IMG/VR virus record: IMGVR_UViG_3300032224_001473
Span: 2,489-66,488 of that record
DNA length: 64,000 nucleotides
DNA from: a virus
Reading direction: 5' to 3' (one strand)
In this document: piece by piece, positions 1-64,000 of the stretch
Numbering within the stretch: position 1 is the first letter of the stretch
Layout of the letters: each line of letters begins with the position of its first letter
Made by a program: the position numbers and the translations under genes
The notes under the pieces: generated by a model
The model's input: the letters and a program-made list of their open reading frames with translations, nothing else
What the model was told of the DNA's origin: nothing
Database searches by the model: none

Positions 1-2
1 TG

Positions 3-845
3 GGAATTGACAACTTACTTAAGGGTGGGTTAGGAATAGGAGAATTGGGGGTTGTATTAGCTCCCACAGGTACCGGTAAAACTACCTTACTTACTAAGTT
101 CGCAAACACAGCATATAACTTAGGTTATAATGTAGTTCAAATATTTTTTGAAGATAATCCAGGTAATATTAAAAGAAAACACTATACAATTTGGACTGAA
201 ATTGCTCCCGATAGTCAACCTGAATTTAAGGAAGAAGTAAAAGCAAAAGTTGAAGAAGCTCAAACTAAATCTAAAGGTAGTTTGAAGTTATTAAAATTGG
301 CAAGTGATAATGTTACCGTTTCTGAGATTAAAAATAAAATCAGAAAGATGAATTCTGACGGAACTAAAAAAGTTGATTTATTAGTAATAGATTATGTAGA
401 TTGTATTTCAACTGATAAATCAGCTAATGGTGAAGAATGGAAAGGTGAAGGTTCTATTATGAGAAGTTTAGAATCTATGACAGGTGAATTTGAAATGGCA
501 ATATGGACGGCAACACAAGGTAACCGTGAGTCAATTTCAAGTGAAGTAGTAACTGGAGATCAAATGGGTGGATCAATTAAGAAAGCACAAATTGCTCACG
601 TTATAATATCTATTGGTAAAACATTAGAGCAAAAAGACCATAACTTGGCAACACTTACATTATTAAAATCTCGTATTGGTAGAGATGGTGTTGTATTTCA
701 AAACTGTAAATTCAATAACGAGTTTCTTCTTATTGATACAGAGTCTCAAAGTACATTATTGGGACATGAAGAACAAAAAGTTCAGATAAATGCTAATAGA
801 GCGGCGGAAGCATTTAAAAGGAGACAACAAGTGGCTGGAAAATAA
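3..845 (+). CDS. DnaB/gp41-like replicative helicase, C-terminal part (5' end outside window)
   Basis: Frame is open back to the window start (GIDNLLKGGLGIGEL). Walker A APTGTGKT, Walker B LLVIDYVD, ATQGNR and KSRIG motifs of SF4 helicases. Confidence 0.9.
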   Translation, partial: GIDNLLKGGLGIGELGVVLAPTGTGKTTLLTKFANTAYNLGYNVVQIFFEDNPGNIKRKHYTIWTEIAPDSQPEFKEEVKAKVEEAQTKSKGSLKLLKLASDNVTVSEIKNKIRKMNSDGTKKVDLLVIDYVDCISTDKSANGEEWKGEGSIMRSLESMTGEFEMAIWTATQGNRESISSEVVTGDQMGGSIKKAQIAHVIISIGKTLEQKDHNLATLTLLKSRIGRDGVVFQNCKFNNEFLLIDTESQSTLLGHEEQKVQINANRAAEAFKRRQQVAGK

Positions 846-876
846 TAATAAACAAACATAAAAGGAAAAAGAAAAA

Positions 877-3138
877 ATGCAGAAAGGTAAAAAATTTCTG
901 AGTGACTTGAAGTTACACTCAGATTATTTCAAATGGAAGGAAGATGAACAAAGGTATGAATCATGGGAAGATGCATGTGAGAACATAATTGACGGACACA
1001 GAAAAAAATATGTGGATTATGCTGAGGCAATTGAACCATATTTACAATCTGCTGTTGAAAGCATGAAAGATCAAGCTGTATTAGCTTCACAAAGAAACTT
1101 ACAATACAGACATGAACAAATCATGAAACATAACACGAGAATGTTTAACTGTACGTCAGGACACATTGCTCGTAATAGAGTATTCCAAGAGATTTTCTAT
1201 TTGGCATTATCTGGTTGTGGATTCGGTGGAGGATTATTAACTCCTTTTGTAAATAATTTAAGTAAAATACAAAAAAGAACTTTAGGAACTAAAACTTTTT
1301 ATATTGAAGATTCAATTGAAGGTTGGGCAAACGCATTGGGTGTATTGTTATCGTCTTACTTTGTTGACGAACAACCATTCCCTGAATATGCAGGATATGA
1401 AGTTAAATTAGATTATTCTTTAATTCGTGAGAAAGGTGCGTTCATCAGTGGCGGTTTTAAAGCACCTGGTCCTGAAGGTTTAAAACAATCTTTAGAAAAA
1501 ATAGAATCTTTAATTGAAAAGTGGTTAACTAATGAAGGAGAAAAAATTCGTCCTATTTTAGCGTTTGATATTATTTGTCATTCAGCGGATGCTGTATTAT
1601 CGGGAGGTGTTAGACGTTCAGCTTTGAATATGATTGTTGACCCTAATGATGATGAGATGATCCATGCTAAGACAGGTAATTGGAGAATTGAAAACCCACA
1701 AAGAGGTCGTAGTAATAACTCAGTTATTTTATTGAGAAGTGAAGTTGTTAAAGAACAATTCAATTACTTGGTACAATTAAATGATGGAGCAAATGATATT
1801 GGTTTTGTTTTTGCAAATAGTTGGTTTGATATGTTTAACCCATGTTTTGAAATTTTAAAAATCCCTGTATTAGATACAATTGATTTTGGTAAAATCAAAT
1901 ATGACGAAGTTGAACAATATGTTAAAGACAACAAATCTAAGTTTGGTATTCAAGGTTGTAATTTAACCGAGATCAATGCTGAGAAGGCAACAACAAAAGA
2001 AAAATTTTTAAAGGCTTGTAAAGATGCTTCTTTTTTAGGAACACTACAAGCGGGTTATACTAATTTCCCTTATTTAGGTGAAACAAGTAAAGCAATCTTT
2101 GAAAGAGAAGCTTTGTTAGGTGTTAGTATTACAGGTTGGATGAATAATCCTAAATTATTTAATGCTGAATTATTAGAAGAAGGAGCACAAGCTGTAAAAG
2201 ATGCTAATAAAGAATTGGCAGCGGTAATTGGAATTAACCAAGCGGCAAGAACTACATGTGTAAAACCTTCAGGTAATGCATCAGTAGTACTAGGAACTGC
2301 GTCAGGTATTCACCCTGAACACTCTGAAAAGTATTTCCGTATCATGCAGTTAAATAAAGAAAGTAATACTGCAAAATGGTTGGAAGAAAACATGGGATTC
2401 TTATTAGAGGAAAGTGTATGGTCTTCAACTAAATCAGATTACGTTGTATTTGTTCCAGTTGAAAATCCAAAAGTTGGTTTATTCAAAAAGGATATGAAAG
2501 GTATTAAACACCTTGAGTTAATTAAGTTGGTTCAAAAACATTGGGTAAATGCGGGAACTAATCCTGAGTTATGTGCTTATATACCGGTAAATCATAATAC
2601 ATCTTGTACAGTTATTATTGATGATAAAGACGCAATTGTTGATTATATTTGGGAACAAAGAGATTTATTCACCGCCGTTAGTTTCATGTCAGACTACGGA
2701 GACAAAGACTTCAATCAAGCACCTTTCACATCAGTATTGAATTTAAATGAAGTTATTGAAACATACGGTAAAGGATCATTATTAGCGTCAGGATTAATTA
2801 TTGATGGATTACATTACTTCAATCAAAACTTATGGTTGGCTTGTGATACATTACTTGATAGAAGTATTTTATTAACAGGAACAAGAGAACAAGTTTTATT
2901 AAAAGAATATTGGTTATCAAGAGCCAAAAAGTTTGCTAAGAATTACTTTAAAGGAGATATGAAGAAAATGGTTTATTGTTTAAAAGACGTTCATTTATTC
3001 TATAAGTGGGAAACTATTACTCGTCAATTCAAAGAAGTAAACTTCGGTGAAATATTAAATAAACCAGAATACAAGAGTATTTCTGACTATGCTGCTCAGG
3101 CTTGTTCCGGTGCCCAATGCGACGTAACGAGTATCTAA
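877..3138 (+). CDS. nrdJ: Class II (adenosylcobalamin-dependent) ribonucleotide reductase
   Basis: FNC, GGVRRSA, NPCxEI, CNLTEIN and TTCVKPSGN motifs, with a C-terminal CSGAQC cysteine pair. No radical-generating beta subunit gene adjacent. Confidence 0.88.
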   Translation: MQKGKKFLSDLKLHSDYFKWKEDEQRYESWEDACENIIDGHRKKYVDYAEAIEPYLQSAVESMKDQAVLASQRNLQYRHEQIMKHNTRMFNCTSGHIARNRVFQEIFYLALSGCGFGGGLLTPFVNNLSKIQKRTLGTKTFYIEDSIEGWANALGVLLSSYFVDEQPFPEYAGYEVKLDYSLIREKGAFISGGFKAPGPEGLKQSLEKIESLIEKWLTNEGEKIRPILAFDIICHSADAVLSGGVRRSALNMIVDPNDDEMIHAKTGNWRIENPQRGRSNNSVILLRSEVVKEQFNYLVQLNDGANDIGFVFANSWFDMFNPCFEILKIPVLDTIDFGKIKYDEVEQYVKDNKSKFGIQGCNLTEINAEKATTKEKFLKACKDASFLGTLQAGYTNFPYLGETSKAIFEREALLGVSITGWMNNPKLFNAELLEEGAQAVKDANKELAAVIGINQAARTTCVKPSGNASVVLGTASGIHPEHSEKYFRIMQLNKESNTAKWLEENMGFLLEESVWSSTKSDYVVFVPVENPKVGLFKKDMKGIKHLELIKLVQKHWVNAGTNPELCAYIPVNHNTSCTVIIDDKDAIVDYIWEQRDLFTAVSFMSDYGDKDFNQAPFTSVLNLNEVIETYGKGSLLASGLIIDGLHYFNQNLWLACDTLLDRSILLTGTREQVLLKEYWLSRAKKFAKNYFKGDMKKMVYCLKDVHLFYKWETITRQFKEVNFGEILNKPEYKSISDYAAQACSGAQCDVTSI

Positions 3139-3305
3139 TGGTAGAAGGAGTAGATTATTACATAGATGAGAAGTCGGGGCTTATGGTCCTGACTTCTTTG
3201 TTTTTACAGAAACGAGGGTATTGTTGTTCCAATGGATGTGCAAATTGTCCTTATGACCCCCCACATATTATTAAAGAGAACCCAAAAATAAAAGAGGATA
3301 CATAA
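3138..3305 (+). CDS. Small Cys-rich protein (DUF5522-like)
   Basis: ATG overlaps the nrdJ stop (TAATG). DYY...LMVLT..FL.KRGYCCSNGCANCPY pattern. Confidence 0.75.
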   Translation: MVEGVDYYIDEKSGLMVLTSLFLQKRGYCCSNGCANCPYDPPHIIKENPKIKEDT

Positions 3306-3335
3306 CCATTTTGTGTTTGTTTATATTTATTGAAT

Positions 3336-3788
3336 ATGGCGACAACATACGGTATTGATTATCCATTTAGAGACAGTTCCAAGGGAGATTATCTGAATAT
3401 GACAGAAATCCCTGAAAAGGAAATTAGAGCTAACCTAATACATCTTATATTAACAAGAAGAGGTAGTAGATATTACTTACCTGATTTTGGAACAAGAATG
3501 TATGAATTTATCTTTGATCAGAACGATTTTATTACCCATAATTTAATTGAAGAAGAAATTAGAGAAGGAGTTAAGAAGTATATTCCAAATTTAGAGATCA
3601 ATACTATTTCAATAATGTCAGCCGAAGATGATCCAGACCAACATAGAAGTTTTTCACAAGAAGAAGATGAGAGATTATTCAGGGTGTCTGAAGAATCAAC
3701 AAAACCATATACTGCAGTAGTTAAAATAAACTATACAGTAAATAACGGATCTTTCACAACATCGGACTTTATAATTTTAAACATATAA
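3336..3788 (+). CDS. Baseplate wedge subunit, gp25/GPW-like
   Basis: NLIHLILTRRGSRYYLPDFGTRMYEFIFD is the typical gp25-family pattern. Start taken as ATG 3336, just downstream of a TATTTAT box. Confidence 0.88.
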   Translation: MATTYGIDYPFRDSSKGDYLNMTEIPEKEIRANLIHLILTRRGSRYYLPDFGTRMYEFIFDQNDFITHNLIEEEIREGVKKYIPNLEINTISIMSAEDDPDQHRSFSQEEDERLFRVSEESTKPYTAVVKINYTVNNGSFTTSDFIILNI

Positions 3789-3789
3789 A

Positions 3790-5622
3790 ATGAGTAAACA
3801 AATATCATACGCAACCAGAGATTTTCAGGGATTAAGAAATGAGTTGGTAACATTAACCAAAAACTATTATCCTGATTTAGTTAAGAACTTTAACGACGCA
3901 TCAATATATTCTGTATTATTGGATATTAATGCCGCGGTTGCGGATAATTTACACTTTCATATTGATAGAGTTTGGCAAGAAACTATGTTGGACTTTGCTC
4001 AACAAAGACAATCATTATACCATATTGCTAAAACATACGGATTAAGATTACCTGGAGTTAGACCTTCAGTTGCGTTGTGTGATTTTTCTATTACTGTTGA
4101 TGTAAGAGGGGATAAAGAAGATACGAGATATTTGGGAATATTAAAAGGTGGTGCACAAGTTTCAGGAGGAGGTCAGATTTTTGAAACAATTGATGACATT
4201 GATTTTTCTGTCCCTTTCAACAAGAAAGGAGAACCTAATAGATTAAAAATTCCTAATTTTGACGCTAATAATAAATTAATTTCATATACAATAACTAAAA
4301 GAGAAGCGGTTGTTAATGGAATTACCAAAATATATAGAAGAGTTATAAATCAAATAGATCAAAAACCTTTTTTAAAGTTATATCTACCAGAACAAAATGT
4401 ATTAGGTGTAACATCGGTTATACATAAAGACGGTACTAACTTTGCTAGTAACCCAACAACAAATGAATTTTCAAGTACCACAAATAAATGGTATGAAGTT
4501 AAATCATTAATTCAAGATAAAGTTTTTGTTCCAGACCCAACAGCGGTTTCTGATACTAATAATTTTACCGCCGGTACCTTTATTGATGTTAATAATAAAT
4601 TTGTAACTGAATATACTCCTGAAAACTATTTTTCAATGACGTTTGGTTCAGGTACTGTTAATCCATTAGATAATTTGGATAACTATATGACAGGTCAATT
4701 AAAAGTAAATTTGGCAAGCTATCTTAATAATTTATCTTTAGGTCAAACACCAAAACTTAATACAACATTATTTGTACAGTATCGTGTAGGTGGAGGTAAG
4801 GATAGTAATTTAGGGGTAAATGTCATCACAAGTGTTGATGATGTAGAATTTAACGTTAGTGGACCGATATCAACCAAGAACTCAAGTGTTGTACAATCAT
4901 TACGTGTCACAAATATCACACCAGCAGTAGGTGGTGCGGACGCTCCGACAATTGAAGAAATTCGTAATATGGTTTCATTTAACTTTTCAGCACAAAATAG
5001 AGCGGTTACATTAAACGATTATAAATCATTAATTGAAACAATGCCGTCCACATATGGTGCTCCGGCTAAGGTTAATGTTATGGAGGAAGACAATAAGGTT
5101 AGAATTAAATTATTATCATATGATGATAAGGGTAATTTAACAGATACCGTTTCTAACACATTAAAATCCAATATATTATCATATCTTTCTGAATATAAAA
5201 TGATTAACGATTTTATTGATATTGTAAGTGGTGAAGTTATTGATTTAGGATTAGAAATTGATTTAAACATTGATAAAAACACTAACCAAACCGATATTAT
5301 TCAAACTGTCATCAATGATGTTATTACGTATTTTGATTATACTAAACGTAAAATGGGAGATCCATTATTCATTGGAGCATTAAATAAAATCGTAGGTAGT
5401 GTTTCTGGTGTAATCAACGTAATTGAAACTAGAGTTTTCAGTAAAATAGGTGGAGATTATTCATCCGCTCAAGTATCACAACCGTATAAGGATAGTAATA
5501 CTAAAGAGATTGCACAATCAGATAATATCGTATTCATGAAATCTAATCAAATTTTTCAAATTAGGTTCCCAAATGTAGATATTAAGGTTAGAACTAAAAC
5601 TTTAGGAACGACTACATATTAA
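3790..5622 (+). CDS. Baseplate wedge protein, T4 gp6/baseplate J-like
   Basis: YATRDF..LR, AVGGADA.TIEEIR and AQNRAVTLNDY motifs. Directly follows the gp25-like gene. Confidence 0.88.
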   Translation: MSKQISYATRDFQGLRNELVTLTKNYYPDLVKNFNDASIYSVLLDINAAVADNLHFHIDRVWQETMLDFAQQRQSLYHIAKTYGLRLPGVRPSVALCDFSITVDVRGDKEDTRYLGILKGGAQVSGGGQIFETIDDIDFSVPFNKKGEPNRLKIPNFDANNKLISYTITKREAVVNGITKIYRRVINQIDQKPFLKLYLPEQNVLGVTSVIHKDGTNFASNPTTNEFSSTTNKWYEVKSLIQDKVFVPDPTAVSDTNNFTAGTFIDVNNKFVTEYTPENYFSMTFGSGTVNPLDNLDNYMTGQLKVNLASYLNNLSLGQTPKLNTTLFVQYRVGGGKDSNLGVNVITSVDDVEFNVSGPISTKNSSVVQSLRVTNITPAVGGADAPTIEEIRNMVSFNFSAQNRAVTLNDYKSLIETMPSTYGAPAKVNVMEEDNKVRIKLLSYDDKGNLTDTVSNTLKSNILSYLSEYKMINDFIDIVSGEVIDLGLEIDLNIDKNTNQTDIIQTVINDVITYFDYTKRKMGDPLFIGALNKIVGSVSGVINVIETRVFSKIGGDYSSAQVSQPYKDSNTKEIAQSDNIVFMKSNQIFQIRFPNVDIKVRTKTLGTTTY

Positions 5623-5677
5623 AATGTTTTTTCGTTATAATATATAGAAAATCACATAGTTTCTATTTATTATAAGA

Positions 5678-8600
5678 ATGATACAAAAACACAGAATTTC
5701 AACTAATTTAGGGGTTGACCAAAAGATTACAGTTGAGTTAAAACAAGATTTTGACGTATTGGAGATTCTATCTCTAAAATTTTCTCAACAAGAAATCTAT
5801 ACATCAATATGTTCGGACTATGGGGTTGTTTGTGGTAGAGTTACCGCTAACAATGGTTTTGGACTTGGAAATGCTCGTGTTTCTATTTTCATACCTTTAG
5901 ATACTGAAGATGAAGATAATCCTGTAATATCTAAACTATACCCATACAAAGAGGTTACAGATAAAGACGATTCTAATTATAGATATAATTTATTACCGTC
6001 AAGACAACAACACGGAGGACATGCGGCAACGGGAACATTCTTTGATCAATCTGATATTTTAACAAGAGAAGAGGTTTTAGAGGTATATGAAAAATATTAC
6101 AAATACACAGTAAAAACAAATAGTGCGGGTGATTTCATGATATGGGGAGTACCAGTAGGACCTCAAACAATTCACGTAGATGTTGACTTATCTGACATTG
6201 GTTGTTTCTCATTAAGACCATATGATCTACAAAGATTAGGTATTGGTACTGATGGATTTAAAAACAAATATACATTTAAGTCATCTGAAGATTTGGATTC
6301 CTTACCACAAATTGTGAGTTTTAATAAGATCATTGAGGTTTATCCATTTTGGGGGAACGAGGATTTATGTGAGATAGGTATCACAAGAAGTGATTTTGAT
6401 TTATCAGATAAAGGAGTTAACATAAAACCAACCGCATATTTGATTGGAGGTGTTTACACAGACAATGGTAAAAATTCAATCAATAAGAATTGTACTCCTA
6501 AAGCCAAAATGGGAAGAAAGTGTGATCTGTCCGCAAAATCTGCAAATATTGAAGCCATTAGATTTTTACCAATTAAAGACGATGATAATAGACCTTATTT
6601 AGAGTATCTTCCAATTGATGAGGATATTCCTGATGACGGTGGTTTTGTTTTACCGTTAGAAATGAATATGGATTATGTTATTACTAATGAATTTGGTGAA
6701 AATGAATATACAAATGACCCAAATAAAGGTATTGCAACATCAGCATGTTATCGTTTTAGATTTAATTTAAACGATAAAGGAGTTGAACGAGCAAGAAACA
6801 ACGCCGATTATTTAGTTCCTAACATTAGAGAATATGAAAATGATATTAATAGTTCATATTATTTTGGAACAGAATGGAGTGGATACCCACAAAATGCTGT
6901 TAGTGTGAATGGTAGTCACGGTATTTTATACAATGAAGGAGGTCAATTTTATCCAAGAGATTATTTTTATAGATTTAATTATAATAAAGTTTACACAGTA
7001 TCTTCCTTACAATCATCATATGTTAACAATGGAATATTTGGAAAAAATCAATATTTGGGGTTAAAAGAATTAGTCCCAAGTGAAGAAGAAGATTGTGCGG
7101 ATAACTTAACACCACCGGTAAATTTTGGGACTAAAAATTATACATTCACATTATTAATATCTGACGTTCTTTTATTTGCTGAACATTTAATAAATTTAGT
7201 AACATTAACATTTTTAAATGCATTAGTAAAATTACTTTTTACTATTGGTGATGCTGCGGATTTTAGACCGATACGAAGTTTAGCAAGAAGTATAAAACGT
7301 GCAGCATTTAGAGCGCAAGAAAATGCCCAAAGAAGACTCTACTTAATAAATTATCCTGAATGTGAAGAATGTAATGGTGATAATTCATTAGGTACAATTA
7401 TAAATTCTGGAGGACAAGCGGGACAACGTTGTTCTATTGGTTCAGTTACAATTGAAGGTGATTATATAGAAAATAATAGAACATTAACGGTTAATACAAT
7501 TTCATTTTTAGCAAGCACTGTGGGAAATTGTAGCGGACTTACAACAATTGATATTGTAACTTTTATTCAGACTCAAAATAATTATGTGATTTCTAGTAGT
7601 AATTACGGAGATTTAAATTTAACAAATCAATTTAGCGGTACTCCATCATATGGTACAGATGGAATTACTATAACGGGGTACACAGATATTAAATTTCAAG
7701 ACGATAGTGCATTGTTTGGCGAACCTTTTTCATACACATTAACCTTAAGAAGTGCAACCGATACTGAATCTAGTAATACTATTACAACCATAAATTTAGA
7801 AGAAGGTTGTGACATTTATGACACACCTTACGATGAATCATTAATTACATATTATTACATAGGTACGGGAAGAACAAAAGTTCCTTTTGTATCATTTATA
7901 CCTGGTAGTGATGTTACGGCAACAAATTTATCTGGAGATAATGGGTCAGGTTCTAATTACACATCAACGTTATCTGACGATATTTTTTATTATCCAAATG
8001 CGGGAGTACCATTGGTATCTGTGTGGGAAGGAGAAACTCATGAACGATTAACACCAAGTGGCCAATCAGAATTTCAAAATGGAGTCTTTACGGTTGTACC
8101 AGGGGCACAAACAACGGAAAGAATTTGGGAAATATTACGAGAATACAGAAGAAGAAAAAGAATAGGTAAATTATTTTGTGGAGGAATTGTTAACTACGGT
8201 TTTATAGATAATTGGTTATCCGGTTCGTTATATTTTTTCCAATTCAAAGCTAAAAAAGTTAATAAAGGAATTGAGAGTGTTATAAAATATTGTAGAAATG
8301 TTGTAAGATTTGTTGAAGGTCCAAACAGATTTTATTACCGTTCAGCTTTTAGTAGTAGTAACGGAACAACATTTACAAGATCTAATGGTATACTTGGATT
8401 TCCAACAACAATTGTTGATTTAGGACCAAGAGATGAATTTATTAAAGAAATTTGTATTGATAAAAATTTAGATCCTAACTGTTCAGTTTCACGTTCAATA
8501 GGTCCAACATCATTTAAAAGTTTTGGTGAATTAATGGGATTAGCAATTAACTATAGAATGGATACTAGTAATAATTCTTTTGGAATTGATAATTTCTTTG

Positions 8601-9460
8601 ATAATGCGGGATTCACAGGTCAAAGTTTTAATAAGGTATTTGATGGAGATTTATTACAATTAATTTCAATTAATAATGAAGCAGGTATTGAAGAGTTTGA
8701 TTTACAAAGTCCAAAATATATTGGTTATTCGTATCAAATTTTAGATCCTGATTTATATCCTAATGTGTTTAAAAAAGATGGATATTGGGGACCATTACCT
8801 GTAACGTTGGAATTAGACGAAGACGGTGAAAGAGTAAGGTTATGTTTAAATGAACCGGGGAGATTAACTGAATCATCACAAAAAGTTCCGTTTTATTTAT
8901 GGGATAAAAAAGGAACTGGATTTGGCGGAACAAGTGAAGCAACATCCGACGATCAATCATGGGATTATAGTTCGGTACAACTACAACCATTACAAGGTAT
9001 GACTTATGGTTACACATTAACAGGTGGGACAAACGATTCGTCAGACCAATATCTTTTATTACCAATAACAAATACATTTGGTGGTTTAGTTATAAGTGGA
9101 ATGAACTTAACTAACGAAATTGAATTTGATGTTGTATATTCAGGAACATCCACAGGATATATACAATACAATTCTGAATATCCAGGTTATACGGTTCTAC
9201 GAGTTACAGGTGGAACTATCAACGACCCAACTAGTGGTACGTTATATATTCGTTATGGATCCGCAGGAACTTGGCAAGTGATACCTTGGAATACAGGAGT
9301 TGATTTTATATTACCACAAAGACAAGATTATTATAGTGGTACAAAACAAATTCTCTCAACACCATACCAATTTTATTTTGGACTGAAAGCCGGCAAAACA
9401 GGGCTTGATAAGTTTATTGACCTATTTGGTCCTAAAGGAGCATTCCCATCAGCTGAATAA
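5678..9460 (+). CDS. Large baseplate/tail structural protein with an N-terminal carboxypeptidase-regulatory-like beta-sandwich
   Basis: GVVCGRV...NARVSIF and TNSAGDFMIWGVPVG patterns. Lies in the baseplate operon behind a TATTTAT box. Confidence 0.6.
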   Translation: MIQKHRISTNLGVDQKITVELKQDFDVLEILSLKFSQQEIYTSICSDYGVVCGRVTANNGFGLGNARVSIFIPLDTEDEDNPVISKLYPYKEVTDKDDSNYRYNLLPSRQQHGGHAATGTFFDQSDILTREEVLEVYEKYYKYTVKTNSAGDFMIWGVPVGPQTIHVDVDLSDIGCFSLRPYDLQRLGIGTDGFKNKYTFKSSEDLDSLPQIVSFNKIIEVYPFWGNEDLCEIGITRSDFDLSDKGVNIKPTAYLIGGVYTDNGKNSINKNCTPKAKMGRKCDLSAKSANIEAIRFLPIKDDDNRPYLEYLPIDEDIPDDGGFVLPLEMNMDYVITNEFGENEYTNDPNKGIATSACYRFRFNLNDKGVERARNNADYLVPNIREYENDINSSYYFGTEWSGYPQNAVSVNGSHGILYNEGGQFYPRDYFYRFNYNKVYTVSSLQSSYVNNGIFGKNQYLGLKELVPSEEEDCADNLTPPVNFGTKNYTFTLLISDVLLFAEHLINLVTLTFLNALVKLLFTIGDAADFRPIRSLARSIKRAAFRAQENAQRRLYLINYPECEECNGDNSLGTIINSGGQAGQRCSIGSVTIEGDYIENNRTLTVNTISFLASTVGNCSGLTTIDIVTFIQTQNNYVISSSNYGDLNLTNQFSGTPSYGTDGITITGYTDIKFQDDSALFGEPFSYTLTLRSATDTESSNTITTINLEEGCDIYDTPYDESLITYYYIGTGRTKVPFVSFIPGSDVTATNLSGDNGSGSNYTSTLSDDIFYYPNAGVPLVSVWEGETHERLTPSGQSEFQNGVFTVVPGAQTTERIWEILREYRRRKRIGKLFCGGIVNYGFIDNWLSGSLYFFQFKAKKVNKGIESVIKYCRNVVRFVEGPNRFYYRSAFSSSNGTTFTRSNGILGFPTTIVDLGPRDEFIKEICIDKNLDPNCSVSRSIGPTSFKSFGELMGLAINYRMDTSNNSFGIDNFFDNAGFTGQSFNKVFDGDLLQLISINNEAGIEEFDLQSPKYIGYSYQILDPDLYPNVFKKDGYWGPLPVTLELDEDGERVRLCLNEPGRLTESSQKVPFYLWDKKGTGFGGTSEATSDDQSWDYSSVQLQPLQGMTYGYTLTGGTNDSSDQYLLLPITNTFGGLVISGMNLTNEIEFDVVYSGTSTGYIQYNSEYPGYTVLRVTGGTINDPTSGTLYIRYGSAGTWQVIPWNTGVDFILPQRQDYYSGTKQILSTPYQFYFGLKAGKTGLDKFIDLFGPKGAFPSAE

Positions 9461-11358
9461 TGGAAAAGAAAGAAATATTATTACCAACCAAAAGGTACTT
9501 TAAGGCAGAAGAACAAGATTTAAATCTTAGCGTTAAGTTAGAAAATGATGAAACATTGTTAAGACAAGGTGATAAAGATATTGTTTTAAATTTAGCTGAT
9601 TTATTTAATGAAGAAAGAAATAAATCTATTAACTATAAAATTTACGGTAAAATAAAAATGGTATTTAGGAACATGTATTCAGGTTATACTCAATACCAAC
9701 CATTATTAAGGAACCTTTATTTATCAGGTGATGGTACAGGAAGTGATATTGGATTTGTACCATATAATGAATTTGCGTTTTTAAGAAATGATGTTGTAAG
9801 AGAAAAGACAACACCAAAATCAGGATCAACACTTGGATATCAAACTTCAGCACCGAGTATTACTTTAGATACGGGAACGCCGGTGGGTAGATACACGGGC
9901 CACACAACTATGTCATCGTTAGATGCACCATATAAAAATTGGAATTTGTATTTGAGTTATGTTGATTCACACGATACAGGATTCACAATGAATTATACAT
10001 TATCTGGAGACACAAATGGAGATAAGACATATTCATTTAAATCTAAAGATGGTATACCATTTAGGGTTGAATCAAATGATAATTATTATACATTAACATC
10101 ACCTGTTGAACATGGGATTTTACAAGGAGAACATATAATATTATCTGGATCAACAATGTTAAGTGGGTTGTCAATAAATAATAAAATTTTTTACGTTGAT
10201 AGTGTCGGAAATGAAATTTATAATTCAGAAAAATACGTAATAAATTTATTAAAAAGTGAACTTACTTTCGGTCATACATTAAGTGGAGTTACTTTTGTTT
10301 TGGGTAAAAGATGTATTGACGTAAATGATATAACAGGAACAACATCAACATATTACGTACATAAACATAAAACATTAACAACAATAGATGACTACATTTT
10401 AGATAAAGTTGGTTTTGAAAATTCAATATGGGAAGACGAAAGAAAAATATTATTTGAAAATACATTACAAGAGAATGATGTTTTAGTGGAAAGAAACAGA
10501 CAAGAGGCTTTGTTATTTGATTTTAAAAATACATTTTCATTATCAGGTATAACAAATAATTTAGGTTACACACCAACTGAGGTTTACGTCACAACAATTT
10601 TTAAAAATAGTAATGGATTATTTGATTACCCACCAAAAGTAGGATTTAAATTTAATTTTCATGGATCGGAATCACCAACAGGTGAAAAAATAGGTTGGAT
10701 TGATAATCAATTTAGTGGAACAACATCAGTTGAAAAGGCAATGAGTGGATTAACACAAACATTTAATGGTAAAAAAGTAACAATATTAGGTAATACATAC
10801 AATTATACGGGTACAACATTTACGGGCGGAACATCAATACCTTTAAACACAACCGGTATTACTGGTGCATTTGTTGAATATAATGAAAAAGAATTAAAGG
10901 AAAGAATTATAAGTGAAACATATCATAAGTTTTCACATTTAAAAATTGTAGGAGGAGTTCAAATATTTGATCATTATCAAGATCAATCAAGTTTTTATTC
11001 AGGTGCAACAACAGGTAATACGGTCGGTTATTACTATCAACCACATTATAGAGTTAAACTAAGGGAATTATCACCATATATTGAAACATCAAAACTTGAT
11101 GTAACGCAACCAAATACATTAGTTGATTTACCTGAAAACGCAATATACGACGAAAAAGAAAAACTTTGGAAATGGAGAGATCTTTATGATCACGGGTTTA
11201 TTGATCAAGAAGGAAACGGAACAAATTTTCCATTTATAAATAATACACATTACGTAATTAAAAACATTAATTTTTATTTAAGAAATGAAAAATCTTATAC
11301 AAATAAAAAAGATAATTTAAATGGATTTAATAACTATAAAAATAAAACTAACTGTTAA
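9460..11358 (+). CDS. Putative virion structural protein
   Basis: 632 aa, translationally coupled (TAATG) in the baseplate operon. Rich in [ST]GxT motifs. Confidence 0.6.
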   Translation: MEKKEILLPTKRYFKAEEQDLNLSVKLENDETLLRQGDKDIVLNLADLFNEERNKSINYKIYGKIKMVFRNMYSGYTQYQPLLRNLYLSGDGTGSDIGFVPYNEFAFLRNDVVREKTTPKSGSTLGYQTSAPSITLDTGTPVGRYTGHTTMSSLDAPYKNWNLYLSYVDSHDTGFTMNYTLSGDTNGDKTYSFKSKDGIPFRVESNDNYYTLTSPVEHGILQGEHIILSGSTMLSGLSINNKIFYVDSVGNEIYNSEKYVINLLKSELTFGHTLSGVTFVLGKRCIDVNDITGTTSTYYVHKHKTLTTIDDYILDKVGFENSIWEDERKILFENTLQENDVLVERNRQEALLFDFKNTFSLSGITNNLGYTPTEVYVTTIFKNSNGLFDYPPKVGFKFNFHGSESPTGEKIGWIDNQFSGTTSVEKAMSGLTQTFNGKKVTILGNTYNYTGTTFTGGTSIPLNTTGITGAFVEYNEKELKERIISETYHKFSHLKIVGGVQIFDHYQDQSSFYSGATTGNTVGYYYQPHYRVKLRELSPYIETSKLDVTQPNTLVDLPENAIYDEKEKLWKWRDLYDHGFIDQEGNGTNFPFINNTHYVIKNINFYLRNEKSYTNKKDNLNGFNNYKNKTNC

Positions 11359-12404
11359 TGGAAATATTAAAAAACAATACCAATTTAAATATTGTTATTA
11401 ACACAGAACAAAATTTTAGAACTGACCTAGGTTGGGAAGAAAATTTAGTTGAATTTGAAAAAGAAGTTTTGGAAGATATTATTAATCCAGCCAAAAATTA
11501 TGAAACAGTTAGATATATCCATAAACCATATACTAGTAGTTTAGGTTTATTACAATCTGACATATGGTTTAAATTTTATTTTAGAACAAGTGGAAATACA
11601 ACAAATTATGTTTTAGATTATAACCCAATTGGAATCACAACAAGAGAAAATGAATTAATGTTAAAACAATCTACGGAAAGTTTTTTCAGATTAGAATTTT
11701 TTAAAACACCGGGAGTAATTTCAAATACGGGAACAACATTAACATGTGAACCACCAACAAGACAAAATAGGAGACTTGTTAATAGTAGAAATCTTTCTTT
11801 ACCGTTAGGTGAAAAGTTTTTCTATACTACCAAAAATTCAGGTTATTATATTCATGTACCTGTTTTTACGGGATCAAATTATAGAAATAAAGAAAATATG
11901 TATTTGTTTTGGTTTGATGATGAAAGTACATTAACAGATACAAACTTAAGTGGAACAACAACATTGGATAAATATGTATTTGGAACGGGATCAACAATAC
12001 AAACTATTTTATTTACTAATGAGAACAATAACATAACACAAGTAAACATACCAACGAGTGGAACAACATTAGTTGGATGGGTGGGACAAACATTTACAAT
12101 TTCAAATCAAATAACATATTATAGAAATTTTTATCACGGAAAAAATACATTTTTTATGACAGGTAAATTTTTTAATGGTAAAGACGGTAGTATTGTAGAT
12201 TTTACAAATCAAGCTTTCAGTACGTCACATGTTATTACGGAAGAAAAAGATATGTACTATCAAGTAGATTTTGATCATTACGAAAGAACATATCAAGTAT
12301 ATAAATATAGTGGAACTACGGCGGGTAGTGTGGTTGGAAAAAGTACTACGGGACATACAACCGATGTTGAATTTTTTGAAAAAGGAGGAGGAACAATAAT
12401 TTAA
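11358..12404 (+). CDS. Putative virion structural protein
   Basis: 348 aa, coupled to the previous gene by a TAATG overlap. Confidence 0.6.
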   Translation: MEILKNNTNLNIVINTEQNFRTDLGWEENLVEFEKEVLEDIINPAKNYETVRYIHKPYTSSLGLLQSDIWFKFYFRTSGNTTNYVLDYNPIGITTRENELMLKQSTESFFRLEFFKTPGVISNTGTTLTCEPPTRQNRRLVNSRNLSLPLGEKFFYTTKNSGYYIHVPVFTGSNYRNKENMYLFWFDDESTLTDTNLSGTTTLDKYVFGTGSTIQTILFTNENNNITQVNIPTSGTTLVGWVGQTFTISNQITYYRNFYHGKNTFFMTGKFFNGKDGSIVDFTNQAFSTSHVITEEKDMYYQVDFDHYERTYQVYKYSGTTAGSVVGKSTTGHTTDVEFFEKGGGTII

Positions 12405-12406
12405 AA

Positions 12407-13855
12407 ATGAAAAGAAACGAATATACATTATTAAAAAGACAAATACCTGATGTGAATTTACATTCATTAACGGGACAATATTGGTTTGATTTTACAAATG
12501 CTTGGGTACCATGGAATAGTGGTTCGGGTATGATACCCGAAACAGGTAGTTTAGTACGTGATATTAGATGGTACACGGGTATAACGTATGATGAAGATAT
12601 TGTTTTATTTCACAGTGGTAGTACGTATAATTCTTTAACAGGATCAAATATTAATAACATACCATCTACAACCAGTTCTTTTTGGGAACCTATAGAACAA
12701 AGAGCAATTAATAATGAACAAGGAAAATATTATAAATGGAATGGTAATTCGTGGGGTCCATATGTAGGACCATTAGGTTATGATCAAGTAATTCCAATTG
12801 TACTTGAAGCAAACGCCGATGAAATGGGTGTGATGTCTTCTTTTGATGGTAATATGGAACAAGTAGAACAATTAGTAAATTTCACATATAAAGTATCGGG
12901 ATCAGTTGTAACAATTTACGGGACGACAAACCCCGATAAATTAAGAAAAATAGTTGATCAAGATTTTACGGTTGATTGGGGTGTTAAACAAAATTTAACT
13001 GGATCAATAATTACTGGATCACTACAAATTAATAAAGGGACTTTATATACTAATTTACCAACGGCGTCATTTAATTACACACCATATACATCGTCAAATA
13101 CAGGTTTATATGTAGAGACATATACAGGATCAAGAATTAGTAGTTTTGATGTTTCGGTTTATTTAAACTCACCATGGTCAAAACAAAAAATGACAAAAAC
13201 GATAACATTATTTAATACAGGTTCAATCACCGATAATGTTAATATATTAGGTACATGTACTGGTTTCACAACACCAAGTGGGTCTTTTTTAAATTATCTA
13301 AACGATTACGAATATTCTAATACAGGTTATACCGCAACACCATCAAAGTCATTTAAATTTATGGCAATAGGTATTAGTAAAATAGGTGAATTAAGAAAAT
13401 ACGGTGAAAGTACCGTAAGTACATCATCTTACACAACGGGTTCATTTTCAGGTTCATTATACTCGGGGTACACTTTACCTAATGACAGTGGAAGTTTATA
13501 TTATATGGATTTAGCGGATGGGTACACGATGATCACGGGTAGTGTATCAAACTATAGATTTGGACCAACTAGCGGTTATACATATGAAATATCAGGAAAT
13601 ACGATTAACACAGTACCGTATCTAACAACAAGTGGAAACACTACTCAATATGCTACGGAGTATGTGATAAATCATATGTTAACAAGAAACGAACATTTCA
13701 TCGGATTTATTGATGACCCAACTGTTTATTCTGACATTTTTGTTGAAAGAGGACGACAAGGAGTGATGGAACCAAATCTAAGATTAGGGGAGATTGATAA
13801 TATGAGTGAGTTAGAAGTTTATGGAAATGGATATTTTAAGGTGAGAAAACAATAA
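12407..13855 (+). CDS. Putative virion structural protein
   Basis: 482 aa in the baseplate operon. Rich in [ST]GS and [ST]GxT motifs. Confidence 0.6.
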   Translation: MKRNEYTLLKRQIPDVNLHSLTGQYWFDFTNAWVPWNSGSGMIPETGSLVRDIRWYTGITYDEDIVLFHSGSTYNSLTGSNINNIPSTTSSFWEPIEQRAINNEQGKYYKWNGNSWGPYVGPLGYDQVIPIVLEANADEMGVMSSFDGNMEQVEQLVNFTYKVSGSVVTIYGTTNPDKLRKIVDQDFTVDWGVKQNLTGSIITGSLQINKGTLYTNLPTASFNYTPYTSSNTGLYVETYTGSRISSFDVSVYLNSPWSKQKMTKTITLFNTGSITDNVNILGTCTGFTTPSGSFLNYLNDYEYSNTGYTATPSKSFKFMAIGISKIGELRKYGESTVSTSSYTTGSFSGSLYSGYTLPNDSGSLYYMDLADGYTMITGSVSNYRFGPTSGYTYEISGNTINTVPYLTTSGNTTQYATEYVINHMLTRNEHFIGFIDDPTVYSDIFVERGRQGVMEPNLRLGEIDNMSELEVYGNGYFKVRKQ

Positions 13856-13861
13856 AAATTA

Positions 13862-13869
13862 TATTTATA
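13862..13869 (+). promoter_or_regulatory. Putative late promoter TATTTATA (representative copy)
   Basis: The same TATTTAT core also starts at 3324, 5664, 19918, 20512, 22286, 25117, 28382, 34753, 37412, 39708, 41361, 48718, 57988 and 61729. Confidence 0.7.
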
Positions 13870-13879
13870 ATAAAAGTTT

Positions 13880-14800
13880 ATGGCAATAGGATCATACGGA
13901 ATAGTTAGACCAGCAGATGTATCACCAGATGATGTAGAAATTCTATATCATTATATGGCGGATAGAGTGGCTACGACAGCGGTTACGTTAAAAAAATTAA
14001 CAGCAAATCAGGTTTTAACCCCTATTTTTCATACAGGAACAACAACCAGTGACACGGCGGCCGTTGGTACTGAAATATTAGGTGGACTTTATAATTTAAA
14101 AATAAATGCGGCAGATTTCACAGAATTAGGAATTTATACACTTTATATTAGACCAAAACAAATAAGAACAACTGTTATGGATTGTGGAATCTTAGCGTCC
14201 CTACCTTCGGTTAGAGGAGTTGTAATAGATTTATCAAATGTTCCATCTGCGGATAGAAACAAGTTTACCCCACAAGGTTTAGTTGGTTATAGAATTGAAT
14301 ATATCAATCCAAACGATAATAAGAAATTACCTAACTTTTATAAGATAGTAACATCTTCTTTCTATTGTACACCTGTAACTGCAAACTTAAACACAACAAC
14401 ACAAAAATCAGTAAGATATCAATATAGTGAAGGTGCAACAAACTTCATGTTTTTGACGGTAACACCTTCATCGGCACCATCAAACAAACCGAATACGGTT
14501 CCTTTTATTGGAAGTCCAGGTCAAAAGATAATCTTATCAAATACATATTTCAATCCAACAACAATTGAAATTGATATGGTTGAACATGACGCTTCAACAC
14601 TTGCAAATGCTCTTTACGGTAATCAAACTAAGGCGGTTACTCCGGGTATTTACACAATCTACGATAAAGATAATAACATATACAGACAATATAACTTATT
14701 TGAGATTAAGGACGACTTTAACGAAACTCTTTATGAGGTTAGAGAAAAACGTACCGATATTGATGAAACTTTAAACTTTGATACAATTACAAATATCTAA
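13880..14800 (+). CDS. Putative virion structural protein
   Basis: 306 aa behind its own TATTTATA box, coupled to the next gene. Confidence 0.6.
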
Positions 14801-17800
14801 TGGCAAAATATAAAGTTCCAAGTCAAGCTGCAAGTGGTGCTGATACATTCAGCGACAATCTAGTAGGTAATCAGATTACCACAGGTACCGGTCAATTGAC
14901 TAATACGAACTTTGCATTAGATAGTGAGGTAATACAAAGAGACACAAAGAATTTTAAAACAAATCCATTTTCAAACTTTTTAACTTTAGATGATCTAAAA
15001 ATTGAAACAGATACTTTATCTACAGATGAGATCGCTAAAAGAAAAAAGGAAATTAAATTTAAAGGTTCTAAAAGTGATGCAGGTAAATCTTTATTCGGAT
15101 CTTTAAAAAGTAGATTAGGTGTTGCAACACAAAATATTGTTCGTAATTTTCCAGCGGGTATTTTAATTGACTCAGCGAGTTTAATTAGTGCTAGTGGATT
15201 AACCGCAACAAATATAACTTATAATATCCAAAACAATACCACTCAATTTGATATTGAATATAGTATGTTGTATAATCCATTTTCGGTTATAACAACAACA
15301 CCAAAAAGTAAGGACAATAAATCTTCATATAATCCAATAAGAGATTTTTATAATTCATTTAAAAAATATGTCATTACTGTTAGTGGTAAAACATACGTTA
15401 TAACATCATATACTGAACCAAATAGTAAAAATGTAATTAAATTAAAAGTAAAAGGAAAACCATTTGGAACTTCAACTGAATATACTGAAGATATTTTAAT
15501 TAGACCAAATGATGGTATAGTTGAGGAGTTTTTTAAAGGTTTAGATGATTTAGAGGAAAGTCTTTTAAATAGAGAAACTTCACCAATATACACAGCAAGT
15601 TTTAAGGTTCCTAGAGATAGCTTTGATCAAACAAAAACGGAATTAGTATCGGTAAACTATACGTGGCCTTTATCTGAAAAAGATAGTTGGAATATTAAAA
15701 TAACAGGATTAGAGTATGAAGATTATTTAAGAAAATTAAGAAATATTTCAGATGAGATTGACGATTATAAATCTAATTTATTTCTAAGATTTTTAACGTC
15801 ACCACAATTGTTTGAATTTGATTCTCCAAATAAAAAGGCGGAATCAATATTTCAACTTTACGGTCAATCATTTGATAACGTAAAAAAATATATTGACAAC
15901 ATTGCTTACATGAGAAATGTAAGTTATGATGGAATCAATAACGTACCTGATGTGTTATTAAAAAACTTAGCGAACACTTTAGGTTTAGATACGGTTAATT
16001 TAATTGATGAAAAAGGTTTAGATGAATTACTATACACTAAAACATCACAACAATATTCAGGTTTAGTATCGGGTACATCTTTATTGGATGCTGAGTTTGA
16101 ATTTTATAGAAGATTATTAGTAAACTTAGCGTACATTTATAAATCAAAAGGTACAAGACAATCATTAGAATTTTTCCTAAGATTCTTGGGGGCTCCTGAA
16201 CCAATGATTAAAATTAATCAATACGTTTATAAAGTAACGTCATATCCTAAATCATTTGATCTTGAGTTGGACGTATATAAGGCAACAACGGGTAAAAACA
16301 TTATAAAAACTGCGGTATTTTTACCAACCGGAGGAACAATAGATAAAGTGGTATATTCGGGATATTCATACTACATAAAATCAACAACTGGTTATACATC
16401 CTTAAATATGGATGGTTATCCTGTTAATTTAATTACATTACAACCAAAATCTATAACAGGTTCTACTGATTTATTTTTTCAAAAAGGATCGGGTTGGTAC
16501 GATAATACTGCTACTCATAAATCACCATTAGTTTTAGATAAAGATTTATCTAATGGAACCACTATAAATGGTGAGTTTGTGTTAACAGGTAGAACAAAAA
16601 CTATTATTACTAAAGACAGTCCACGTACATATGGTGAAGATTATTTTAATGTATATAGAACATTACCCGGATTAGATACTGGTTACGGATTAGAAACGGT
16701 TATTGATAATAATCAAACAGAATTAATTGGTGATGAATCTCATTTAATTTTAAACAGAAAAAATATTGAAGTTTATTTGTCGTCAGCACAAGCAGTTGAT
16801 TATGACATTTATCGTAGATCTAGAGATTTACCAACAACATTCGGTACAAATAGCTTAGAACCACAAACGGGTGTTACTTTCGCTGAATATGTTGATTTAA
16901 TGATACACCAACAAATTAAAAATTCTAATTTAATAAAATATAAAAAGAATTATATTACATTAGAAGACATATACCAAGATTATATTTCACGTACAGAATT
17001 TGTTCCATATACTTTCCCTGACATTAATTTATTTATTGAGAAAATGAGTCCATATTGGACAAGTGTAATTGATCAAATTATTCCGTCAACAACATTATGG
17101 ACAGGTGGTAATTTAATTAGTAATAATATTTTTGGTAGACCAAAGTATCAATATAAATACGGATGTCAACCAATTGAGATAATTGATAATTTATATCCAG
17201 CGAAAAATGGATATGATAGATATTTTATGGATATCGTTGATGAATATGATAACGATATATTCAGCGAGGTTAATTCAATCGGAGAATATAAATACGATGG
17301 TCGAATCTATATATTTCCAACTTTTGAAATAGATGGGGTCACATATTCAGGAACAACCGGTAATACAACATCAATTACAAGCATTACTGGATTAACATAT
17401 GTTTTATTATCAGGTATAACAAACACCACAAATAGTGCTAAATTATATGAACCTGATGGTAGTGGAAATGCTTATGCAATGACTAGTGGTACTAAAAATA
17501 CTATTAATCCTAATTATGATAAAATAGAAGAACTATGGCAAACGGCCATTTTAAACACTATTGAATATATAAATAATTGTACCAATTGTCCTTATTCTGG
17601 TCTTACGGTTGACAATTTAGGTTATATAAGTTCATATGATCCATTTCTTAACGCTCCAGGTGAAAAAGCCACACCAAAAATTAGAAAAAAATTATTAACA
17701 GGTAAAATTTTTATTGATAATAATGGAGAAGAAAAAATTAAGTTAACATCATATAAGTATGGTCCTAATGATTGTGCAACTGATATATACGTTGATTTAA

Positions 17801-19902
17801 TTGCAAGTGCATTTACAGATACTTACGATTGTTCATTGGGACAAGGGTCTGCCATATATCAAATGGCAACACCTACACCAACTCCAACACCAACTGTTAC
17901 ACCAACACCAAATCCAACAGCAACACCAACACCGGAACCAACTGCGACACCAACTGCAACACCAACTGCAACACCGACAGCAACACCAACTGTTACACCA
18001 ACACCAGGACCGACTAGTACACCAACATTAACCCCAACTCCAACACCAACGCCGAATTGTAATTTTAATGTTGACACAGAAATAGTAACTAGTACTCCAA
18101 CACCAACACCTACACCAACGCCAAATTGTAATTTTGATGTTAATATAGAAATAATAACTAGTACACCAACACCTACACCAACTCCAACTGTTACACCTAC
18201 ACCTACACCGGATTGTAATTTTGATGTAGATATAGATATTATAACTAGCACACCTACACCTACCCCAACTTCAACACCAACACCTACACCAACACCAAAT
18301 TGTAATTTTGACGTAGATATAGATATTATTACTAGTACACCAACACCTACACCAACTCCAACTGTTACACCTACACCAACGCCGGATTGTAACTTTGACG
18401 TAAACGTTAACATTACAACTTCAACCCCAACACCTACCCCAACATTAACACCAACACCGGAACCCACTAATACCCCAACTAGTACCCCCACACCAACAGC
18501 AACACCAGGACCGACTAGTACACCAACATTAACCCCAACTCCAACACCAACGCCATTTTATGATATAGTTTCTTATGGTGGACCTAGTGTAGGGGATGCT
18601 TGCTATAGTCCATGGGATAGTTTTTCAATGTTAGGGAATACAACCGATTTCTGTACATTAGGAACATTAACAAGTAGTTCTTGGGTAACTATACCAACAA
18701 ATAATTACTACGTAGTTTATAACGGCAACGTTAGAAACGTACAACATACTTTAGGTAATAATTTTGCACAAACAACAGATGTTGGATGTGGAACTTGTCC
18801 TACCCCAACCCCAACACCGGTACCAACTAATACACCAACACCAACCCCAACACCAACAATTGTTAGGTATTATTACGAAGGTTTACTTTGTGGAGGTAAC
18901 ATCGTTGGGAATTTCTATTCAGAAACAAATTTAGGAGATAATCCAGGTATTGTTTACGCATATTCATCTCTTGGTGGAGAATCTAATAGATGTTTTGATT
19001 ATATAACACCAACTAATACACCAAACAATAATCCTATAATTGCAACATTTGAAGATTGTTCAACTTGTTTAGGTGAACCACCGACTCCAACACCATTACC
19101 AACCAATACACCAACACCGGTACCAACGGCAACACCGATACCAACTAGTACACCTGTACCAACACCTACACCAACGCCGGTTCCTTTTTCAGGACAAATA
19201 TATTATGGATCTACAATAAGTAGTGTATGTCCTTATGGGGCGGGTAGTAGTGGTTTTGTAACGGGAGACGGAACGACATTTTGTGGTAGTCAATATTTCA
19301 CAGGTAATACATTCGCATACCAATCATCAGGTTTCTATTATATGAACTTTGAAGGTAATGTGGTACAAATATCATTAACTTATGGTTCTAATGTTGTTGA
19401 AGTAATGAGTGCTTGTTTATCTTGTCCTACACCAACACCAACACCTGTACCAACTAATACACCTGTACCAACTAATACACCAACACCGGAACCAACAGCA
19501 ACACCTGTACCGACTAATACACCAACACCAACACCATTACCGGACGGTGTTTTAAGTTTTGGATCTACAGATGGTGGACAACAACCATGTGGACCTGGTT
19601 ACGGACCTAATGACTATGAGTATTATAGAACATATGAGGTTAATTTCACAAGTGCAAGAATAATAATGGGATATGTTGTTGTTATTTTAAGTGATTATTC
19701 AACTATAACAATACCATTTAATGAAAATGATACCTCCGCATCTAAAACCGTTTTCTGTGGATGTGGATCACCATGTGCTGACATGTCATATGTAATGAAT
19801 ATAATATACACTACACCAACTCCAACCCCAACATTAGAACCAACATTTACACCAACACCAACAACTGAAGGAGGTGGAGGAGGTGGACTAGTACCTGAAT
19901 AA
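14800..19902 (+). CDS. Baseplate/tail protein (P2 gpI/gp7-like core) with a C-terminal Pro/Thr-rich, Cys-rich extension
   Basis: [10 protein letters not shown] and [22 protein letters not shown] resemble tail protein I-like wedge proteins. The C-terminal ~680 aa are PT repeats alternating with Cys modules. Confidence 0.65.
17866..18554 (+). repeat. Pro/Thr tandem repeats containing five CNF(D/N)V-x-x-x-I-x-TS units, bounded by a 55-bp exact direct repeat
   Basis: Identical 55-mers at 17999-18053 and 18500-18554, with five Cys-containing units between them. Confidence 0.9.
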
Positions 19903-19941
19903 AACAAAATAATAAGATATTTATAAAAAGAAACAAAATAT

Positions 19942-20442
19942 ATGAACGTAACATTTACATTAACATCAGCAACATCGGGAACAACTGCATCTACTGTATT
20001 TAATATTTCAGGAAAAACATCTTCAAATGTTGTTAGTGAACTTGCAACAGGTATAACTAAATTACAATTAACAACTGGACACACAATTAATGGTGTTAAT
20101 GATGCAATAACAGGTGGAACAATAGCAAGTACAAGCCCAAGTTCTTGCACAGGAGTTACAACAACTTGGTTGGTCATACAACCAACACCAACACCAACCC
20201 CAACAGCAACACCGGTATCAACGTACTATGTTTATGAATTATGTGGTTGGTCAGACCCATCAGAACGTTATAAATATATACTATATAGTAACACATATGG
20301 TAGTAAAGGTTTAGTTAATGGAACAACCTGTTCATTATTAGATAGTGGACCTACTGCTATAACATATGCATCAGTAGGGACATTATACCCACTAGCAATG
20401 CCAATGATTTCATTTACAACCAATAATTGCGAATGTAATTAA
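19942..20442 (+). CDS. Small Thr/Cys-rich putative virion protein with a PT linker
   Basis: 166 aa. TATTTATA box upstream and terminator downstream. Confidence 0.7.
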   Translation: MNVTFTLTSATSGTTASTVFNISGKTSSNVVSELATGITKLQLTTGHTINGVNDAITGGTIASTSPSSCTGVTTTWLVIQPTPTPTPTATPVSTYYVYELCGWSDPSERYKYILYSNTYGSKGLVNGTTCSLLDSGPTAITYASVGTLYPLAMPMISFTTNNCECN

Positions 20443-20463
20443 TAAAAAACTTATAACAATATT

Positions 20464-20491
20464 AAAACCCCTTTATTTTAAGGGGTTTTTT
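20464..20491 (+). terminator. Rho-independent terminator
   Basis: AAAACCCCTT-tatttt-AAGGGGTTTT stem followed by T. Confidence 0.8.
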
Positions 20492-20523
20492 GTTTAATTT
20501 ATACATAATACTATTTATAGAAT

Positions 20524-22266
20524 ATGCCAGAATATTTTAGTGCAAATGTAAACATCGGAAAAAAAGGTAACTCAATTGAAAAAGTTAGTTTATATGCTTG
20601 CTCTGGATCAACAGAACAAACATGTGACCCTACACCAATTTCGGGTTACAATAATATTCTATGGACAGATACAAAATTTTCACCACTTTTTGAGAGCGGT
20701 TCGTATCCATCATTATCAGGATTAGTAACATTTATAACGGGATTAACGTTATACACGCACACATATATTAGAGTATTAACAACATCAAGTTATAATGATC
20801 CTTGTGTAATTAGTAGAATGATACCAATTAGCGGTATCCCAACACCTACCCCAACCCCAACACCGGTACCAACTAATACACCAGTACCTACAGCTACACC
20901 AACTGCAACACCTACATTAACTCCAACACCGGTACCAACTAATACACCAACGGCGACACCAACGGCGACACCTACATTAACACCTACACCAACACCAACT
21001 ATTACACCAACTCCAACACCTACACAAGAAGTTGTTGATACTAATTTATATTATTACTATAGGTTAGGTGATTGCCAATATATGGGTTACACAACGCAAC
21101 AAATAACAAATACAGGATTTGGTATTATACGAATTACAGGTTTATGTTCTTCATATATAACTAATTTTTTAGAAGATCCAGCACATACATCATATTACAC
21201 TGATTACAACGATCCTTGTGGTTTTGCAAGTGGATACACATATACTGTATTTGGTAAAAGTTTAAAATCTAATCCACATATACCGGAAGGTACTGTTTTT
21301 ACAATCGGAGATCAATGTTTATCGGTAGTATGGATAGAAGAACAATATTTACCTGTATCGATTTCTTTAATTAGTTTAGACGGGTTAACTCCTGAACCTG
21401 GTGATAATCCTTGTAATACTTGTCAACCACCATTTACTGGATTAACATTTAATTGGTATGTTTATGGTGCAACAAGATGTGATGACCCAACAAGTAATAT
21501 TTTAGTTTATAGTATATTCCCTTACACATATGATGCAACACCATATGCGCCGAACAATATAACAGGGTTACCTAAATTATCGTCATTACAGACAGGATTA
21601 ACATATTCAATGGTAACATATAACTCAAGTGGTGATGTTATTGATGATGGATATTGTGCAACTATTACAAGTTATTATGGAGTATTTACAGGTCAAACAG
21701 TACAAGTTCCATTATTACCACTTACAGATCCTGTAACATATAAAAACTTACCAATAGGAGTTCAAGCAGTAGAGGGTCATTATTCATTGGATTGTCCAAG
21801 TTGTACTCCATTATATTATGCCAACACCGCTCAAAAATGTGGTAGTGGGTATGAATTAAGTGACGATCCGATTTGGTCAACAGTAAAATTAAACGAAGGT
21901 GATATAATAAAAGACAATAATGGTGTTTGTAGAAGAGTATTGTATGCAAACTCATATAGAGATACAAAATATGAAGGATATTGGCAATCACAAGCTCATA
22001 CTGGAATTATAAGTATGGTGGGTACTAAGTATACAAATAATGATTGTAGTAGTTGTACATCTGGTGGATCCACAGTAGTGTGTGATAGTTATACCATGTT
22101 AAATACAGACCATAATTATGATACATATTATTCATATGACGATTGTGATGGTAATACACAAACGGGTTCATTAGGACCTAATAGAGACATGACATTCTGT
22201 GCTGAACGAGGAAGTGTTTCCACAGGAGGAGCTGATTTGACAAATAATGGAACATGTACATCTTAA
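20524..22266 (+). CDS. Cys-rich putative virion/adhesin protein with a PT linker
   Basis: 580 aa with a PT repeat and repeated YY..C...CxxC modules. TATTTATA box 4 nt upstream of the ATG. Confidence 0.7.
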
Positions 22267-22297
22267 CAATAAAATTAAAGAAAGATATTTATAACAT

Positions 22298-24424
22298 ATG
22301 AGTTTTTTAAATAGTAATAATTCGGAGTTCTTGTCAGCAAGAATAACCAATAGAGGTAGAAAGGCAATAGCTAATGGTAATTTTAATATCCAATATTTCC
22401 AAATTGGAGATTCCGAATATGATTATACAACACCTTTTAATAGTTTAACGGGAACTACAGGACAACAAAAAGTATTTGCACCATTTGATTATGAATCAGG
22501 AGTAAAATATCCTTTTGGGTTGGATAGTACAATTTCAACAACTTACGGAACACCAATATCAAATAATAAAACAGTTACATTAAGAAATGAAATGGGTCCT
22601 GCTGGATTTGTTTCAAAATATTCAAGTACACCAACAATTAAAACCAAAACACAACAAATTGCTTATTCTAAAATAAGCGGAACAACTAGTTTAGTTGTAC
22701 CAACAGGAACCACATTTAATGGTTGTGAATATGTTACATTGGTATTTGATAGTTTTTCGGGAACAACAATAACAGGTAAAACAAATAGTTTAATTTATAA
22801 AATTAGTGGTATAACAGGAAATACAATTGTATTGGATCGTAATTTACCAAACTTAACTAGTTCAGGTTTAACAGGTAATGCACAAGTTGTTTGTAATAAA
22901 TGTTTGATTGAGGCACTATCAACTAATTTAATTGAACCAATTGATTATACAGCACAATTAAACTCATGGACATTAAATACCATTTGGTCAGATAAACCAA
23001 TTGGTTGGAACTCTGGAGATGAAGAATTGTCAGGTTATGAAAGCAATAAATATGTTTCAATTAAAAATTATTTAGGATATACAAAAACAGGACAAACTTT
23101 TAATAATTTTACGGGAGGTACAATAACTGGAACATCTTTTGCCAATTCATTTTCATCAGGATCAACACATGAATTAATTCAAGTTTTACCATCAGAACAA
23201 AGATGTGTGGCAATTTTACATTACTCAGAATTAGGTGATATTTTAATTGATCCCGAAAGATTTTTTAAGTACGATGATTACATAAGTTCATTAACAGGAA
23301 CAACAGGAACAAGTATTTCATTATTTGGAGATTTAGATAGTTCGGATAGAGACTATAATAAAAGTGACAATGATTATTTTGAAGTTTATGTTCCGTTTAT
23401 TTACTATCATAGAAATACAGGTAATACCTTAGGTGCTCTATTTACGATGGATAAAACAGATTATTATGTTAAATCAACAATTAATTCAAGACACCAACTT
23501 AAATTTAGATATCTATTAGATGAACAAGGATATAAAGTTGGAAAAGTTTTTGTGAACAATAAAATCATTGTTTTTGATGATCAGGAATTGGTTGCAATTT
23601 TAGATTATAGATCAAATAGAAGATATACTTTACCTTCACCTAAATTAGGTTTATTACCAATTGATGGTAATATTAGTAACTCAATGTTATCAACAACAGG
23701 AGTTACCGCATGGGTTACTTACATGTTTGAAAATACAAGTGGTAATACTTTAAATTCACTACCATGTAATTACTATAATAAAATTACAAGTAACGGTACA
23801 CCTTCACAAATAACGATGAAATTTAATACGGGTAATACTTTTTCAAACATGATTATTTCAACATCAGATTTAACTGATGGATTTCTTGCTAATAAATTTT
23901 ATGCATTAGTACAAACAGGAAACACCCCAACTTCAGATAATTGGAAAAAAATTGACATCACATCACAAGTAACAGGATTTACGAACGGTTATATAAATCC
24001 ATCAAGTTTAAAAGATGTTTCATTTGTTATTTCATATTCAGGTTATTCATCAGCGTCTAATTTTGATTTAGAAACACATTTAACACCAATCTCAACAGAT
24101 TATTTAAGTTATACAGGATCAACTTTACCACAATTTGGAGATGAACAACCGTTCCCCGGTAGTGTTAGATTGGTTAGGGCAACAGATATTGAAGAAATGA
24201 ATATGATAATTAATTTACCCACGGGAACGTTTGGAGACACACCAAACAGTAATGGTGGATATTCACAAAATCCAACTTATCCAAAAACAGGAACATTACC
24301 TCCAACATATATTACTGAAGTTGCGTTGTTAGATGGTAATAAAGAACCGTTAGTTGTTGCTAAAACACCAACACCGGTAAAAAGAGCCGGAACACAAGTA
24401 TTTGCTATTAAATTAGATTTCTAA
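22298..24424 (+). CDS. Putative baseplate/tail structural protein
   Basis: N-terminal ARITNRGRK..A.GNFNI.YFQIGDSEYDY and C-terminal YITEVALLD...LVVAK...PVKR...IKLDF resemble phage tail-collar/baseplate proteins. Confidence 0.65.
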   Translation: MSFLNSNNSEFLSARITNRGRKAIANGNFNIQYFQIGDSEYDYTTPFNSLTGTTGQQKVFAPFDYESGVKYPFGLDSTISTTYGTPISNNKTVTLRNEMGPAGFVSKYSSTPTIKTKTQQIAYSKISGTTSLVVPTGTTFNGCEYVTLVFDSFSGTTITGKTNSLIYKISGITGNTIVLDRNLPNLTSSGLTGNAQVVCNKCLIEALSTNLIEPIDYTAQLNSWTLNTIWSDKPIGWNSGDEELSGYESNKYVSIKNYLGYTKTGQTFNNFTGGTITGTSFANSFSSGSTHELIQVLPSEQRCVAILHYSELGDILIDPERFFKYDDYISSLTGTTGTSISLFGDLDSSDRDYNKSDNDYFEVYVPFIYYHRNTGNTLGALFTMDKTDYYVKSTINSRHQLKFRYLLDEQGYKVGKVFVNNKIIVFDDQELVAILDYRSNRRYTLPSPKLGLLPIDGNISNSMLSTTGVTAWVTYMFENTSGNTLNSLPCNYYNKITSNGTPSQITMKFNTGNTFSNMIISTSDLTDGFLANKFYALVQTGNTPTSDNWKKIDITSQVTGFTNGYINPSSLKDVSFVISYSGYSSASNFDLETHLTPISTDYLSYTGSTLPQFGDEQPFPGSVRLVRATDIEEMNMIINLPTGTFGDTPNSNGGYSQNPTYPKTGTLPPTYITEVALLDGNKEPLVVAKTPTPVKRAGTQVFAIKLDF

Positions 24425-24463
24425 CTCTTTACTATTCAGACAATTTGAGTTAATTTTTACTCT

Positions 24464-25072
24464 ATGAGTATAGATATTAATTTCAAAAACAAACCAAAGA
24501 TTTTAGGATTGGATATTTCCACTAAAACTATTGGGTTTGCATTGTTTGATATGACAGGTTCTAAATTATTAGAACTAACACATTTTTCACCAAAAATTAA
24601 ACCACAACCTGAAGATAAGATTGAGGAGTTAATTAAAAAGGCAGATGCATTTAAAAAACATTTGGAAAGTTATAAAGACATGGGAATTCTTCGTGTTATC
24701 ATTGAAGAACCATTGTTGCAGTCAAATAACATCTATACTATAGGAACATTATTACGTTATAATACATTGATACTTAAGAACTGTTATGATGTGTTAGGAG
24801 TGTTACCAACATTCATTTCAACGTATAACTCAAGAAAATTTGCATTCCCTGATTTGGTTGGTCCAAATGATAAAGGACGTAATGTTTTATTTGGTGGATA
24901 CCCAAGAGATATTGATAAGAAACACGTTATTTGGGAACACGTTAATAGTGTATGTCCTGATATCAATTGGTTATACGGTAAAACGGGTAATCTTAAAAAA
25001 GAAAATTATGATATGGCAGATGCCGCATGTTGTGTTATTGGTTATGTTAACATGAACAAACAAACATCTTAA
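24464..25072 (+). CDS. RuvC-like Holliday junction resolvase
   Basis: ILGLDISTKTIG, VIIEEP and C-terminal DMADA acidic residues of the RNase H fold. Confidence 0.8.
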   Translation: MSIDINFKNKPKILGLDISTKTIGFALFDMTGSKLLELTHFSPKIKPQPEDKIEELIKKADAFKKHLESYKDMGILRVIIEEPLLQSNNIYTIGTLLRYNTLILKNCYDVLGVLPTFISTYNSRKFAFPDLVGPNDKGRNVLFGGYPRDIDKKHVIWEHVNSVCPDINWLYGKTGNLKKENYDMADAACCVIGYVNMNKQTS

Positions 25073-25127
25073 AATATTCGGCAACTAAAGTTTTACTTTA
25101 CGAGATGTAAAAGATATATTTATATTA

Positions 25128-25199
25128 GGACGGGACGAGAGTTAAAAGACTCGTTTGGTTGGAGGGAGTCGGCGTGGTGTCCGGCTCCCATTTTTTTTT
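25128..25199 (+). ncRNA. Candidate small structured RNA or attenuator leader
   Basis: GC-rich island right after a TATATTTATA box. Hairpin 25133-25156, then a 9-bp stem 25164-25189 followed by T9. Confidence 0.5.
25164..25199 (+). terminator. Rho-independent terminator
   Basis: GGGAGTCGG-cgtggtgt-CCGGCTCCC-a-TTTTTTTTT. Confidence 0.85.
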
Positions 25200-25226
25200 A
25201 TCATACTTTTTTATTATATTATAATC

Positions 25227-26168
25227 ATGAACACCCAAGAAGTAGATTATTCTGCCGTATTTGACATTTTAGAAGATATATTTGGTGACTATAAGAATCA
25301 TAATGATTATAGATATCAAGTATCATTTGATTGTCCTGTGTGTTCACATGAAATTAAAGGATTAGATAAAGGAGACGGTAAAGGAAACCTTGAAATCAAT
25401 TACAAATATGGTGTCTATAAATGTTGGGTATGTGCTGAGACACATAATACCCACGGATCGATCTATAAGTTAATTAAGAAGTTTGGCAATCCAAAACAAT
25501 TAAAGAAATATCTTTTACTAAAACCTGAAGATGATGAGGAGATAGCTGCAAGAACATATAAACCTGTAAAATTACCAAAAGAATTTATTTTATTTAAAGA
25601 TGCTAGCATGGGACTTAAGATGACCCCACAATACAAGCAGGCATACAATTATATTAAAAATAGACACATAACAGATTTAATGTTGCAGATATATAATATT
25701 GGATTTTGTTATAGTGGACCATACGAAAGTAGAATTATAATTCCATCTTATGATGAAAATAAAAGATTGAATTATTTTATCGCCCGTTCTTATTTACAGA
25801 AGACAAAGAGAAAATATATGAATCCTGAAGCACAAAAGGAAACAATTATTTTTAATGAACATTTAATTAATTGGGACGAACCAATCTACATAGTAGAAGG
25901 GGCTTTCGATAGTATTTTTATTCCTAACGCAATTCCAATGTTAGGAAAATTTATTAGCGAACATTTATTTATGAAACTCTACAATAATGCCAAAAAAATA
26001 GTTATAGTGTTAGATCCCGATGCGTATGACGACCAAGAAAGATTATACCACAGATTAAACTGCGGTAAATTAATGGGAAAAGTGTGGAGTATAAAATTAG
26101 AGGGAGACAAAGATATTGCCGATTTACAAGGGAACATAAGTGAATATAAAATGAAACAAATAGATTAG
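25227..26168 (+). CDS. DNA primase (zinc finger plus TOPRIM)
   Basis: CPVC...CWVC zinc finger, RIIIP, IVEGAFD and LDPDA TOPRIM motifs. Start moved to ATG 25227, after the terminator. Confidence 0.88.
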   Translation: MNTQEVDYSAVFDILEDIFGDYKNHNDYRYQVSFDCPVCSHEIKGLDKGDGKGNLEINYKYGVYKCWVCAETHNTHGSIYKLIKKFGNPKQLKKYLLLKPEDDEEIAARTYKPVKLPKEFILFKDASMGLKMTPQYKQAYNYIKNRHITDLMLQIYNIGFCYSGPYESRIIIPSYDENKRLNYFIARSYLQKTKRKYMNPEAQKETIIFNEHLINWDEPIYIVEGAFDSIFIPNAIPMLGKFISEHLFMKLYNNAKKIVIVLDPDAYDDQERLYHRLNCGKLMGKVWSIKLEGDKDIADLQGNISEYKMKQID

Positions 26169-26169
26169 A

Positions 26170-27039
26170 ATGAATTTAAAAGACATCTCATTAGAGATAA
26201 ATGATTTATTAGAAAAAAGAAGAAAAGAATTAGAATTAACATTCATAGAAGAAGAACACATTTATTATATGAAAGATGTTGATGGTGAAATTAAAAAGAA
26301 CTTCCCATCAGTATCAAAAATTGTTAAGAAATTTCATAAACCATTTGATGCTGAAGGTATGGCACTTAAGATGTCCAAAGGTGATCCTGAAGGACAGGCA
26401 GAATTACTCGCTGAATGGAAACAAGCTGGCGACTTATCAACTAATATGGGTAGTCGTGTTCACTTTGAATTAGAGAGTGAATTAATTGGTCGTTTTGATA
26501 ATTACAAATCAGTTAGAGAACCTATATTCACAATCAACGAAGAACAACAACGTAAAAGTGATAACATGATTATTGCGGGAAAACAATTTCTTGATTTAAT
26601 GTTAGAACGAGGTGGTGTATTATTAGATACTGAAATTGTATTAGGTGATCCTACTGAACAATACACAGGACAACCAGATAAAGTATGGTTGATGCAAAAC
26701 AAAGAGAAAGATGGATTTGGATTCGTCATTACAGATTGGAAAACAAATCAACCAAAGAACTTTGAGGTACATCATTATACAGGTAGATTATATCCACCAT
26801 TCAACAATTACCATGATAATGCCTTAGGTCATTATTATTTACAATTACCATTATATGGTCGATTGTTGCGTAAGATGTTGGAAGGAACAAAATATGACGA
26901 CACTAAATTATTGGGTAATGTCGTCGTCTTATTAAAAGACGATGCAACATTTACCGAATATAAAGTTCCACATCAAATTAACAACGCAATCCTACAAATG
27001 GATTTATCAAAATATATTTCAAGATGGTCAAAAAAATAA
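26170..27039 (+). CDS. PD-(D/E)XK exonuclease
   Basis: PSVS, GSRVH, E...GQPDKVW, ITDWKTN and YYLQL.LY motifs. Confidence 0.8.
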   Translation: MNLKDISLEINDLLEKRRKELELTFIEEEHIYYMKDVDGEIKKNFPSVSKIVKKFHKPFDAEGMALKMSKGDPEGQAELLAEWKQAGDLSTNMGSRVHFELESELIGRFDNYKSVREPIFTINEEQQRKSDNMIIAGKQFLDLMLERGGVLLDTEIVLGDPTEQYTGQPDKVWLMQNKEKDGFGFVITDWKTNQPKNFEVHHYTGRLYPPFNNYHDNALGHYYLQLPLYGRLLRKMLEGTKYDDTKLLGNVVVLLKDDATFTEYKVPHQINNAILQMDLSKYISRWSKK

Positions 27040-27842
27040 TACACATTGCCGATTTACACATTCGTACAATTCAAATGCACGATTTATATAGGGAACAATT
27101 TGAAAACCTATTAGAAGAAATTAGTAACAAATCTTTAGAATGGGAAAATGAAAATATATCGCACGACGAAATTAGAATTATTATCGCAGGTGATGTTGCA
27201 CATCAAAAAATCAATATCTCAAATGAACAATTACTTTTAACAAGTTGGTTCTTGAGAGAATTAACTCTTTATGGTAAAGTTGTTATTATTCCTGGCAATC
27301 ATGATTTCTTGGAAAACAATACCCAACGTATGGATAGTATTACGCCGGTTGTTCAATTATTAGACGACCCAACTATTGTTTACTACAAAGATAGTGGTGA
27401 TTATATCGATGAAAACATTCAATGGGTTGTTTATTCGTTATATCAACATAACGCACGTCCTGAATTTACAAAAGATGAAACTAAATTAACTATTGGATTA
27501 TTTCACGGACCTATTATGGGATTATCGACAGACTTAGGTTATGAGTTTGAAGATGCGTATGACCAATTAAACTTTGTTGATTTGGATTTATTGTTATGTG
27601 GTGATATTCACAAGAGACAGCAATTCACATTACCTAACGGAGGTCATGCAATTATGGTTGGAAGTTTAATACAACAAAACTTTGGAGAGACAGTTAAACA
27701 TCATGGGTATGGAGTATATGATGTAGAATCTAATGAATATGAATTTCACGATTTAGAAAACGAACAACCGTTCCTACACTTTAGAATAAACGATATCAAA
27801 GACATAGAAAATGAAACCGAAGAGCACGTTAATCTTGGATAG
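27024..27842 (+). CDS. sbcD: Mre11/SbcD-like metallophosphoesterase nuclease (nuclease domain only)
   Basis: HIADLH, AGD, PGNHD, FHG, GDIHKRQ and GSLIQQNFGE motifs. Confidence 0.85.
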   Translation: MVKKIIHIADLHIRTIQMHDLYREQFENLLEEISNKSLEWENENISHDEIRIIIAGDVAHQKINISNEQLLLTSWFLRELTLYGKVVIIPGNHDFLENNTQRMDSITPVVQLLDDPTIVYYKDSGDYIDENIQWVVYSLYQHNARPEFTKDETKLTIGLFHGPIMGLSTDLGYEFEDAYDQLNFVDLDLLLCGDIHKRQQFTLPNGGHAIMVGSLIQQNFGETVKHHGYGVYDVESNEYEFHDLENEQPFLHFRINDIKDIENETEEHVNLG

Positions 27843-28344
27843 TGAGTTCATTCAATATTGTGGATTAAACAAAATAGATAATGTAGATAAGTTAGCACAG
27901 GAAACCTTCAATAGAGGGTTTTCTTTGTTAAAGTATGGTGAAACACCAAATGGTAATAGAACTAAAGAAATAGTTGAAGTCACAAAAGAGGTTATAAAAG
28001 AAGTGATTGTTGAAGTTGAAAAAATTGTAGAGGTACCTATTGAAGTTATTAAAGAGGTAATCAAGGAAGTAAGAATAGAGGTACCAATAGAGGTCATTAG
28101 AGAGGTTGTAGTTGAAAAGAAGGGTAAAACTAAGACCGTTACAAAAGAAGTTATTAAAGAGGTTCCTGTTGAAAAAATTGTGGAAGTTATTAAAGAGATA
28201 ACCAACAACGAAGAGATAGAAAAATTGATGAAGGAAAATGAGAAATTAAAGACGGATTTAGAAAAGATAACTAAATCTTTAAGTGGGTTAGGTAAGGGTA
28301 GATACTTGAAGAATTCAGATCTTGGAAGTTTATACGACGAGTGA
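27811..28344 (+). CDS. Hypothetical protein with (V/I)-E-V-(I/P)-K-E repeats and a coiled coil
   Basis: Repeated EVIKEV/EKIVEVP units. Confidence 0.7.
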   Translation: MKPKSTLILDSEFIQYCGLNKIDNVDKLAQETFNRGFSLLKYGETPNGNRTKEIVEVTKEVIKEVIVEVEKIVEVPIEVIKEVIKEVRIEVPIEVIREVVVEKKGKTKTVTKEVIKEVPVEKIVEVIKEITNNEEIEKLMKENEKLKTDLEKITKSLSGLGKGRYLKNSDLGSLYDE

Positions 28345-28406
28345 TAATATCCGGCAATTCACTTTTTTTTACGAGATAATTTATTTATACTTTATTATAA
28401 TCAGAA

Positions 28407-28982
28407 ATGATAAATAAACGACGTATAAAAAAGAAAATTATGTCAGTTAAAACAACAGGTAGACCAAGAGTCTACAACACGGGAGGTTTCGATGATTCCT
28501 CATCAAGAAATGCAATAATTAAATTCTCAATGGAAACATTAGAACTCGAAATGATTGCAAACCCAAATAAGTACGGTATTGATTTATTGTACAAAGAAGA
28601 CCCAACATGGGGGGTAGAAATAGAACATTCCAAAAATTGGACTGGTGATTTCTTCTCGGATGAAAACAAGGGTCTCAATAACAAAAGCGGTTTAGGTTTT
28701 AAAACCGTAAACATTCCTTGGTGGAGGAAATCCAAATATTGGAATCCCGAAAAAAACCAAGGATGGGATAAAAATATTTACATTAGAACTAATGTAGATT
28801 TTTCTCAGGTTATTTTAATTAGACCTGAAACATTTGCAAATCCCGCTAAATGTCATGTTGCGAATTTCCAAACAAAATGGATTACAACTGGTGAACCTGA
28901 AGAATGGAGATCATTTAAAAGAGAAGATGTTGAAGTGTACAACTTAATAAACGGAATTTACATTTTAGATACAAACTTTTAA
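28407..28982 (+). CDS. Putative PD-(D/E)XK-like nuclease
   Basis: YGIDLL...GVEIEH pattern. Alternative start at 28440. Confidence 0.45.
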   Translation: MINKRRIKKKIMSVKTTGRPRVYNTGGFDDSSSRNAIIKFSMETLELEMIANPNKYGIDLLYKEDPTWGVEIEHSKNWTGDFFSDENKGLNNKSGLGFKTVNIPWWRKSKYWNPEKNQGWDKNIYIRTNVDFSQVILIRPETFANPAKCHVANFQTKWITTGEPEEWRSFKREDVEVYNLINGIYILDTNF

Positions 28983-28983
28983 T

Positions 28984-29289
28984 ATGATATTAATATTTTA
29001 CGCGCTAGCAGCATATGGTATGACTTCCATATTGGTATGGGGAAAAATATTCAATAATCAAAGGGATTGGATAAAAAAACATTCTAATTTTTTTGGTGAT
29101 TTAATATCATGTACATTATGTACATCAACATGGGTTGGATTTTTTATGTCACTTGTATTAGGTGGTTTAAGTAATCATTATTTTAAAGCACCATGGTTTA
29201 TATATATGTTTTTTGATGGAATGTTTTCTGCTGGTTCGGTGTGGGCAATAAATGCAATAATTGAGACCTATGAAAACAAGTCTAATTAA
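28984..29289 (+). CDS. Small membrane protein, DUF1360-like
   Basis: Hydrophobic helices and an LISCTLCTSTWVG motif. Confidence 0.65.
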   Translation: MILIFYALAAYGMTSILVWGKIFNNQRDWIKKHSNFFGDLISCTLCTSTWVGFFMSLVLGGLSNHYFKAPWFIYMFFDGMFSAGSVWAINAIIETYENKSN

Positions 29290-30061
29290 ATCAACACATA
29301 TGAATTTCGCATTAGAAAATAATACAAAAAAAATAATAAAACTGGCTGTTGAAAAAATAACAGATACTGTTGATTATCATAAAGAAATGATAAAAACCAG
29401 TAAGAAAACACATAAAATGCAGGAACAAGGACATGCGAATGCTGATAGTGTTGATAGTCAAGTTTGTGATATTTTAGAATCGTCAGGAGATGAAATGGAA
29501 TTTTCATATAAAAATATTTCATATGTTATAAAGATAGTTGGTAAGGAACAAAAAAGGTCTTTTGGTGACATATATGCTGAAATATATGTTAAAGATACTA
29601 TGGAAATGTTTTATAAATTCCCAATAAATACTAAAGTCACATTTAATGATGCAAGTGGTAATCCAAATTTAGCTGCCTTTAATAGAATATTAGAAAATTG
29701 TATTAACGGTTCTTTCCATTATTTTGTATTTACAGTCGATTGTACATTACGTGAAAAAGATTGTGACGGACCAATTTCTGTATATTGTACTAGTGTACCA
29801 TATATTATGAATTTAGAACCATTAAAATATGTTGGTTATAATGCTGGCCCCGGTCAAATGATGTTAAACAAAAATCAATTACATAAATTGAGAACTGAAA
29901 AAAATGTGAATGTTCTTTTTGATACTGAAATGAGTTTTGATGGTTTTGATAAGGTATTACATTTATATAATGACAAAGTACAAGAACATATTGAATTAAA
30001 GAAAGAACAAATGGAAACTAAAAAAACATTAATTAACGAAAATATAGATAAATTTTATTAA
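29270..30061 (+). CDS. Putative type II restriction endonuclease
   Basis: Immediately upstream of a DNA methyltransferase. FGDIY...PINTK could be a PD-(D/E)XK-like active site. Start at 29270 or 29300. Confidence 0.45.
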   Translation: MKTSLIKSTHMNFALENNTKKIIKLAVEKITDTVDYHKEMIKTSKKTHKMQEQGHANADSVDSQVCDILESSGDEMEFSYKNISYVIKIVGKEQKRSFGDIYAEIYVKDTMEMFYKFPINTKVTFNDASGNPNLAAFNRILENCINGSFHYFVFTVDCTLREKDCDGPISVYCTSVPYIMNLEPLKYVGYNAGPGQMMLNKNQLHKLRTEKNVNVLFDTEMSFDGFDKVLHLYNDKVQEHIELKKEQMETKKTLINENIDKFY

Positions 30062-30066
30062 AGTAG

Positions 30067-31665
30067 ATGACAAAGGCAAAAACAAATAGGGGACATAAAC
30101 AACAGATGGGGCAATTCATGACTCCACCCAATTTATCTTTATCAATAATTGAAAAAAATAATTACACTATAGATAGTAAAGTATTAGAACCATCATTTGG
30201 AGAAGGTTCTTTTATATTAAATCAAATCGACATATTCATTAAAAATGTTTATAAAGATAATTCAATTGATACTATTAAAACCATATTGAAAAATAACATT
30301 TATGGATGTGAATACGATGAAAATCTATATGAAAAATGTATTGAAAACATCAAAAAAAAATATAATTTAGATGAATTTGAGCATAATTTAAAACATGGTG
30401 ATTTTTTAATCACTAAATTTGATGGTATAACTTTTGATTTTATAGATGGTAATCCACCATTTGGTGGTACTATCAATCCTTTATATAATGAAAAATTAGA
30501 TAAGGAATATGGTAAGGTTAATGGATTAAAAATAAAAAAAGAAACCTATTCATTTTTTGTGATAAAATCATTGGAAATGTTGAGTGAAAATGGTAAGTTA
30601 ACATTTATATGTTCAGATACTTTTAAAACCATCAACACAATGAAAGGATTAAGACAGGTTATGTTGCAACATACCGTCAACTTAAAAAATTTAAATTATT
30701 TCTCGGAAGAAACAACATATGGAATGGTGGTTGTAAGTGTCACAAAAAATAATACATCTAAACTAATATATGATGATAAAGAAATTAATTTAGATTCAAT
30801 TAAACAAACACCTAATTTTTCATTTGAAATAGAAGAAGATTTGATAAAATATTTTAATGGGCGATTATTATCTAATTACATGAAATGTAGTAGTGGAATG
30901 ACAACAGGTAAAAATGAATATTTTGTAAGAAAAATTGTTAATGGAAAAATTATTGAGCCGTATGAATTTACATATTACCAAAGAAAAATAACATTGATTG
31001 ACGAACTATCTAAATCTAATCATAATTTTTTAAGTGAAGCTAAAGAAAATAAATATAAAGAAAAAGAAAAAAACGGAGATACCATTGAAGATGTCTTAAT
31101 GACACCAAGAGAAACACCATTAGAAATTGAAATACCAAACGAAGATTATTTTTATTTTAATAAAGCGGTAAGCGATGTTCTTTACGCTAAACCAACATTT
31201 GTAATATATTGGAAAGATATGGGAAAGGCGGTTATTACATACAAAAAAAATGGTAATTGGTATTTAAATGGAGTTGGAGGAAAACCTTTTTTTTATAAAG
31301 AAGGTTTGACATGGTCATTAATAGGGTCAAAGGTAAATCCAAGATATCTACCAATTAATTATGTATTGGATAGTGGAGCTCCAATTGGTATATTAAATGA
31401 TAATGTAGATAAAGATGAATTATATTTTATAATTGGTTGGTTGAATAGTGATTTATGTAATTTAATATTAAAAAAAGTAATCAATCATACAAGAAATATA
31501 CAAAGTAAAGATGTTGAAAGATTACCATATCCATTTTGGGTTAATGATGAAAATAAAAAAATTGCTATTAATATTACAAAAACGGCAATTAAAAATAAAA
31601 TAGAAAATGACGAGTTATCCCAAGAATATTTTAATGAGATAAATAATATTTATAAATTTAATTAA
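30067..31665 (+). CDS. N6-adenine DNA methyltransferase (gamma class, TaqI/Eco57I-like)
   Basis: GQFMTP, motif I VLEPSFGEGSF, motif IV GNPPF, and a C-terminal target-recognition region (GLTWS). Confidence 0.88.
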   Translation: MTKAKTNRGHKQQMGQFMTPPNLSLSIIEKNNYTIDSKVLEPSFGEGSFILNQIDIFIKNVYKDNSIDTIKTILKNNIYGCEYDENLYEKCIENIKKKYNLDEFEHNLKHGDFLITKFDGITFDFIDGNPPFGGTINPLYNEKLDKEYGKVNGLKIKKETYSFFVIKSLEMLSENGKLTFICSDTFKTINTMKGLRQVMLQHTVNLKNLNYFSEETTYGMVVVSVTKNNTSKLIYDDKEINLDSIKQTPNFSFEIEEDLIKYFNGRLLSNYMKCSSGMTTGKNEYFVRKIVNGKIIEPYEFTYYQRKITLIDELSKSNHNFLSEAKENKYKEKEKNGDTIEDVLMTPRETPLEIEIPNEDYFYFNKAVSDVLYAKPTFVIYWKDMGKAVITYKKNGNWYLNGVGGKPFFYKEGLTWSLIGSKVNPRYLPINYVLDSGAPIGILNDNVDKDELYFIIGWLNSDLCNLILKKVINHTRNIQSKDVERLPYPFWVNDENKKIAINITKTAIKNKIENDELSQEYFNEINNIYKFN

Positions 31666-34001
31666 TGAGTAATCCATTTATAAAAGTAACTTGGGAAGAT
31701 GTACCTGAAAATTTCACCCCTGAGAAAATCAGAAGGGTAAAATCCTATTTTGAGAAAAAGTATAATGCGAAGACCGTTCAGGTAATTACTAAGACTTTAA
31801 CTAATGTTAATCAAACACGTTTAGAGTCTTTAGAAGCATCTGATAACATCTTAGATCATCAATACCAAAAGAAATTGATGAAGGATTTTCTTTCCGATAA
31901 TGAAATAATCATTAAGGAGGAGTTAATGGAAAGATTAGATAATAAAGTAAATTCCCAAATAGATAAATTAAATGAAAACAAAGTTAGATATAATAAATGG
32001 TATATTAGGAAAGTGGAGTTTTCTAATTTTCTATCATTCGGAGATAATAACGTTATTGATTTTACTGGGTTGGACGGTATTACGGTAATCGAATCCACAC
32101 CAAAGAATTTCGGAGGTAAGTCTACATCATCTGTAGATCTTTTAATGTTCTTATTCTTCAACACAACAACTAAAACAAAAACTAACGGAGAAATCTTTAA
32201 TAGATTTACTGATAAGAATGATGTAAGTGTTCGTGGTGAGATTACAATTGATGGAGATGATTATGTAATTGAGAGAAAGACATCTCGTAAGATGAGTAAA
32301 TCAGGTGAATACACGGTTAAGAATGACTTAGAATTTTTTAAGAAAGCTGAAGATGGATCCATTGTAAACTTATCAGGTGAACAAAGAAGAGAGACGGAAG
32401 CATTTATATCATCAGCAATTGGAACACAAGAAGACTTCTTATCGACTATATTAACAACAGGTTATAACTTAGAAGAACTTATTGAATCTAAACCAACAGC
32501 TCGTGGACAGATATTAACAAAGTTCATGGGATTAGAAAGTCTTAAAGCAAAAGAAGAAATTGCTAAAGAGATGTTTAATGATTGGTCTAAAAAATTAGTA
32601 TCCAATACATATAACAAAGTTAGTTTAGAATCTGATAATGAAACACTTAAAGAAAGTATTACCAATTCCGAAAGTGAGATTGTTAAATTAACAAAAGAAT
32701 TAGGTAAGTTTGAAAAAGAATTAACAAAGTTAGAAAAGAAAAGAGACGAAGTATTCTTAAAAAGAAACAATGACGTAGATAAGGAACTTATCAATACCAA
32801 TCCAATTTTATTACAAAGAGAAGTTGATGAAATAACAAAACAAAGAAACGTTAGTCAAACAAACGCCGACGGTGTAAATGTTGTTGAACCATCACAATTT
32901 TATCATGAAGACCAACATAAAGAATTGAGAGGACAAATGGCGGACTTACAAGGAATTGATATTGCGTACAAATATGAAAAGGGGGATAGGGAGAAATTAA
33001 TTAAACAATTTGAAGAAGGAACAGTTTGTCCAACTTGTAATAGAGCATTAGATGAGGTCGACCACACAGATGAAATCAATAAGATTAAAAAAGAAATTGA
33101 AGACATCATTAAGGAAATAGAATTAAATCAAAAGCAGTTTGATTTATTAAAGGAACAATCAGAAGGGTTTGATAAATTAAAAACTGAATTTGAAAATTAC
33201 GAAAGAAATAAACTTCGTAAAGAAAGATATGAATTAGAGGTTGAACAAAAACAATTGGAGATTGATGGTAAACAAAGAAGATTAGACAATTACGAAAGTA
33301 ATAAAAAGAAACTTGAAGAGAATCAAAAAATTGATGCTGAAGTAATTGCTCTTAAAACTAAAATAGAAACTGCAAACGGAGATATTAGACAAACTAATAT
33401 GAATATTGAAAAACATATCAATAGTATTACAAATATGAGTGAGAAGATTGGTATTAATGAGGAGTTGATTAAAAAGATTATATCTGAGGAAGAATTATCC
33501 GCTGTGTTTAAAATATATTTAACTGTTTATGGTAAAAATGGTATATCCAAGATTATTCTTAAAAATATGATTCCATTAATCAATCAGGAGTTATATCGTT
33601 TGTTGGTAGATAGTTGTCACTTCATTTTAGAGATGAATATAAACGATAAGAACGAGGTTGAATTTATTATGATAGATACTGAGACCCGAATTGTTAAACC
33701 TCTTAATGCGGGATCTGGTTACGAAAGAACGATATCCTCGTTGGCACTTCGTAGTGTATTGACCAAGATATCATCTTTACCTAAGCCCAATATAGTTGTA
33801 ATGGATGAAGTGTTTGGTAAGATTGCGGACGAGAACTTGGAAATGGTTGGTGAGTTTTTTAAAAAGATTAAAAACTACTTTGACCATATATTAGTCATAT
33901 CACACAATTCTTTAATACGTAATTGGTCGGATAACATCATTATGATTAAAAAAGAGGAGAATGTTTCGTCGATAGATTTTATTACAACAAAAATTTCTTA
34001 A
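31665..34001 (+). CDS. sbcC: Rad50/SbcC-like SMC ATPase with an N-terminal extension
   Basis: FSNFLSFG, Walker A NFGGKST, coiled coils, CPTC zinc hook, SGYE signature, Walker B MDEVFG and ISH. Confidence 0.9.
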   Translation: MSNPFIKVTWEDVPENFTPEKIRRVKSYFEKKYNAKTVQVITKTLTNVNQTRLESLEASDNILDHQYQKKLMKDFLSDNEIIIKEELMERLDNKVNSQIDKLNENKVRYNKWYIRKVEFSNFLSFGDNNVIDFTGLDGITVIESTPKNFGGKSTSSVDLLMFLFFNTTTKTKTNGEIFNRFTDKNDVSVRGEITIDGDDYVIERKTSRKMSKSGEYTVKNDLEFFKKAEDGSIVNLSGEQRRETEAFISSAIGTQEDFLSTILTTGYNLEELIESKPTARGQILTKFMGLESLKAKEEIAKEMFNDWSKKLVSNTYNKVSLESDNETLKESITNSESEIVKLTKELGKFEKELTKLEKKRDEVFLKRNNDVDKELINTNPILLQREVDEITKQRNVSQTNADGVNVVEPSQFYHEDQHKELRGQMADLQGIDIAYKYEKGDREKLIKQFEEGTVCPTCNRALDEVDHTDEINKIKKEIEDIIKEIELNQKQFDLLKEQSEGFDKLKTEFENYERNKLRKERYELEVEQKQLEIDGKQRRLDNYESNKKKLEENQKIDAEVIALKTKIETANGDIRQTNMNIEKHINSITNMSEKIGINEELIKKIISEEELSAVFKIYLTVYGKNGISKIILKNMIPLINQELYRLLVDSCHFILEMNINDKNEVEFIMIDTETRIVKPLNAGSGYERTISSLALRSVLTKISSLPKPNIVVMDEVFGKIADENLEMVGEFFKKIKNYFDHILVISHNSLIRNWSDNIIMIKKEENVSSIDFITTKIS

Positions 34002-34017
34002 GTTCAAATATCTTAAT

Positions 34018-34025
34018 TATATTTG
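34018..34025 (+). promoter_or_regulatory. Bacteroidota-type -7 promoter element (TAnnTTTG)
   Basis: TATATTTG in the intergenic gap, 17 nt upstream of clpP. Confidence 0.55.
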
Positions 34026-34042
34026 TCCTATAAACTAAATTT

Positions 34043-34720
34043 ATGACACCAAAAGATTACCAACAGTTTGGTCTTTACGCAAAAGACAAGGGTATTAGTT
34101 CGTTGAAATTGGACTATTATAACCAAAAAGTAGAAAACAGTTTAACTCCTTACATCTTAGAGGAACGAAGCTTAAATGTAACCGTTATGGACGTGTTTTC
34201 ACGTTTGATGATGGAACGTATCATTTGGGTTGCGGGTGGAGTTGACGATCATATGTCAACAATCGTTCAAGCACAATTAATGTTCTTGGATAGTATTGAC
34301 GGTAATGACATCACAATGCACATTGACAGTCCAGGTGGATCCGTTAAGTCAGGTCTTTCTATGGTAGATGTAATGGATTATATTAAATCCGACATTAGAA
34401 CCATCAATACAGGTATGGCGGCTTCAATGGGTTCAGTCCTATTGGGTGCTGGTACCAAAGGTAAAAGAGGGTCTTTAAGATTCTCTCAAACTATGTTACA
34501 CCAATCTTCAGGTGGTGCAGGTGGAAATATCCAAGACGCTAGAATTACCTTCCAAGAATGGGAAAAAGTAAATAATATCTTATTTGATTTATTGGGAGGA
34601 TATTGTGGAAAATCAGCAGAACAAGTTTTAAACGATGCAAGTCGTGATTTATGGTTAAATGCCGAAGAGGCACTATCCTATGGTATCATCGACGAAATCG
34701 TGGGTAAAAAGAAGAAATAA
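34043..34720 (+). CDS. clpP: ATP-dependent Clp protease proteolytic subunit
   Basis: DVFSRLMMERII, IDSPGG, GMAASMG (catalytic Ser), MLHQ (His), RDLWL (Asp), YGIIDEI. Confidence 0.95.
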   Translation: MTPKDYQQFGLYAKDKGISSLKLDYYNQKVENSLTPYILEERSLNVTVMDVFSRLMMERIIWVAGGVDDHMSTIVQAQLMFLDSIDGNDITMHIDSPGGSVKSGLSMVDVMDYIKSDIRTINTGMAASMGSVLLGAGTKGKRGSLRFSQTMLHQSSGGAGGNIQDARITFQEWEKVNNILFDLLGGYCGKSAEQVLNDASRDLWLNAEEALSYGIIDEIVGKKKK

Positions 34721-34725
34721 GTTTA

Positions 34726-34750
34726 AAGAAGGGATAAAACCCCCTTTCTT
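34726..34750 (+). terminator. Possible terminator hairpin after clpP
   Basis: AAGAAGGG...CCTTTCTT inverted repeat. Weak T tract. Confidence 0.4.
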
Positions 34751-34774
34751 CATATTTATAATAAAACATATAAT

Positions 34775-35113
34775 ATGAAGATAAATAAATCCAACATTTT
34801 ATTAGTTATAATTATCGTTTTGGCGGCTTGGAATATTTTTACAACAAATGGTATAAGAACCGACGTTGCGGGATACAACCATAAGATAGATTCAATCCAA
34901 AATGAAATAGATTCTGTTCATACTGAAAATCTTAAATTAAACGAACAAATGGTTACTATTGACAAAGAAATCGACAAAGTCGATGCGAATGTAAATAACG
35001 TTACCAAAAACATAACTATTATTAAAAATCAAACACATGAAAAAATTGATTCTGTTAACAATTATAACTTTAGTGACCTTGAAAAGTTTTTCTCAGACCG
35101 TTACAAAAACTAA
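34775..35113 (+). CDS. Membrane-anchored coiled-coil protein (i-spanin-like)
   Basis: One N-terminal TM segment followed by a coiled coil. TATTTATA box upstream. Confidence 0.55.
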   Translation: MKINKSNILLVIIIVLAAWNIFTTNGIRTDVAGYNHKIDSIQNEIDSVHTENLKLNEQMVTIDKEIDKVDANVNNVTKNITIIKNQTHEKIDSVNNYNFSDLEKFFSDRYKN

Positions 35114-35453
35114 CGTAGATACTGTTGTGGCATTAAAAGTACCGGTAGCTAAATTGGTTATCAAAGACCTTATGAAAGGTGACGGTGCAGTTGCTGAAGT
35201 CGTTGAATTAAATAAAGTTGTATCATTAAAGGATGAGCAAATTGGTTTATACAAACAAAAGGACTCATTAAAAGAACAAAAAATCGGTAATCTTGAATTA
35301 ATCATCACTAAAAAAGATGAACAATTTGGATTAGAAAGACAAAAATCTGAAAGTTTATTTAAAGAATTAAAAGGACAACGAAGAAAAACATTCTTTTATA
35401 AGGTTGGGACTTTTGCGGGAATAATAATGACCTCTTTATATCTTCTTAAGTAA
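35037..35453 (+). CDS. Secreted coiled-coil protein with a C-terminal hydrophobic segment (spanin-like)
   Basis: Signal peptide MKKLILL...SFS/Q. Overlaps the previous gene by 77 nt. Confidence 0.55.
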   Translation: MKKLILLTIITLVTLKSFSQTVTKTNVDTVVALKVPVAKLVIKDLMKGDGAVAEVVELNKVVSLKDEQIGLYKQKDSLKEQKIGNLELIITKKDEQFGLERQKSESLFKELKGQRRKTFFYKVGTFAGIIMTSLYLLK

Positions 35454-35455
35454 AT

Positions 35456-36103
35456 ATGAAACACATCTTAGACATTAGAAATATAATAATTGTATTATTG
35501 ATTGGTGTGGCTATTGTGGAATTCGTAAACCCAAAAGATATTATGCCACATAGAACTATTACAATACGTGATACGGTAGGATATGAAGTTCCTGTACATG
35601 ATACAATTGGTGTTGAAGTACCCGTTGAGGTGGAGGTACCGGTGGAAGTAAAAGTCCCATATGCGGTTCATGATACCATGACGGTAACAAATTTAATAGA
35701 CACTAATGCGATTTTAAATTCTATTGGTATGAGAATGTTTAAAAAAGATATTCTTAAATTACCAAACAACGTTGGAACAGTCACAATATTTGATACCATA
35801 TCAAGTGGCAGAATATTAGGTCGTTCATTTAAGAGTGATATTAAACAGAAAGTAGTAAGAGACACTATGTTTTTGGGAGATGCAAGAAAAAATCTATATT
35901 ATTTTGGTATTGACGCTAAATTAGATAAACCAAATGTAATCAATTTAATAGGGCTTGGATTTATCATTAAAGATAAAGACGCAAAACATCTATATAAAAT
36001 TGGTATAGGGGTATCTAATAAAATAGGTACTGACGGAACAAATGGAACTTTAGTACCATATATTGGTGGAGGTGTTTATTGGAACGTAAATCGTAAGAAA
36101 TAA
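35456..36103 (+). CDS. Membrane-anchored protein with a C-terminal beta-strand domain
   Basis: N-terminal TM, VEVP repeats, several DT motifs, and a C-terminal YIGGGVYW strand. Confidence 0.6.
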   Translation: MKHILDIRNIIIVLLIGVAIVEFVNPKDIMPHRTITIRDTVGYEVPVHDTIGVEVPVEVEVPVEVKVPYAVHDTMTVTNLIDTNAILNSIGMRMFKKDILKLPNNVGTVTIFDTISSGRILGRSFKSDIKQKVVRDTMFLGDARKNLYYFGIDAKLDKPNVINLIGLGFIIKDKDAKHLYKIGIGVSNKIGTDGTNGTLVPYIGGGVYWNVNRKK

Positions 36104-36109
36104 ACTACT

Positions 36110-36565
36110 ATGAGATCATATTTGTTATTTATATATGGTGTTTTTGATGACCACCAAGACATTGAATTTTTTTGTTTAGAAATATTAGGTAAATCACCAT
36201 TTATTTGGACTGTTAGATATGTTATTGAAAATAACCAAAACATAATTGTTATGTTTGATTCTAACGAAGACCACGGAGTATTATCGGATGAAATACATTT
36301 ATTATCAAAAAACGATAGCGTTAAATTTTATTTTTTAATTGAAAAAACTTCTATAGTTAGTGTATTTTTACCCGAAACAATTAATGATTTTATTTTTAAA
36401 CCATCAACTTCTGATCCATTAATGATTAAAGTTGAATACGAAAAACATACTGAGGTACAACGAGAAAGATTAGAATTAGACGACGTATTAGATAAAATTG
36501 ATCTATATGGAATTGAAAGTCTAACCGAAGAGGAAAAAAAATTCTTAGACAATTTTGAAAAGTGA
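36110..36565 (+). CDS. Hypothetical protein with a C-terminal DUF6576-like motif
   Basis: LDDVLDKI..YGIESLTEEEKKFL. Confidence 0.65.
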   Translation: MRSYLLFIYGVFDDHQDIEFFCLEILGKSPFIWTVRYVIENNQNIIVMFDSNEDHGVLSDEIHLLSKNDSVKFYFLIEKTSIVSVFLPETINDFIFKPSTSDPLMIKVEYEKHTEVQRERLELDDVLDKIDLYGIESLTEEEKKFLDNFEK

Positions 36566-36610
36566 TATTTTTTACTTATTTTTATATATACATAATTAAA
36601 CACCAACCAC

Positions 36611-37420
36611 ATGAAAAAATCCATCTTAAACAACACCGAGGAGATACAACAGTATATAAAAGACATTCGTAAAATACCCGTTATATCACACGAAAGACAG
36701 GAGGTGATTTTTGATAGACTTAATGATAAGACCATAACTAAACATGAAAAGAAGTTTTTATACGATGAATTGGTTGTAGGTAATTTAAGATTTGTTATAT
36801 CAGTTGCAAAAATGTTTCAAAATCAAGGGATGGATATTATGGACATCATATCCGAAGGTAATATTGGTTTAATGAAGGCGGCGGAAAGATTCGATCCAAC
36901 AAGTGGATTAAAATTTATTTCATACGCTGTGTGGTGGGTTAGACAATCAATAATGGCATCATTAAATGAAAACGCAAGAACAATACGTCTTCCATCAAAT
37001 TTGGTTCAAGAGTCACAGAAATCTAAAAAAGAAGAATTAAATCAAGAAGATAATTTCTTTATCAATAATAGTGAAGAACCTGTTTCAAGTGGTTTACCGT
37101 ATTGTGTTGGTTTATATCGAGAAATTAACGAAGACGGAGATCAATTAATCGATATCATTCCAAACAAAGAAGCGGAAAGACCTGACGCTATTATGAACTC
37201 ACCTGAAGAAATAAAGAAAAAAGTTTCAGCAATGTTAAGTGTATTAGATGAAAGAGAAAGAGTTATTATTGAGAGATATTATGGTCTAACGGGTATTGAA
37301 TCAAACTTAGAAGACTTGGGAGAGGAATACGGTTGTACAAAAGAACGTATTAGACAATTACGTGATAAGGCCATTAAGAAGCTTAGAAACGAGAGTTTTG
37401 GTCTATTAAACTATTTATAA
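36611..37420 (+). CDS. RNA polymerase sigma-70 family factor (RpoD/RpoS-like)
   Basis: NLRFVISVAK, EGNIGLMKAAERFD..G.KFISYAVWWVRQSI, and region 4 TKERIRQ. Confidence 0.93.
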   Translation: MKKSILNNTEEIQQYIKDIRKIPVISHERQEVIFDRLNDKTITKHEKKFLYDELVVGNLRFVISVAKMFQNQGMDIMDIISEGNIGLMKAAERFDPTSGLKFISYAVWWVRQSIMASLNENARTIRLPSNLVQESQKSKKEELNQEDNFFINNSEEPVSSGLPYCVGLYREINEDGDQLIDIIPNKEAERPDAIMNSPEEIKKKVSAMLSVLDERERVIIERYYGLTGIESNLEDLGEEYGCTKERIRQLRDKAIKKLRNESFGLLNYL

Positions 37421-37432
37421 AAATAAATTATT

Positions 37433-37726
37433 ATGAAAAAATTAATCGAATTAATAAAAACATATAAACTACAGATACTGATTTTTTTAACAGTCATCTT
37501 CTTTTTTAAGTCTTGTAGTAATTCAAGTAAAGTGACTAAATTAGAAAAAATTGAAAAACAAAACATCTTTACAATTGATAGTCTTAAAACTGCACATAAA
37601 AACGAAAAAATAGCAATTCACAGTTTTTATGATAATTGGATTACACAAAAAGATAGAGGACCACAGTTAATGGAACTACATTTTATTGTTAAAGAAAACT
37701 TAAAAAAAGAACAAGAATCTAAATGA
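37433..37726 (+). CDS. Putative lipoprotein
   Basis: Basic N-terminus and hydrophobic stretch ending FFKS-C-SNS. TATTTATA box upstream. Confidence 0.55.
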   Translation: MKKLIELIKTYKLQILIFLTVIFFFKSCSNSSKVTKLEKIEKQNIFTIDSLKTAHKNEKIAIHSFYDNWITQKDRGPQLMELHFIVKENLKKEQESK

Positions 37727-38916
37727 AACATTGGTTAAACCAAAATTTTAAAGCATTAATCATTGCGGCATTTTTGATTCCAATCATTACTGTTGCTATT
37801 GTTTCTATTTCACACGTAACAAAATGGTATGGTATATCTAACCCCGTAAGTTGGGCAGTTTATTTATCAATTGGAATTGAGATTGCAGCATTATCAGCAT
37901 TGGCTGCCATTTCCGCAAACATGGGTAAGAAAGTTTATTTCCCATTTGCGGTTGTAACGTTAATACAGTTTATAGGTAATATATTTTTTGCATACACATA
38001 TATTGATATCAATGGACAGTCTTTTAGAGATTGGGTTGATTTAGTATCGCCATTAACAGATTTAATGGGGGTAGACCCGACTGACTTAGTTGGTAATAAA
38101 AGATTCTTAGCATTTTTTGCTGGAGGTATGTTACCAATCATTTCATTATCCTTTCTTCATATGTTAGTTAAATTTACAGAAGAAGATAGATTAAAAGAAA
38201 ATGAAACACCACCAATTAAAGAATTGGAATCAAATCCCGAAGATTTAAAACACTTTGTTGATGAGTCTATAAGATTACATTTAAGTGAAGAAGATTTAAA
38301 AAAATTGGAAGATGTTTTAATAAATCCACCTAAACCAAATGAAGAATTAAAGAAAGCGGCGAATGAATATGAAAGACGAGGAGAGCTATTACGTGAGATA
38401 ATGAAAAATGATGAAGAGTTAGGTCTTTACGATGAACCATTGGATAACCCAATGATTAAAGAAGATTTGGATGATGAAGTATCTGATTGGGATAAAACAT
38501 TAATGGATGGTTTAGAAGATGAAGAACCTTTCTTTACTGAAGAAGAAGTGGAGAAAATTTTACAAGAAGAACCAACAGAAGAAGAAATCCAAGGAAATTT
38601 TTCCACTATAGAACCAAATACGGAGAATATTTTCCAAGAAAAAGATCATATACCATCATTATCTGATGAAGAGATAATGAATATGAATCAAGATGAATAC
38701 GAAAGAAATTTAGATACGGAAGATGATTTTGATGGTTTTGTTCCAGAACCGTTTGCAACACCGGAAGAAGTTGAGGAATTAAAAATAGACGTTAAGATTG
38801 AAATTCCTGAAGACGACGAAAGAATGAACATTATAGGTCAGAATGGGAATGAAGGTTTACATTACGAAAACGAAGAAACTACATCATCCGAACAAGATGA
38901 TGAAAAAAAAAATTAG
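37723..38916 (+). CDS. Multi-pass membrane protein with a long acidic tail (possibly extended by frameshift)
   Basis: About four TM segments in the first 150 aa and a Glu/Asp-rich C-terminus. Ends at GAA AAA AAA AAT TAG. Confidence 0.75.
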   Translation: MKHWLNQNFKALIIAAFLIPIITVAIVSISHVTKWYGISNPVSWAVYLSIGIEIAALSALAAISANMGKKVYFPFAVVTLIQFIGNIFFAYTYIDINGQSFRDWVDLVSPLTDLMGVDPTDLVGNKRFLAFFAGGMLPIISLSFLHMLVKFTEEDRLKENETPPIKELESNPEDLKHFVDESIRLHLSEEDLKKLEDVLINPPKPNEELKKAANEYERRGELLREIMKNDEELGLYDEPLDNPMIKEDLDDEVSDWDKTLMDGLEDEEPFFTEEEVEKILQEEPTEEEIQGNFSTIEPNTENIFQEKDHIPSLSDEEIMNMNQDEYERNLDTEDDFDGFVPEPFATPEEVEELKIDVKIEIPEDDERMNIIGQNGNEGLHYENEETTSSEQDDEKKN

Positions 38917-39203
38917 AAGAGTCCCCAATTCTAACATCGGAGGAATTAACGGAGGAATCGGATTTGTTAACAACAGAAGATTTATTTCCCCAAAAGGAGG
39001 AAATTCAAACCTTAGAATCGACAGACTCTAAAGAAGAGACTTTATATTGGGAATCTGATGATACCAACCCAAACCAAGTCATTTATGATTTGGAAAATAA
39101 CCAAACAATAATACCAACGTCTGAAGAAGAAATAATTGTACCACCACAAGGAGAAAAAATCATATCCAGAAATGTTAGTTCAAGACGTAGAAATTTTAGA
39201 TAA
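38913..39203 (+). CDS. -1 frame continuation of the upstream membrane protein
   Basis: Open from the A10 run with the same acidic composition and no ATG. Confidence 0.55.
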   Translation, partial: LEESPILTSEELTEESDLLTTEDLFPQKEEIQTLESTDSKEETLYWESDDTNPNQVIYDLENNQTIIPTSEEEIIVPPQGEKIISRNVSSRRRNFR

Positions 39204-39756
39204 TTTAAATATTACTCGTAAAAAGTCTAAAAAAACACAAATATTCCTATACGACACCCAAAGAAGATTAGATGATTTTTTAAATAAAATCAAATATCGT
39301 TTAAATGGAAAATACGAAGATGTTCCTCATTATGTAATATCTAAATTAGGTGTAGTTTACCAACTGTTTGATACCGACCATAGTTCCAATACATTTGACG
39401 ATCCTCAAGTAGATAAAAAACAGATCAAAATAGCCGTCGAGAACTTAGGATGGTTGAACAAAGATACCATCACTGGTGTCCTTTATAATTGGATTGGTGA
39501 CCCTTATAGGGGGGAACCACATATCCGTAATTGGAGGAATTATTATTTTTGGGACGTTTACTCTGAAACCCAAATAAAATCACTTTCTGAACTTTGTAAT
39601 GAGTTATGTGATAAACATAAAATAATTAAACAATCAGTACCGTCCCACGGATACTTGGAAAATGCTTCAAATTTCAGAGGAATAGTATGTAAATCCAATT
39701 TTTCAAGTATTTATACAGATATAAACCCTTCCTTTAACTTTGGGGTTTTTTTTTAA
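39172..39756 (+). CDS. N-acetylmuramoyl-L-alanine amidase-like protein (Amidase_2 fold, possibly degenerate)
   Basis: PHYVISKLGVVYQL, IAVENLGWL and YSETQIKSL.ELC patterns. The canonical zinc-binding His residues look substituted (LYDT in place of xHHT). Confidence 0.65.
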   Translation: MLVQDVEILDNLNITRKKSKKTQIFLYDTQRRLDDFLNKIKYRLNGKYEDVPHYVISKLGVVYQLFDTDHSSNTFDDPQVDKKQIKIAVENLGWLNKDTITGVLYNWIGDPYRGEPHIRNWRNYYFWDVYSETQIKSLSELCNELCDKHKIIKQSVPSHGYLENASNFRGIVCKSNFSSIYTDINPSFNFGVFF

Positions 39757-39758
39757 CA

Positions 39759-40283
39759 ATGCAAAAGAAAACTAAAAATGATTACGACGTAATGAAAGGT
39801 ATGTTAAAGACTATGAGAACTTTAACAGAATCTAAGACATCAAATAAAACAATCAACGAGGTGGTTGAGTTTCAATCACCTGAGGTGGATAAGGCAGAAG
39901 AAAACCTAAAAAATGATATTATCGTTGTTAATGATGTTGAAATTAAAATGAATTCTTCAGATCAAGCCGATTTAACATTACAAGATAGTCAAAAAACGGC
40001 AATATCTCAGTTGATTGATAATTTTAAACAACAAGTTTCACAAATTGCTGACTTTCATCCTGGTATCACAATGACACCAGATCAAATTAGATTGGACGGT
40101 ACATTAACTGATCAAGATATTAGTTTTGTTTTTATTGCTGGAAAAGATTCGGGGGCATATATCAATGCTGATATGTTAAAATTAGAACAAGACGTCGCAA
40201 ATGAATTAGAAAAATTAGCTAAGTTTCAAGAAACATTTGAAACTGCAATGAACCCATTAATACAAGAGAGAAAAACTAACTAA
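39759..40283 (+). CDS. Hypothetical protein (possible head-internal protein)
   Basis: 174 aa. N-terminal leader ending LTES/INE. Confidence 0.65.
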   Translation: MQKKTKNDYDVMKGMLKTMRTLTESKTSNKTINEVVEFQSPEVDKAEENLKNDIIVVNDVEIKMNSSDQADLTLQDSQKTAISQLIDNFKQQVSQIADFHPGITMTPDQIRLDGTLTDQDISFVFIAGKDSGAYINADMLKLEQDVANELEKLAKFQETFETAMNPLIQERKTN

Positions 40284-40286
40284 TAA

Positions 40287-40526
40287 ATGGCACTAACAGA
40301 TCAAGATAAGAGAGAGATTGAGAATATCACAAAGAAAGAGATTAAATCTTTTATGGATACAACACAAGCCCATAAGATTGTTGTGAAGATGATTCAAGAC
40401 GAGTTAGGTACCAAGAAGATAGACGATAAAATAGTTGATTTATCAACCAAAGTGGTGGTTGAGTTGTTCAAAACCCTATGGCAAAGAAAATCATTCTGGG
40501 AAAGTGCTTTAAAATCGGTTAAATAA
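40287..40526 (+). CDS. Hypothetical protein
   Basis: 79 aa, tightly coupled to its neighbours. Confidence 0.65.
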   Translation: MALTDQDKREIENITKKEIKSFMDTTQAHKIVVKMIQDELGTKKIDDKIVDLSTKVVVELFKTLWQRKSFWESALKSVK

Positions 40527-41371
40527 TGGAATACCTTAAACCAAATTTTGAACATGAGTGGTCTGAAGCCCTTCGTTACCGTGAATTTGAAAAGATGGGT
40601 AAGGATAAGTGGTTAGAAAAAGCATCTAAAGATTTTGAAATTTCTAATTTTAAATCAATTAAAGATATATTGAATAATGTGGATTTAGATTATGACACAT
40701 TAGAGGACGAAAAAAAGAAAAGATTTGATGAAGCCTTTAAAAAAGGTAAGGTAGAGATACCAATGGTGGTTAAATTCAGTGATACAGATTACGATCTTTT
40801 AGGTGGTAATACAAGACTTGCTGGTTTAATTAGTAAAGGTATTAATCCAAAATTATGGGTTGTGGATATGACAAAAAAGAAAAAAGAAGTAAAAGAAACA
40901 GGTGCCGATTCATCGGGATCATTTGAAGGTTTGGCGTTTGGGGGAGAGGGAGATGTTATAAAACGACCAATTTCTAAAATACCCAATTTTGAACCAAAAG
41001 AGGGTGAATTTACGGAGGCAATGGACGCATCATCATCAGGTGCATTTGATGTCCCTGCGTTCGGTAAAACGACTAAGGGTGGTCGTAGAGACCCATTGAA
41101 GATAGATGGACCTGATAGTATCTATAAAGGTAGAGCGGTAACAGATAAAAATTTCCCTAAATGGGGTGGACCCGATAGTGTTTTTGTTAAGATAAAGGAG
41201 AAATGTAAGAAGTTCCCTTATTGTAATCAAGGTAATACAGGAGCAATTGAATACGTCAACGAAGACAAAGAAATACAACAAATAATAAACGAAATCTCAA
41301 AGACATACGGTTTACCACGTAAACAAGTGGAAAATATCGTATTAAATGAGATTAAAGATATATTTATATAG
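40526..41371 (+). CDS. Protein with an N-terminal ParB/sulfiredoxin-like domain
   Basis: IPMVV...YDLLGGNTRLAG resembles the ParB-N GxxR motif. C-terminal KCKKFPYCNQG region. Confidence 0.55.
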   Translation: MEYLKPNFEHEWSEALRYREFEKMGKDKWLEKASKDFEISNFKSIKDILNNVDLDYDTLEDEKKKRFDEAFKKGKVEIPMVVKFSDTDYDLLGGNTRLAGLISKGINPKLWVVDMTKKKKEVKETGADSSGSFEGLAFGGEGDVIKRPISKIPNFEPKEGEFTEAMDASSSGAFDVPAFGKTTKGGRRDPLKIDGPDSIYKGRAVTDKNFPKWGGPDSVFVKIKEKCKKFPYCNQGNTGAIEYVNEDKEIQQIINEISKTYGLPRKQVENIVLNEIKDIFI

Positions 41372-41373
41372 AT

Positions 41374-42639
41374 ATGAAAGTAAGTGAAATCAAACAATTA
41401 ATCGAAAGTATAGTTACTGACGAAGTTAGAAAAACTATAATGGAAGAAGCTGAAGGTAAAAAAGAAGTATACCATATCAAATGTGAAGGTATTCCTTTAG
41501 GTACATATGAAAGCGAAGAAGATGCTGAGAAAGACATGGATAAGTTCAAAAAAGAACATCCAGGTAAAGAACTTATCATTGAAAAAGGTATTTATGACTC
41601 ACAAGAGGATATGATAGATAAATTAGATGAAATGAATGATCAATTAGAAGAAACAGACGATATGGAAAATACAGAAATGCAACCTGAAGAAGGAAACGCA
41701 TTTAGTGGTGCTTTAGCTGCCGCTAAATTAAAAGGTGAAAAAGAATTTAAAGTAGGTGATAAAGAATATGATGTAAAAGAGGAAGAAGAATGTGATGAGT
41801 GTGGTAGTGGTTACATGGAAGAAGAGGAAGAAGGTGACGATGATTTTGAAGAAATGTTAAGAGGTAGAAGAAGAAAACATAGTTATGTGGATAAAGGTGA
41901 AGAAACACCTGAAGACATGAATGAAAACAAACAGATGTGTTCTGAATGTGGTAATATGTTAACCGCAGAAGGTGAATGTAATGAGTGTGGTAATAAAATG
42001 TACGAATCAAAAAAGAAAAAAATACGTTTAAGTGAAACTGAATTAACTAAAATGATAGCTAAAATGGTTAGTGAATCAATACCAGGTTTAGACGCCGCAA
42101 AGAAAGCACATACTGAAAGTGGTAAAGAAAATAAAGCAAATATTTCTGCAGTTGAAAAGAAAATTGCTGCAACAATGAAATTCGATGGTAATGATAATCC
42201 TGAATTTCCTAAGGCTATCGGTAAAGGTGAAAAAGTTGCAAGAAAAAATACTACAGCACAAGAAGATGAGATCAAGAAAAACTTCGCAGGTTTAGAAAAT
42301 TTAGATTACGATATTGAACCGGATGATAAATTTAAAGATAGACTAAAAAAAGCAATTGAAGGACATACAACAATGGGTAATGCTCCAACAACGGAAAAGA
42401 CAGATGTAAAACCATCCAATGGTGCAAAACTTGGTGAAGAACCTAAAGATAAAGACGGTAATGTAATTCCAACACCTGAAACGGCCAAAGGAATTGAAAA
42501 ACAAGTTAAAGACAGACAAAAAGATAAGGATAGTAGAGAGTTATATAACAAACAAGCCGTTCCGGTTAAAACTAAATCAATCAACGAAGAAGTTGAGAAG
42601 ATGAAGAAAATGTTTAAATACAACGAAAAAACTCAATAA
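41374..42639 (+). CDS. Acidic protein with CxEC repeats (possible head-internal or scaffold protein)
   Basis: TATTTATA box upstream. CDECG, CSECG and CNECG repeats, plus IRLSETEL and SINEEV motifs. Confidence 0.65.
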   Translation: MKVSEIKQLIESIVTDEVRKTIMEEAEGKKEVYHIKCEGIPLGTYESEEDAEKDMDKFKKEHPGKELIIEKGIYDSQEDMIDKLDEMNDQLEETDDMENTEMQPEEGNAFSGALAAAKLKGEKEFKVGDKEYDVKEEEECDECGSGYMEEEEEGDDDFEEMLRGRRRKHSYVDKGEETPEDMNENKQMCSECGNMLTAEGECNECGNKMYESKKKKIRLSETELTKMIAKMVSESIPGLDAAKKAHTESGKENKANISAVEKKIAATMKFDGNDNPEFPKAIGKGEKVARKNTTAQEDEIKKNFAGLENLDYDIEPDDKFKDRLKKAIEGHTTMGNAPTTEKTDVKPSNGAKLGEEPKDKDGNVIPTPETAKGIEKQVKDRQKDKDSRELYNKQAVPVKTKSINEEVEKMKKMFKYNEKTQ

Positions 42640-42666
42640 TACCTTTTAAATCTTTTCATTAATCTT

Positions 42667-42674
42667 TATATTTG
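42667..42674 (+). promoter_or_regulatory. Bacteroidota-type -7 promoter element (TAnnTTTG)
   Basis: TATATTTG in an intergenic gap, 15 nt upstream of ATG 42690. Confidence 0.55.
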
Positions 42675-42689
42675 TATTATAATGAAGTT

Positions 42690-43145
42690 ATGGAAAATAA
42701 AGAGAATTATTTAGAGTTTATTGGGTCGGAAAATTACAAACAACAAATTGATGTATGGTATAGGGCATACAATATCAGTAGAGAAAAGACAGAACTTTTC
42801 TATGATTTTCTTATTTCATTATATAATTTAATTGAAGAGACTTATTTAGGTCCCGATGCGGTTAAAACAACCGATGACCAAATGAACCATTTTACATGGT
42901 GTTGGGATAAGGCGGTAGATAGTTTTAGTAAAGAAAAAATTTATTTTAAAGAAAGGGGTAACGCATATGAATATATGTGGAATTTTTATTTAGAGGCTTA
43001 TTATTACCCTAAGAATTTAGAAAATACAATAAGAATACCAGAATATTTTTATGTACTTTTTGACTTTGTACATCGAAAAACCAGATCTGAACTGGATATG
43101 TTAACAGAATTATACAAATTGTTAGAACAAAACTTGAAAAAGTGA
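42690..43145 (+). CDS. Hypothetical protein
   Basis: Start chosen at ATG 42690 (MENKENY). Confidence 0.7.
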   Translation: MENKENYLEFIGSENYKQQIDVWYRAYNISREKTELFYDFLISLYNLIEETYLGPDAVKTTDDQMNHFTWCWDKAVDSFSKEKIYFKERGNAYEYMWNFYLEAYYYPKNLENTIRIPEYFYVLFDFVHRKTRSELDMLTELYKLLEQNLKK

Positions 43146-43184
43146 ATTTTTTTCCATATATTGATATTAAAATCGTAATAAAAT

Positions 43185-43376
43185 ATGGAAACCTTAAAAA
43201 AAATTGACGAACTTTTCATGAAGATGAAAGTTGACACGGAGAAGGTTTATGGAAAGGGTAACAGAAGCGCTTCTATTAGAGCAAGAAAATACGCCCAAGA
43301 AATAAAACAATTAATTGGAGTCTACAGAAAAGAGATCCTTGATGAAATGAAACAACATGATGATGCAACAAATTAA
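43185..43376 (+). CDS. Histone H1-like (Hc1 family, Bacteroidota type) small DNA-binding protein
   Basis: KGNRSASIRARK...EIKQL...YRK matches the KGNKAAGxRARK pattern. Confidence 0.75.
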   Translation: METLKKIDELFMKMKVDTEKVYGKGNRSASIRARKYAQEIKQLIGVYRKEILDEMKQHDDATN

Positions 43377-43539
43377 ACTTTTCTTTTTTGTATTAGGTAT
43401 ATTATATCTTACAAAATTTTTACTTGAATTTATTGTAAAATTATTTCAAGAAAACCCTGAACCGATGAAATTATCTAATGTGGAACAAATAATCCTATTA
43501 GTTGCATCTTCATATATAATAACTTACATTTTAACTTAA
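43357..43539 (+). CDS. Small two-TM membrane protein
   Basis: Two hydrophobic stretches. Confidence 0.6.
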   Translation: MMMQQIKLFFFVLGILYLTKFLLEFIVKLFQENPEPMKLSNVEQIILLVASSYIITYILT

Positions 43540-43543
43540 TACC

Positions 43544-43999
43544 GTGTTTGAAGAAATAAAATCATTAAGACCACATTTTCATTCTTTAAGAGAGATACAA
43601 AATAATGTTAGTTTAGACATTAAAGTACCTTTATCTTGGAAGTATGAAGATATAGTAAAACCATATAGAACTGTTACTTTAAAAGTGCAGGACAAAAACG
43701 ATAAATTTAATTTGGTATCATTTATATCACAGGCAACACAAGAAGGATATGATGTTTTATTTGCATGTGCTGACGAAATATTTAAGTATAATAAAGAAGA
43801 AGAGGAAAAACAAAAGTTGTTCCATCAAAAAGTAAAAGAATTACAAGAATTATTTAAAACAGAAACTTTAGATAAATTAAAAGAGATAAACCTAACTGAT
43901 AATTATGGACAAGAAATTACAACAGGGATTGAATTGGTTGGACAAGGAGATGAAGAAGGATCAGAAGGAAGTGGAGATACAGAAGACGAGGATGATTGA
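43544..43999 (+). CDS. Hypothetical protein
   Basis: GTG start, 151 aa, acidic tail. Confidence 0.65.
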   Translation: MFEEIKSLRPHFHSLREIQNNVSLDIKVPLSWKYEDIVKPYRTVTLKVQDKNDKFNLVSFISQATQEGYDVLFACADEIFKYNKEEEEKQKLFHQKVKELQELFKTETLDKLKEINLTDNYGQEITTGIELVGQGDEEGSEGSGDTEDEDD

Positions 44000-44102
44000 T
44001 GAAATAAAAAAAATTAATAAGGAAGAGTTGTTTAAACCAAAAAAGAAAGTATCTATAATAGACAAATTATTAAAGATATTAGGTTATGGAAAAAAAAGGT
44101 GA
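43905..44102 (+). CDS. Hypothetical small basic protein
   Basis: ATG start. Overlaps the upstream gene and fills the gap to the next one. Confidence 0.55.
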   Translation: MDKKLQQGLNWLDKEMKKDQKEVEIQKTRMIDEIKKINKEELFKPKKKVSIIDKLLKILGYGKKR

Positions 44103-44319
44103 GTTATTAAATCAATTGGCAATCATAAGTGACTTATTAGAAAAGTTAAACACAAATACAGAATCAAAAACTATTGTATTAAACTTAAAAGAGGAAGAAT
44201 TTTTAATTGCATTTAATCTAATACAAAAAAAATACGGAAGAAGAATTGAAAAACCAGAAGAAACGTTTACTATAAAAATAGGTGAAGTGGATATTATTTT
44301 TAATATGAGTAATGTCTAA
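44086..44319 (+). CDS. Hypothetical protein
   Basis: 77 aa, convergent with the minus-strand gene. Confidence 0.6.
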   Translation: MEKKGELLNQLAIISDLLEKLNTNTESKTIVLNLKEEEFLIAFNLIQKKYGRRIEKPEETFTIKIGEVDIIFNMSNV

Positions 44320-44938
44320 ATAATTCACGTCTATTAAATCCTTTAGACTCTAACAATTTATATAATTGTTCTCTTTGGTAGGTTGTAATGTCTTTGACAA
44401 ACATAAAGTTCGTCTTTTTCTTTTTAAGAAGGTCTTGTTTTAATAATTCAAATAATCTATCGGAGTCATTAAGATTTTTATTACCGTACATCTTAACGTC
44501 ATCCTCAATCTGAACAAATAGATTTTTATTTAATGTGAATATTTGAGTAATTTCAGTAATTGGTAGAATTTTATCCACCATCTCATGATACCTAATTCTT
44601 TTCTTAGTCCCAAAATCATATATCAATTCTTCCTGCCAATACGGTAGGATTTCTTTTATACGAAATTTATCGTCTTCAATCTTAGCTTCCATATTCCTAC
44701 CTAAACTATCTTTGACGTATGTTGCAGTTGCCCAACGGTTGTTTGGGTAGATTAAAGCGATCTCATAAACTAACTCTTGTTTGCGTTTACTACCTTGAAC
44801 TTTTAGAAATGGAGGTACACGCTGTGTTTTAAATTCCCTCCAGTATTCATATACGGTGGTTCTTTTCATACAACGGTATAATACTTTCACTCTTTTTTTA
44901 TTACAAAAAAGAACTATAAAATATTTTCCTTTTTTCAT
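44300..44938 (-). CDS. Hypothetical basic protein
   Basis: 212 aa. Local strand composition flips here, consistent with a real minus-strand gene. Confidence 0.75.
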   Translation of the reverse strand: MKKGKYFIVLFCNKKRVKVLYRCMKRTTVYEYWREFKTQRVPPFLKVQGSKRKQELVYEIALIYPNNRWATATYVKDSLGRNMEAKIEDDKFRIKEILPYWQEELIYDFGTKKRIRYHEMVDKILPITEITQIFTLNKNLFVQIEDDVKMYGNKNLNDSDRLFELLKQDLLKKKKTNFMFVKDITTYQREQLYKLLESKGFNRRELFRHYSY

Positions 44939-45084
44939 ATTAATTTAGTTATTAAGGTGTATAAACCATACCCACCTAATAAAAACCAAACAATAGTAAA
45001 AATGACAATACCTGTGGAGACAAATTGAGTTGTCTTTTCCACATCTTCCCTTAATTGTTTTTTCTTACATGTGCTACAAGCCAT
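44935..45084 (-). CDS. Small membrane protein with an N-terminal CxxC (not in ORF track)
   Basis: MACSTCKKKQLREDVEKTTQFVSTGIVIFTIVWFLLGGYGLYTLITKLI*, 49 aa. Its stop overlaps the next ATG (ATGA). Confidence 0.65.
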   Translation of the reverse strand: MACSTCKKKQLREDVEKTTQFVSTGIVIFTIVWFLLGGYGLYTLITKLI

Positions 45085-45156
45085 AATAAAATATATACTT
45101 TAAATTTCTCTTTATCAAATATTTTGGTTATATTTTTTGATATAAATGAATGATTA

Positions 45157-46128
45157 ATGATTAGTTACATCGGAGGAAAGGCACGAATAGGTAAATGGAT
45201 AGTTCCACATATACCCACAGATATTGAAACATATGTTGAGGGTTTTAGCGGTATGTTCTGGGTATTCTTTAATATGGATTTAAGTAAGTTCCCAAATCTA
45301 AAAACGGTCGTTTATAATGACTTTAATCGTCTTAATGCTAACTTGATGAAATGGACTAAACAATATGATGTTTTACATCAGGCGTTATCAACGTACCCAT
45401 GTCAAACGGTTGGAGTTGAAGATACACCACCCGAATATGAACAAATGTTTAATCAATATCAAAAAGAAGTGTTTAATCCTGAATTGGTTATAACAGAAGA
45501 GAATAGTTTAGAAATAACTTGTAAGTATGTTTATGTATTAACACAAGTATTCTCAGGATCAAAACCTGAAACATCTTCATATACAGATTATAAAGGAGTT
45601 TATCGTTGTAAGGTTTTAATCTTTATGGATAAGTTAAAAAATTCAAAATATAGAGAACATATTGATCGTATTAGTTTTGTTGAGAATAAAGATTTTTGTG
45701 ACGTTGTAAAACAATATGATTCACCAACAACTTATTTCTATATGGATCCACCATATTGGAAAACTGAAAATTATTATTCTAATCATGACTTTGACGTGAA
45801 TGACCATATTAGATTGGCGGAATGTATGAAAGGTATTGAAGGTAAATTTAGTTTATCATATTATGATTTTCCTCAATTAGTTGAGTGGTTCCCAATTGAT
45901 CAATTTGAATGGAGAAGAGAAAACTTTAAGAAAGCCGCCGCCGCCAAGAAAGACGGAACCCAAAACGAGGGAACAGAATTATTAATTATGAACTACAAAG
46001 CACCACAAGTTGAAGGTAAAGTTGCAAAAATTAAAAGATTGGCTGAAGAGAAAATTGAAAGAGAAGAGAAACAAAAATTAAAAAAATTAGAAACTGAATT
46101 AAAGAATAAATTAAAGGATATAAAATAA
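45157..46128 (+). CDS. Dam-family (D12 class) N6-adenine DNA methyltransferase
   Basis: SYIGGK, YVEGFSG, YND.N, YMDPPY, LSYY and ELLIMNY motifs. Confidence 0.9.
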   Translation: MISYIGGKARIGKWIVPHIPTDIETYVEGFSGMFWVFFNMDLSKFPNLKTVVYNDFNRLNANLMKWTKQYDVLHQALSTYPCQTVGVEDTPPEYEQMFNQYQKEVFNPELVITEENSLEITCKYVYVLTQVFSGSKPETSSYTDYKGVYRCKVLIFMDKLKNSKYREHIDRISFVENKDFCDVVKQYDSPTTYFYMDPPYWKTENYYSNHDFDVNDHIRLAECMKGIEGKFSLSYYDFPQLVEWFPIDQFEWRRENFKKAAAAKKDGTQNEGTELLIMNYKAPQVEGKVAKIKRLAEEKIEREEKQKLKKLETELKNKLKDIK

Positions 46129-46133
46129 AAGAC

Positions 46134-46658
46134 ATGAATACAGCATGGTATGTGGTAAAAGTTTTACCTGGTAAAGAAAGATCATTAACTGAACAATTTA
46201 ATAAAGATATTGGGTTAGGTAGAATTTCTAATGTTATGAGATTTATTTGTCCAACAGAAAAAGAATTTGTTGTTGTAAAAAATAAAAAAACATTAAGAGA
46301 GAAAGTTCTTTATAGTGGGTATCTTTATTTTGAAGCACCAAAGAAATTAGAAGAGGACGATTTAAAAATTATATCTTTGATTCCTAATATTATGGGTATG
46401 ATGGGTGATAGGATGCCAATGTTATTAAAAGAAAATGATGTTAGAAGAATATTAAAAGATGATACGTTGGAAGAACATATTGAAAGTAAAAAATTAAAAT
46501 TTGACAATGGAGAACCTATTATAGTATGTGATGGACCATTTAAAGACTTTAATGGTATCATTAAAGAACTTAAGGGAGATAGAGTGGATGTTGAAATAAA
46601 AATATTTGGAAGGAATACCGCAGTTTCATTAACTTTGGAACAAATACAGAAACCTTAA
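46134..46658 (+). CDS. nusG: Transcription antitermination factor NusG
   Basis: NGN domain WYVVKVLPGKE...YSGYLY, and KOW domain DGPFKDFNG...IFGRNTAV.L. Confidence 0.9.
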   Translation: MNTAWYVVKVLPGKERSLTEQFNKDIGLGRISNVMRFICPTEKEFVVVKNKKTLREKVLYSGYLYFEAPKKLEEDDLKIISLIPNIMGMMGDRMPMLLKENDVRRILKDDTLEEHIESKKLKFDNGEPIIVCDGPFKDFNGIIKELKGDRVDVEIKIFGRNTAVSLTLEQIQKP

Positions 46659-46993
46659 TGGATAAAATATCGCCTGAAGTTTTGATATATCTTCAATCGG
46701 TTAAAAACTACTTTGAAACCAATATAGAAGCAAAAGAATTCTTTTTAAGCAATTCAAATGAGGAGTTATTTTATAAACATATGACTGAGATTGCTCAAAA
46801 GAATTTTGATAAAAACGGAACAGCAACATTGGACAGAGAACAATTTGAACTATTAAGAAAAACAATAGCAGCTATTACCGTTATAAGCGAAACAAAATTT
46901 AAAAACGGAGTAGAATTTAAAAAAGAAGACTTTGATTACGATAATGGGGTGTTTATTGGATTCCCTAATTTTGGAATGATATGTCTTAATTAA
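46658..46993 (+). CDS. Hypothetical protein
   Basis: 111 aa, coupled to nusG. Confidence 0.65.
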   Translation: MDKISPEVLIYLQSVKNYFETNIEAKEFFLSNSNEELFYKHMTEIAQKNFDKNGTATLDREQFELLRKTIAAITVISETKFKNGVEFKKEDFDYDNGVFIGFPNFGMICLN

Positions 46994-47001
46994 AATATTA
47001 T

Positions 47002-48084
47002 ATGAATAAGAATTTACCAATTAATTATTCCATTTACGATACTGTTTATGGAAATGAAATACCAACAGAACAATATTATGTTATAAAGTATGACAAATTA
47101 CCGTCAAAGTTTACTGACATAAGTATGTCGTATGAACCTGAAATTATTGAAGAAATAAAAAATAATGGATTTGTTGAAGTTATAAAAATTAATATCAAAT
47201 CTAAAACTTATGAATCATCAACACAATCTTTATTTATAAATGATGTTGCTGGAATTTTTGTAAGAACGTATAAATCAAGTAGAGGACATAAAGAACCAAA
47301 AGAAAATCATATTCATATAGAATTTGCTTACGACGGAACAAAGGGAGGTATTAAAGAACAAATTGATTTTAATGTCTTCAAGAAATATGAGATTGCGAAA
47401 AAGAAAGCTAATATTCAACTTGTTAAAAGCGATATGGGTCATTTAGATACGGAAGAATACGATTTATATGTCCCACCAACAGATTTAGAATTAAATTATG
47501 GAAGTGACTTTAATAAGATTCATGAGGTTATCGTTGAAAGATTGAATAAAAATAACGATAAGGGGATAATTTTACTTCACGGAGATCCTGGTACTGGTAA
47601 GACATCTTATATTAAACATTTAACCACCTTAGTTAAAGACAAAGATATTTTGTTTATTCCACCATCAATGGCGGAGATGTTATCTGAACCAACCATTATT
47701 CCATTCTTGATGGATCATAAAAACTCAGTTTTAATAATTGAGGATGCTGAACGAGTTATATCAGATAGAGAAGGTAACGGGTCACCGGCAGGTGTATCTA
47801 ACATCCTTAACTTAACTGACGGTATTTTGGGAGATTGTTTAAATATCCAAGTCATAGCAACCTTCAATATGAAGAGAGAGAAGATTGATCAAGCATTACT
47901 TCGTAAGGGTCGTTTAATTGCGGAACATAAGTTTGAGAAATTATCGGTGGAGGAAACTAACAAATTATTAAAACATTTAGAAAAAGATCAAATAGTTGAG
48001 GAAGGTATGGTTTTAGCTGATATTTATAACATAGACACAGAAGTCTATAAAACATCCACAAAAGGAAATAAAATAGGATTTTAA
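47002..48084 (+). CDS. AAA+ ATPase
   Basis: Walker A GDPGTGKT, Walker B IIEDAE, and SRH ATFN...IDQALLRKGR. Confidence 0.9.
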   Translation: MNKNLPINYSIYDTVYGNEIPTEQYYVIKYDKLPSKFTDISMSYEPEIIEEIKNNGFVEVIKINIKSKTYESSTQSLFINDVAGIFVRTYKSSRGHKEPKENHIHIEFAYDGTKGGIKEQIDFNVFKKYEIAKKKANIQLVKSDMGHLDTEEYDLYVPPTDLELNYGSDFNKIHEVIVERLNKNNDKGIILLHGDPGTGKTSYIKHLTTLVKDKDILFIPPSMAEMLSEPTIIPFLMDHKNSVLIIEDAERVISDREGNGSPAGVSNILNLTDGILGDCLNIQVIATFNMKREKIDQALLRKGRLIAEHKFEKLSVEETNKLLKHLEKDQIVEEGMVLADIYNIDTEVYKTSTKGNKIGF

Positions 48085-48093
48085 AATTATAAA

Positions 48094-48399
48094 ATGGAAT
48101 ACGTTACATCCGCACAAGTTGCACAATTACAATCAGAAGGAAAAAAATTATTAGTTCAGTACACTGCCGATTGGTGTTCACCATGTAGAGCACTAACCCC
48201 AAGATTATCTAATTTATCTAACAAATATTCAGATATAACATTTGTTAAAGTAAATGTTGATGAAAATCAAGATGCGGTTATGGAGTTAGGTGTTAGCACA
48301 GTACCTACAATTATGATTTACGATGGAGATACATTAATAAATAGATCAGTTGGTGCTAACGTTGACAGTGTATATAGTAAAATTTTAGATACATTATAA
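48094..48399 (+). CDS. Thioredoxin
   Basis: ADWCSPC, KVNVDE and VPT motifs. Confidence 0.9.
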   Translation: MEYVTSAQVAQLQSEGKKLLVQYTADWCSPCRALTPRLSNLSNKYSDITFVKVNVDENQDAVMELGVSTVPTIMIYDGDTLINRSVGANVDSVYSKILDTL

Positions 48400-48400
48400 T

Positions 48401-48667
48401 ATGGAGGTTCTTGTTTTTTCATTAAGTGATTGTGTACATTGTAAAGATCTTAAAACAAGATTAACTAACACAAAAATACCATTTAAAAATTTTGATATCG
48501 ATCAACATGGATTATTTTGGAAAGAAATTGTTAAACAAACGGGAGAAAACGTTGTACCAACAGTTTGTTTATATGATAATGATGAAAAAATAAATATTTT
48601 TATACCAGGAAAAGACTTTAATAATGGGGATGAGGCTATCAAAATCATAAAAAAATACACATTATAA
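48401..48667 (+). CDS. Glutaredoxin/NrdH-like protein
   Basis: CVHC and VPT motifs, 88 aa. Confidence 0.82.
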   Translation: MEVLVFSLSDCVHCKDLKTRLTNTKIPFKNFDIDQHGLFWKEIVKQTGENVVPTVCLYDNDEKINIFIPGKDFNNGDEAIKIIKKYTL

Positions 48668-48695
48668 AAAAAAAGGGTTTCAAACCCTTTTTTTT
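48666..48695. terminator. Bidirectional-type intrinsic terminator
   Basis: A9-GGGTT-tca-AACCC-T8. Confidence 0.8.
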
Positions 48696-48744
48696 ATGCC
48701 TATTAGTGGAATAAAAGTATTTATGTAAAAGACTTTACTTTTAC

Positions 48745-50922
48745 ATGGCACTACAAAGAATAAATTGGACTCAGATTGAAACAGAAAATGTCACATCAGG
48801 CACTACAATTGATCTCGGTTCATCCACGACTCCATTAAATGCGGTCTACGTAAATAATTTATATGTTTCAGGAACAAGTTTATCGGATTTAGTTTCCGGT
48901 GGCGGTAATGGATCGTCGGGTACTTCCGGCAGTTCAGGTACTCGTGGTTCATCAGGTACTTCAGGTTCTTCAGGTTCATCGGGTATTAAAGGTTCGGACG
49001 GTACCTCAGGTACAAGTGGGTCTTCAGGAACATCTGGTGTTAACGGTACCTCAGGTTCTTCAGGTTCTTCAGGTGCGATAGGTGCAACAGGATCATCAGG
49101 TACATCAGGTACATCAGGGTTAAGTGGAACAAGTGGTTCATCAGGTCAGGATGGTGCAAATGGAACAAGTGGTTCATCAGGTACTTCAGGACAAGCGGGT
49201 TCATCAGGTACTTCAGGAAATGGTACGAGTGGTACGTCAGGTACATCTGGAGCAAGAGGTTCATCAGGTACATCAGGTTCTTCAGGAACTTCAAGTAATG
49301 GAACAAGTGGTTCATCAGGTACTTCAGGACAAAACGGTGCGAATGGTCAAAACGGAACAAGTGGTTCTTCAGGTACATCGGGACAAGCTGGATCCTCAGG
49401 AACTTCAGGTCAAGATGGTGTGAATGGTGTAAACGGACAAAACGGTTCATCAGGTACATCGGGAACAAGTGGTATTGCGGGTAATCATGGTACAAGTGGT
49501 ACATCGGGTACTTCTGGTTTAAGAGGGTCACACGGTAGTTCAGGTACTTCAGGTAATATATATCAAACATCTTCAACAACATATATTTCAGATATTGATG
49601 AACATGATGGTAATGAAGTTACGTTCACAGTAGATAGAGGTTTATCTTATACGGTAGGTCAAATTGCTATTGCGGCATATGACGTAAACGATTATTTAAT
49701 CGGTAGAGTTGTAAGTTATGTTAATACTCAACTTACATTATTAATATTAGAACATGCGGGAGGTAGCGGACACAATAGTTGGTCTATTAATTTATATAGT
49801 GCAATTAGTGGAGGTGCAGGTGGATCCTCAACTTTAAAAGTAACAGATGATACAACATTAGTTAATGGAGTATCAAAAATTACATTTGATGGTGCTCAAG
49901 TTACAGATAACGGATTAGGGAATGTAACGGTTACAGTTATTGGTGGTGGAGGATCGGGTTCTTCAGGAACATCGGGTTCTTCAGGAAACTCAGGTTCAAG
50001 TGGAACATCAGGTATTGCTGGAAGTGGTGGAACATCGGGTACAAGTGGTTCATCAGGTTCTAACGGATCTAGTGGTACGTCAGGATCTTCAGGTACATCA
50101 GGATCTAGTGGTTCATCAGGAACATCGGGAGCACAAGGTCCTTCAGGATCTAGTGGTACTTCAGGTGTTGCAGGGTCAAGTGGAACATCAGGAGCACAAG
50201 GTCCTTCAGGATCTAGTGGAACATCAGGATCACAAGGTCCTTCAGGATCTAGTGGTACATCAGGTACATCAGGTTCGTCAGGTGCTGCCGGTACAAGTGG
50301 AACATCAGGTTCATCAGGTTCATCAGGTTCATCAGGTTTATCAGGTTCATCAGGTACTTCAGGTTCATCTGGAACTCAAGGAACTTCAGGATCGTCAGGT
50401 ACTTCGGGAGGTACGGGTTCTTCAGGAACTTCAGGTAGTTCAGGAATAGCAGGAACTTCAGGTACAAGTGGTGCAACAGGAACAAGTGGAACTTCAGGTT
50501 CATCAGGTGTAGGCGCATCAGGTGCCGCTAAAATGTACCAAATTACATTGAATATGTCGGGTGGTAATATTGATGGAACAACACCATTTGCAAGTGTATT
50601 GGGACCAAACGGTGAAAATAAAACAACGTTGGAAGGATTGGGATGGACTTTTAGTTCACCATCATCACAAAAAATTACAGTTACAAGACCAAATAGTTTA
50701 CAAGTACAACCTATCGTTAATATTTTATCACATGGCGTGAATGGTTCGACAGTTAGAACAAATGCTTTAGTGGGTACATCAACCGGCACTCATAGTTGTT
50801 TTCAAACATATTCATCCCCAAATTGGACAAGTTTTGATATAAATGCAATAACAAACAATACAACTGGATGTGGGGGAAGTGGAGCTTCGACAGTAATAAT
50901 AACATTTGGGTTGGTTAGTTAA
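48745..50922 (+). CDS. Collagen-like (Gly-X-Ser) fibre protein 1
   Basis: Two long tracts with Gly at essentially every third residue (GTS/GSS), separated by globular domains. TATTTAT box upstream. Confidence 0.75.
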   Translation: MALQRINWTQIETENVTSGTTIDLGSSTTPLNAVYVNNLYVSGTSLSDLVSGGGNGSSGTSGSSGTRGSSGTSGSSGSSGIKGSDGTSGTSGSSGTSGVNGTSGSSGSSGAIGATGSSGTSGTSGLSGTSGSSGQDGANGTSGSSGTSGQAGSSGTSGNGTSGTSGTSGARGSSGTSGSSGTSSNGTSGSSGTSGQNGANGQNGTSGSSGTSGQAGSSGTSGQDGVNGVNGQNGSSGTSGTSGIAGNHGTSGTSGTSGLRGSHGSSGTSGNIYQTSSTTYISDIDEHDGNEVTFTVDRGLSYTVGQIAIAAYDVNDYLIGRVVSYVNTQLTLLILEHAGGSGHNSWSINLYSAISGGAGGSSTLKVTDDTTLVNGVSKITFDGAQVTDNGLGNVTVTVIGGGGSGSSGTSGSSGNSGSSGTSGIAGSGGTSGTSGSSGSNGSSGTSGSSGTSGSSGSSGTSGAQGPSGSSGTSGVAGSSGTSGAQGPSGSSGTSGSQGPSGSSGTSGTSGSSGAAGTSGTSGSSGSSGSSGLSGSSGTSGSSGTQGTSGSSGTSGGTGSSGTSGSSGIAGTSGTSGATGTSGTSGSSGVGASGAAKMYQITLNMSGGNIDGTTPFASVLGPNGENKTTLEGLGWTFSSPSSQKITVTRPNSLQVQPIVNILSHGVNGSTVRTNALVGTSTGTHSCFQTYSSPNWTSFDINAITNNTTGCGGSGASTVIITFGLVS

Positions 50923-50937
50923 AAATTTTAATTATAA

Positions 50938-53900
50938 ATGGCAATACAGAGACCGAATTTATTGATAATTGGTAGTTTAGATTACAGCACAACTACACCT
51001 AACGAAATTTTTGTTTCAGGTAGTAGTTCATATAATGGCACTTATCAATCGTTTATTGGAACATTTACAATTGTACCTCAAACGGCCAATTACCCTAATA
51101 ATGAATATAATTACGGTCTATATACTGCTAACAATATACAATCTGGATTAAAATACGCTTTACCATCAGGTAAAATTTACGATGTAATTTCAGTTACAGG
51201 TGTCAGTGAATCTTCGGTGATAGTTGAATTAAGAGATACTGATTTACACATATATGCAAGTTCAAATTCAGTAATACCAAATAACTGGCCCGATGAAGGT
51301 CAAAATGGTATATTTTATGAATATGTAAATGGAGTTGCACAATTAGGTAATTTAGCAGAAAATCAAGGTTTTTTTACTGATTTAGGTTATTGGGTTGATG
51401 ATATATTTGCAGATTCAATCGGTAAGTTATCAATTAGTGGTGGTACTTCAGGTTCAGCGGGTACTGCAGGTTCTTCAGGAACTAGTGGTATAGATGGTTC
51501 ATCAGGTACAAGTGGTATTGATGGAACCAATGGTACGGACGGAACATCAGGTATAAGTGGTACAGATGGAACTAGCGGAACTAGTGGTGTTGATGGTGTA
51601 AGTGGTACAAGTGGAACTTCAGGAGTAGATGGAACAGATGGTTCTAGTGGTACTTCAGGAGTAGATGGAACAGATGGTTCTAGCGGTACATCAGGAGTTG
51701 ATGGTGTATCGGGTACATCAGGAACAAGTGGTTCTTCAGGGTCAACAGGTACATCAGGAACAAGTGGAATTAGTGGTGTGGATGGTGTATCAGGAACAAG
51801 TGGTACATCAGGAACTAGTGGTTCATCTGGAGATAGTCTATTTGCTCAAACAGGCTCTTTTTGGGCAACAACAAACAACATACAGATTACAGGTTCGTTA
51901 GATATCACCTCAACATTAGGTATAACTGACGCAAATATTATAATGACCGACAGTTCTTCATTATATATGACGAGCGGGTCAAACATCTACGTTAATGGAG
52001 GTATTATTAGTGGAGCTTACATTTATGGTGATGGTTCTAATTTAATAAACATACCAGCAAGTGGAGTTACAGGATTACAATTAAATCAAATCGTTAGTGG
52101 AAGTGCAACAGCATCTATTTCACCTGATGGATTTCAAATAAATGTACCAACATCAATAACAGGTGCATTAAACGTTGATGGTATTATTACGGCAAGACAA
52201 TTAAATATTGATTACGTAAGTTCTTCAATACTTTATACCTCAGGTTCAACCAAATTTGGTGATACTTCAGACGATACTCACGAATTTACTGGTTCATTAT
52301 TTATTAGTGGTTCGGTAAATATTTCAAGTGGTAGTTTATATATTGATGGTGTTGCATTTAGTGCAATGACATCGGGTACTAGTGGAACTGCTGGCACATC
52401 AGGTTCTAACGGTTCATCTGGTACAAGTGGTAGTAATGGTTCTTCAGGAACTAGTGGTTCAGATGGTAGTTCGGGTTCTTCAGGGTCTAATGGTTCATCA
52501 GGTTCTTCAGGTTCAGACGGTTCTTCAGGAACGTCAGGTTCTAGTGGAGCAACGGGAACTTCTGGTTCTGACGGATCTTCAGGTACTTCTGGTTCTGACG
52601 GATCTTCAGGTACTTCTGGTTCTGACGGATCTTCAGGTACTTCAGGTTCTGATGGAACTTCAGGTTCAGACGGATCGAGTGGAACTTCAGGTTCAGACGG
52701 ATCGAGTGGAACTTCAGGTTCAGACGGATCGAGTGGAACTTCAGGTTCAGACGGATCGAGTGGAACTTCAGGTAGTGATGGAACTTCAGGTAGTGATGGA
52801 ACTTCAGGTATTTCAGGGGTAGATGGAACTGACGGTTCATCTGGTACTTCAGGAACAAGTGGTAGTGACGGTACTTCAGGAACAAGTGGAGTTGATGGAG
52901 TTTCAGGAACAAGTGGTACTTCAGGTTCTAGTGGAGTAAATGGAACTTCAGGAACAGATGGTTCTTCAGGTACTAGTGGTTCAGACGGAACTTCAGGTAC
53001 TTCAGGAACAGATGGTACATCGGGTACTTCAGGAAGTGATGGTACAAGTGGAACATCGGGGACTAGTGGAGTTGATGGAGTTTCAGGAACAAGTGGAACA
53101 TCAGGTTCTAGTGGTAGTGATGGTACTAGTGGCACTAGTGGTACGTCAGGAACTAGTGGTAGTGATGGTACTAGTGGTACGTCAGGTTCTAGTGGTAGTG
53201 ATGGTACTAGCGGGTCAGACGGTACTTCAGGTACTAGTGGAGTTGATGGAGTTTCAGGAACAAGTGGTACATCAGGAACTGCAGGTACATCCGGATCAGA
53301 CGGTACATCAGGAGATAGTTTATTTACTGAAACAACACCAGGAACATGGACAACAACAAACAACGTTGAAATTACAGGAAGCTTAAAGATAACTTCTCAA
53401 TTAGGTGTTACTGATAGTAATATCATAATGACAGATAGTTCTTCATTATATTTAACAAGTGGTTCAAACATATATGTCGATGGTGGAATTATAAGTGGAG
53501 CTTACATCTACGGAGATGGTAGTCATTTGATTAACATACCGGCATCAGGTGTAACAGGATTACAATTAAATTTAATCAGTAGTGGTAGTAATACGGCTTC
53601 TATTGATTTAGACGGATTACATATTAATACGGATACTACAATTACAGGTTCATTAACGGTTAGTCATGGTACTAATGCGGTTAATTCTTTCTTGTATTTG
53701 ACAGATAGTAGTTCAATGATTTTAAATAGTGGTAGTAATATCATTATAGAAAACGGTGGTTATATTACTGCAGCCTTCTTTGGTGATGGTGCTGGTTTAT
53801 ATAATATACCAGCAAGTGGAGTTACAGGATTAGAATTAAATAAAATAGTAAGTGGATCGGTAAGTGCATCTATTCAATCTGACGGAACATTTAGGGTTAA

Positions 53901-56900
53901 TGGAAACACTTATATTGATGGTATACTAACTGCGAGAGAATTACATATGGACTATGTAACTTCTTCAGTTCTTTACACATCAGGTTCAAATAAATTTGGT
54001 AATACATCAGACGACACACATCAGTTTACAGGTTCAGTTTTTATATCAGGATCGGTTAATATTATAAGTGGTAGTCTTTCAATAGACGGTGTTTCATTCT
54101 CAGCAATGACATCAGGAACCAGTGGAACTAGTGGTTCTTCGGGTAGTAATGGTACATCGGGAACATCAGGAACAAGTGGTTCAGACGGTACTTCAGGAAC
54201 TAGTGGTAGTGATGGTACATCAGGTAGTGATGGTACTAGTGGAACTAGTGGTTCTTCGGGTAGTAATGGTTCTTCGGGAACTTCAGGTAGTGATGGTACT
54301 AGTGGAACTAGTGGTTCAGACGGTACAAGTGGTACATCAGGTAGCGATGGTTCTTCAGGAACTAGTGGTGTTGACGGTGTATCAGGAACAAGTGGAACTT
54401 CAGGTACGAGTGGTTCAGATGGTTCTTCAGGAACTAGTGGTTCAGACGGCACAAGTGGTACTTCAGGTTCAGACGGAACATCAGGATCAGATGGATCTTC
54501 AGGAACTAGTGGATCAGACGGTACTTCAGGAATTAGTGGATCAGATGGTACATCAGGTACTTCAGGTAGTGATGGTACATCGGGTATTTCAGGTGTAGAT
54601 GGTACTGACGGTAGTTCAGGTACTTCAGGTTCGGATGGTTCTAGCGGTACTAGTGGTGTTGATGGTGTATCAGGTACTTCAGGTACAAGTGGATCATCAG
54701 GTGCTACAGGTTCATCAGGAACTAGTGGTACTTCAGGAGTTGATGGGGTTTCGGGTACATCAGGAACAAGTGGCACATCGGGAAGTGCAGGTACTTCAGG
54801 ATCTAGCGGAGATAGTTTATTTGCTCTAACGGGTAGCGTTTGGGCAACAACAAATGATGTGGAAATTACGGGATCATTATCAATAACTTCCCAATTAGGA
54901 GTTGTTGATGCTAATATTATAATGACAGATAGTTCGTCATTATACATGACGAGTGGTTCAAACATATATGTAGATGGTGGAATAATAAGTGGTGCTTACA
55001 TTTACGGAGATGGTAGTCATTTGATTAACATTCCGGCAAGTGGAGTTACAGGATTACAATTAAATCTTATCAGTAGTGGTAGTAATACCGCCTCTATTGA
55101 TTTAGATGGTTTACATATTAATACTAACACATCGATCACAGGATCGTTGAATGTTAACGGAATTATTACGGCGAAAGAATTACATATTGATTATGTTACC
55201 TCTTCAGTAATGTATACATCAGGATCAACCAAATTTGGTGATACAATTGATGACACACACGAATTTACTGGTTCATTGTTTATTTCAGGTTCGGTTAATA
55301 TATCGAGCGGTAGTTTAATAATAGATGGGGTTTCATTCTCAGCAATGACATCAGGAACTTCAGGAACTGCTGGTACATCTGGTACTTCAGGTTCTAGTGG
55401 TTCATCTGGTACAAGTGGAACTTCAGGTTCTAGTGGTTCTTCAGGAACATCTGGTACATCAGGTTCTAGCGGTTCTTCAGGAACATCTGGTTCTAGCGGT
55501 AGTGATGGTTCTAGTGGTACTTCAGGTTCTAGCGGATCAGACGGAACTAGTGGAACCTCAGGTAGTAATGGTTCTAGTGGCACTTCAGGTACAAGTGGAT
55601 CTTCAGGAACTTCAGGAACTAGTGGATCCGATGGTTCATCAGGAACTAGTGGTACATCGGGTGTTGATGGAGTATCAGGAACAAGTGGAACTTCAGGTAC
55701 TAGTGGATCAGATGGTTCTTCAGGAACAAGTGGTACTAGTGGTTCATCAGGAACTAGTGGCACTTCAGGTACTAGTGGATCAGATGGTTCTTCAGGAACA
55801 TCTGGAACAAGTGGTACTTCGGGTACTTCTGGATCAGATGGTTCATCGGGAACTAGTGGTACTTCAGGATCTAGTGGATCATCAGGAACCGCCGGTACAT
55901 CAGGAACTTCAGGTTCCGATGGAACAAGTGGTACTTCAGGTACTTCTGGATCAGATGGTTCATCGGGATCTAGCGGTACTTCAGGAACTTCAGGAACTAG
56001 TGGTACATCGGGTGTTGATGGAGTTTCAGGAACAAGTGGAACAGCAGGAACAAGTGGTTCTTCAGGAGATAGTTTATTTAGTGAAGTAACTGCTGGAGTT
56101 TGGACAACAACAAATGATGTATTAATTACGGGTTCTTTATATGTTTCAAATACAGTTCATGCGGAATCAGGTTCATTTAATTATATCCATACAATATATG
56201 AAACATCTTCAGTAATATATAGTAGTGGATCAACTAAATTTGGAGATACATTTGATGATACACACACATTTACGGGATCGATTAATATTACAGGATCAAT
56301 AACATTGAATGGTCAAGCGATCGGTACGGGTAAGTTAGATGAAATAGCATTCAATGCATATACATCTTCAGTTACTTCATCATTTGCAGGTACATCATCA
56401 TATGCTATTTACGCGGAAAATGCAGTAATTGTATCGGGAGCTAATAAACAATTATACGTTTCTTCACCCGCAACAACTTGGTCTTTCACACATAATTTAC
56501 ATGAAAGATATCCTGTTATAAATGTTTTTGACGATAACGGTTACATTGTTGTACCTGAAACTATCAGATCAATTGATCAAGATAATATTGAAGTATATTT
56601 TAATGTCGCAACAGCGGGACATGTAGTTGCTTCAGTTGGTGGTGCTGGTACAAGTGGAACATCAGGTTCCGCAGGTACAAGTGGATCAGATGGTTCTTCA
56701 GGAACTAGTGGTAGTGATGGATCTAGCGGAACATCAGGTTCTAACGGATCTAGTGGAACGTCAGGAAGTGATGGTTCATCAGGAACTAGTGGTAGTGATG
56801 GTTCATCAGGAACTAGTGGTAGTGATGGTTCATCAGGAACTAGCGGTAGTGACGGTACATCGGGTACATCAGGATCAGACGGATCTAGTGGAACATCAGG

Positions 56901-57915
56901 TAGTGATGGTTCATCAGGTACATCAGGATCAGACGGATCTAGTGGAACTTCAGGTTCAGATGGAACATCAGGAAGTGATGGTAGTTCAGGTACTTCAGGT
57001 TCAGATGGTACATCAGGTTCTAATGGTACAGATGGTACTTCAGGTTCTAATGGTACAGATGGTACATCAGGAACGTCAGGTTCTAGCGGTACGTCAGGAG
57101 TTGATGGTGTATCAGGAACAAGTGGAACATCAGGAACGGCAGGAACAAGTGGAACAGCAGGGTCTTCAGGATCAAGCGGAGATAGTCTATTTGCACAAAC
57201 AGGTTCATATTGGGCAACAACAAACGATATTCAAATTACTGGTTCATTAGATATAACATCTCAATTAGGGGTGGTAGATTCTAATGTTATAATGACAGAT
57301 AATTCATCATTGTATTTAACAAGTGGATCTAATTTACATGTTTTCAATGGTCTTGTTGATTTAACAAATAGTGATTTAGAAATTAATACAGGTAATTTAA
57401 CCGTAAATAACGGAACTATTAGTGGTTCATTTACAGGTGATGGTGCAGGATTATATAACATTCCATCATCAGGAATTACAGGACTTAACTTAGATAGAAT
57501 TGTTAGTGGAAGTGTAAGTGCATCATTGGCGGATGGAAAATTAAAAGTTAATACAGATGTAGTAATTGATGGTACGATCACAGCAAAAGAATTACGTATT
57601 GATTATGTAACATCTTCAATTCTTTATCAATCAGGGTCAACAAAGTTCGGTGATACATTAGATGATAATCATAATTTTACAGGTTCATTACGTACAACAG
57701 GTTCAGTTATTATTGATGGAGATTTAATAGTACGTGGAACAACAACTTTAACATCAACCGATCTATTAAGAGAATCTTTAATCATATCAGGAGCAATGGC
57801 AATAATGAATGCTCAAATTCAAGCTCAAATGGTTTCTGCGTCATTATCAATGCAAGGGCAGGTGGTAATTATTCAACAAGGAAACGTTGATGTGATGGAT
57901 TTGGGTGGATTTTAA
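50938..57915 (+). CDS. Giant collagen-like fibre protein 2 (2325 aa)
   Basis: Five GTS/GSD tracts, each followed by a related GDSLF..TG.W.TTN...YTSGSTKFGD..DDTH.FTGS module. Confidence 0.8.
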   Translation: MAIQRPNLLIIGSLDYSTTTPNEIFVSGSSSYNGTYQSFIGTFTIVPQTANYPNNEYNYGLYTANNIQSGLKYALPSGKIYDVISVTGVSESSVIVELRDTDLHIYASSNSVIPNNWPDEGQNGIFYEYVNGVAQLGNLAENQGFFTDLGYWVDDIFADSIGKLSISGGTSGSAGTAGSSGTSGIDGSSGTSGIDGTNGTDGTSGISGTDGTSGTSGVDGVSGTSGTSGVDGTDGSSGTSGVDGTDGSSGTSGVDGVSGTSGTSGSSGSTGTSGTSGISGVDGVSGTSGTSGTSGSSGDSLFAQTGSFWATTNNIQITGSLDITSTLGITDANIIMTDSSSLYMTSGSNIYVNGGIISGAYIYGDGSNLINIPASGVTGLQLNQIVSGSATASISPDGFQINVPTSITGALNVDGIITARQLNIDYVSSSILYTSGSTKFGDTSDDTHEFTGSLFISGSVNISSGSLYIDGVAFSAMTSGTSGTAGTSGSNGSSGTSGSNGSSGTSGSDGSSGSSGSNGSSGSSGSDGSSGTSGSSGATGTSGSDGSSGTSGSDGSSGTSGSDGSSGTSGSDGTSGSDGSSGTSGSDGSSGTSGSDGSSGTSGSDGSSGTSGSDGTSGSDGTSGISGVDGTDGSSGTSGTSGSDGTSGTSGVDGVSGTSGTSGSSGVNGTSGTDGSSGTSGSDGTSGTSGTDGTSGTSGSDGTSGTSGTSGVDGVSGTSGTSGSSGSDGTSGTSGTSGTSGSDGTSGTSGSSGSDGTSGSDGTSGTSGVDGVSGTSGTSGTAGTSGSDGTSGDSLFTETTPGTWTTTNNVEITGSLKITSQLGVTDSNIIMTDSSSLYLTSGSNIYVDGGIISGAYIYGDGSHLINIPASGVTGLQLNLISSGSNTASIDLDGLHINTDTTITGSLTVSHGTNAVNSFLYLTDSSSMILNSGSNIIIENGGYITAAFFGDGAGLYNIPASGVTGLELNKIVSGSVSASIQSDGTFRVNGNTYIDGILTARELHMDYVTSSVLYTSGSNKFGNTSDDTHQFTGSVFISGSVNIISGSLSIDGVSFSAMTSGTSGTSGSSGSNGTSGTSGTSGSDGTSGTSGSDGTSGSDGTSGTSGSSGSNGSSGTSGSDGTSGTSGSDGTSGTSGSDGSSGTSGVDGVSGTSGTSGTSGSDGSSGTSGSDGTSGTSGSDGTSGSDGSSGTSGSDGTSGISGSDGTSGTSGSDGTSGISGVDGTDGSSGTSGSDGSSGTSGVDGVSGTSGTSGSSGATGSSGTSGTSGVDGVSGTSGTSGTSGSAGTSGSSGDSLFALTGSVWATTNDVEITGSLSITSQLGVVDANIIMTDSSSLYMTSGSNIYVDGGIISGAYIYGDGSHLINIPASGVTGLQLNLISSGSNTASIDLDGLHINTNTSITGSLNVNGIITAKELHIDYVTSSVMYTSGSTKFGDTIDDTHEFTGSLFISGSVNISSGSLIIDGVSFSAMTSGTSGTAGTSGTSGSSGSSGTSGTSGSSGSSGTSGTSGSSGSSGTSGSSGSDGSSGTSGSSGSDGTSGTSGSNGSSGTSGTSGSSGTSGTSGSDGSSGTSGTSGVDGVSGTSGTSGTSGSDGSSGTSGTSGSSGTSGTSGTSGSDGSSGTSGTSGTSGTSGSDGSSGTSGTSGSSGSSGTAGTSGTSGSDGTSGTSGTSGSDGSSGSSGTSGTSGTSGTSGVDGVSGTSGTAGTSGSSGDSLFSEVTAGVWTTTNDVLITGSLYVSNTVHAESGSFNYIHTIYETSSVIYSSGSTKFGDTFDDTHTFTGSINITGSITLNGQAIGTGKLDEIAFNAYTSSVTSSFAGTSSYAIYAENAVIVSGANKQLYVSSPATTWSFTHNLHERYPVINVFDDNGYIVVPETIRSIDQDNIEVYFNVATAGHVVASVGGAGTSGTSGSAGTSGSDGSSGTSGSDGSSGTSGSNGSSGTSGSDGSSGTSGSDGSSGTSGSDGSSGTSGSDGTSGTSGSDGSSGTSGSDGSSGTSGSDGSSGTSGSDGTSGSDGSSGTSGSDGTSGSNGTDGTSGSNGTDGTSGTSGSSGTSGVDGVSGTSGTSGTAGTSGTAGSSGSSGDSLFAQTGSYWATTNDIQITGSLDITSQLGVVDSNVIMTDNSSLYLTSGSNLHVFNGLVDLTNSDLEINTGNLTVNNGTISGSFTGDGAGLYNIPSSGITGLNLDRIVSGSVSASLADGKLKVNTDVVIDGTITAKELRIDYVTSSILYQSGSTKFGDTLDDNHNFTGSLRTTGSVIIDGDLIVRGTTTLTSTDLLRESLIISGAMAIMNAQIQAQMVSASLSMQGQVVIIQQGNVDVMDLGGF
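52558..52761 (+). repeat. Perfect 27-bp tandem repeats
   Basis: acttctggttctgacggatcttcaggt x3 (52558-52638) and ggaacttcaggttcagacggatcgagt x4 (52654-52761). Confidence 0.9.
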
Positions 57916-58016
57916 AAAAAAACAAATTAGTAATAAAAATATATTGAAAAATAATAGAAATAACTCGGTAGATGTAATAAAACACACTATTTATAAACAA
58001 AACAAACACAAAGTAG

Positions 58017-61000
58017 ATGGCACAAATCATTAAACACAGGAGGGGTTCGATATCGGCCCTCAAACTTACAACAGCTAGAAATGGTGAATTAATCATCGCA
58101 ACCGGTTCGGTTGGTAATTTACAAGGACCTTTCATTTTTATCGGTTCACCTGTATTATCAGACGAAGGAGTTGCTGGAGCATTCAATGCGGTATCTAAAA
58201 TATACCAAGGGTCAACCGCACCTACAATTTCCGCTGGTACATATGGTTCTGGATTAGATGGTACACCATTCTACTCTAGTACAGATCATAAATTATACAT
58301 ATTAAACAATGATAATATTGGTAATACCTCCATGAATTTGGTTGGTAACATTGAAGGTAATACCATCAGTGGTGTTACAATTACTAATTTAACAGGTACA
58401 ACTGCAACGTTTAGTAGTCAAGTAAATGTAAGTGGTTCGTTAAATGTTACGGGTAGCTTATATATAAACGGAACATCATACACCGCTGCAACTTCAGGTA
58501 CTTCAGGTTCTTCAGGATCTAGTGGTTCATCAGGAACTGCAGGTACATCAGGTAGTTCAGGTTCTTCAGGTTCTAGTGGTTCTTCAGGAACAGCAGGTAC
58601 ATCAGGTTCTTCAGGATCTAGTGGTACGTCAGGTTCTTCTGGAACTGCGGGTACATCAGGTAGTTCAGGTTCATCAGGGTCTAGTGGTTCATCAGGTACC
58701 GCAGGTACATCAGGAACTAGTGGTAGTGATGGTTCATCAGGATCTTCAGGTTCTTCAGGAACATCAGGTTCTTCAGGAACGGCAGGAACTTCAGGATCTA
58801 GTGGTTCATCAGGAACATCAGGATCTAGCGGTTCTTCAGGAACAGCAGGTACTTCAGGTTCATCAGGAACAGCAGGTACTTCAGGTTCTTCAGGATCTAG
58901 TGGTTCATCAGGAACTGCAGGTACATCAGGTACATCAGGTTCATCAGGTAGTGATGGTTCATCAGGTTCTAGTGGTTCATCAGGAACTGCAGGTACATCA
59001 GGTACATCAGGATCAAGTGGTAGTAATGGATCATCGGGTTCTTCTGGTTCTGCAGGTACATCAGGTTCTTCAGGATCATCGGGTACTTCAGGTTCATCAG
59101 GAACTGCAGGTACATCAGGTTCTTCAGGATCTAGTGGTTCAAGTGGTTCTTCAGGAACTGCAGGTTCTTCAGGAACGGCAGGTACTTCAGGAACGGCAGG
59201 AACATCAGGTTCTTCAGGAGATAGTTTATTTGCTTTAACAGGTTCAATATGGTCAACAACAAATCCAGTAAGAGTAGTTGGAGCGGTAACCGCTTCAATT
59301 GTTTCATCTTCATTTGTAGGTGACGGTCAAGGATTATATAATATTCCTGCAAGTGGAGTTACAGGATTACAATTAAATAAAATTGTAAGTGGTTCAGTAA
59401 GTGCATCAATTTTATCTGATGGAACATTCAGAGTAAATGGTGATACATTTATCAATGGTATTTTAACTGCAAAACAATTAAATATTGATTACGTAAGTTC
59501 TTCGATAATGTATACATCGGGTTCAACCAAATTTGGTGATACCAATGATGATACACATGATTTCACGGGTAGTGTTAATATCACAGGTTCATTAAAATTG
59601 AATGGTGTAACAGTTGGAACGGGTAAATTAGATGAAACAGCGTTCAATACATATGTTTCAGGTTCAAATTCTCAATTTGGTGGAACATCATCATTTGCAG
59701 TTTCTTCATCATATGCGGTATACGCTGAAAACGCAGTTATTGTTTCAGGTCAAACTAAAACATTAGTAATTGGTTCAGCATCAACAACATGGTCATTCAA
59801 CCACAATTTAGGATACAAATATCCTGCAATTAATGTGTTTGACGGTTCAGATAGAGTTGTTATACCAACAGAAATTGAAGTTATTGATAGTAATAATTTA
59901 AAAGTATACTTTAACGAAGCTCAAACGGGTACAGTAATTGCCACTATTGGTGGTAATGGTTCATCAGGTACAAGTGGATCAGGTGGTACTTCAGGTTCTT
60001 CAGGATCTGCGGGTACATCAGGTACTTCAGGTTCTTCAGGATCTAGTGGAACATCGGGATCTAGTGGTTCTTCAGGTTCTTCAGGATCTAGTGGAACATC
60101 GGGATCTAGTGGTTCTTCAGGAACAGCAGGTACTTCAGGTTCATCAGGTTCAAACGGTTCTTCAGGTTCTAGTGGTTCTTCAGGAACAGCAGGTACTTCA
60201 GGAACAAGTGGATCTAGTGGTTCATCAGGTACAAGTGGTTCATCAGGATCTAGCGGTTCTTCAGGAACAGCAGGAACTTCAGGATCTAGTGGTTCATCAG
60301 GTTCATCAGGAACAGCAGGTACATCAGGTTCTTCAGGAACGGCAGGTACTTCAGGATCTAGTGGTAGTGATGGTTCATCAGGATCTTCAGGAACGTCAGG
60401 TTCATCAGGTTCTTCAGGAACAGCAGGTACTTCAGGTTCATCAGGTTCTTCAGGGTCTAGCGGTTCTTCAGGAACTGCGGGTACATCAGGAACTAGTGGT
60501 AGTAATGGTTCATCAGGTTCTTCAGGAACAGCAGGTACATCAGGATCTAGTGGTTCATCAGGAACTTCAGGATCTAGCGGTTCTTCAGGAACAGCAGGTA
60601 CTTCAGGTAGTTCAGGAACTTCAGGATCTAGCGGTTCTTCAGGAACAGCAGGTACTTCAGGTAGTTCAGGAACAGCAGGTACTTCAGGTTCTTCAGGATC
60701 AAGTGGTTCATCAGGAACATCGGGTTCTTCAGGGTCAAGTGGTTCTTCAGGTTCTTCAGGAGATAGTATATTCGCTTTAACAGGATCAGTTTGGGAAACA
60801 AACTTAAGTGTTAAATTTAACCAACCAGTAACTTCTTCTATATTCACAGGTTCATTTAAAGGTGATGGTGCAGGACTTTATAATATACCGGCAAGTGGTG
60901 TAACAGGATTACAATTAGACAAAATTGCAAGTGGTGCGGTAACAGCATCGGTAACTTCAGCAGGTCTACAAGTTAATTCTAACACATCAATTACAGGTTC

Positions 61001-61655
61001 ATTAACGGTAAGTTCAGGTTCAGCAACAATGTTAGGTGGTAATTTATTTGTATCAGGAAACTTACAAGTATTAGGTTCATCAACAAATGTAAGTATCCAA
61101 TCAAGTACAGTTGCAATCGGTGATAATATCATCTTAGTAAACGCTTACTCACCATTCCAAAGATACGCAGGTATCAGTGGATATGATTCAGGTTCAGCGG
61201 ATCAATCAGGATCATTATTATGGGATTCTACTAATAACAAATGGTTAACAGTTGATGGTTCAAATAACTCAAGTAAAGTAATTGGAACAACTACAGGTAC
61301 ATTAGGAAGTGAAACAAGTTTAACAAGTGGAAATTTCCCAATCGCATCAGCTGATAACACAATAGGTAATAGTTTATTAACATACTCAGGTACAACGTTA
61401 CAATTCAATACAGATAAATTCACAGTTGAATCAGTATCAGGTAATACGGTTGTAGCGGGTACATTAAAAGTATCAACTAACGGTAGTGATTTGATAAGTA
61501 GTACGAGATCAAATGTTACATTCAAAAATGCGAATGACATATTTGGTGAAGTACCAACAACAGATACAACAGATACAGTTAATACAATATTAGGTTATCG
61601 AACATCAGACGGTCAATTGACATTCACAAATACAATAGACGGAGGAACATTCTAA
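58017..61655 (+). CDS. Collagen-like fibre protein 3 with an Mtd-N-like N-terminus
   Basis: MAQIIKHRRGS...GELII N-terminus, two GSS/GTA tracts, modules shared with fibre 2, and a C-terminal IDGGTF. Confidence 0.78.
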   Translation: MAQIIKHRRGSISALKLTTARNGELIIATGSVGNLQGPFIFIGSPVLSDEGVAGAFNAVSKIYQGSTAPTISAGTYGSGLDGTPFYSSTDHKLYILNNDNIGNTSMNLVGNIEGNTISGVTITNLTGTTATFSSQVNVSGSLNVTGSLYINGTSYTAATSGTSGSSGSSGSSGTAGTSGSSGSSGSSGSSGTAGTSGSSGSSGTSGSSGTAGTSGSSGSSGSSGSSGTAGTSGTSGSDGSSGSSGSSGTSGSSGTAGTSGSSGSSGTSGSSGSSGTAGTSGSSGTAGTSGSSGSSGSSGTAGTSGTSGSSGSDGSSGSSGSSGTAGTSGTSGSSGSNGSSGSSGSAGTSGSSGSSGTSGSSGTAGTSGSSGSSGSSGSSGTAGSSGTAGTSGTAGTSGSSGDSLFALTGSIWSTTNPVRVVGAVTASIVSSSFVGDGQGLYNIPASGVTGLQLNKIVSGSVSASILSDGTFRVNGDTFINGILTAKQLNIDYVSSSIMYTSGSTKFGDTNDDTHDFTGSVNITGSLKLNGVTVGTGKLDETAFNTYVSGSNSQFGGTSSFAVSSSYAVYAENAVIVSGQTKTLVIGSASTTWSFNHNLGYKYPAINVFDGSDRVVIPTEIEVIDSNNLKVYFNEAQTGTVIATIGGNGSSGTSGSGGTSGSSGSAGTSGTSGSSGSSGTSGSSGSSGSSGSSGTSGSSGSSGTAGTSGSSGSNGSSGSSGSSGTAGTSGTSGSSGSSGTSGSSGSSGSSGTAGTSGSSGSSGSSGTAGTSGSSGTAGTSGSSGSDGSSGSSGTSGSSGSSGTAGTSGSSGSSGSSGSSGTAGTSGTSGSNGSSGSSGTAGTSGSSGSSGTSGSSGSSGTAGTSGSSGTSGSSGSSGTAGTSGSSGTAGTSGSSGSSGSSGTSGSSGSSGSSGSSGDSIFALTGSVWETNLSVKFNQPVTSSIFTGSFKGDGAGLYNIPASGVTGLQLDKIASGAVTASVTSAGLQVNSNTSITGSLTVSSGSATMLGGNLFVSGNLQVLGSSTNVSIQSSTVAIGDNIILVNAYSPFQRYAGISGYDSGSADQSGSLLWDSTNNKWLTVDGSNNSSKVIGTTTGTLGSETSLTSGNFPIASADNTIGNSLLTYSGTTLQFNTDKFTVESVSGNTVVAGTLKVSTNGSDLISSTRSNVTFKNANDIFGEVPTTDTTDTVNTILGYRTSDGQLTFTNTIDGGTF

Positions 61656-61674
61656 AAAACATAATAAAAAAATT

Positions 61675-61708
61675 AAAAGGAAGACCTAAAAAATCTTCCT
61701 TTTTTTTT
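61675..61708 (+). terminator. Rho-independent terminator
   Basis: AAAAGGAAGA-loop-TCTTCCTTTT followed by a T run. Confidence 0.8.
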
Positions 61709-61743
61709 ATCTTATTAGAAAAATAAACTATTTATAGAGTATT

Positions 61744-61965
61744 ATGGGTATACAATTTAGAGGAGGACTTAAAATCATTCCAAATGTTCACAATTTAACA
61801 CCAACGCCTACACCAACGGCAACTCCAACAGGTGCACCAACTAGTACGCCAACACCGGTACCTACTAGTACACCAACCCCTACACCATCCGTACCATCTT
61901 GTGATATTACATATAATGTAGTACCATTTGACTTGACTTGTGATATAACTTATAATATAATATAA
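61744..61965 (+). CDS. Small PT-repeat protein with two CDITYN motifs
   Basis: TATTTATA box upstream, 73 aa. Confidence 0.65.
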
Positions 61966-61984
61966 AAATAAAGATAGATATAAA

Positions 61985-64000
61985 ATGGCAACAACAGTTC
62001 AGATATTAACAACAAATTATAGTGGTCAAACTGCTACAATTACATTTTCACCATGTAGTGGAGGAACAATTAATTTAGGATCACATATTATTCCCTACAA
62101 CTATGTAAGTGACAATTACTTAGGTGATTATTCATTGTATTTTGCCGATTTTAGTCAAACTTGTACGTTTAATATTCCATGCGCAACACCAACCCCAACC
62201 CCAACCCCAACGGTAATTGTTGCAACAGCAACACCAACTCCAGAACCAACACCAACACCGGCACCTACAGCAACACCAACTCCAGAACCAACACCAACAC
62301 CGGCACCTACAGCAACACCGGCACCTACAGCAACAGCAACACCGGCACCTACAGCAACACCGGCACCTACAGCAACACCGGCACCTACAGCAACACCGGC
62401 ACCTACAGCAACAGCAACACCGGCACCTACAGCAACACCGGCACCAACAGCGACCCCTGTACCAACAGATACACCAACCCCTACACCGGATGCAACACCT
62501 TATTTTGTTGTTATAAGACAAAGTTGTTATGGTTATGATTTATATAATATAGAAGAAGACCAAAATCCTAACTCACCCTCATATGGTCAACAGAATCAAG
62601 GTAGTTTAGTTGAGGCTAATAGTCTTGCGTGTGGATATAATGGTGGTGGTGATACAACACCTAATTATGTTGTTGTGAGACAAGATTGTTATGGTTTTGA
62701 TTTATATAATGTAGAACAAGACATAAACCCTAATTCATATACAAATGGTCAAGAACAACAAGGTACTTTAGTTACTATTAATAGTGTTGATTGTGGATAT
62801 GTTGCACCGACAGAAACACCAACACCAACACCAACTAGTACGCCAACGCCAGAACCAACCGCAACACCAACTCCTACACCAACACCAACATTTACATCAT
62901 TTAATGGTAAAATGTTCACCGGACAAACAAGTTTTAATTGTGCTTGTGAAGATATTGGAACAGATGATGTATTTTACATAAATGGTGGAGATTTAAACGC
63001 CCCATATACGTACTTATATTTTGATGAACAACTTACGCAAACAGTACCAAATGGTAATCTTTATAAGTTAATTTCTACTGATGGATTTGACACAACAGTA
63101 ATTGTTACTGTTGATGAAACAGGAGCCGTGACATTTGTATACGATTGTACAACTTTTATAAATGATTTTAATGGTATAGCGTATCCTTCTTCTGGTATAA
63201 CGTCATATTATGATCTTTGCCAAGAAGTTGGCACTAATGAAGTTTTTCACGTTGATTTAGGAGGTACACTTACCGTAGGAAATTATTTATATTCTTCACT
63301 ATCTTGTACACCAGCATCACCTGATTATACATATAAATTAATATCTACAGATGGACTTAATACAACTTATATTGTTACTATTCTAAATTCTTTAGGTGGT
63401 ATAAGTTCAATTACAGATTGTTCACTAGTTGAAACTCCGACTCCAACCCCTACACCGGAACCAACATCAACTCCAACCCCTACACCTACAAATAATCCTA
63501 ATTCACCAACAACATTTAATGTATATGTTAGTGAAACGGATCCACAAATTGCTTGTAATGGAGGAGACACACCTATGGGTACTTTCCATCAATTTACAAT
63601 TGTAGGAAATACAAATGATTTATGTACATCAACAGGATTTACTAATTGTTTTTTCATACCAACATATGATCTTTATACATTTTATATAAGTGATGGTACA
63701 AACTCTAGATTATTACAAAGAATAGGTGGAGTTTCAGGTACAACCGCAACTACAGTTGGAAGTTGTGAATTATGTGGTCAAACACCAACATCAACTCCGG
63801 TGCCAACAGCAACACCAACTCCAGCTCCAACGGAGACACCGGTACCAACAGCAACACCAACTCCAGCTCCAACGGAGACACCGGAACCAACTGCAACACC
63901 AGTACCAACTAGTACACCAACCCCAACACCGGAACCAACTGCAACACCAGTACCAACTAGTACACCAACCCCAACACCGGAACCAACTGCAACACCAGTA
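61985..64000 (+). CDS. Pro/Thr-rich, Cys-rich mucin-like putative virion protein (3' end outside window; not in ORF track)
   Basis: ATG 61985 ([24 protein letters not shown]...) appears open to the window end. PT linkers separate duplicated Cys-containing domains. Confidence 0.8.
62224..62450 (+). repeat. 18-24 bp tandem repeats encoding PAPTAT
   Basis: Multiple near-identical copies of accggcacctacagcaac. Confidence 0.85.
63797..64000 (+). repeat. 42-bp and 48-bp tandem repeats encoding PT linkers
   Basis: Two near-identical 42-mers, then ccggaaccaactgcaacaccagtaccaactagtacaccaaccccaaca at 63881, 63929 and partially at 63977. Confidence 0.85.

Follow-up and report, generated by a model that had tools for sequence, protein, structure and literature searches.

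Known glycosylation systems comparable to the proposed one

Glycosylation of mycobacteriophage virions of the Che8 type was reportedly described by Freeman and colleagues in 2023. This type of system targets the C-terminal regions of capsid and tail-tube subunits in actinobacteriophages. Phage glycosyltransferases encoded near the structural genes are thought to O-glycosylate these virion proteins in the cytoplasm, and a similar arrangement is considered here. In one report, capsid glycosylation was inferred from two phage glycosyltransferases (PMC11256854). Unlike the mycobacteriophage-type targets, the candidate sites described below are four residues long and dispersed. They are found in jumbo myophages, on the peripheral proteins of the tail and the outer part of its sheath, and are inconsistent in the capsid.

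The chlorovirus PBCV-1 infects eukaryotes and carries N-linked glycans on Asn of a single capsid protein. Our candidate system would share with PBCV-1 a cytoplasmic machinery that is encoded by the virus and acts on a short, non-canonical acceptor motif of its own, but the motif here is Ser/Thr-based and found across many tail proteins. Virus-encoded enzymes glycosylate atypical sequons of the PBCV-1 major capsid protein, a subject covered by three reviews (PMC5408694, PMC7019647, PMC9614988). As in the glycan shields (N-x-S/T) of enveloped animal viruses, the number of candidate sites is kept while their positions shift among relatives, on probably exposed, fast-evolving proteins. Those shields are built by host machinery through N-linkage on envelope glycoproteins, whereas a phage tail and a hypothetical phage enzyme would be involved here.

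Three bacterial systems are also comparable. The O-glycosylation sequon of the Bacteroidota, D-(S/T)-(A/I/L/V/M/T), is likewise short and Ser/Thr-centred, and is used proteome-wide. Bacteroidota O-glycosylation is periplasmic and acts on exported proteins, and its sequon differs from the motif found here. The autotransporter heptosyltransferases Aah and TibC are said to recognise a strand-loop-strand structural motif, in work attributed to Charbonneau and colleagues (2012). The proposed system would share with them a cytoplasmic O-glycosyltransferase, Ser/Thr in short loops between β-strands and many sites per surface-protein chain; the difference is that Aah and TibC act on 19-residue β-helix repeats of bacterial adhesins, whereas the spacing here is irregular and the carriers are phage tail proteins. 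Lastly, the cytoplasmic glycosylation of Actinobacillus (NGT plus the Agt glucosyltransferase) is comparable through a phage protein of ~355 aa that remotely resembles AmGGT. This pathway starts with an N-glycosyltransferase acting on N-x-S/T, which is not enriched here.

A recurrent motif in a block of tail genes

The window is the whole stretch of DNA that was analyzed, 64,000 nucleotides, and represents ~20% of a jumbo myophage genome of ~300 kb (CheckV estimate). A sequence-only reading of the window had proposed that a short motif recurs across unrelated virion proteins as a candidate sequon for a virion-wide modification system. The motif, [ST]GxT, is Ser or Thr, Gly, any residue and Thr. 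Expected counts per protein were obtained from 2000 residue shuffles. The relevant genes are listed here, with observed vs. expected motif counts.

3330..3788, + strand: gp25-like baseplate wedge protein (Pfam GPW_gp25, E 1e-9); 0 motifs
3790..5622, + strand: gp6-like baseplate wedge protein, conserved; 0 of 6 [ST]G fit the motif
5678..9460, + strand: 1260-aa protein downstream of gp6, weakly enriched; 5 vs. 1.41, p 0.018
9460..11358, + strand: 632-aa protein, strongest carrier; 16 vs. 0.92, z 16
11358..12404, + strand: 348-aa protein; 7 vs. 0.73
12407..13855, + strand: 482-aa protein; 8 vs. 1.14
13880..14800, + strand: 306-aa conserved protein, motif-poor internal negative; 1 vs. 0.32
14800..19902, + strand: 1700-aa protein with Pro-Thr linkers; 13 vs. 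4.08
19942..20442, + strand: 166-aa protein; 7 vs. 0.93
20524..22266, + strand: 580-aa protein, moderate enrichment; 6 vs. 1.68, p 0.0065 (local-shuffle p 0.001)
22298..24424, + strand: 708-aa protein, second strongest carrier; 19 vs. 1.63, z 14
24464..25072, + strand: 202-aa RuvC-like protein at the end of the motif block (PHROG RuvC-like resolvase, E 4e-6); 0 motifs
61985..64000, + strand: 672-aa protein, 3' open, beyond the range first described; 6 vs. 2.56, p 0.03 (local-shuffle p 0.002-0.006), with 2 motifs in residues 1-28

The nine-gene block (5678-24424) contains 82 [ST]GxT motifs, compared to 12.6 expected from whole-protein shuffles, a 6.5-fold enrichment. Local shuffling gave expectations of 15.4 (20-aa windows) and 16.7 (10-aa windows), with maxima of 27 and 32 in 1000 shuffles. 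Outside the block, 4 motifs vs. 3.1 expected were counted in the window's remaining 32 non-collagen ORFs, and the composition-matched reversed motif, T.G[ST], occurs 19 times in the block. When all gapped tripeptides were scanned without bias, TGxT (47 vs. 8.0) and SGxT (35 vs. 5.2) ranked at the top, behind only Pro-Thr linker motifs. The top carriers were enriched 12- to 17-fold in the shuffle control. In the true collagen-like proteins of the window, which are built on G-T-S and G-S-S triplets, [ST]GxT is depleted.

All the earlier counts were reproduced, including those for the 632-aa and 708-aa proteins. The motif had also been described as repeated in the proteins starting at 5678, 11358, 12407, 14800, 19942 and 20524, and these are enriched, the 5678 product only weakly (local-shuffle p 0.036-0.071). 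Enzymes and the core baseplate had been described as free of it, and no [ST]G fits the motif in the ribonucleotide reductase NrdJ (877-3138; 0 of 11), the SbcC/Rad50-like protein (31665-34001; 0 of 5), both assigned through PHROGs, or the gp6-like protein. The latter aligns over 99% of its length, at 28.5% identity, with the protein annotated as baseplate wedge in Flavobacterium phage immuto, and the gp25-like gene anchors the block as a tail module. The recurrence of [ST]GxT was thus confirmed, and is stronger than first stated.

The carriers are mutually dissimilar, as had been claimed. Comparison of the 632-aa and 708-aa families with hhalign gave a probability of 1.7%, which is no detectable homology, and no Pfam or PHROG family is common to the main carriers; a shared motif-bearing domain was rejected for these reasons. 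The 1260-aa protein has no Pfam or PHROG family, the 580-aa protein matches PHROG 15511, and the 1700-aa and 672-aa proteins match PHROG 15511 and 38031, all of unknown function; the 708-aa protein has a weak, sub-threshold match to Pfam Prophage_tailD1. The motifs are also dispersed rather than tandem. In the 632-aa protein they are spaced 4 to 70 residues apart, without periodicity, and the 166-aa protein has motifs at positions 12, 23, 36, 45, 57, 70 and 135, six of them within residues 1-73 and followed by a Pro-Thr linker. A regular structural repeat (β-helix, triple β-spiral or collagen) was rejected because of this irregular spacing and because the models show mixed strands and helices in several domains.

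The codons used at the motif are synonymous and diverse (Ser: AGT, TCA, TCT, AGC and TCG; Thr: all four; Gly: GGA and GGT), indicating selection at the protein level, as had been proposed, in several non-homologous proteins. Thr follows at +3 in 82 of 165 [ST]G dipeptides (4.0-fold), compared to 0.74-fold for Ser at +3 and 0.92-fold for Thr at +3 of Gly preceded by other residues. Before G.T, Thr (3.15-fold) and Ser (3.6-fold) are enriched, in contrast to Asp (0.89-fold) and Asn (0.34-fold). Per orthologue, the medians of NG.T and DG.T are 0-1, vs. 12-14 for [ST]G.T. The motif is therefore a coupled, hydroxyl-specific unit, in which position 0 favours both Ser and Thr whereas +3 favours Thr over Ser. 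Hydrophobic residues are enriched on its flanks (1.8-fold at -1, 1.4-fold at +4), charged residues are underrepresented between -2 and +5 (0.18-fold at -1), and Pro is rare at x (0.13-fold).

Two known sequons were not enriched in the block. N-[not P]-[ST] (PglB or NGT type) occurs 68 times vs. 90 expected (z -2.7). The Bacteroidota sequon D[ST][AILVMT], from which the motif had been set apart, falls well below expectation (9 vs. 25.9, z -3.3), compared to 33 vs. 23.8 expected in the other proteins of the window.

Conservation, location and candidate enzymes

The phage family is widespread and uncultivated, with more than 100 relatives in IMG/VR. Motif density is kept in all the orthologues, which are 45-89% identical. 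The median is 12 motifs (range 5-18) in 58 orthologues of the 632-aa protein and 14 (5-22) in 58 orthologues of the 708-aa protein. For the other carriers, the medians are 5 (2-11; 21 loci) for the 1260-aa protein, 5 (2-12; 60 loci) for the 348-aa protein, 8 (4-15; 66 loci) for the 482-aa protein and 16 (8-21; 35 loci) for the 1700-aa protein. The motif-poor proteins remain so: the 306-aa protein has a median of 0 (0-2) in 73 loci at a median identity of 75%, the gp6-like protein a median of 0 (0-1) in 68 related loci, and the RuvC-like protein no motif across 76 related loci.

Positions turn over at this constant density, as had been predicted for a modification site. For the 632-aa family, parsimony reconstructed 70 gains and 73 losses; for the 708-aa family, it reconstructed 176 and 70. 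Among the merged sites (23 and 46, respectively), 12 and 28 have at least two independent gains, and only 6 and 5 are shared by 70% or more of the sequences. Near-fixed sites also exist, in 56 of 58 and 54 of 58 sequences. Asn, which cannot be O-glycosylated, is found at position 0 of some conserved sites (e.g., in ~14 of 58 sequences at one site); these swaps fit an Asx/ST-turn role and speak against glycosylation.

Within the clade, the motif density of one protein did not track that of another (Spearman -0.13 to 0.55). Distant full-length homologues carry a total of 129 motifs vs. 30.7 expected, with a median of 1, and 18 of 82 have none, so the fold does not need the motif. Two outgroup phages with homologous gp6 showed an excess of 1.8-fold at most: 22 vs. 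12.2 expected in the tail proteins of immuto and 1 vs. 1.6 in those of a 484-kb uncultured phage. In three complete genomes, the non-tail proteins showed a 1.35- to 1.6-fold excess (72 vs. 53, 44 vs. 29.5 and 69 vs. 43.7).

The tail sheath of three complete relatives has 7, 7 and 5 motifs, and all 19 lie N-terminal to the conserved sheath core, where 3.8 are expected. The major capsid proteins have 3, 2 and 0. Because capsid enrichment is inconsistent, the description of the motif as virion-wide was too broad, and within the block the 306-aa protein has only one. The motif is confined to fast-evolving peripheral tail proteins and the non-core sheath and is tail-wide, not virion-wide. The carriers are probably exposed tail proteins.

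AlphaFold2 models of the 632-aa (pLDDT 70.3) and 708-aa (pLDDT 72.6) proteins place the motifs in loops predicted to adjoin β-strands, with no regular repeat; those of the 632-aa protein are mostly coil adjoining strands. Of 35 motifs in these models, Gly is coil in 29 and x in 27. At pLDDT 70-73, the DSSP patterns include E--E in 4, ---E, with Thr+3 as the first strand residue, in 8 and all coil in 12. The flanks and the predicted secondary structure agree with a purely structural β-turn about as well as with a modification site.

No glycosyltransferase was found in the window, as had been noted, or in its 66-kb record. Beyond the window, where the sequence-only reading had suggested that such genes might lie, a conserved pair was found in the virion-gene region of the complete relatives, between the capsid and sheath genes. 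A GT2 of ~260 aa is kept in 3 of 3 complete relatives (65-69% identity). Its matches in IMG/VR number 231 stretches, of which the best 80 are 64-100% identical. The protein of ~355 aa adjoins it. Among PDB entries, only the Actinobacillus glucosyltransferase AmGGT is clearly related to this protein (8xsg, E 5.6e-6), with a remote similarity of 29 bits over ~190 residues. Homologues of AmGGT add glucose to glycans already linked to peptide (PMC12159676). Conserved glycosyltransferases amid virion genes, as in mycobacteriophage-type systems, are thus a property of the relatives and not of the window. These candidates could instead act on DNA or host polysaccharide. An epimerase or dehydratase gene is absent in one complete relative, and no sugar nucleotidyltransferase was found in any of four records.

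Explanations for the motif and their meaning

The best reading is that the motif is an acceptor or recognition site for glycosylation, to which we give a probability of about 0.38; the earlier interpretation is partly supported. Φ-[ST]-G-x-T-Φ is taken to be a short loop or β-turn element kept dense in the exposed, fast-evolving parts of the tail, namely the baseplate periphery, fibre-like proteins and outer sheath. A phage-encoded cytoplasmic glycosyltransferase system would recognise it and O-glycosylate a hydroxyl residue, most likely at position 0, where Ser and Thr would be accepted equally. Gly and Thr+3 would be recognition elements on folded strand-loop-strand units, and the outcome would be a sugar coat over the tail. 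Three elements of this reading are inferences: the presence of a modification on any residue, its nature as a sugar and the role of the conserved glycosyltransferase pair in adding it. In favour of glycosylation count the strong enrichment, the diverse codons, the hydroxyl specificity, the non-homologous carriers, the turnover at kept density, the motif-free distant homologues, the low outgroup counts, the placement in the outer sheath, the loop location and the conserved glycosyltransferase pair of the relatives. Counted against glycosylation were the hairpin-like flanks, the near-fixed sites and the non-tail proteins, which do not avoid the motif. The same applies to the lack of co-variation, the window without a glycosyltransferase and the gaps in sugar-nucleotide genes.

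Nearly as likely is a β-hairpin idiom that is purely structural, a tight β-turn or strand cap with nothing attached. Gly would sit in the turn, the Ser/Thr side chain would cap the backbone and Thr would open the next strand, and the lineage would reuse this element in its T-rich, all-β, fast-evolving tail proteins. The flanking preferences, the rarity of Pro at x, the predicted coil at Gly and x between strands (E--E 4/35, ---E 8/35) and the occasional Asn at position 0 all agree with such a turn. So do the several sites kept in at least 90% of orthologues, the mild excess in immuto and the rest of the proteome, and the excess in distant homologues. However, a generic turn would be expected to draw on Asn or Asp at position 0 as well, and on Ser, Val or Ile at +3, and none of these is enriched. 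Motif-free homologues with the same family profile, the little or no excess in outgroup tail modules and the repeated gains also argue against a structural idiom. In the two models, the motif is found both where strands end and where they begin, and is therefore not one structural element. To our knowledge, there is no precedent for one loop type making up about a quarter of the loops in several unrelated proteins of a single lineage, as this explanation would imply.

Another explanation, which we consider improbable, is recognition by a different trans-acting factor, through a phosphorylation-like modification or the binding of an assembly chaperone or decoration protein. The lineage-specific, multi-protein turnover pattern would be the same as for glycosylation, and the hydroxyl specificity would fit. 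Yet 12-19 copies per chain at shifting positions are hard to reconcile with the defined assembly of a chaperone or decoration protein, and the only candidate enzymes seen are glycosyltransferases. Least probable is that the tail proteins are mosaics of an ancestral [ST]GxT β-hairpin unit, disseminated through duplication and recombination, of which the motif is the last trace. Mosaicism is common among tail fibre genes, PHROG 15511 and 38031 recur across three proteins and motifs cluster locally, as in the 166-aa protein, but the two main carriers are alike in the motif only, flanking positions hold little information, spacing is irregular, and density is held with frequent gains where decay to ~1 per protein would be expected.

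It is doubtful, although conceivable, that the glycosylation reading holds to its full extent, in which a globally distributed family of ~300-kb jumbo phages would have its own cytoplasmic O-glycosylation with the private sequon [ST]-G-x-T on strand-loop-strand units, and would cover its sheath, fibres and the periphery of its baseplate with a glycan layer that evolves. If so, sequons would be gained and lost as in animal-virus glycan shields, and this would be the first sequon-defined phage protein glycosylation system, readable directly from sequence. A sequon would also mean that virion sugar coats exist in phages beyond actinobacteriophages, and would provide a sequence rule for predicting modified sites in metagenomes. 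It would suggest that tail surfaces are selected to retain a glycan layer, perhaps protective, adhesive or masking the phage from recognition by hosts or grazers. A structural motif would mean that one lineage had converged on the same type of loop in many proteins that are not related, which would be unusual and of use in protein design and in spotting exposed parts of unannotated tail proteins. On either reading, the motif flags peripheral tail proteins, without Pfam or PHROG annotation, of an uncultivated phage family.

Enrichment and specificity of the motif

The 45 long plus-strand ORFs of the window were translated, and [ST]GxT (Ser or Thr at position 0, Gly, any residue x, Thr at +3) was counted in each against 2000 residue shuffles per protein. 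The sequence-only reading had counted this motif by hand in candidate virion proteins encoded at 5678-24424, here called the nine-gene block. For these proteins, the enrichment held against the shuffles and was strongest in the 632-aa and 708-aa proteins, as listed below. The 32 remaining non-collagen ORFs of the window contain 4 motifs in total, with 3.1 expected.

Table. [ST]GxT motifs in proteins of the nine-gene block (all + strand). Family values are medians of motif number and identity across related loci (21 to 87 loci per family).
1260-aa protein, 5678-9460, +: 5 observed, 1.41 expected; family 5 motifs, 59% identity
632-aa protein, 9460-11358, +: 16 observed, 0.92 expected; family 11 motifs, 55% identity
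348-aa protein, 11358-12404, +: 7 observed, 0.73 expected; family 5 motifs, 47% identity
482-aa protein, 12407-13855, +: 8 observed, 1.14 expected; family 8 motifs, 41% identity
1700-aa protein, 14800-19902, +: 13 observed, 4.08 expected; family 16 motifs, 63% identity
166-aa protein, 19942-20442, +: 7 observed, 0.93 expected
580-aa protein, 20524-22266, +: 6 observed, 1.68 expected
708-aa protein, 22298-24424, +: 19 observed, 1.63 expected; family 14 motifs, 52% identity

The proteins that had been named as negative controls were counted exactly. None of the [ST]G dipeptides fits the motif in the gp6-like wedge protein (0/6) or in two enzymes assigned with PHROGs:
877-3138, +: ribonucleotide reductase (0/11)
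31665-34001, +: SbcC/Rad50-like protein (0/5)

When residues of the block were shuffled locally, 15.4 (20-aa windows) or 16.7 (10-aa windows) motifs were expected compared to the 82 observed, and the maxima of 1000 local shuffles were 27 and 32, respectively. The reversed motif, T.G[ST], occurs 19 times in the block. An artefact of composition or local low complexity was ruled out by these shuffles and the reversed motif. In a scan of all gapped tripeptides in the block, TGxT (47 vs 8.0 expected) and SGxT (35 vs 5.2) came next after the motifs of Pro-Thr linkers, and no enrichment was found for [ST]G.S, [ST]A.T or [ST]N.T.

The three fixed positions use synonymous codons freely: ACA, ACG, ACT and ACC for Thr and AGT, TCA, TCT, AGC and TCG for Ser at position 0, GGA and GGT for Gly, and all four Thr codons at +3. 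A DNA-level motif was therefore ruled out, and the signal acts at the protein level. ACG, a rare Thr codon, is unusually frequent at position 0 (14/47 Thr codons vs 80/781 across the block), which may be a codon-pair effect before GGN. The motif is coupled and specific. After [ST]G in the block, +3 is Thr in 82/165 cases (4.0-fold) and Ser at 0.74-fold; after Gly without a preceding Ser or Thr, Thr at +3 falls to 0.92-fold. The residue before G.T is enriched for Thr (3.15-fold) and Ser (3.6-fold), with Asp at 0.89-fold and Asn at 0.34-fold. D[ST][AILVMT], the O-glycosylation sequon known from Bacteroidota, is rarer in the block than expected (9 vs 25.9, z -3.3) and shows no depletion in 32 other window proteins (33 vs 23.8 expected). 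In the block, N-x-S/T likewise falls a little short of expectation (68 vs 90).

Flanking residues were analyzed for 309 motif instances in 32 enriched proteins. Hydrophobic residues are enriched at -1 (1.8-fold; about 2-fold each for Ile, Leu and Tyr), where charged residues (0.18-fold) and Gly (0.2-fold) are scarce. Pro is rare at x (0.13-fold). The preferred residues are Ile, Phe and Ala at +4 and Asn and Thr at +5, and charged residues are depleted across -2 to +5. Such flanks would be expected equally of a short hairpin with two hydroxyl residues on one face and of an acceptor loop on a folded β-unit.

Identity of the carriers and distribution among relatives

The window has all its genes on the + strand and, over most of its length, a GC content near 30%. 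The source record has 66,488 bases and is 20% complete by CheckV estimate. Genes recognized in the window include:
directly before the gp6-like protein and the block, +: gp25-like protein (Pfam, E 1e-9)
before the block, +: gp6-like wedge protein (aligns along its entire length with the Flavobacterium phage immuto baseplate wedge protein, at 28.5% identity)
34043-34720, +: ClpP protease
36611-37420, +: sigma-70 factor

Judged by gp6, the closest cultured relative is a Flavobacterium-infecting phage at only 28.5% identity. The main carriers matched no Pfam or PHROG family, save PHROG families without an assigned function and a single tail-domain hit below the threshold, so their probable identity as tail proteins rests on synteny. 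No match to the 632-aa, 708-aa or 482-aa protein was found by tblastn against 50,697 phage records. A shared domain behind the motif was ruled out by hhalign (probability 1.7% for the 632-aa vs 708-aa family), and these two families are not homologous.

Several other features of the window were observed. Two DNA adenine methyltransferases, one of Eco57I/N6_Mtase type and one of D12/Dam type, are encoded at 30067-31665 and 45157-46128. The region 48745-61655 encodes three very large collagen-like proteins (725, 2325 and 1212 aa; both of those scanned match Pfam Collagen, at E 3e-52 and 5e-69). They consist of G-T-S / G-S-S triplets, lie where GC rises to 0.38-0.41 vs about 0.30, are depleted in [ST]GxT, and are probably whisker-like or hair-like fibres. 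Pro-Thr linkers (TPTPTP...) occur in 14800-19902, 19942-20442 and 61985-64000, and give the strongest tripeptide enrichments of the block, such as TPxP (83 vs 3.9 expected). In other systems, linkers of this kind frequently carry O-glycans. By eye only, the 166-aa protein (19942-20100) and a 672-aa protein (61985-62100) have similar N-termini, in which a short β-rich unit bearing SGxT turns precedes a Pro-Thr linker.

Across related loci, the carriers are the less conserved proteins, while conserved neighbours are empty: the gp6-like, 306-aa and 202-aa proteins have a median of 0 motifs at 75-82% identity. Across loci, motif density covaried only weakly and inconsistently from protein to protein (Spearman -0.13 to 0.55) and thus had no discriminating value. 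In three complete relatives of the same jumbo myophage family (335, 310 and 287 kb; genes called simply as the longest ORF from ATG), the same block is enriched, together with a 519-aa protein, a protein of about 1900 aa and the tail sheath. The three sheaths carry 7, 7 and 5 motifs, and 19/19 lie N-terminal to the conserved sheath core, where 3.8 were expected; the core itself has 0 vs 0.5 expected, which is not significant alone. In T4, the non-core sheath domains that correspond to the motif-bearing part face outwards. The sequence-only reading had called the motif virion-wide. This did not hold, since the gp23-like capsid protein of the three complete relatives has only 3, 2 and 0 motifs, and the pattern is tail-centred. 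The rest of these proteomes has a mild excess (72 vs 53, 44 vs 29.5 and 69 vs 43.7 expected), and no avoidance of the motif was found in their non-tail proteins.

Further from the window, the tail module of immuto has 22 motifs vs 12.2 expected, and in an uncultured phage of 484 kb whose gp6 is homologous, 1 was found downstream of gp6 vs 1.6 expected. When 1.84 billion representatives were searched with a profile of the 632-aa family, 614 proteins reached E ≤ 0.001. The 82 full-length homologues at ranks 10-150, among the best 150 of the 614, have a median of 1 motif (range 0-6; none in 18/82) and 129 motifs overall vs 30.7 expected, with 40 of the reversed motif. We obtained no clean motif-free lineage with neighbouring genes from the two candidates tried. 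For one, the distant homologue P0010, no IMG/VR relative was found. The other, a set of P0045-like loci (gp6 at 56% identity, gene order conserved), was ruled out as motif-free by its moderate enrichment: the homologue of the 632-aa protein (27% identity) carries 4-5 motifs and that of the 482-aa protein carries 5. The outgroup, homologue and P0045-like counts together show that the 632-aa fold does not require the motif, and that the motif tendency is old in the wider family and strongest in the clade of the window.

Motif turnover and predicted structure

IMG/VR contigs of up to 335 kb contain over 100 relatives of the 632-aa protein and over 100 of the 708-aa protein. Alignments of 58 sequences per family were made, at 54-89% (632-aa) and 50-77% (708-aa) identity to the window protein. 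Orthologues have a median of 12 motifs (range 5-18) in the 632-aa family and 14 (range 5-22) in the 708-aa family, compared to control medians of 2 and 2 for the reversed motif, 1 and 2 for [ST]G.S, and 1 and 0 for NG.T. After columns within four positions were merged, 23 and 46 motif sites were found, respectively, with 6 and 5 present in at least 70% of sequences. By parsimony on midpoint-rooted trees, there were 70 gains and 73 losses (632-aa) and 176 gains and 70 losses (708-aa), and 12 and 28 sites were gained at least twice; these counts depend on the rooting and on alignment quality in variable loops. Thus, as would be looked for in a modification site, positions turn over while density is kept in both families. 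At conserved sites, Ser and Thr swap freely at position 0 and x is free; Thr at +3 is at times Ser, and position 0 at times Asn.

AlphaFold2 models built on these alignments were of moderate confidence (pLDDT 70.3 for the 632-aa and 72.6 for the 708-aa protein). Both are predicted not as solenoids but as several domains that mix strands with short helices. Across the 35 motifs in the models, Gly is in coil in 29 and x in 27, and strands frequently lie before and after the motif. Over its four positions, the assignment is E--E for 4 motifs and ---E for 8, and 12 motifs are coil throughout. Foldseek found no match in the PDB at E ≤ 0.001 for either model. In the VIA wide search, matches to the 632-aa model were confined to residues 191-291, a small β-barrel, and their Z scores (7.7 at most) lay in the noise range of the tool; this barrel resembles FAD-binding and E1 FCCH-type barrels at noise level. 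The ESM Atlas gave scores of 0.82 or less only, and one neighbour cluster with PF16190 E1_FCCH scored 0.80, also noise level.

Candidate glycosyltransferases and readings of the motif

As the sequence-only reading had said, no glycosyltransferase was found in the window. Beyond it, where such genes had been suggested as worth seeking, they are present in the three complete relatives, with 5, 2 and 3 GT2 matches over the Pfam cut-off. Two GT2 enzymes are conserved in 3/3 of these genomes. The first is about 260 aa, with 65-69% identity among them; the second is found in two genomes as a double-domain protein of 505 aa, and its counterpart in the third genome has 226 aa. The first matched 231 IMG/VR stretches, and is as conserved as core genes, with the best 80 of the 231 at 64-100% identity; all of these best 80 loci come from the same phage family. 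An adjoining ORF of about 355 aa has weak GT1 matches, and in the PDB only the Actinobacillus glucosyltransferase AmGGT (8xsg, E 5.6e-6) is clearly related to it. According to PMC12159676, AmGGT homologues add glucose to glycans already linked to peptide. The two genes belong to a conserved three-gene unit, placed between the capsid and sheath genes in the complete relatives:
L175:13469-16006 (the same as G001 133469-136006), minus strand: glycosyltransferase of about 351 aa (8xsg-like), GT2 of about 259 aa, and a 233-aa late sigma factor-like protein (PHROG 234, E 9e-5)

Epimerase/dehydratase genes were found in 2/3 complete relatives (5 and 2 over cut-off), and no sugar nucleotidyltransferase was found in any of the four records. 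DNA and host polysaccharide are possible substrates of the candidate glycosyltransferases.

Virion glycosylation is a known phenomenon in mycobacteriophages. Our literature search, which included phage glycosylation sequons and glycosylated structural proteins of jumbo phages, found nothing relevant on [ST]GxT among the papers listed. Capsid glycosylation is inferred from two phage glycosyltransferases in PMC11256854.

We rank O-glycosylation of the motif first, with a probability of roughly 0.4, because the pattern is the one predicted for a trans-acting recognition site and the conserved glycosyltransferases are the only candidate enzymes seen. Such a site would be expected in unrelated carriers, in exposed and fast-evolving parts of the tail, with lineage and hydroxyl specificity, and at a constant density with shifting positions. 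A purely structural idiom follows closely as a serious, if doubtful, alternative, since the flanks are β-hairpin-like, position 0 is occasionally Asn, some sites are nearly fixed and there is a mild excess of the motif elsewhere. Another modification or a binding partner would be an unlikely source of the pattern. That the motif is a relic of shared modules is very improbable. The motif pattern mirrors the dynamics of sequons on viral surface proteins.
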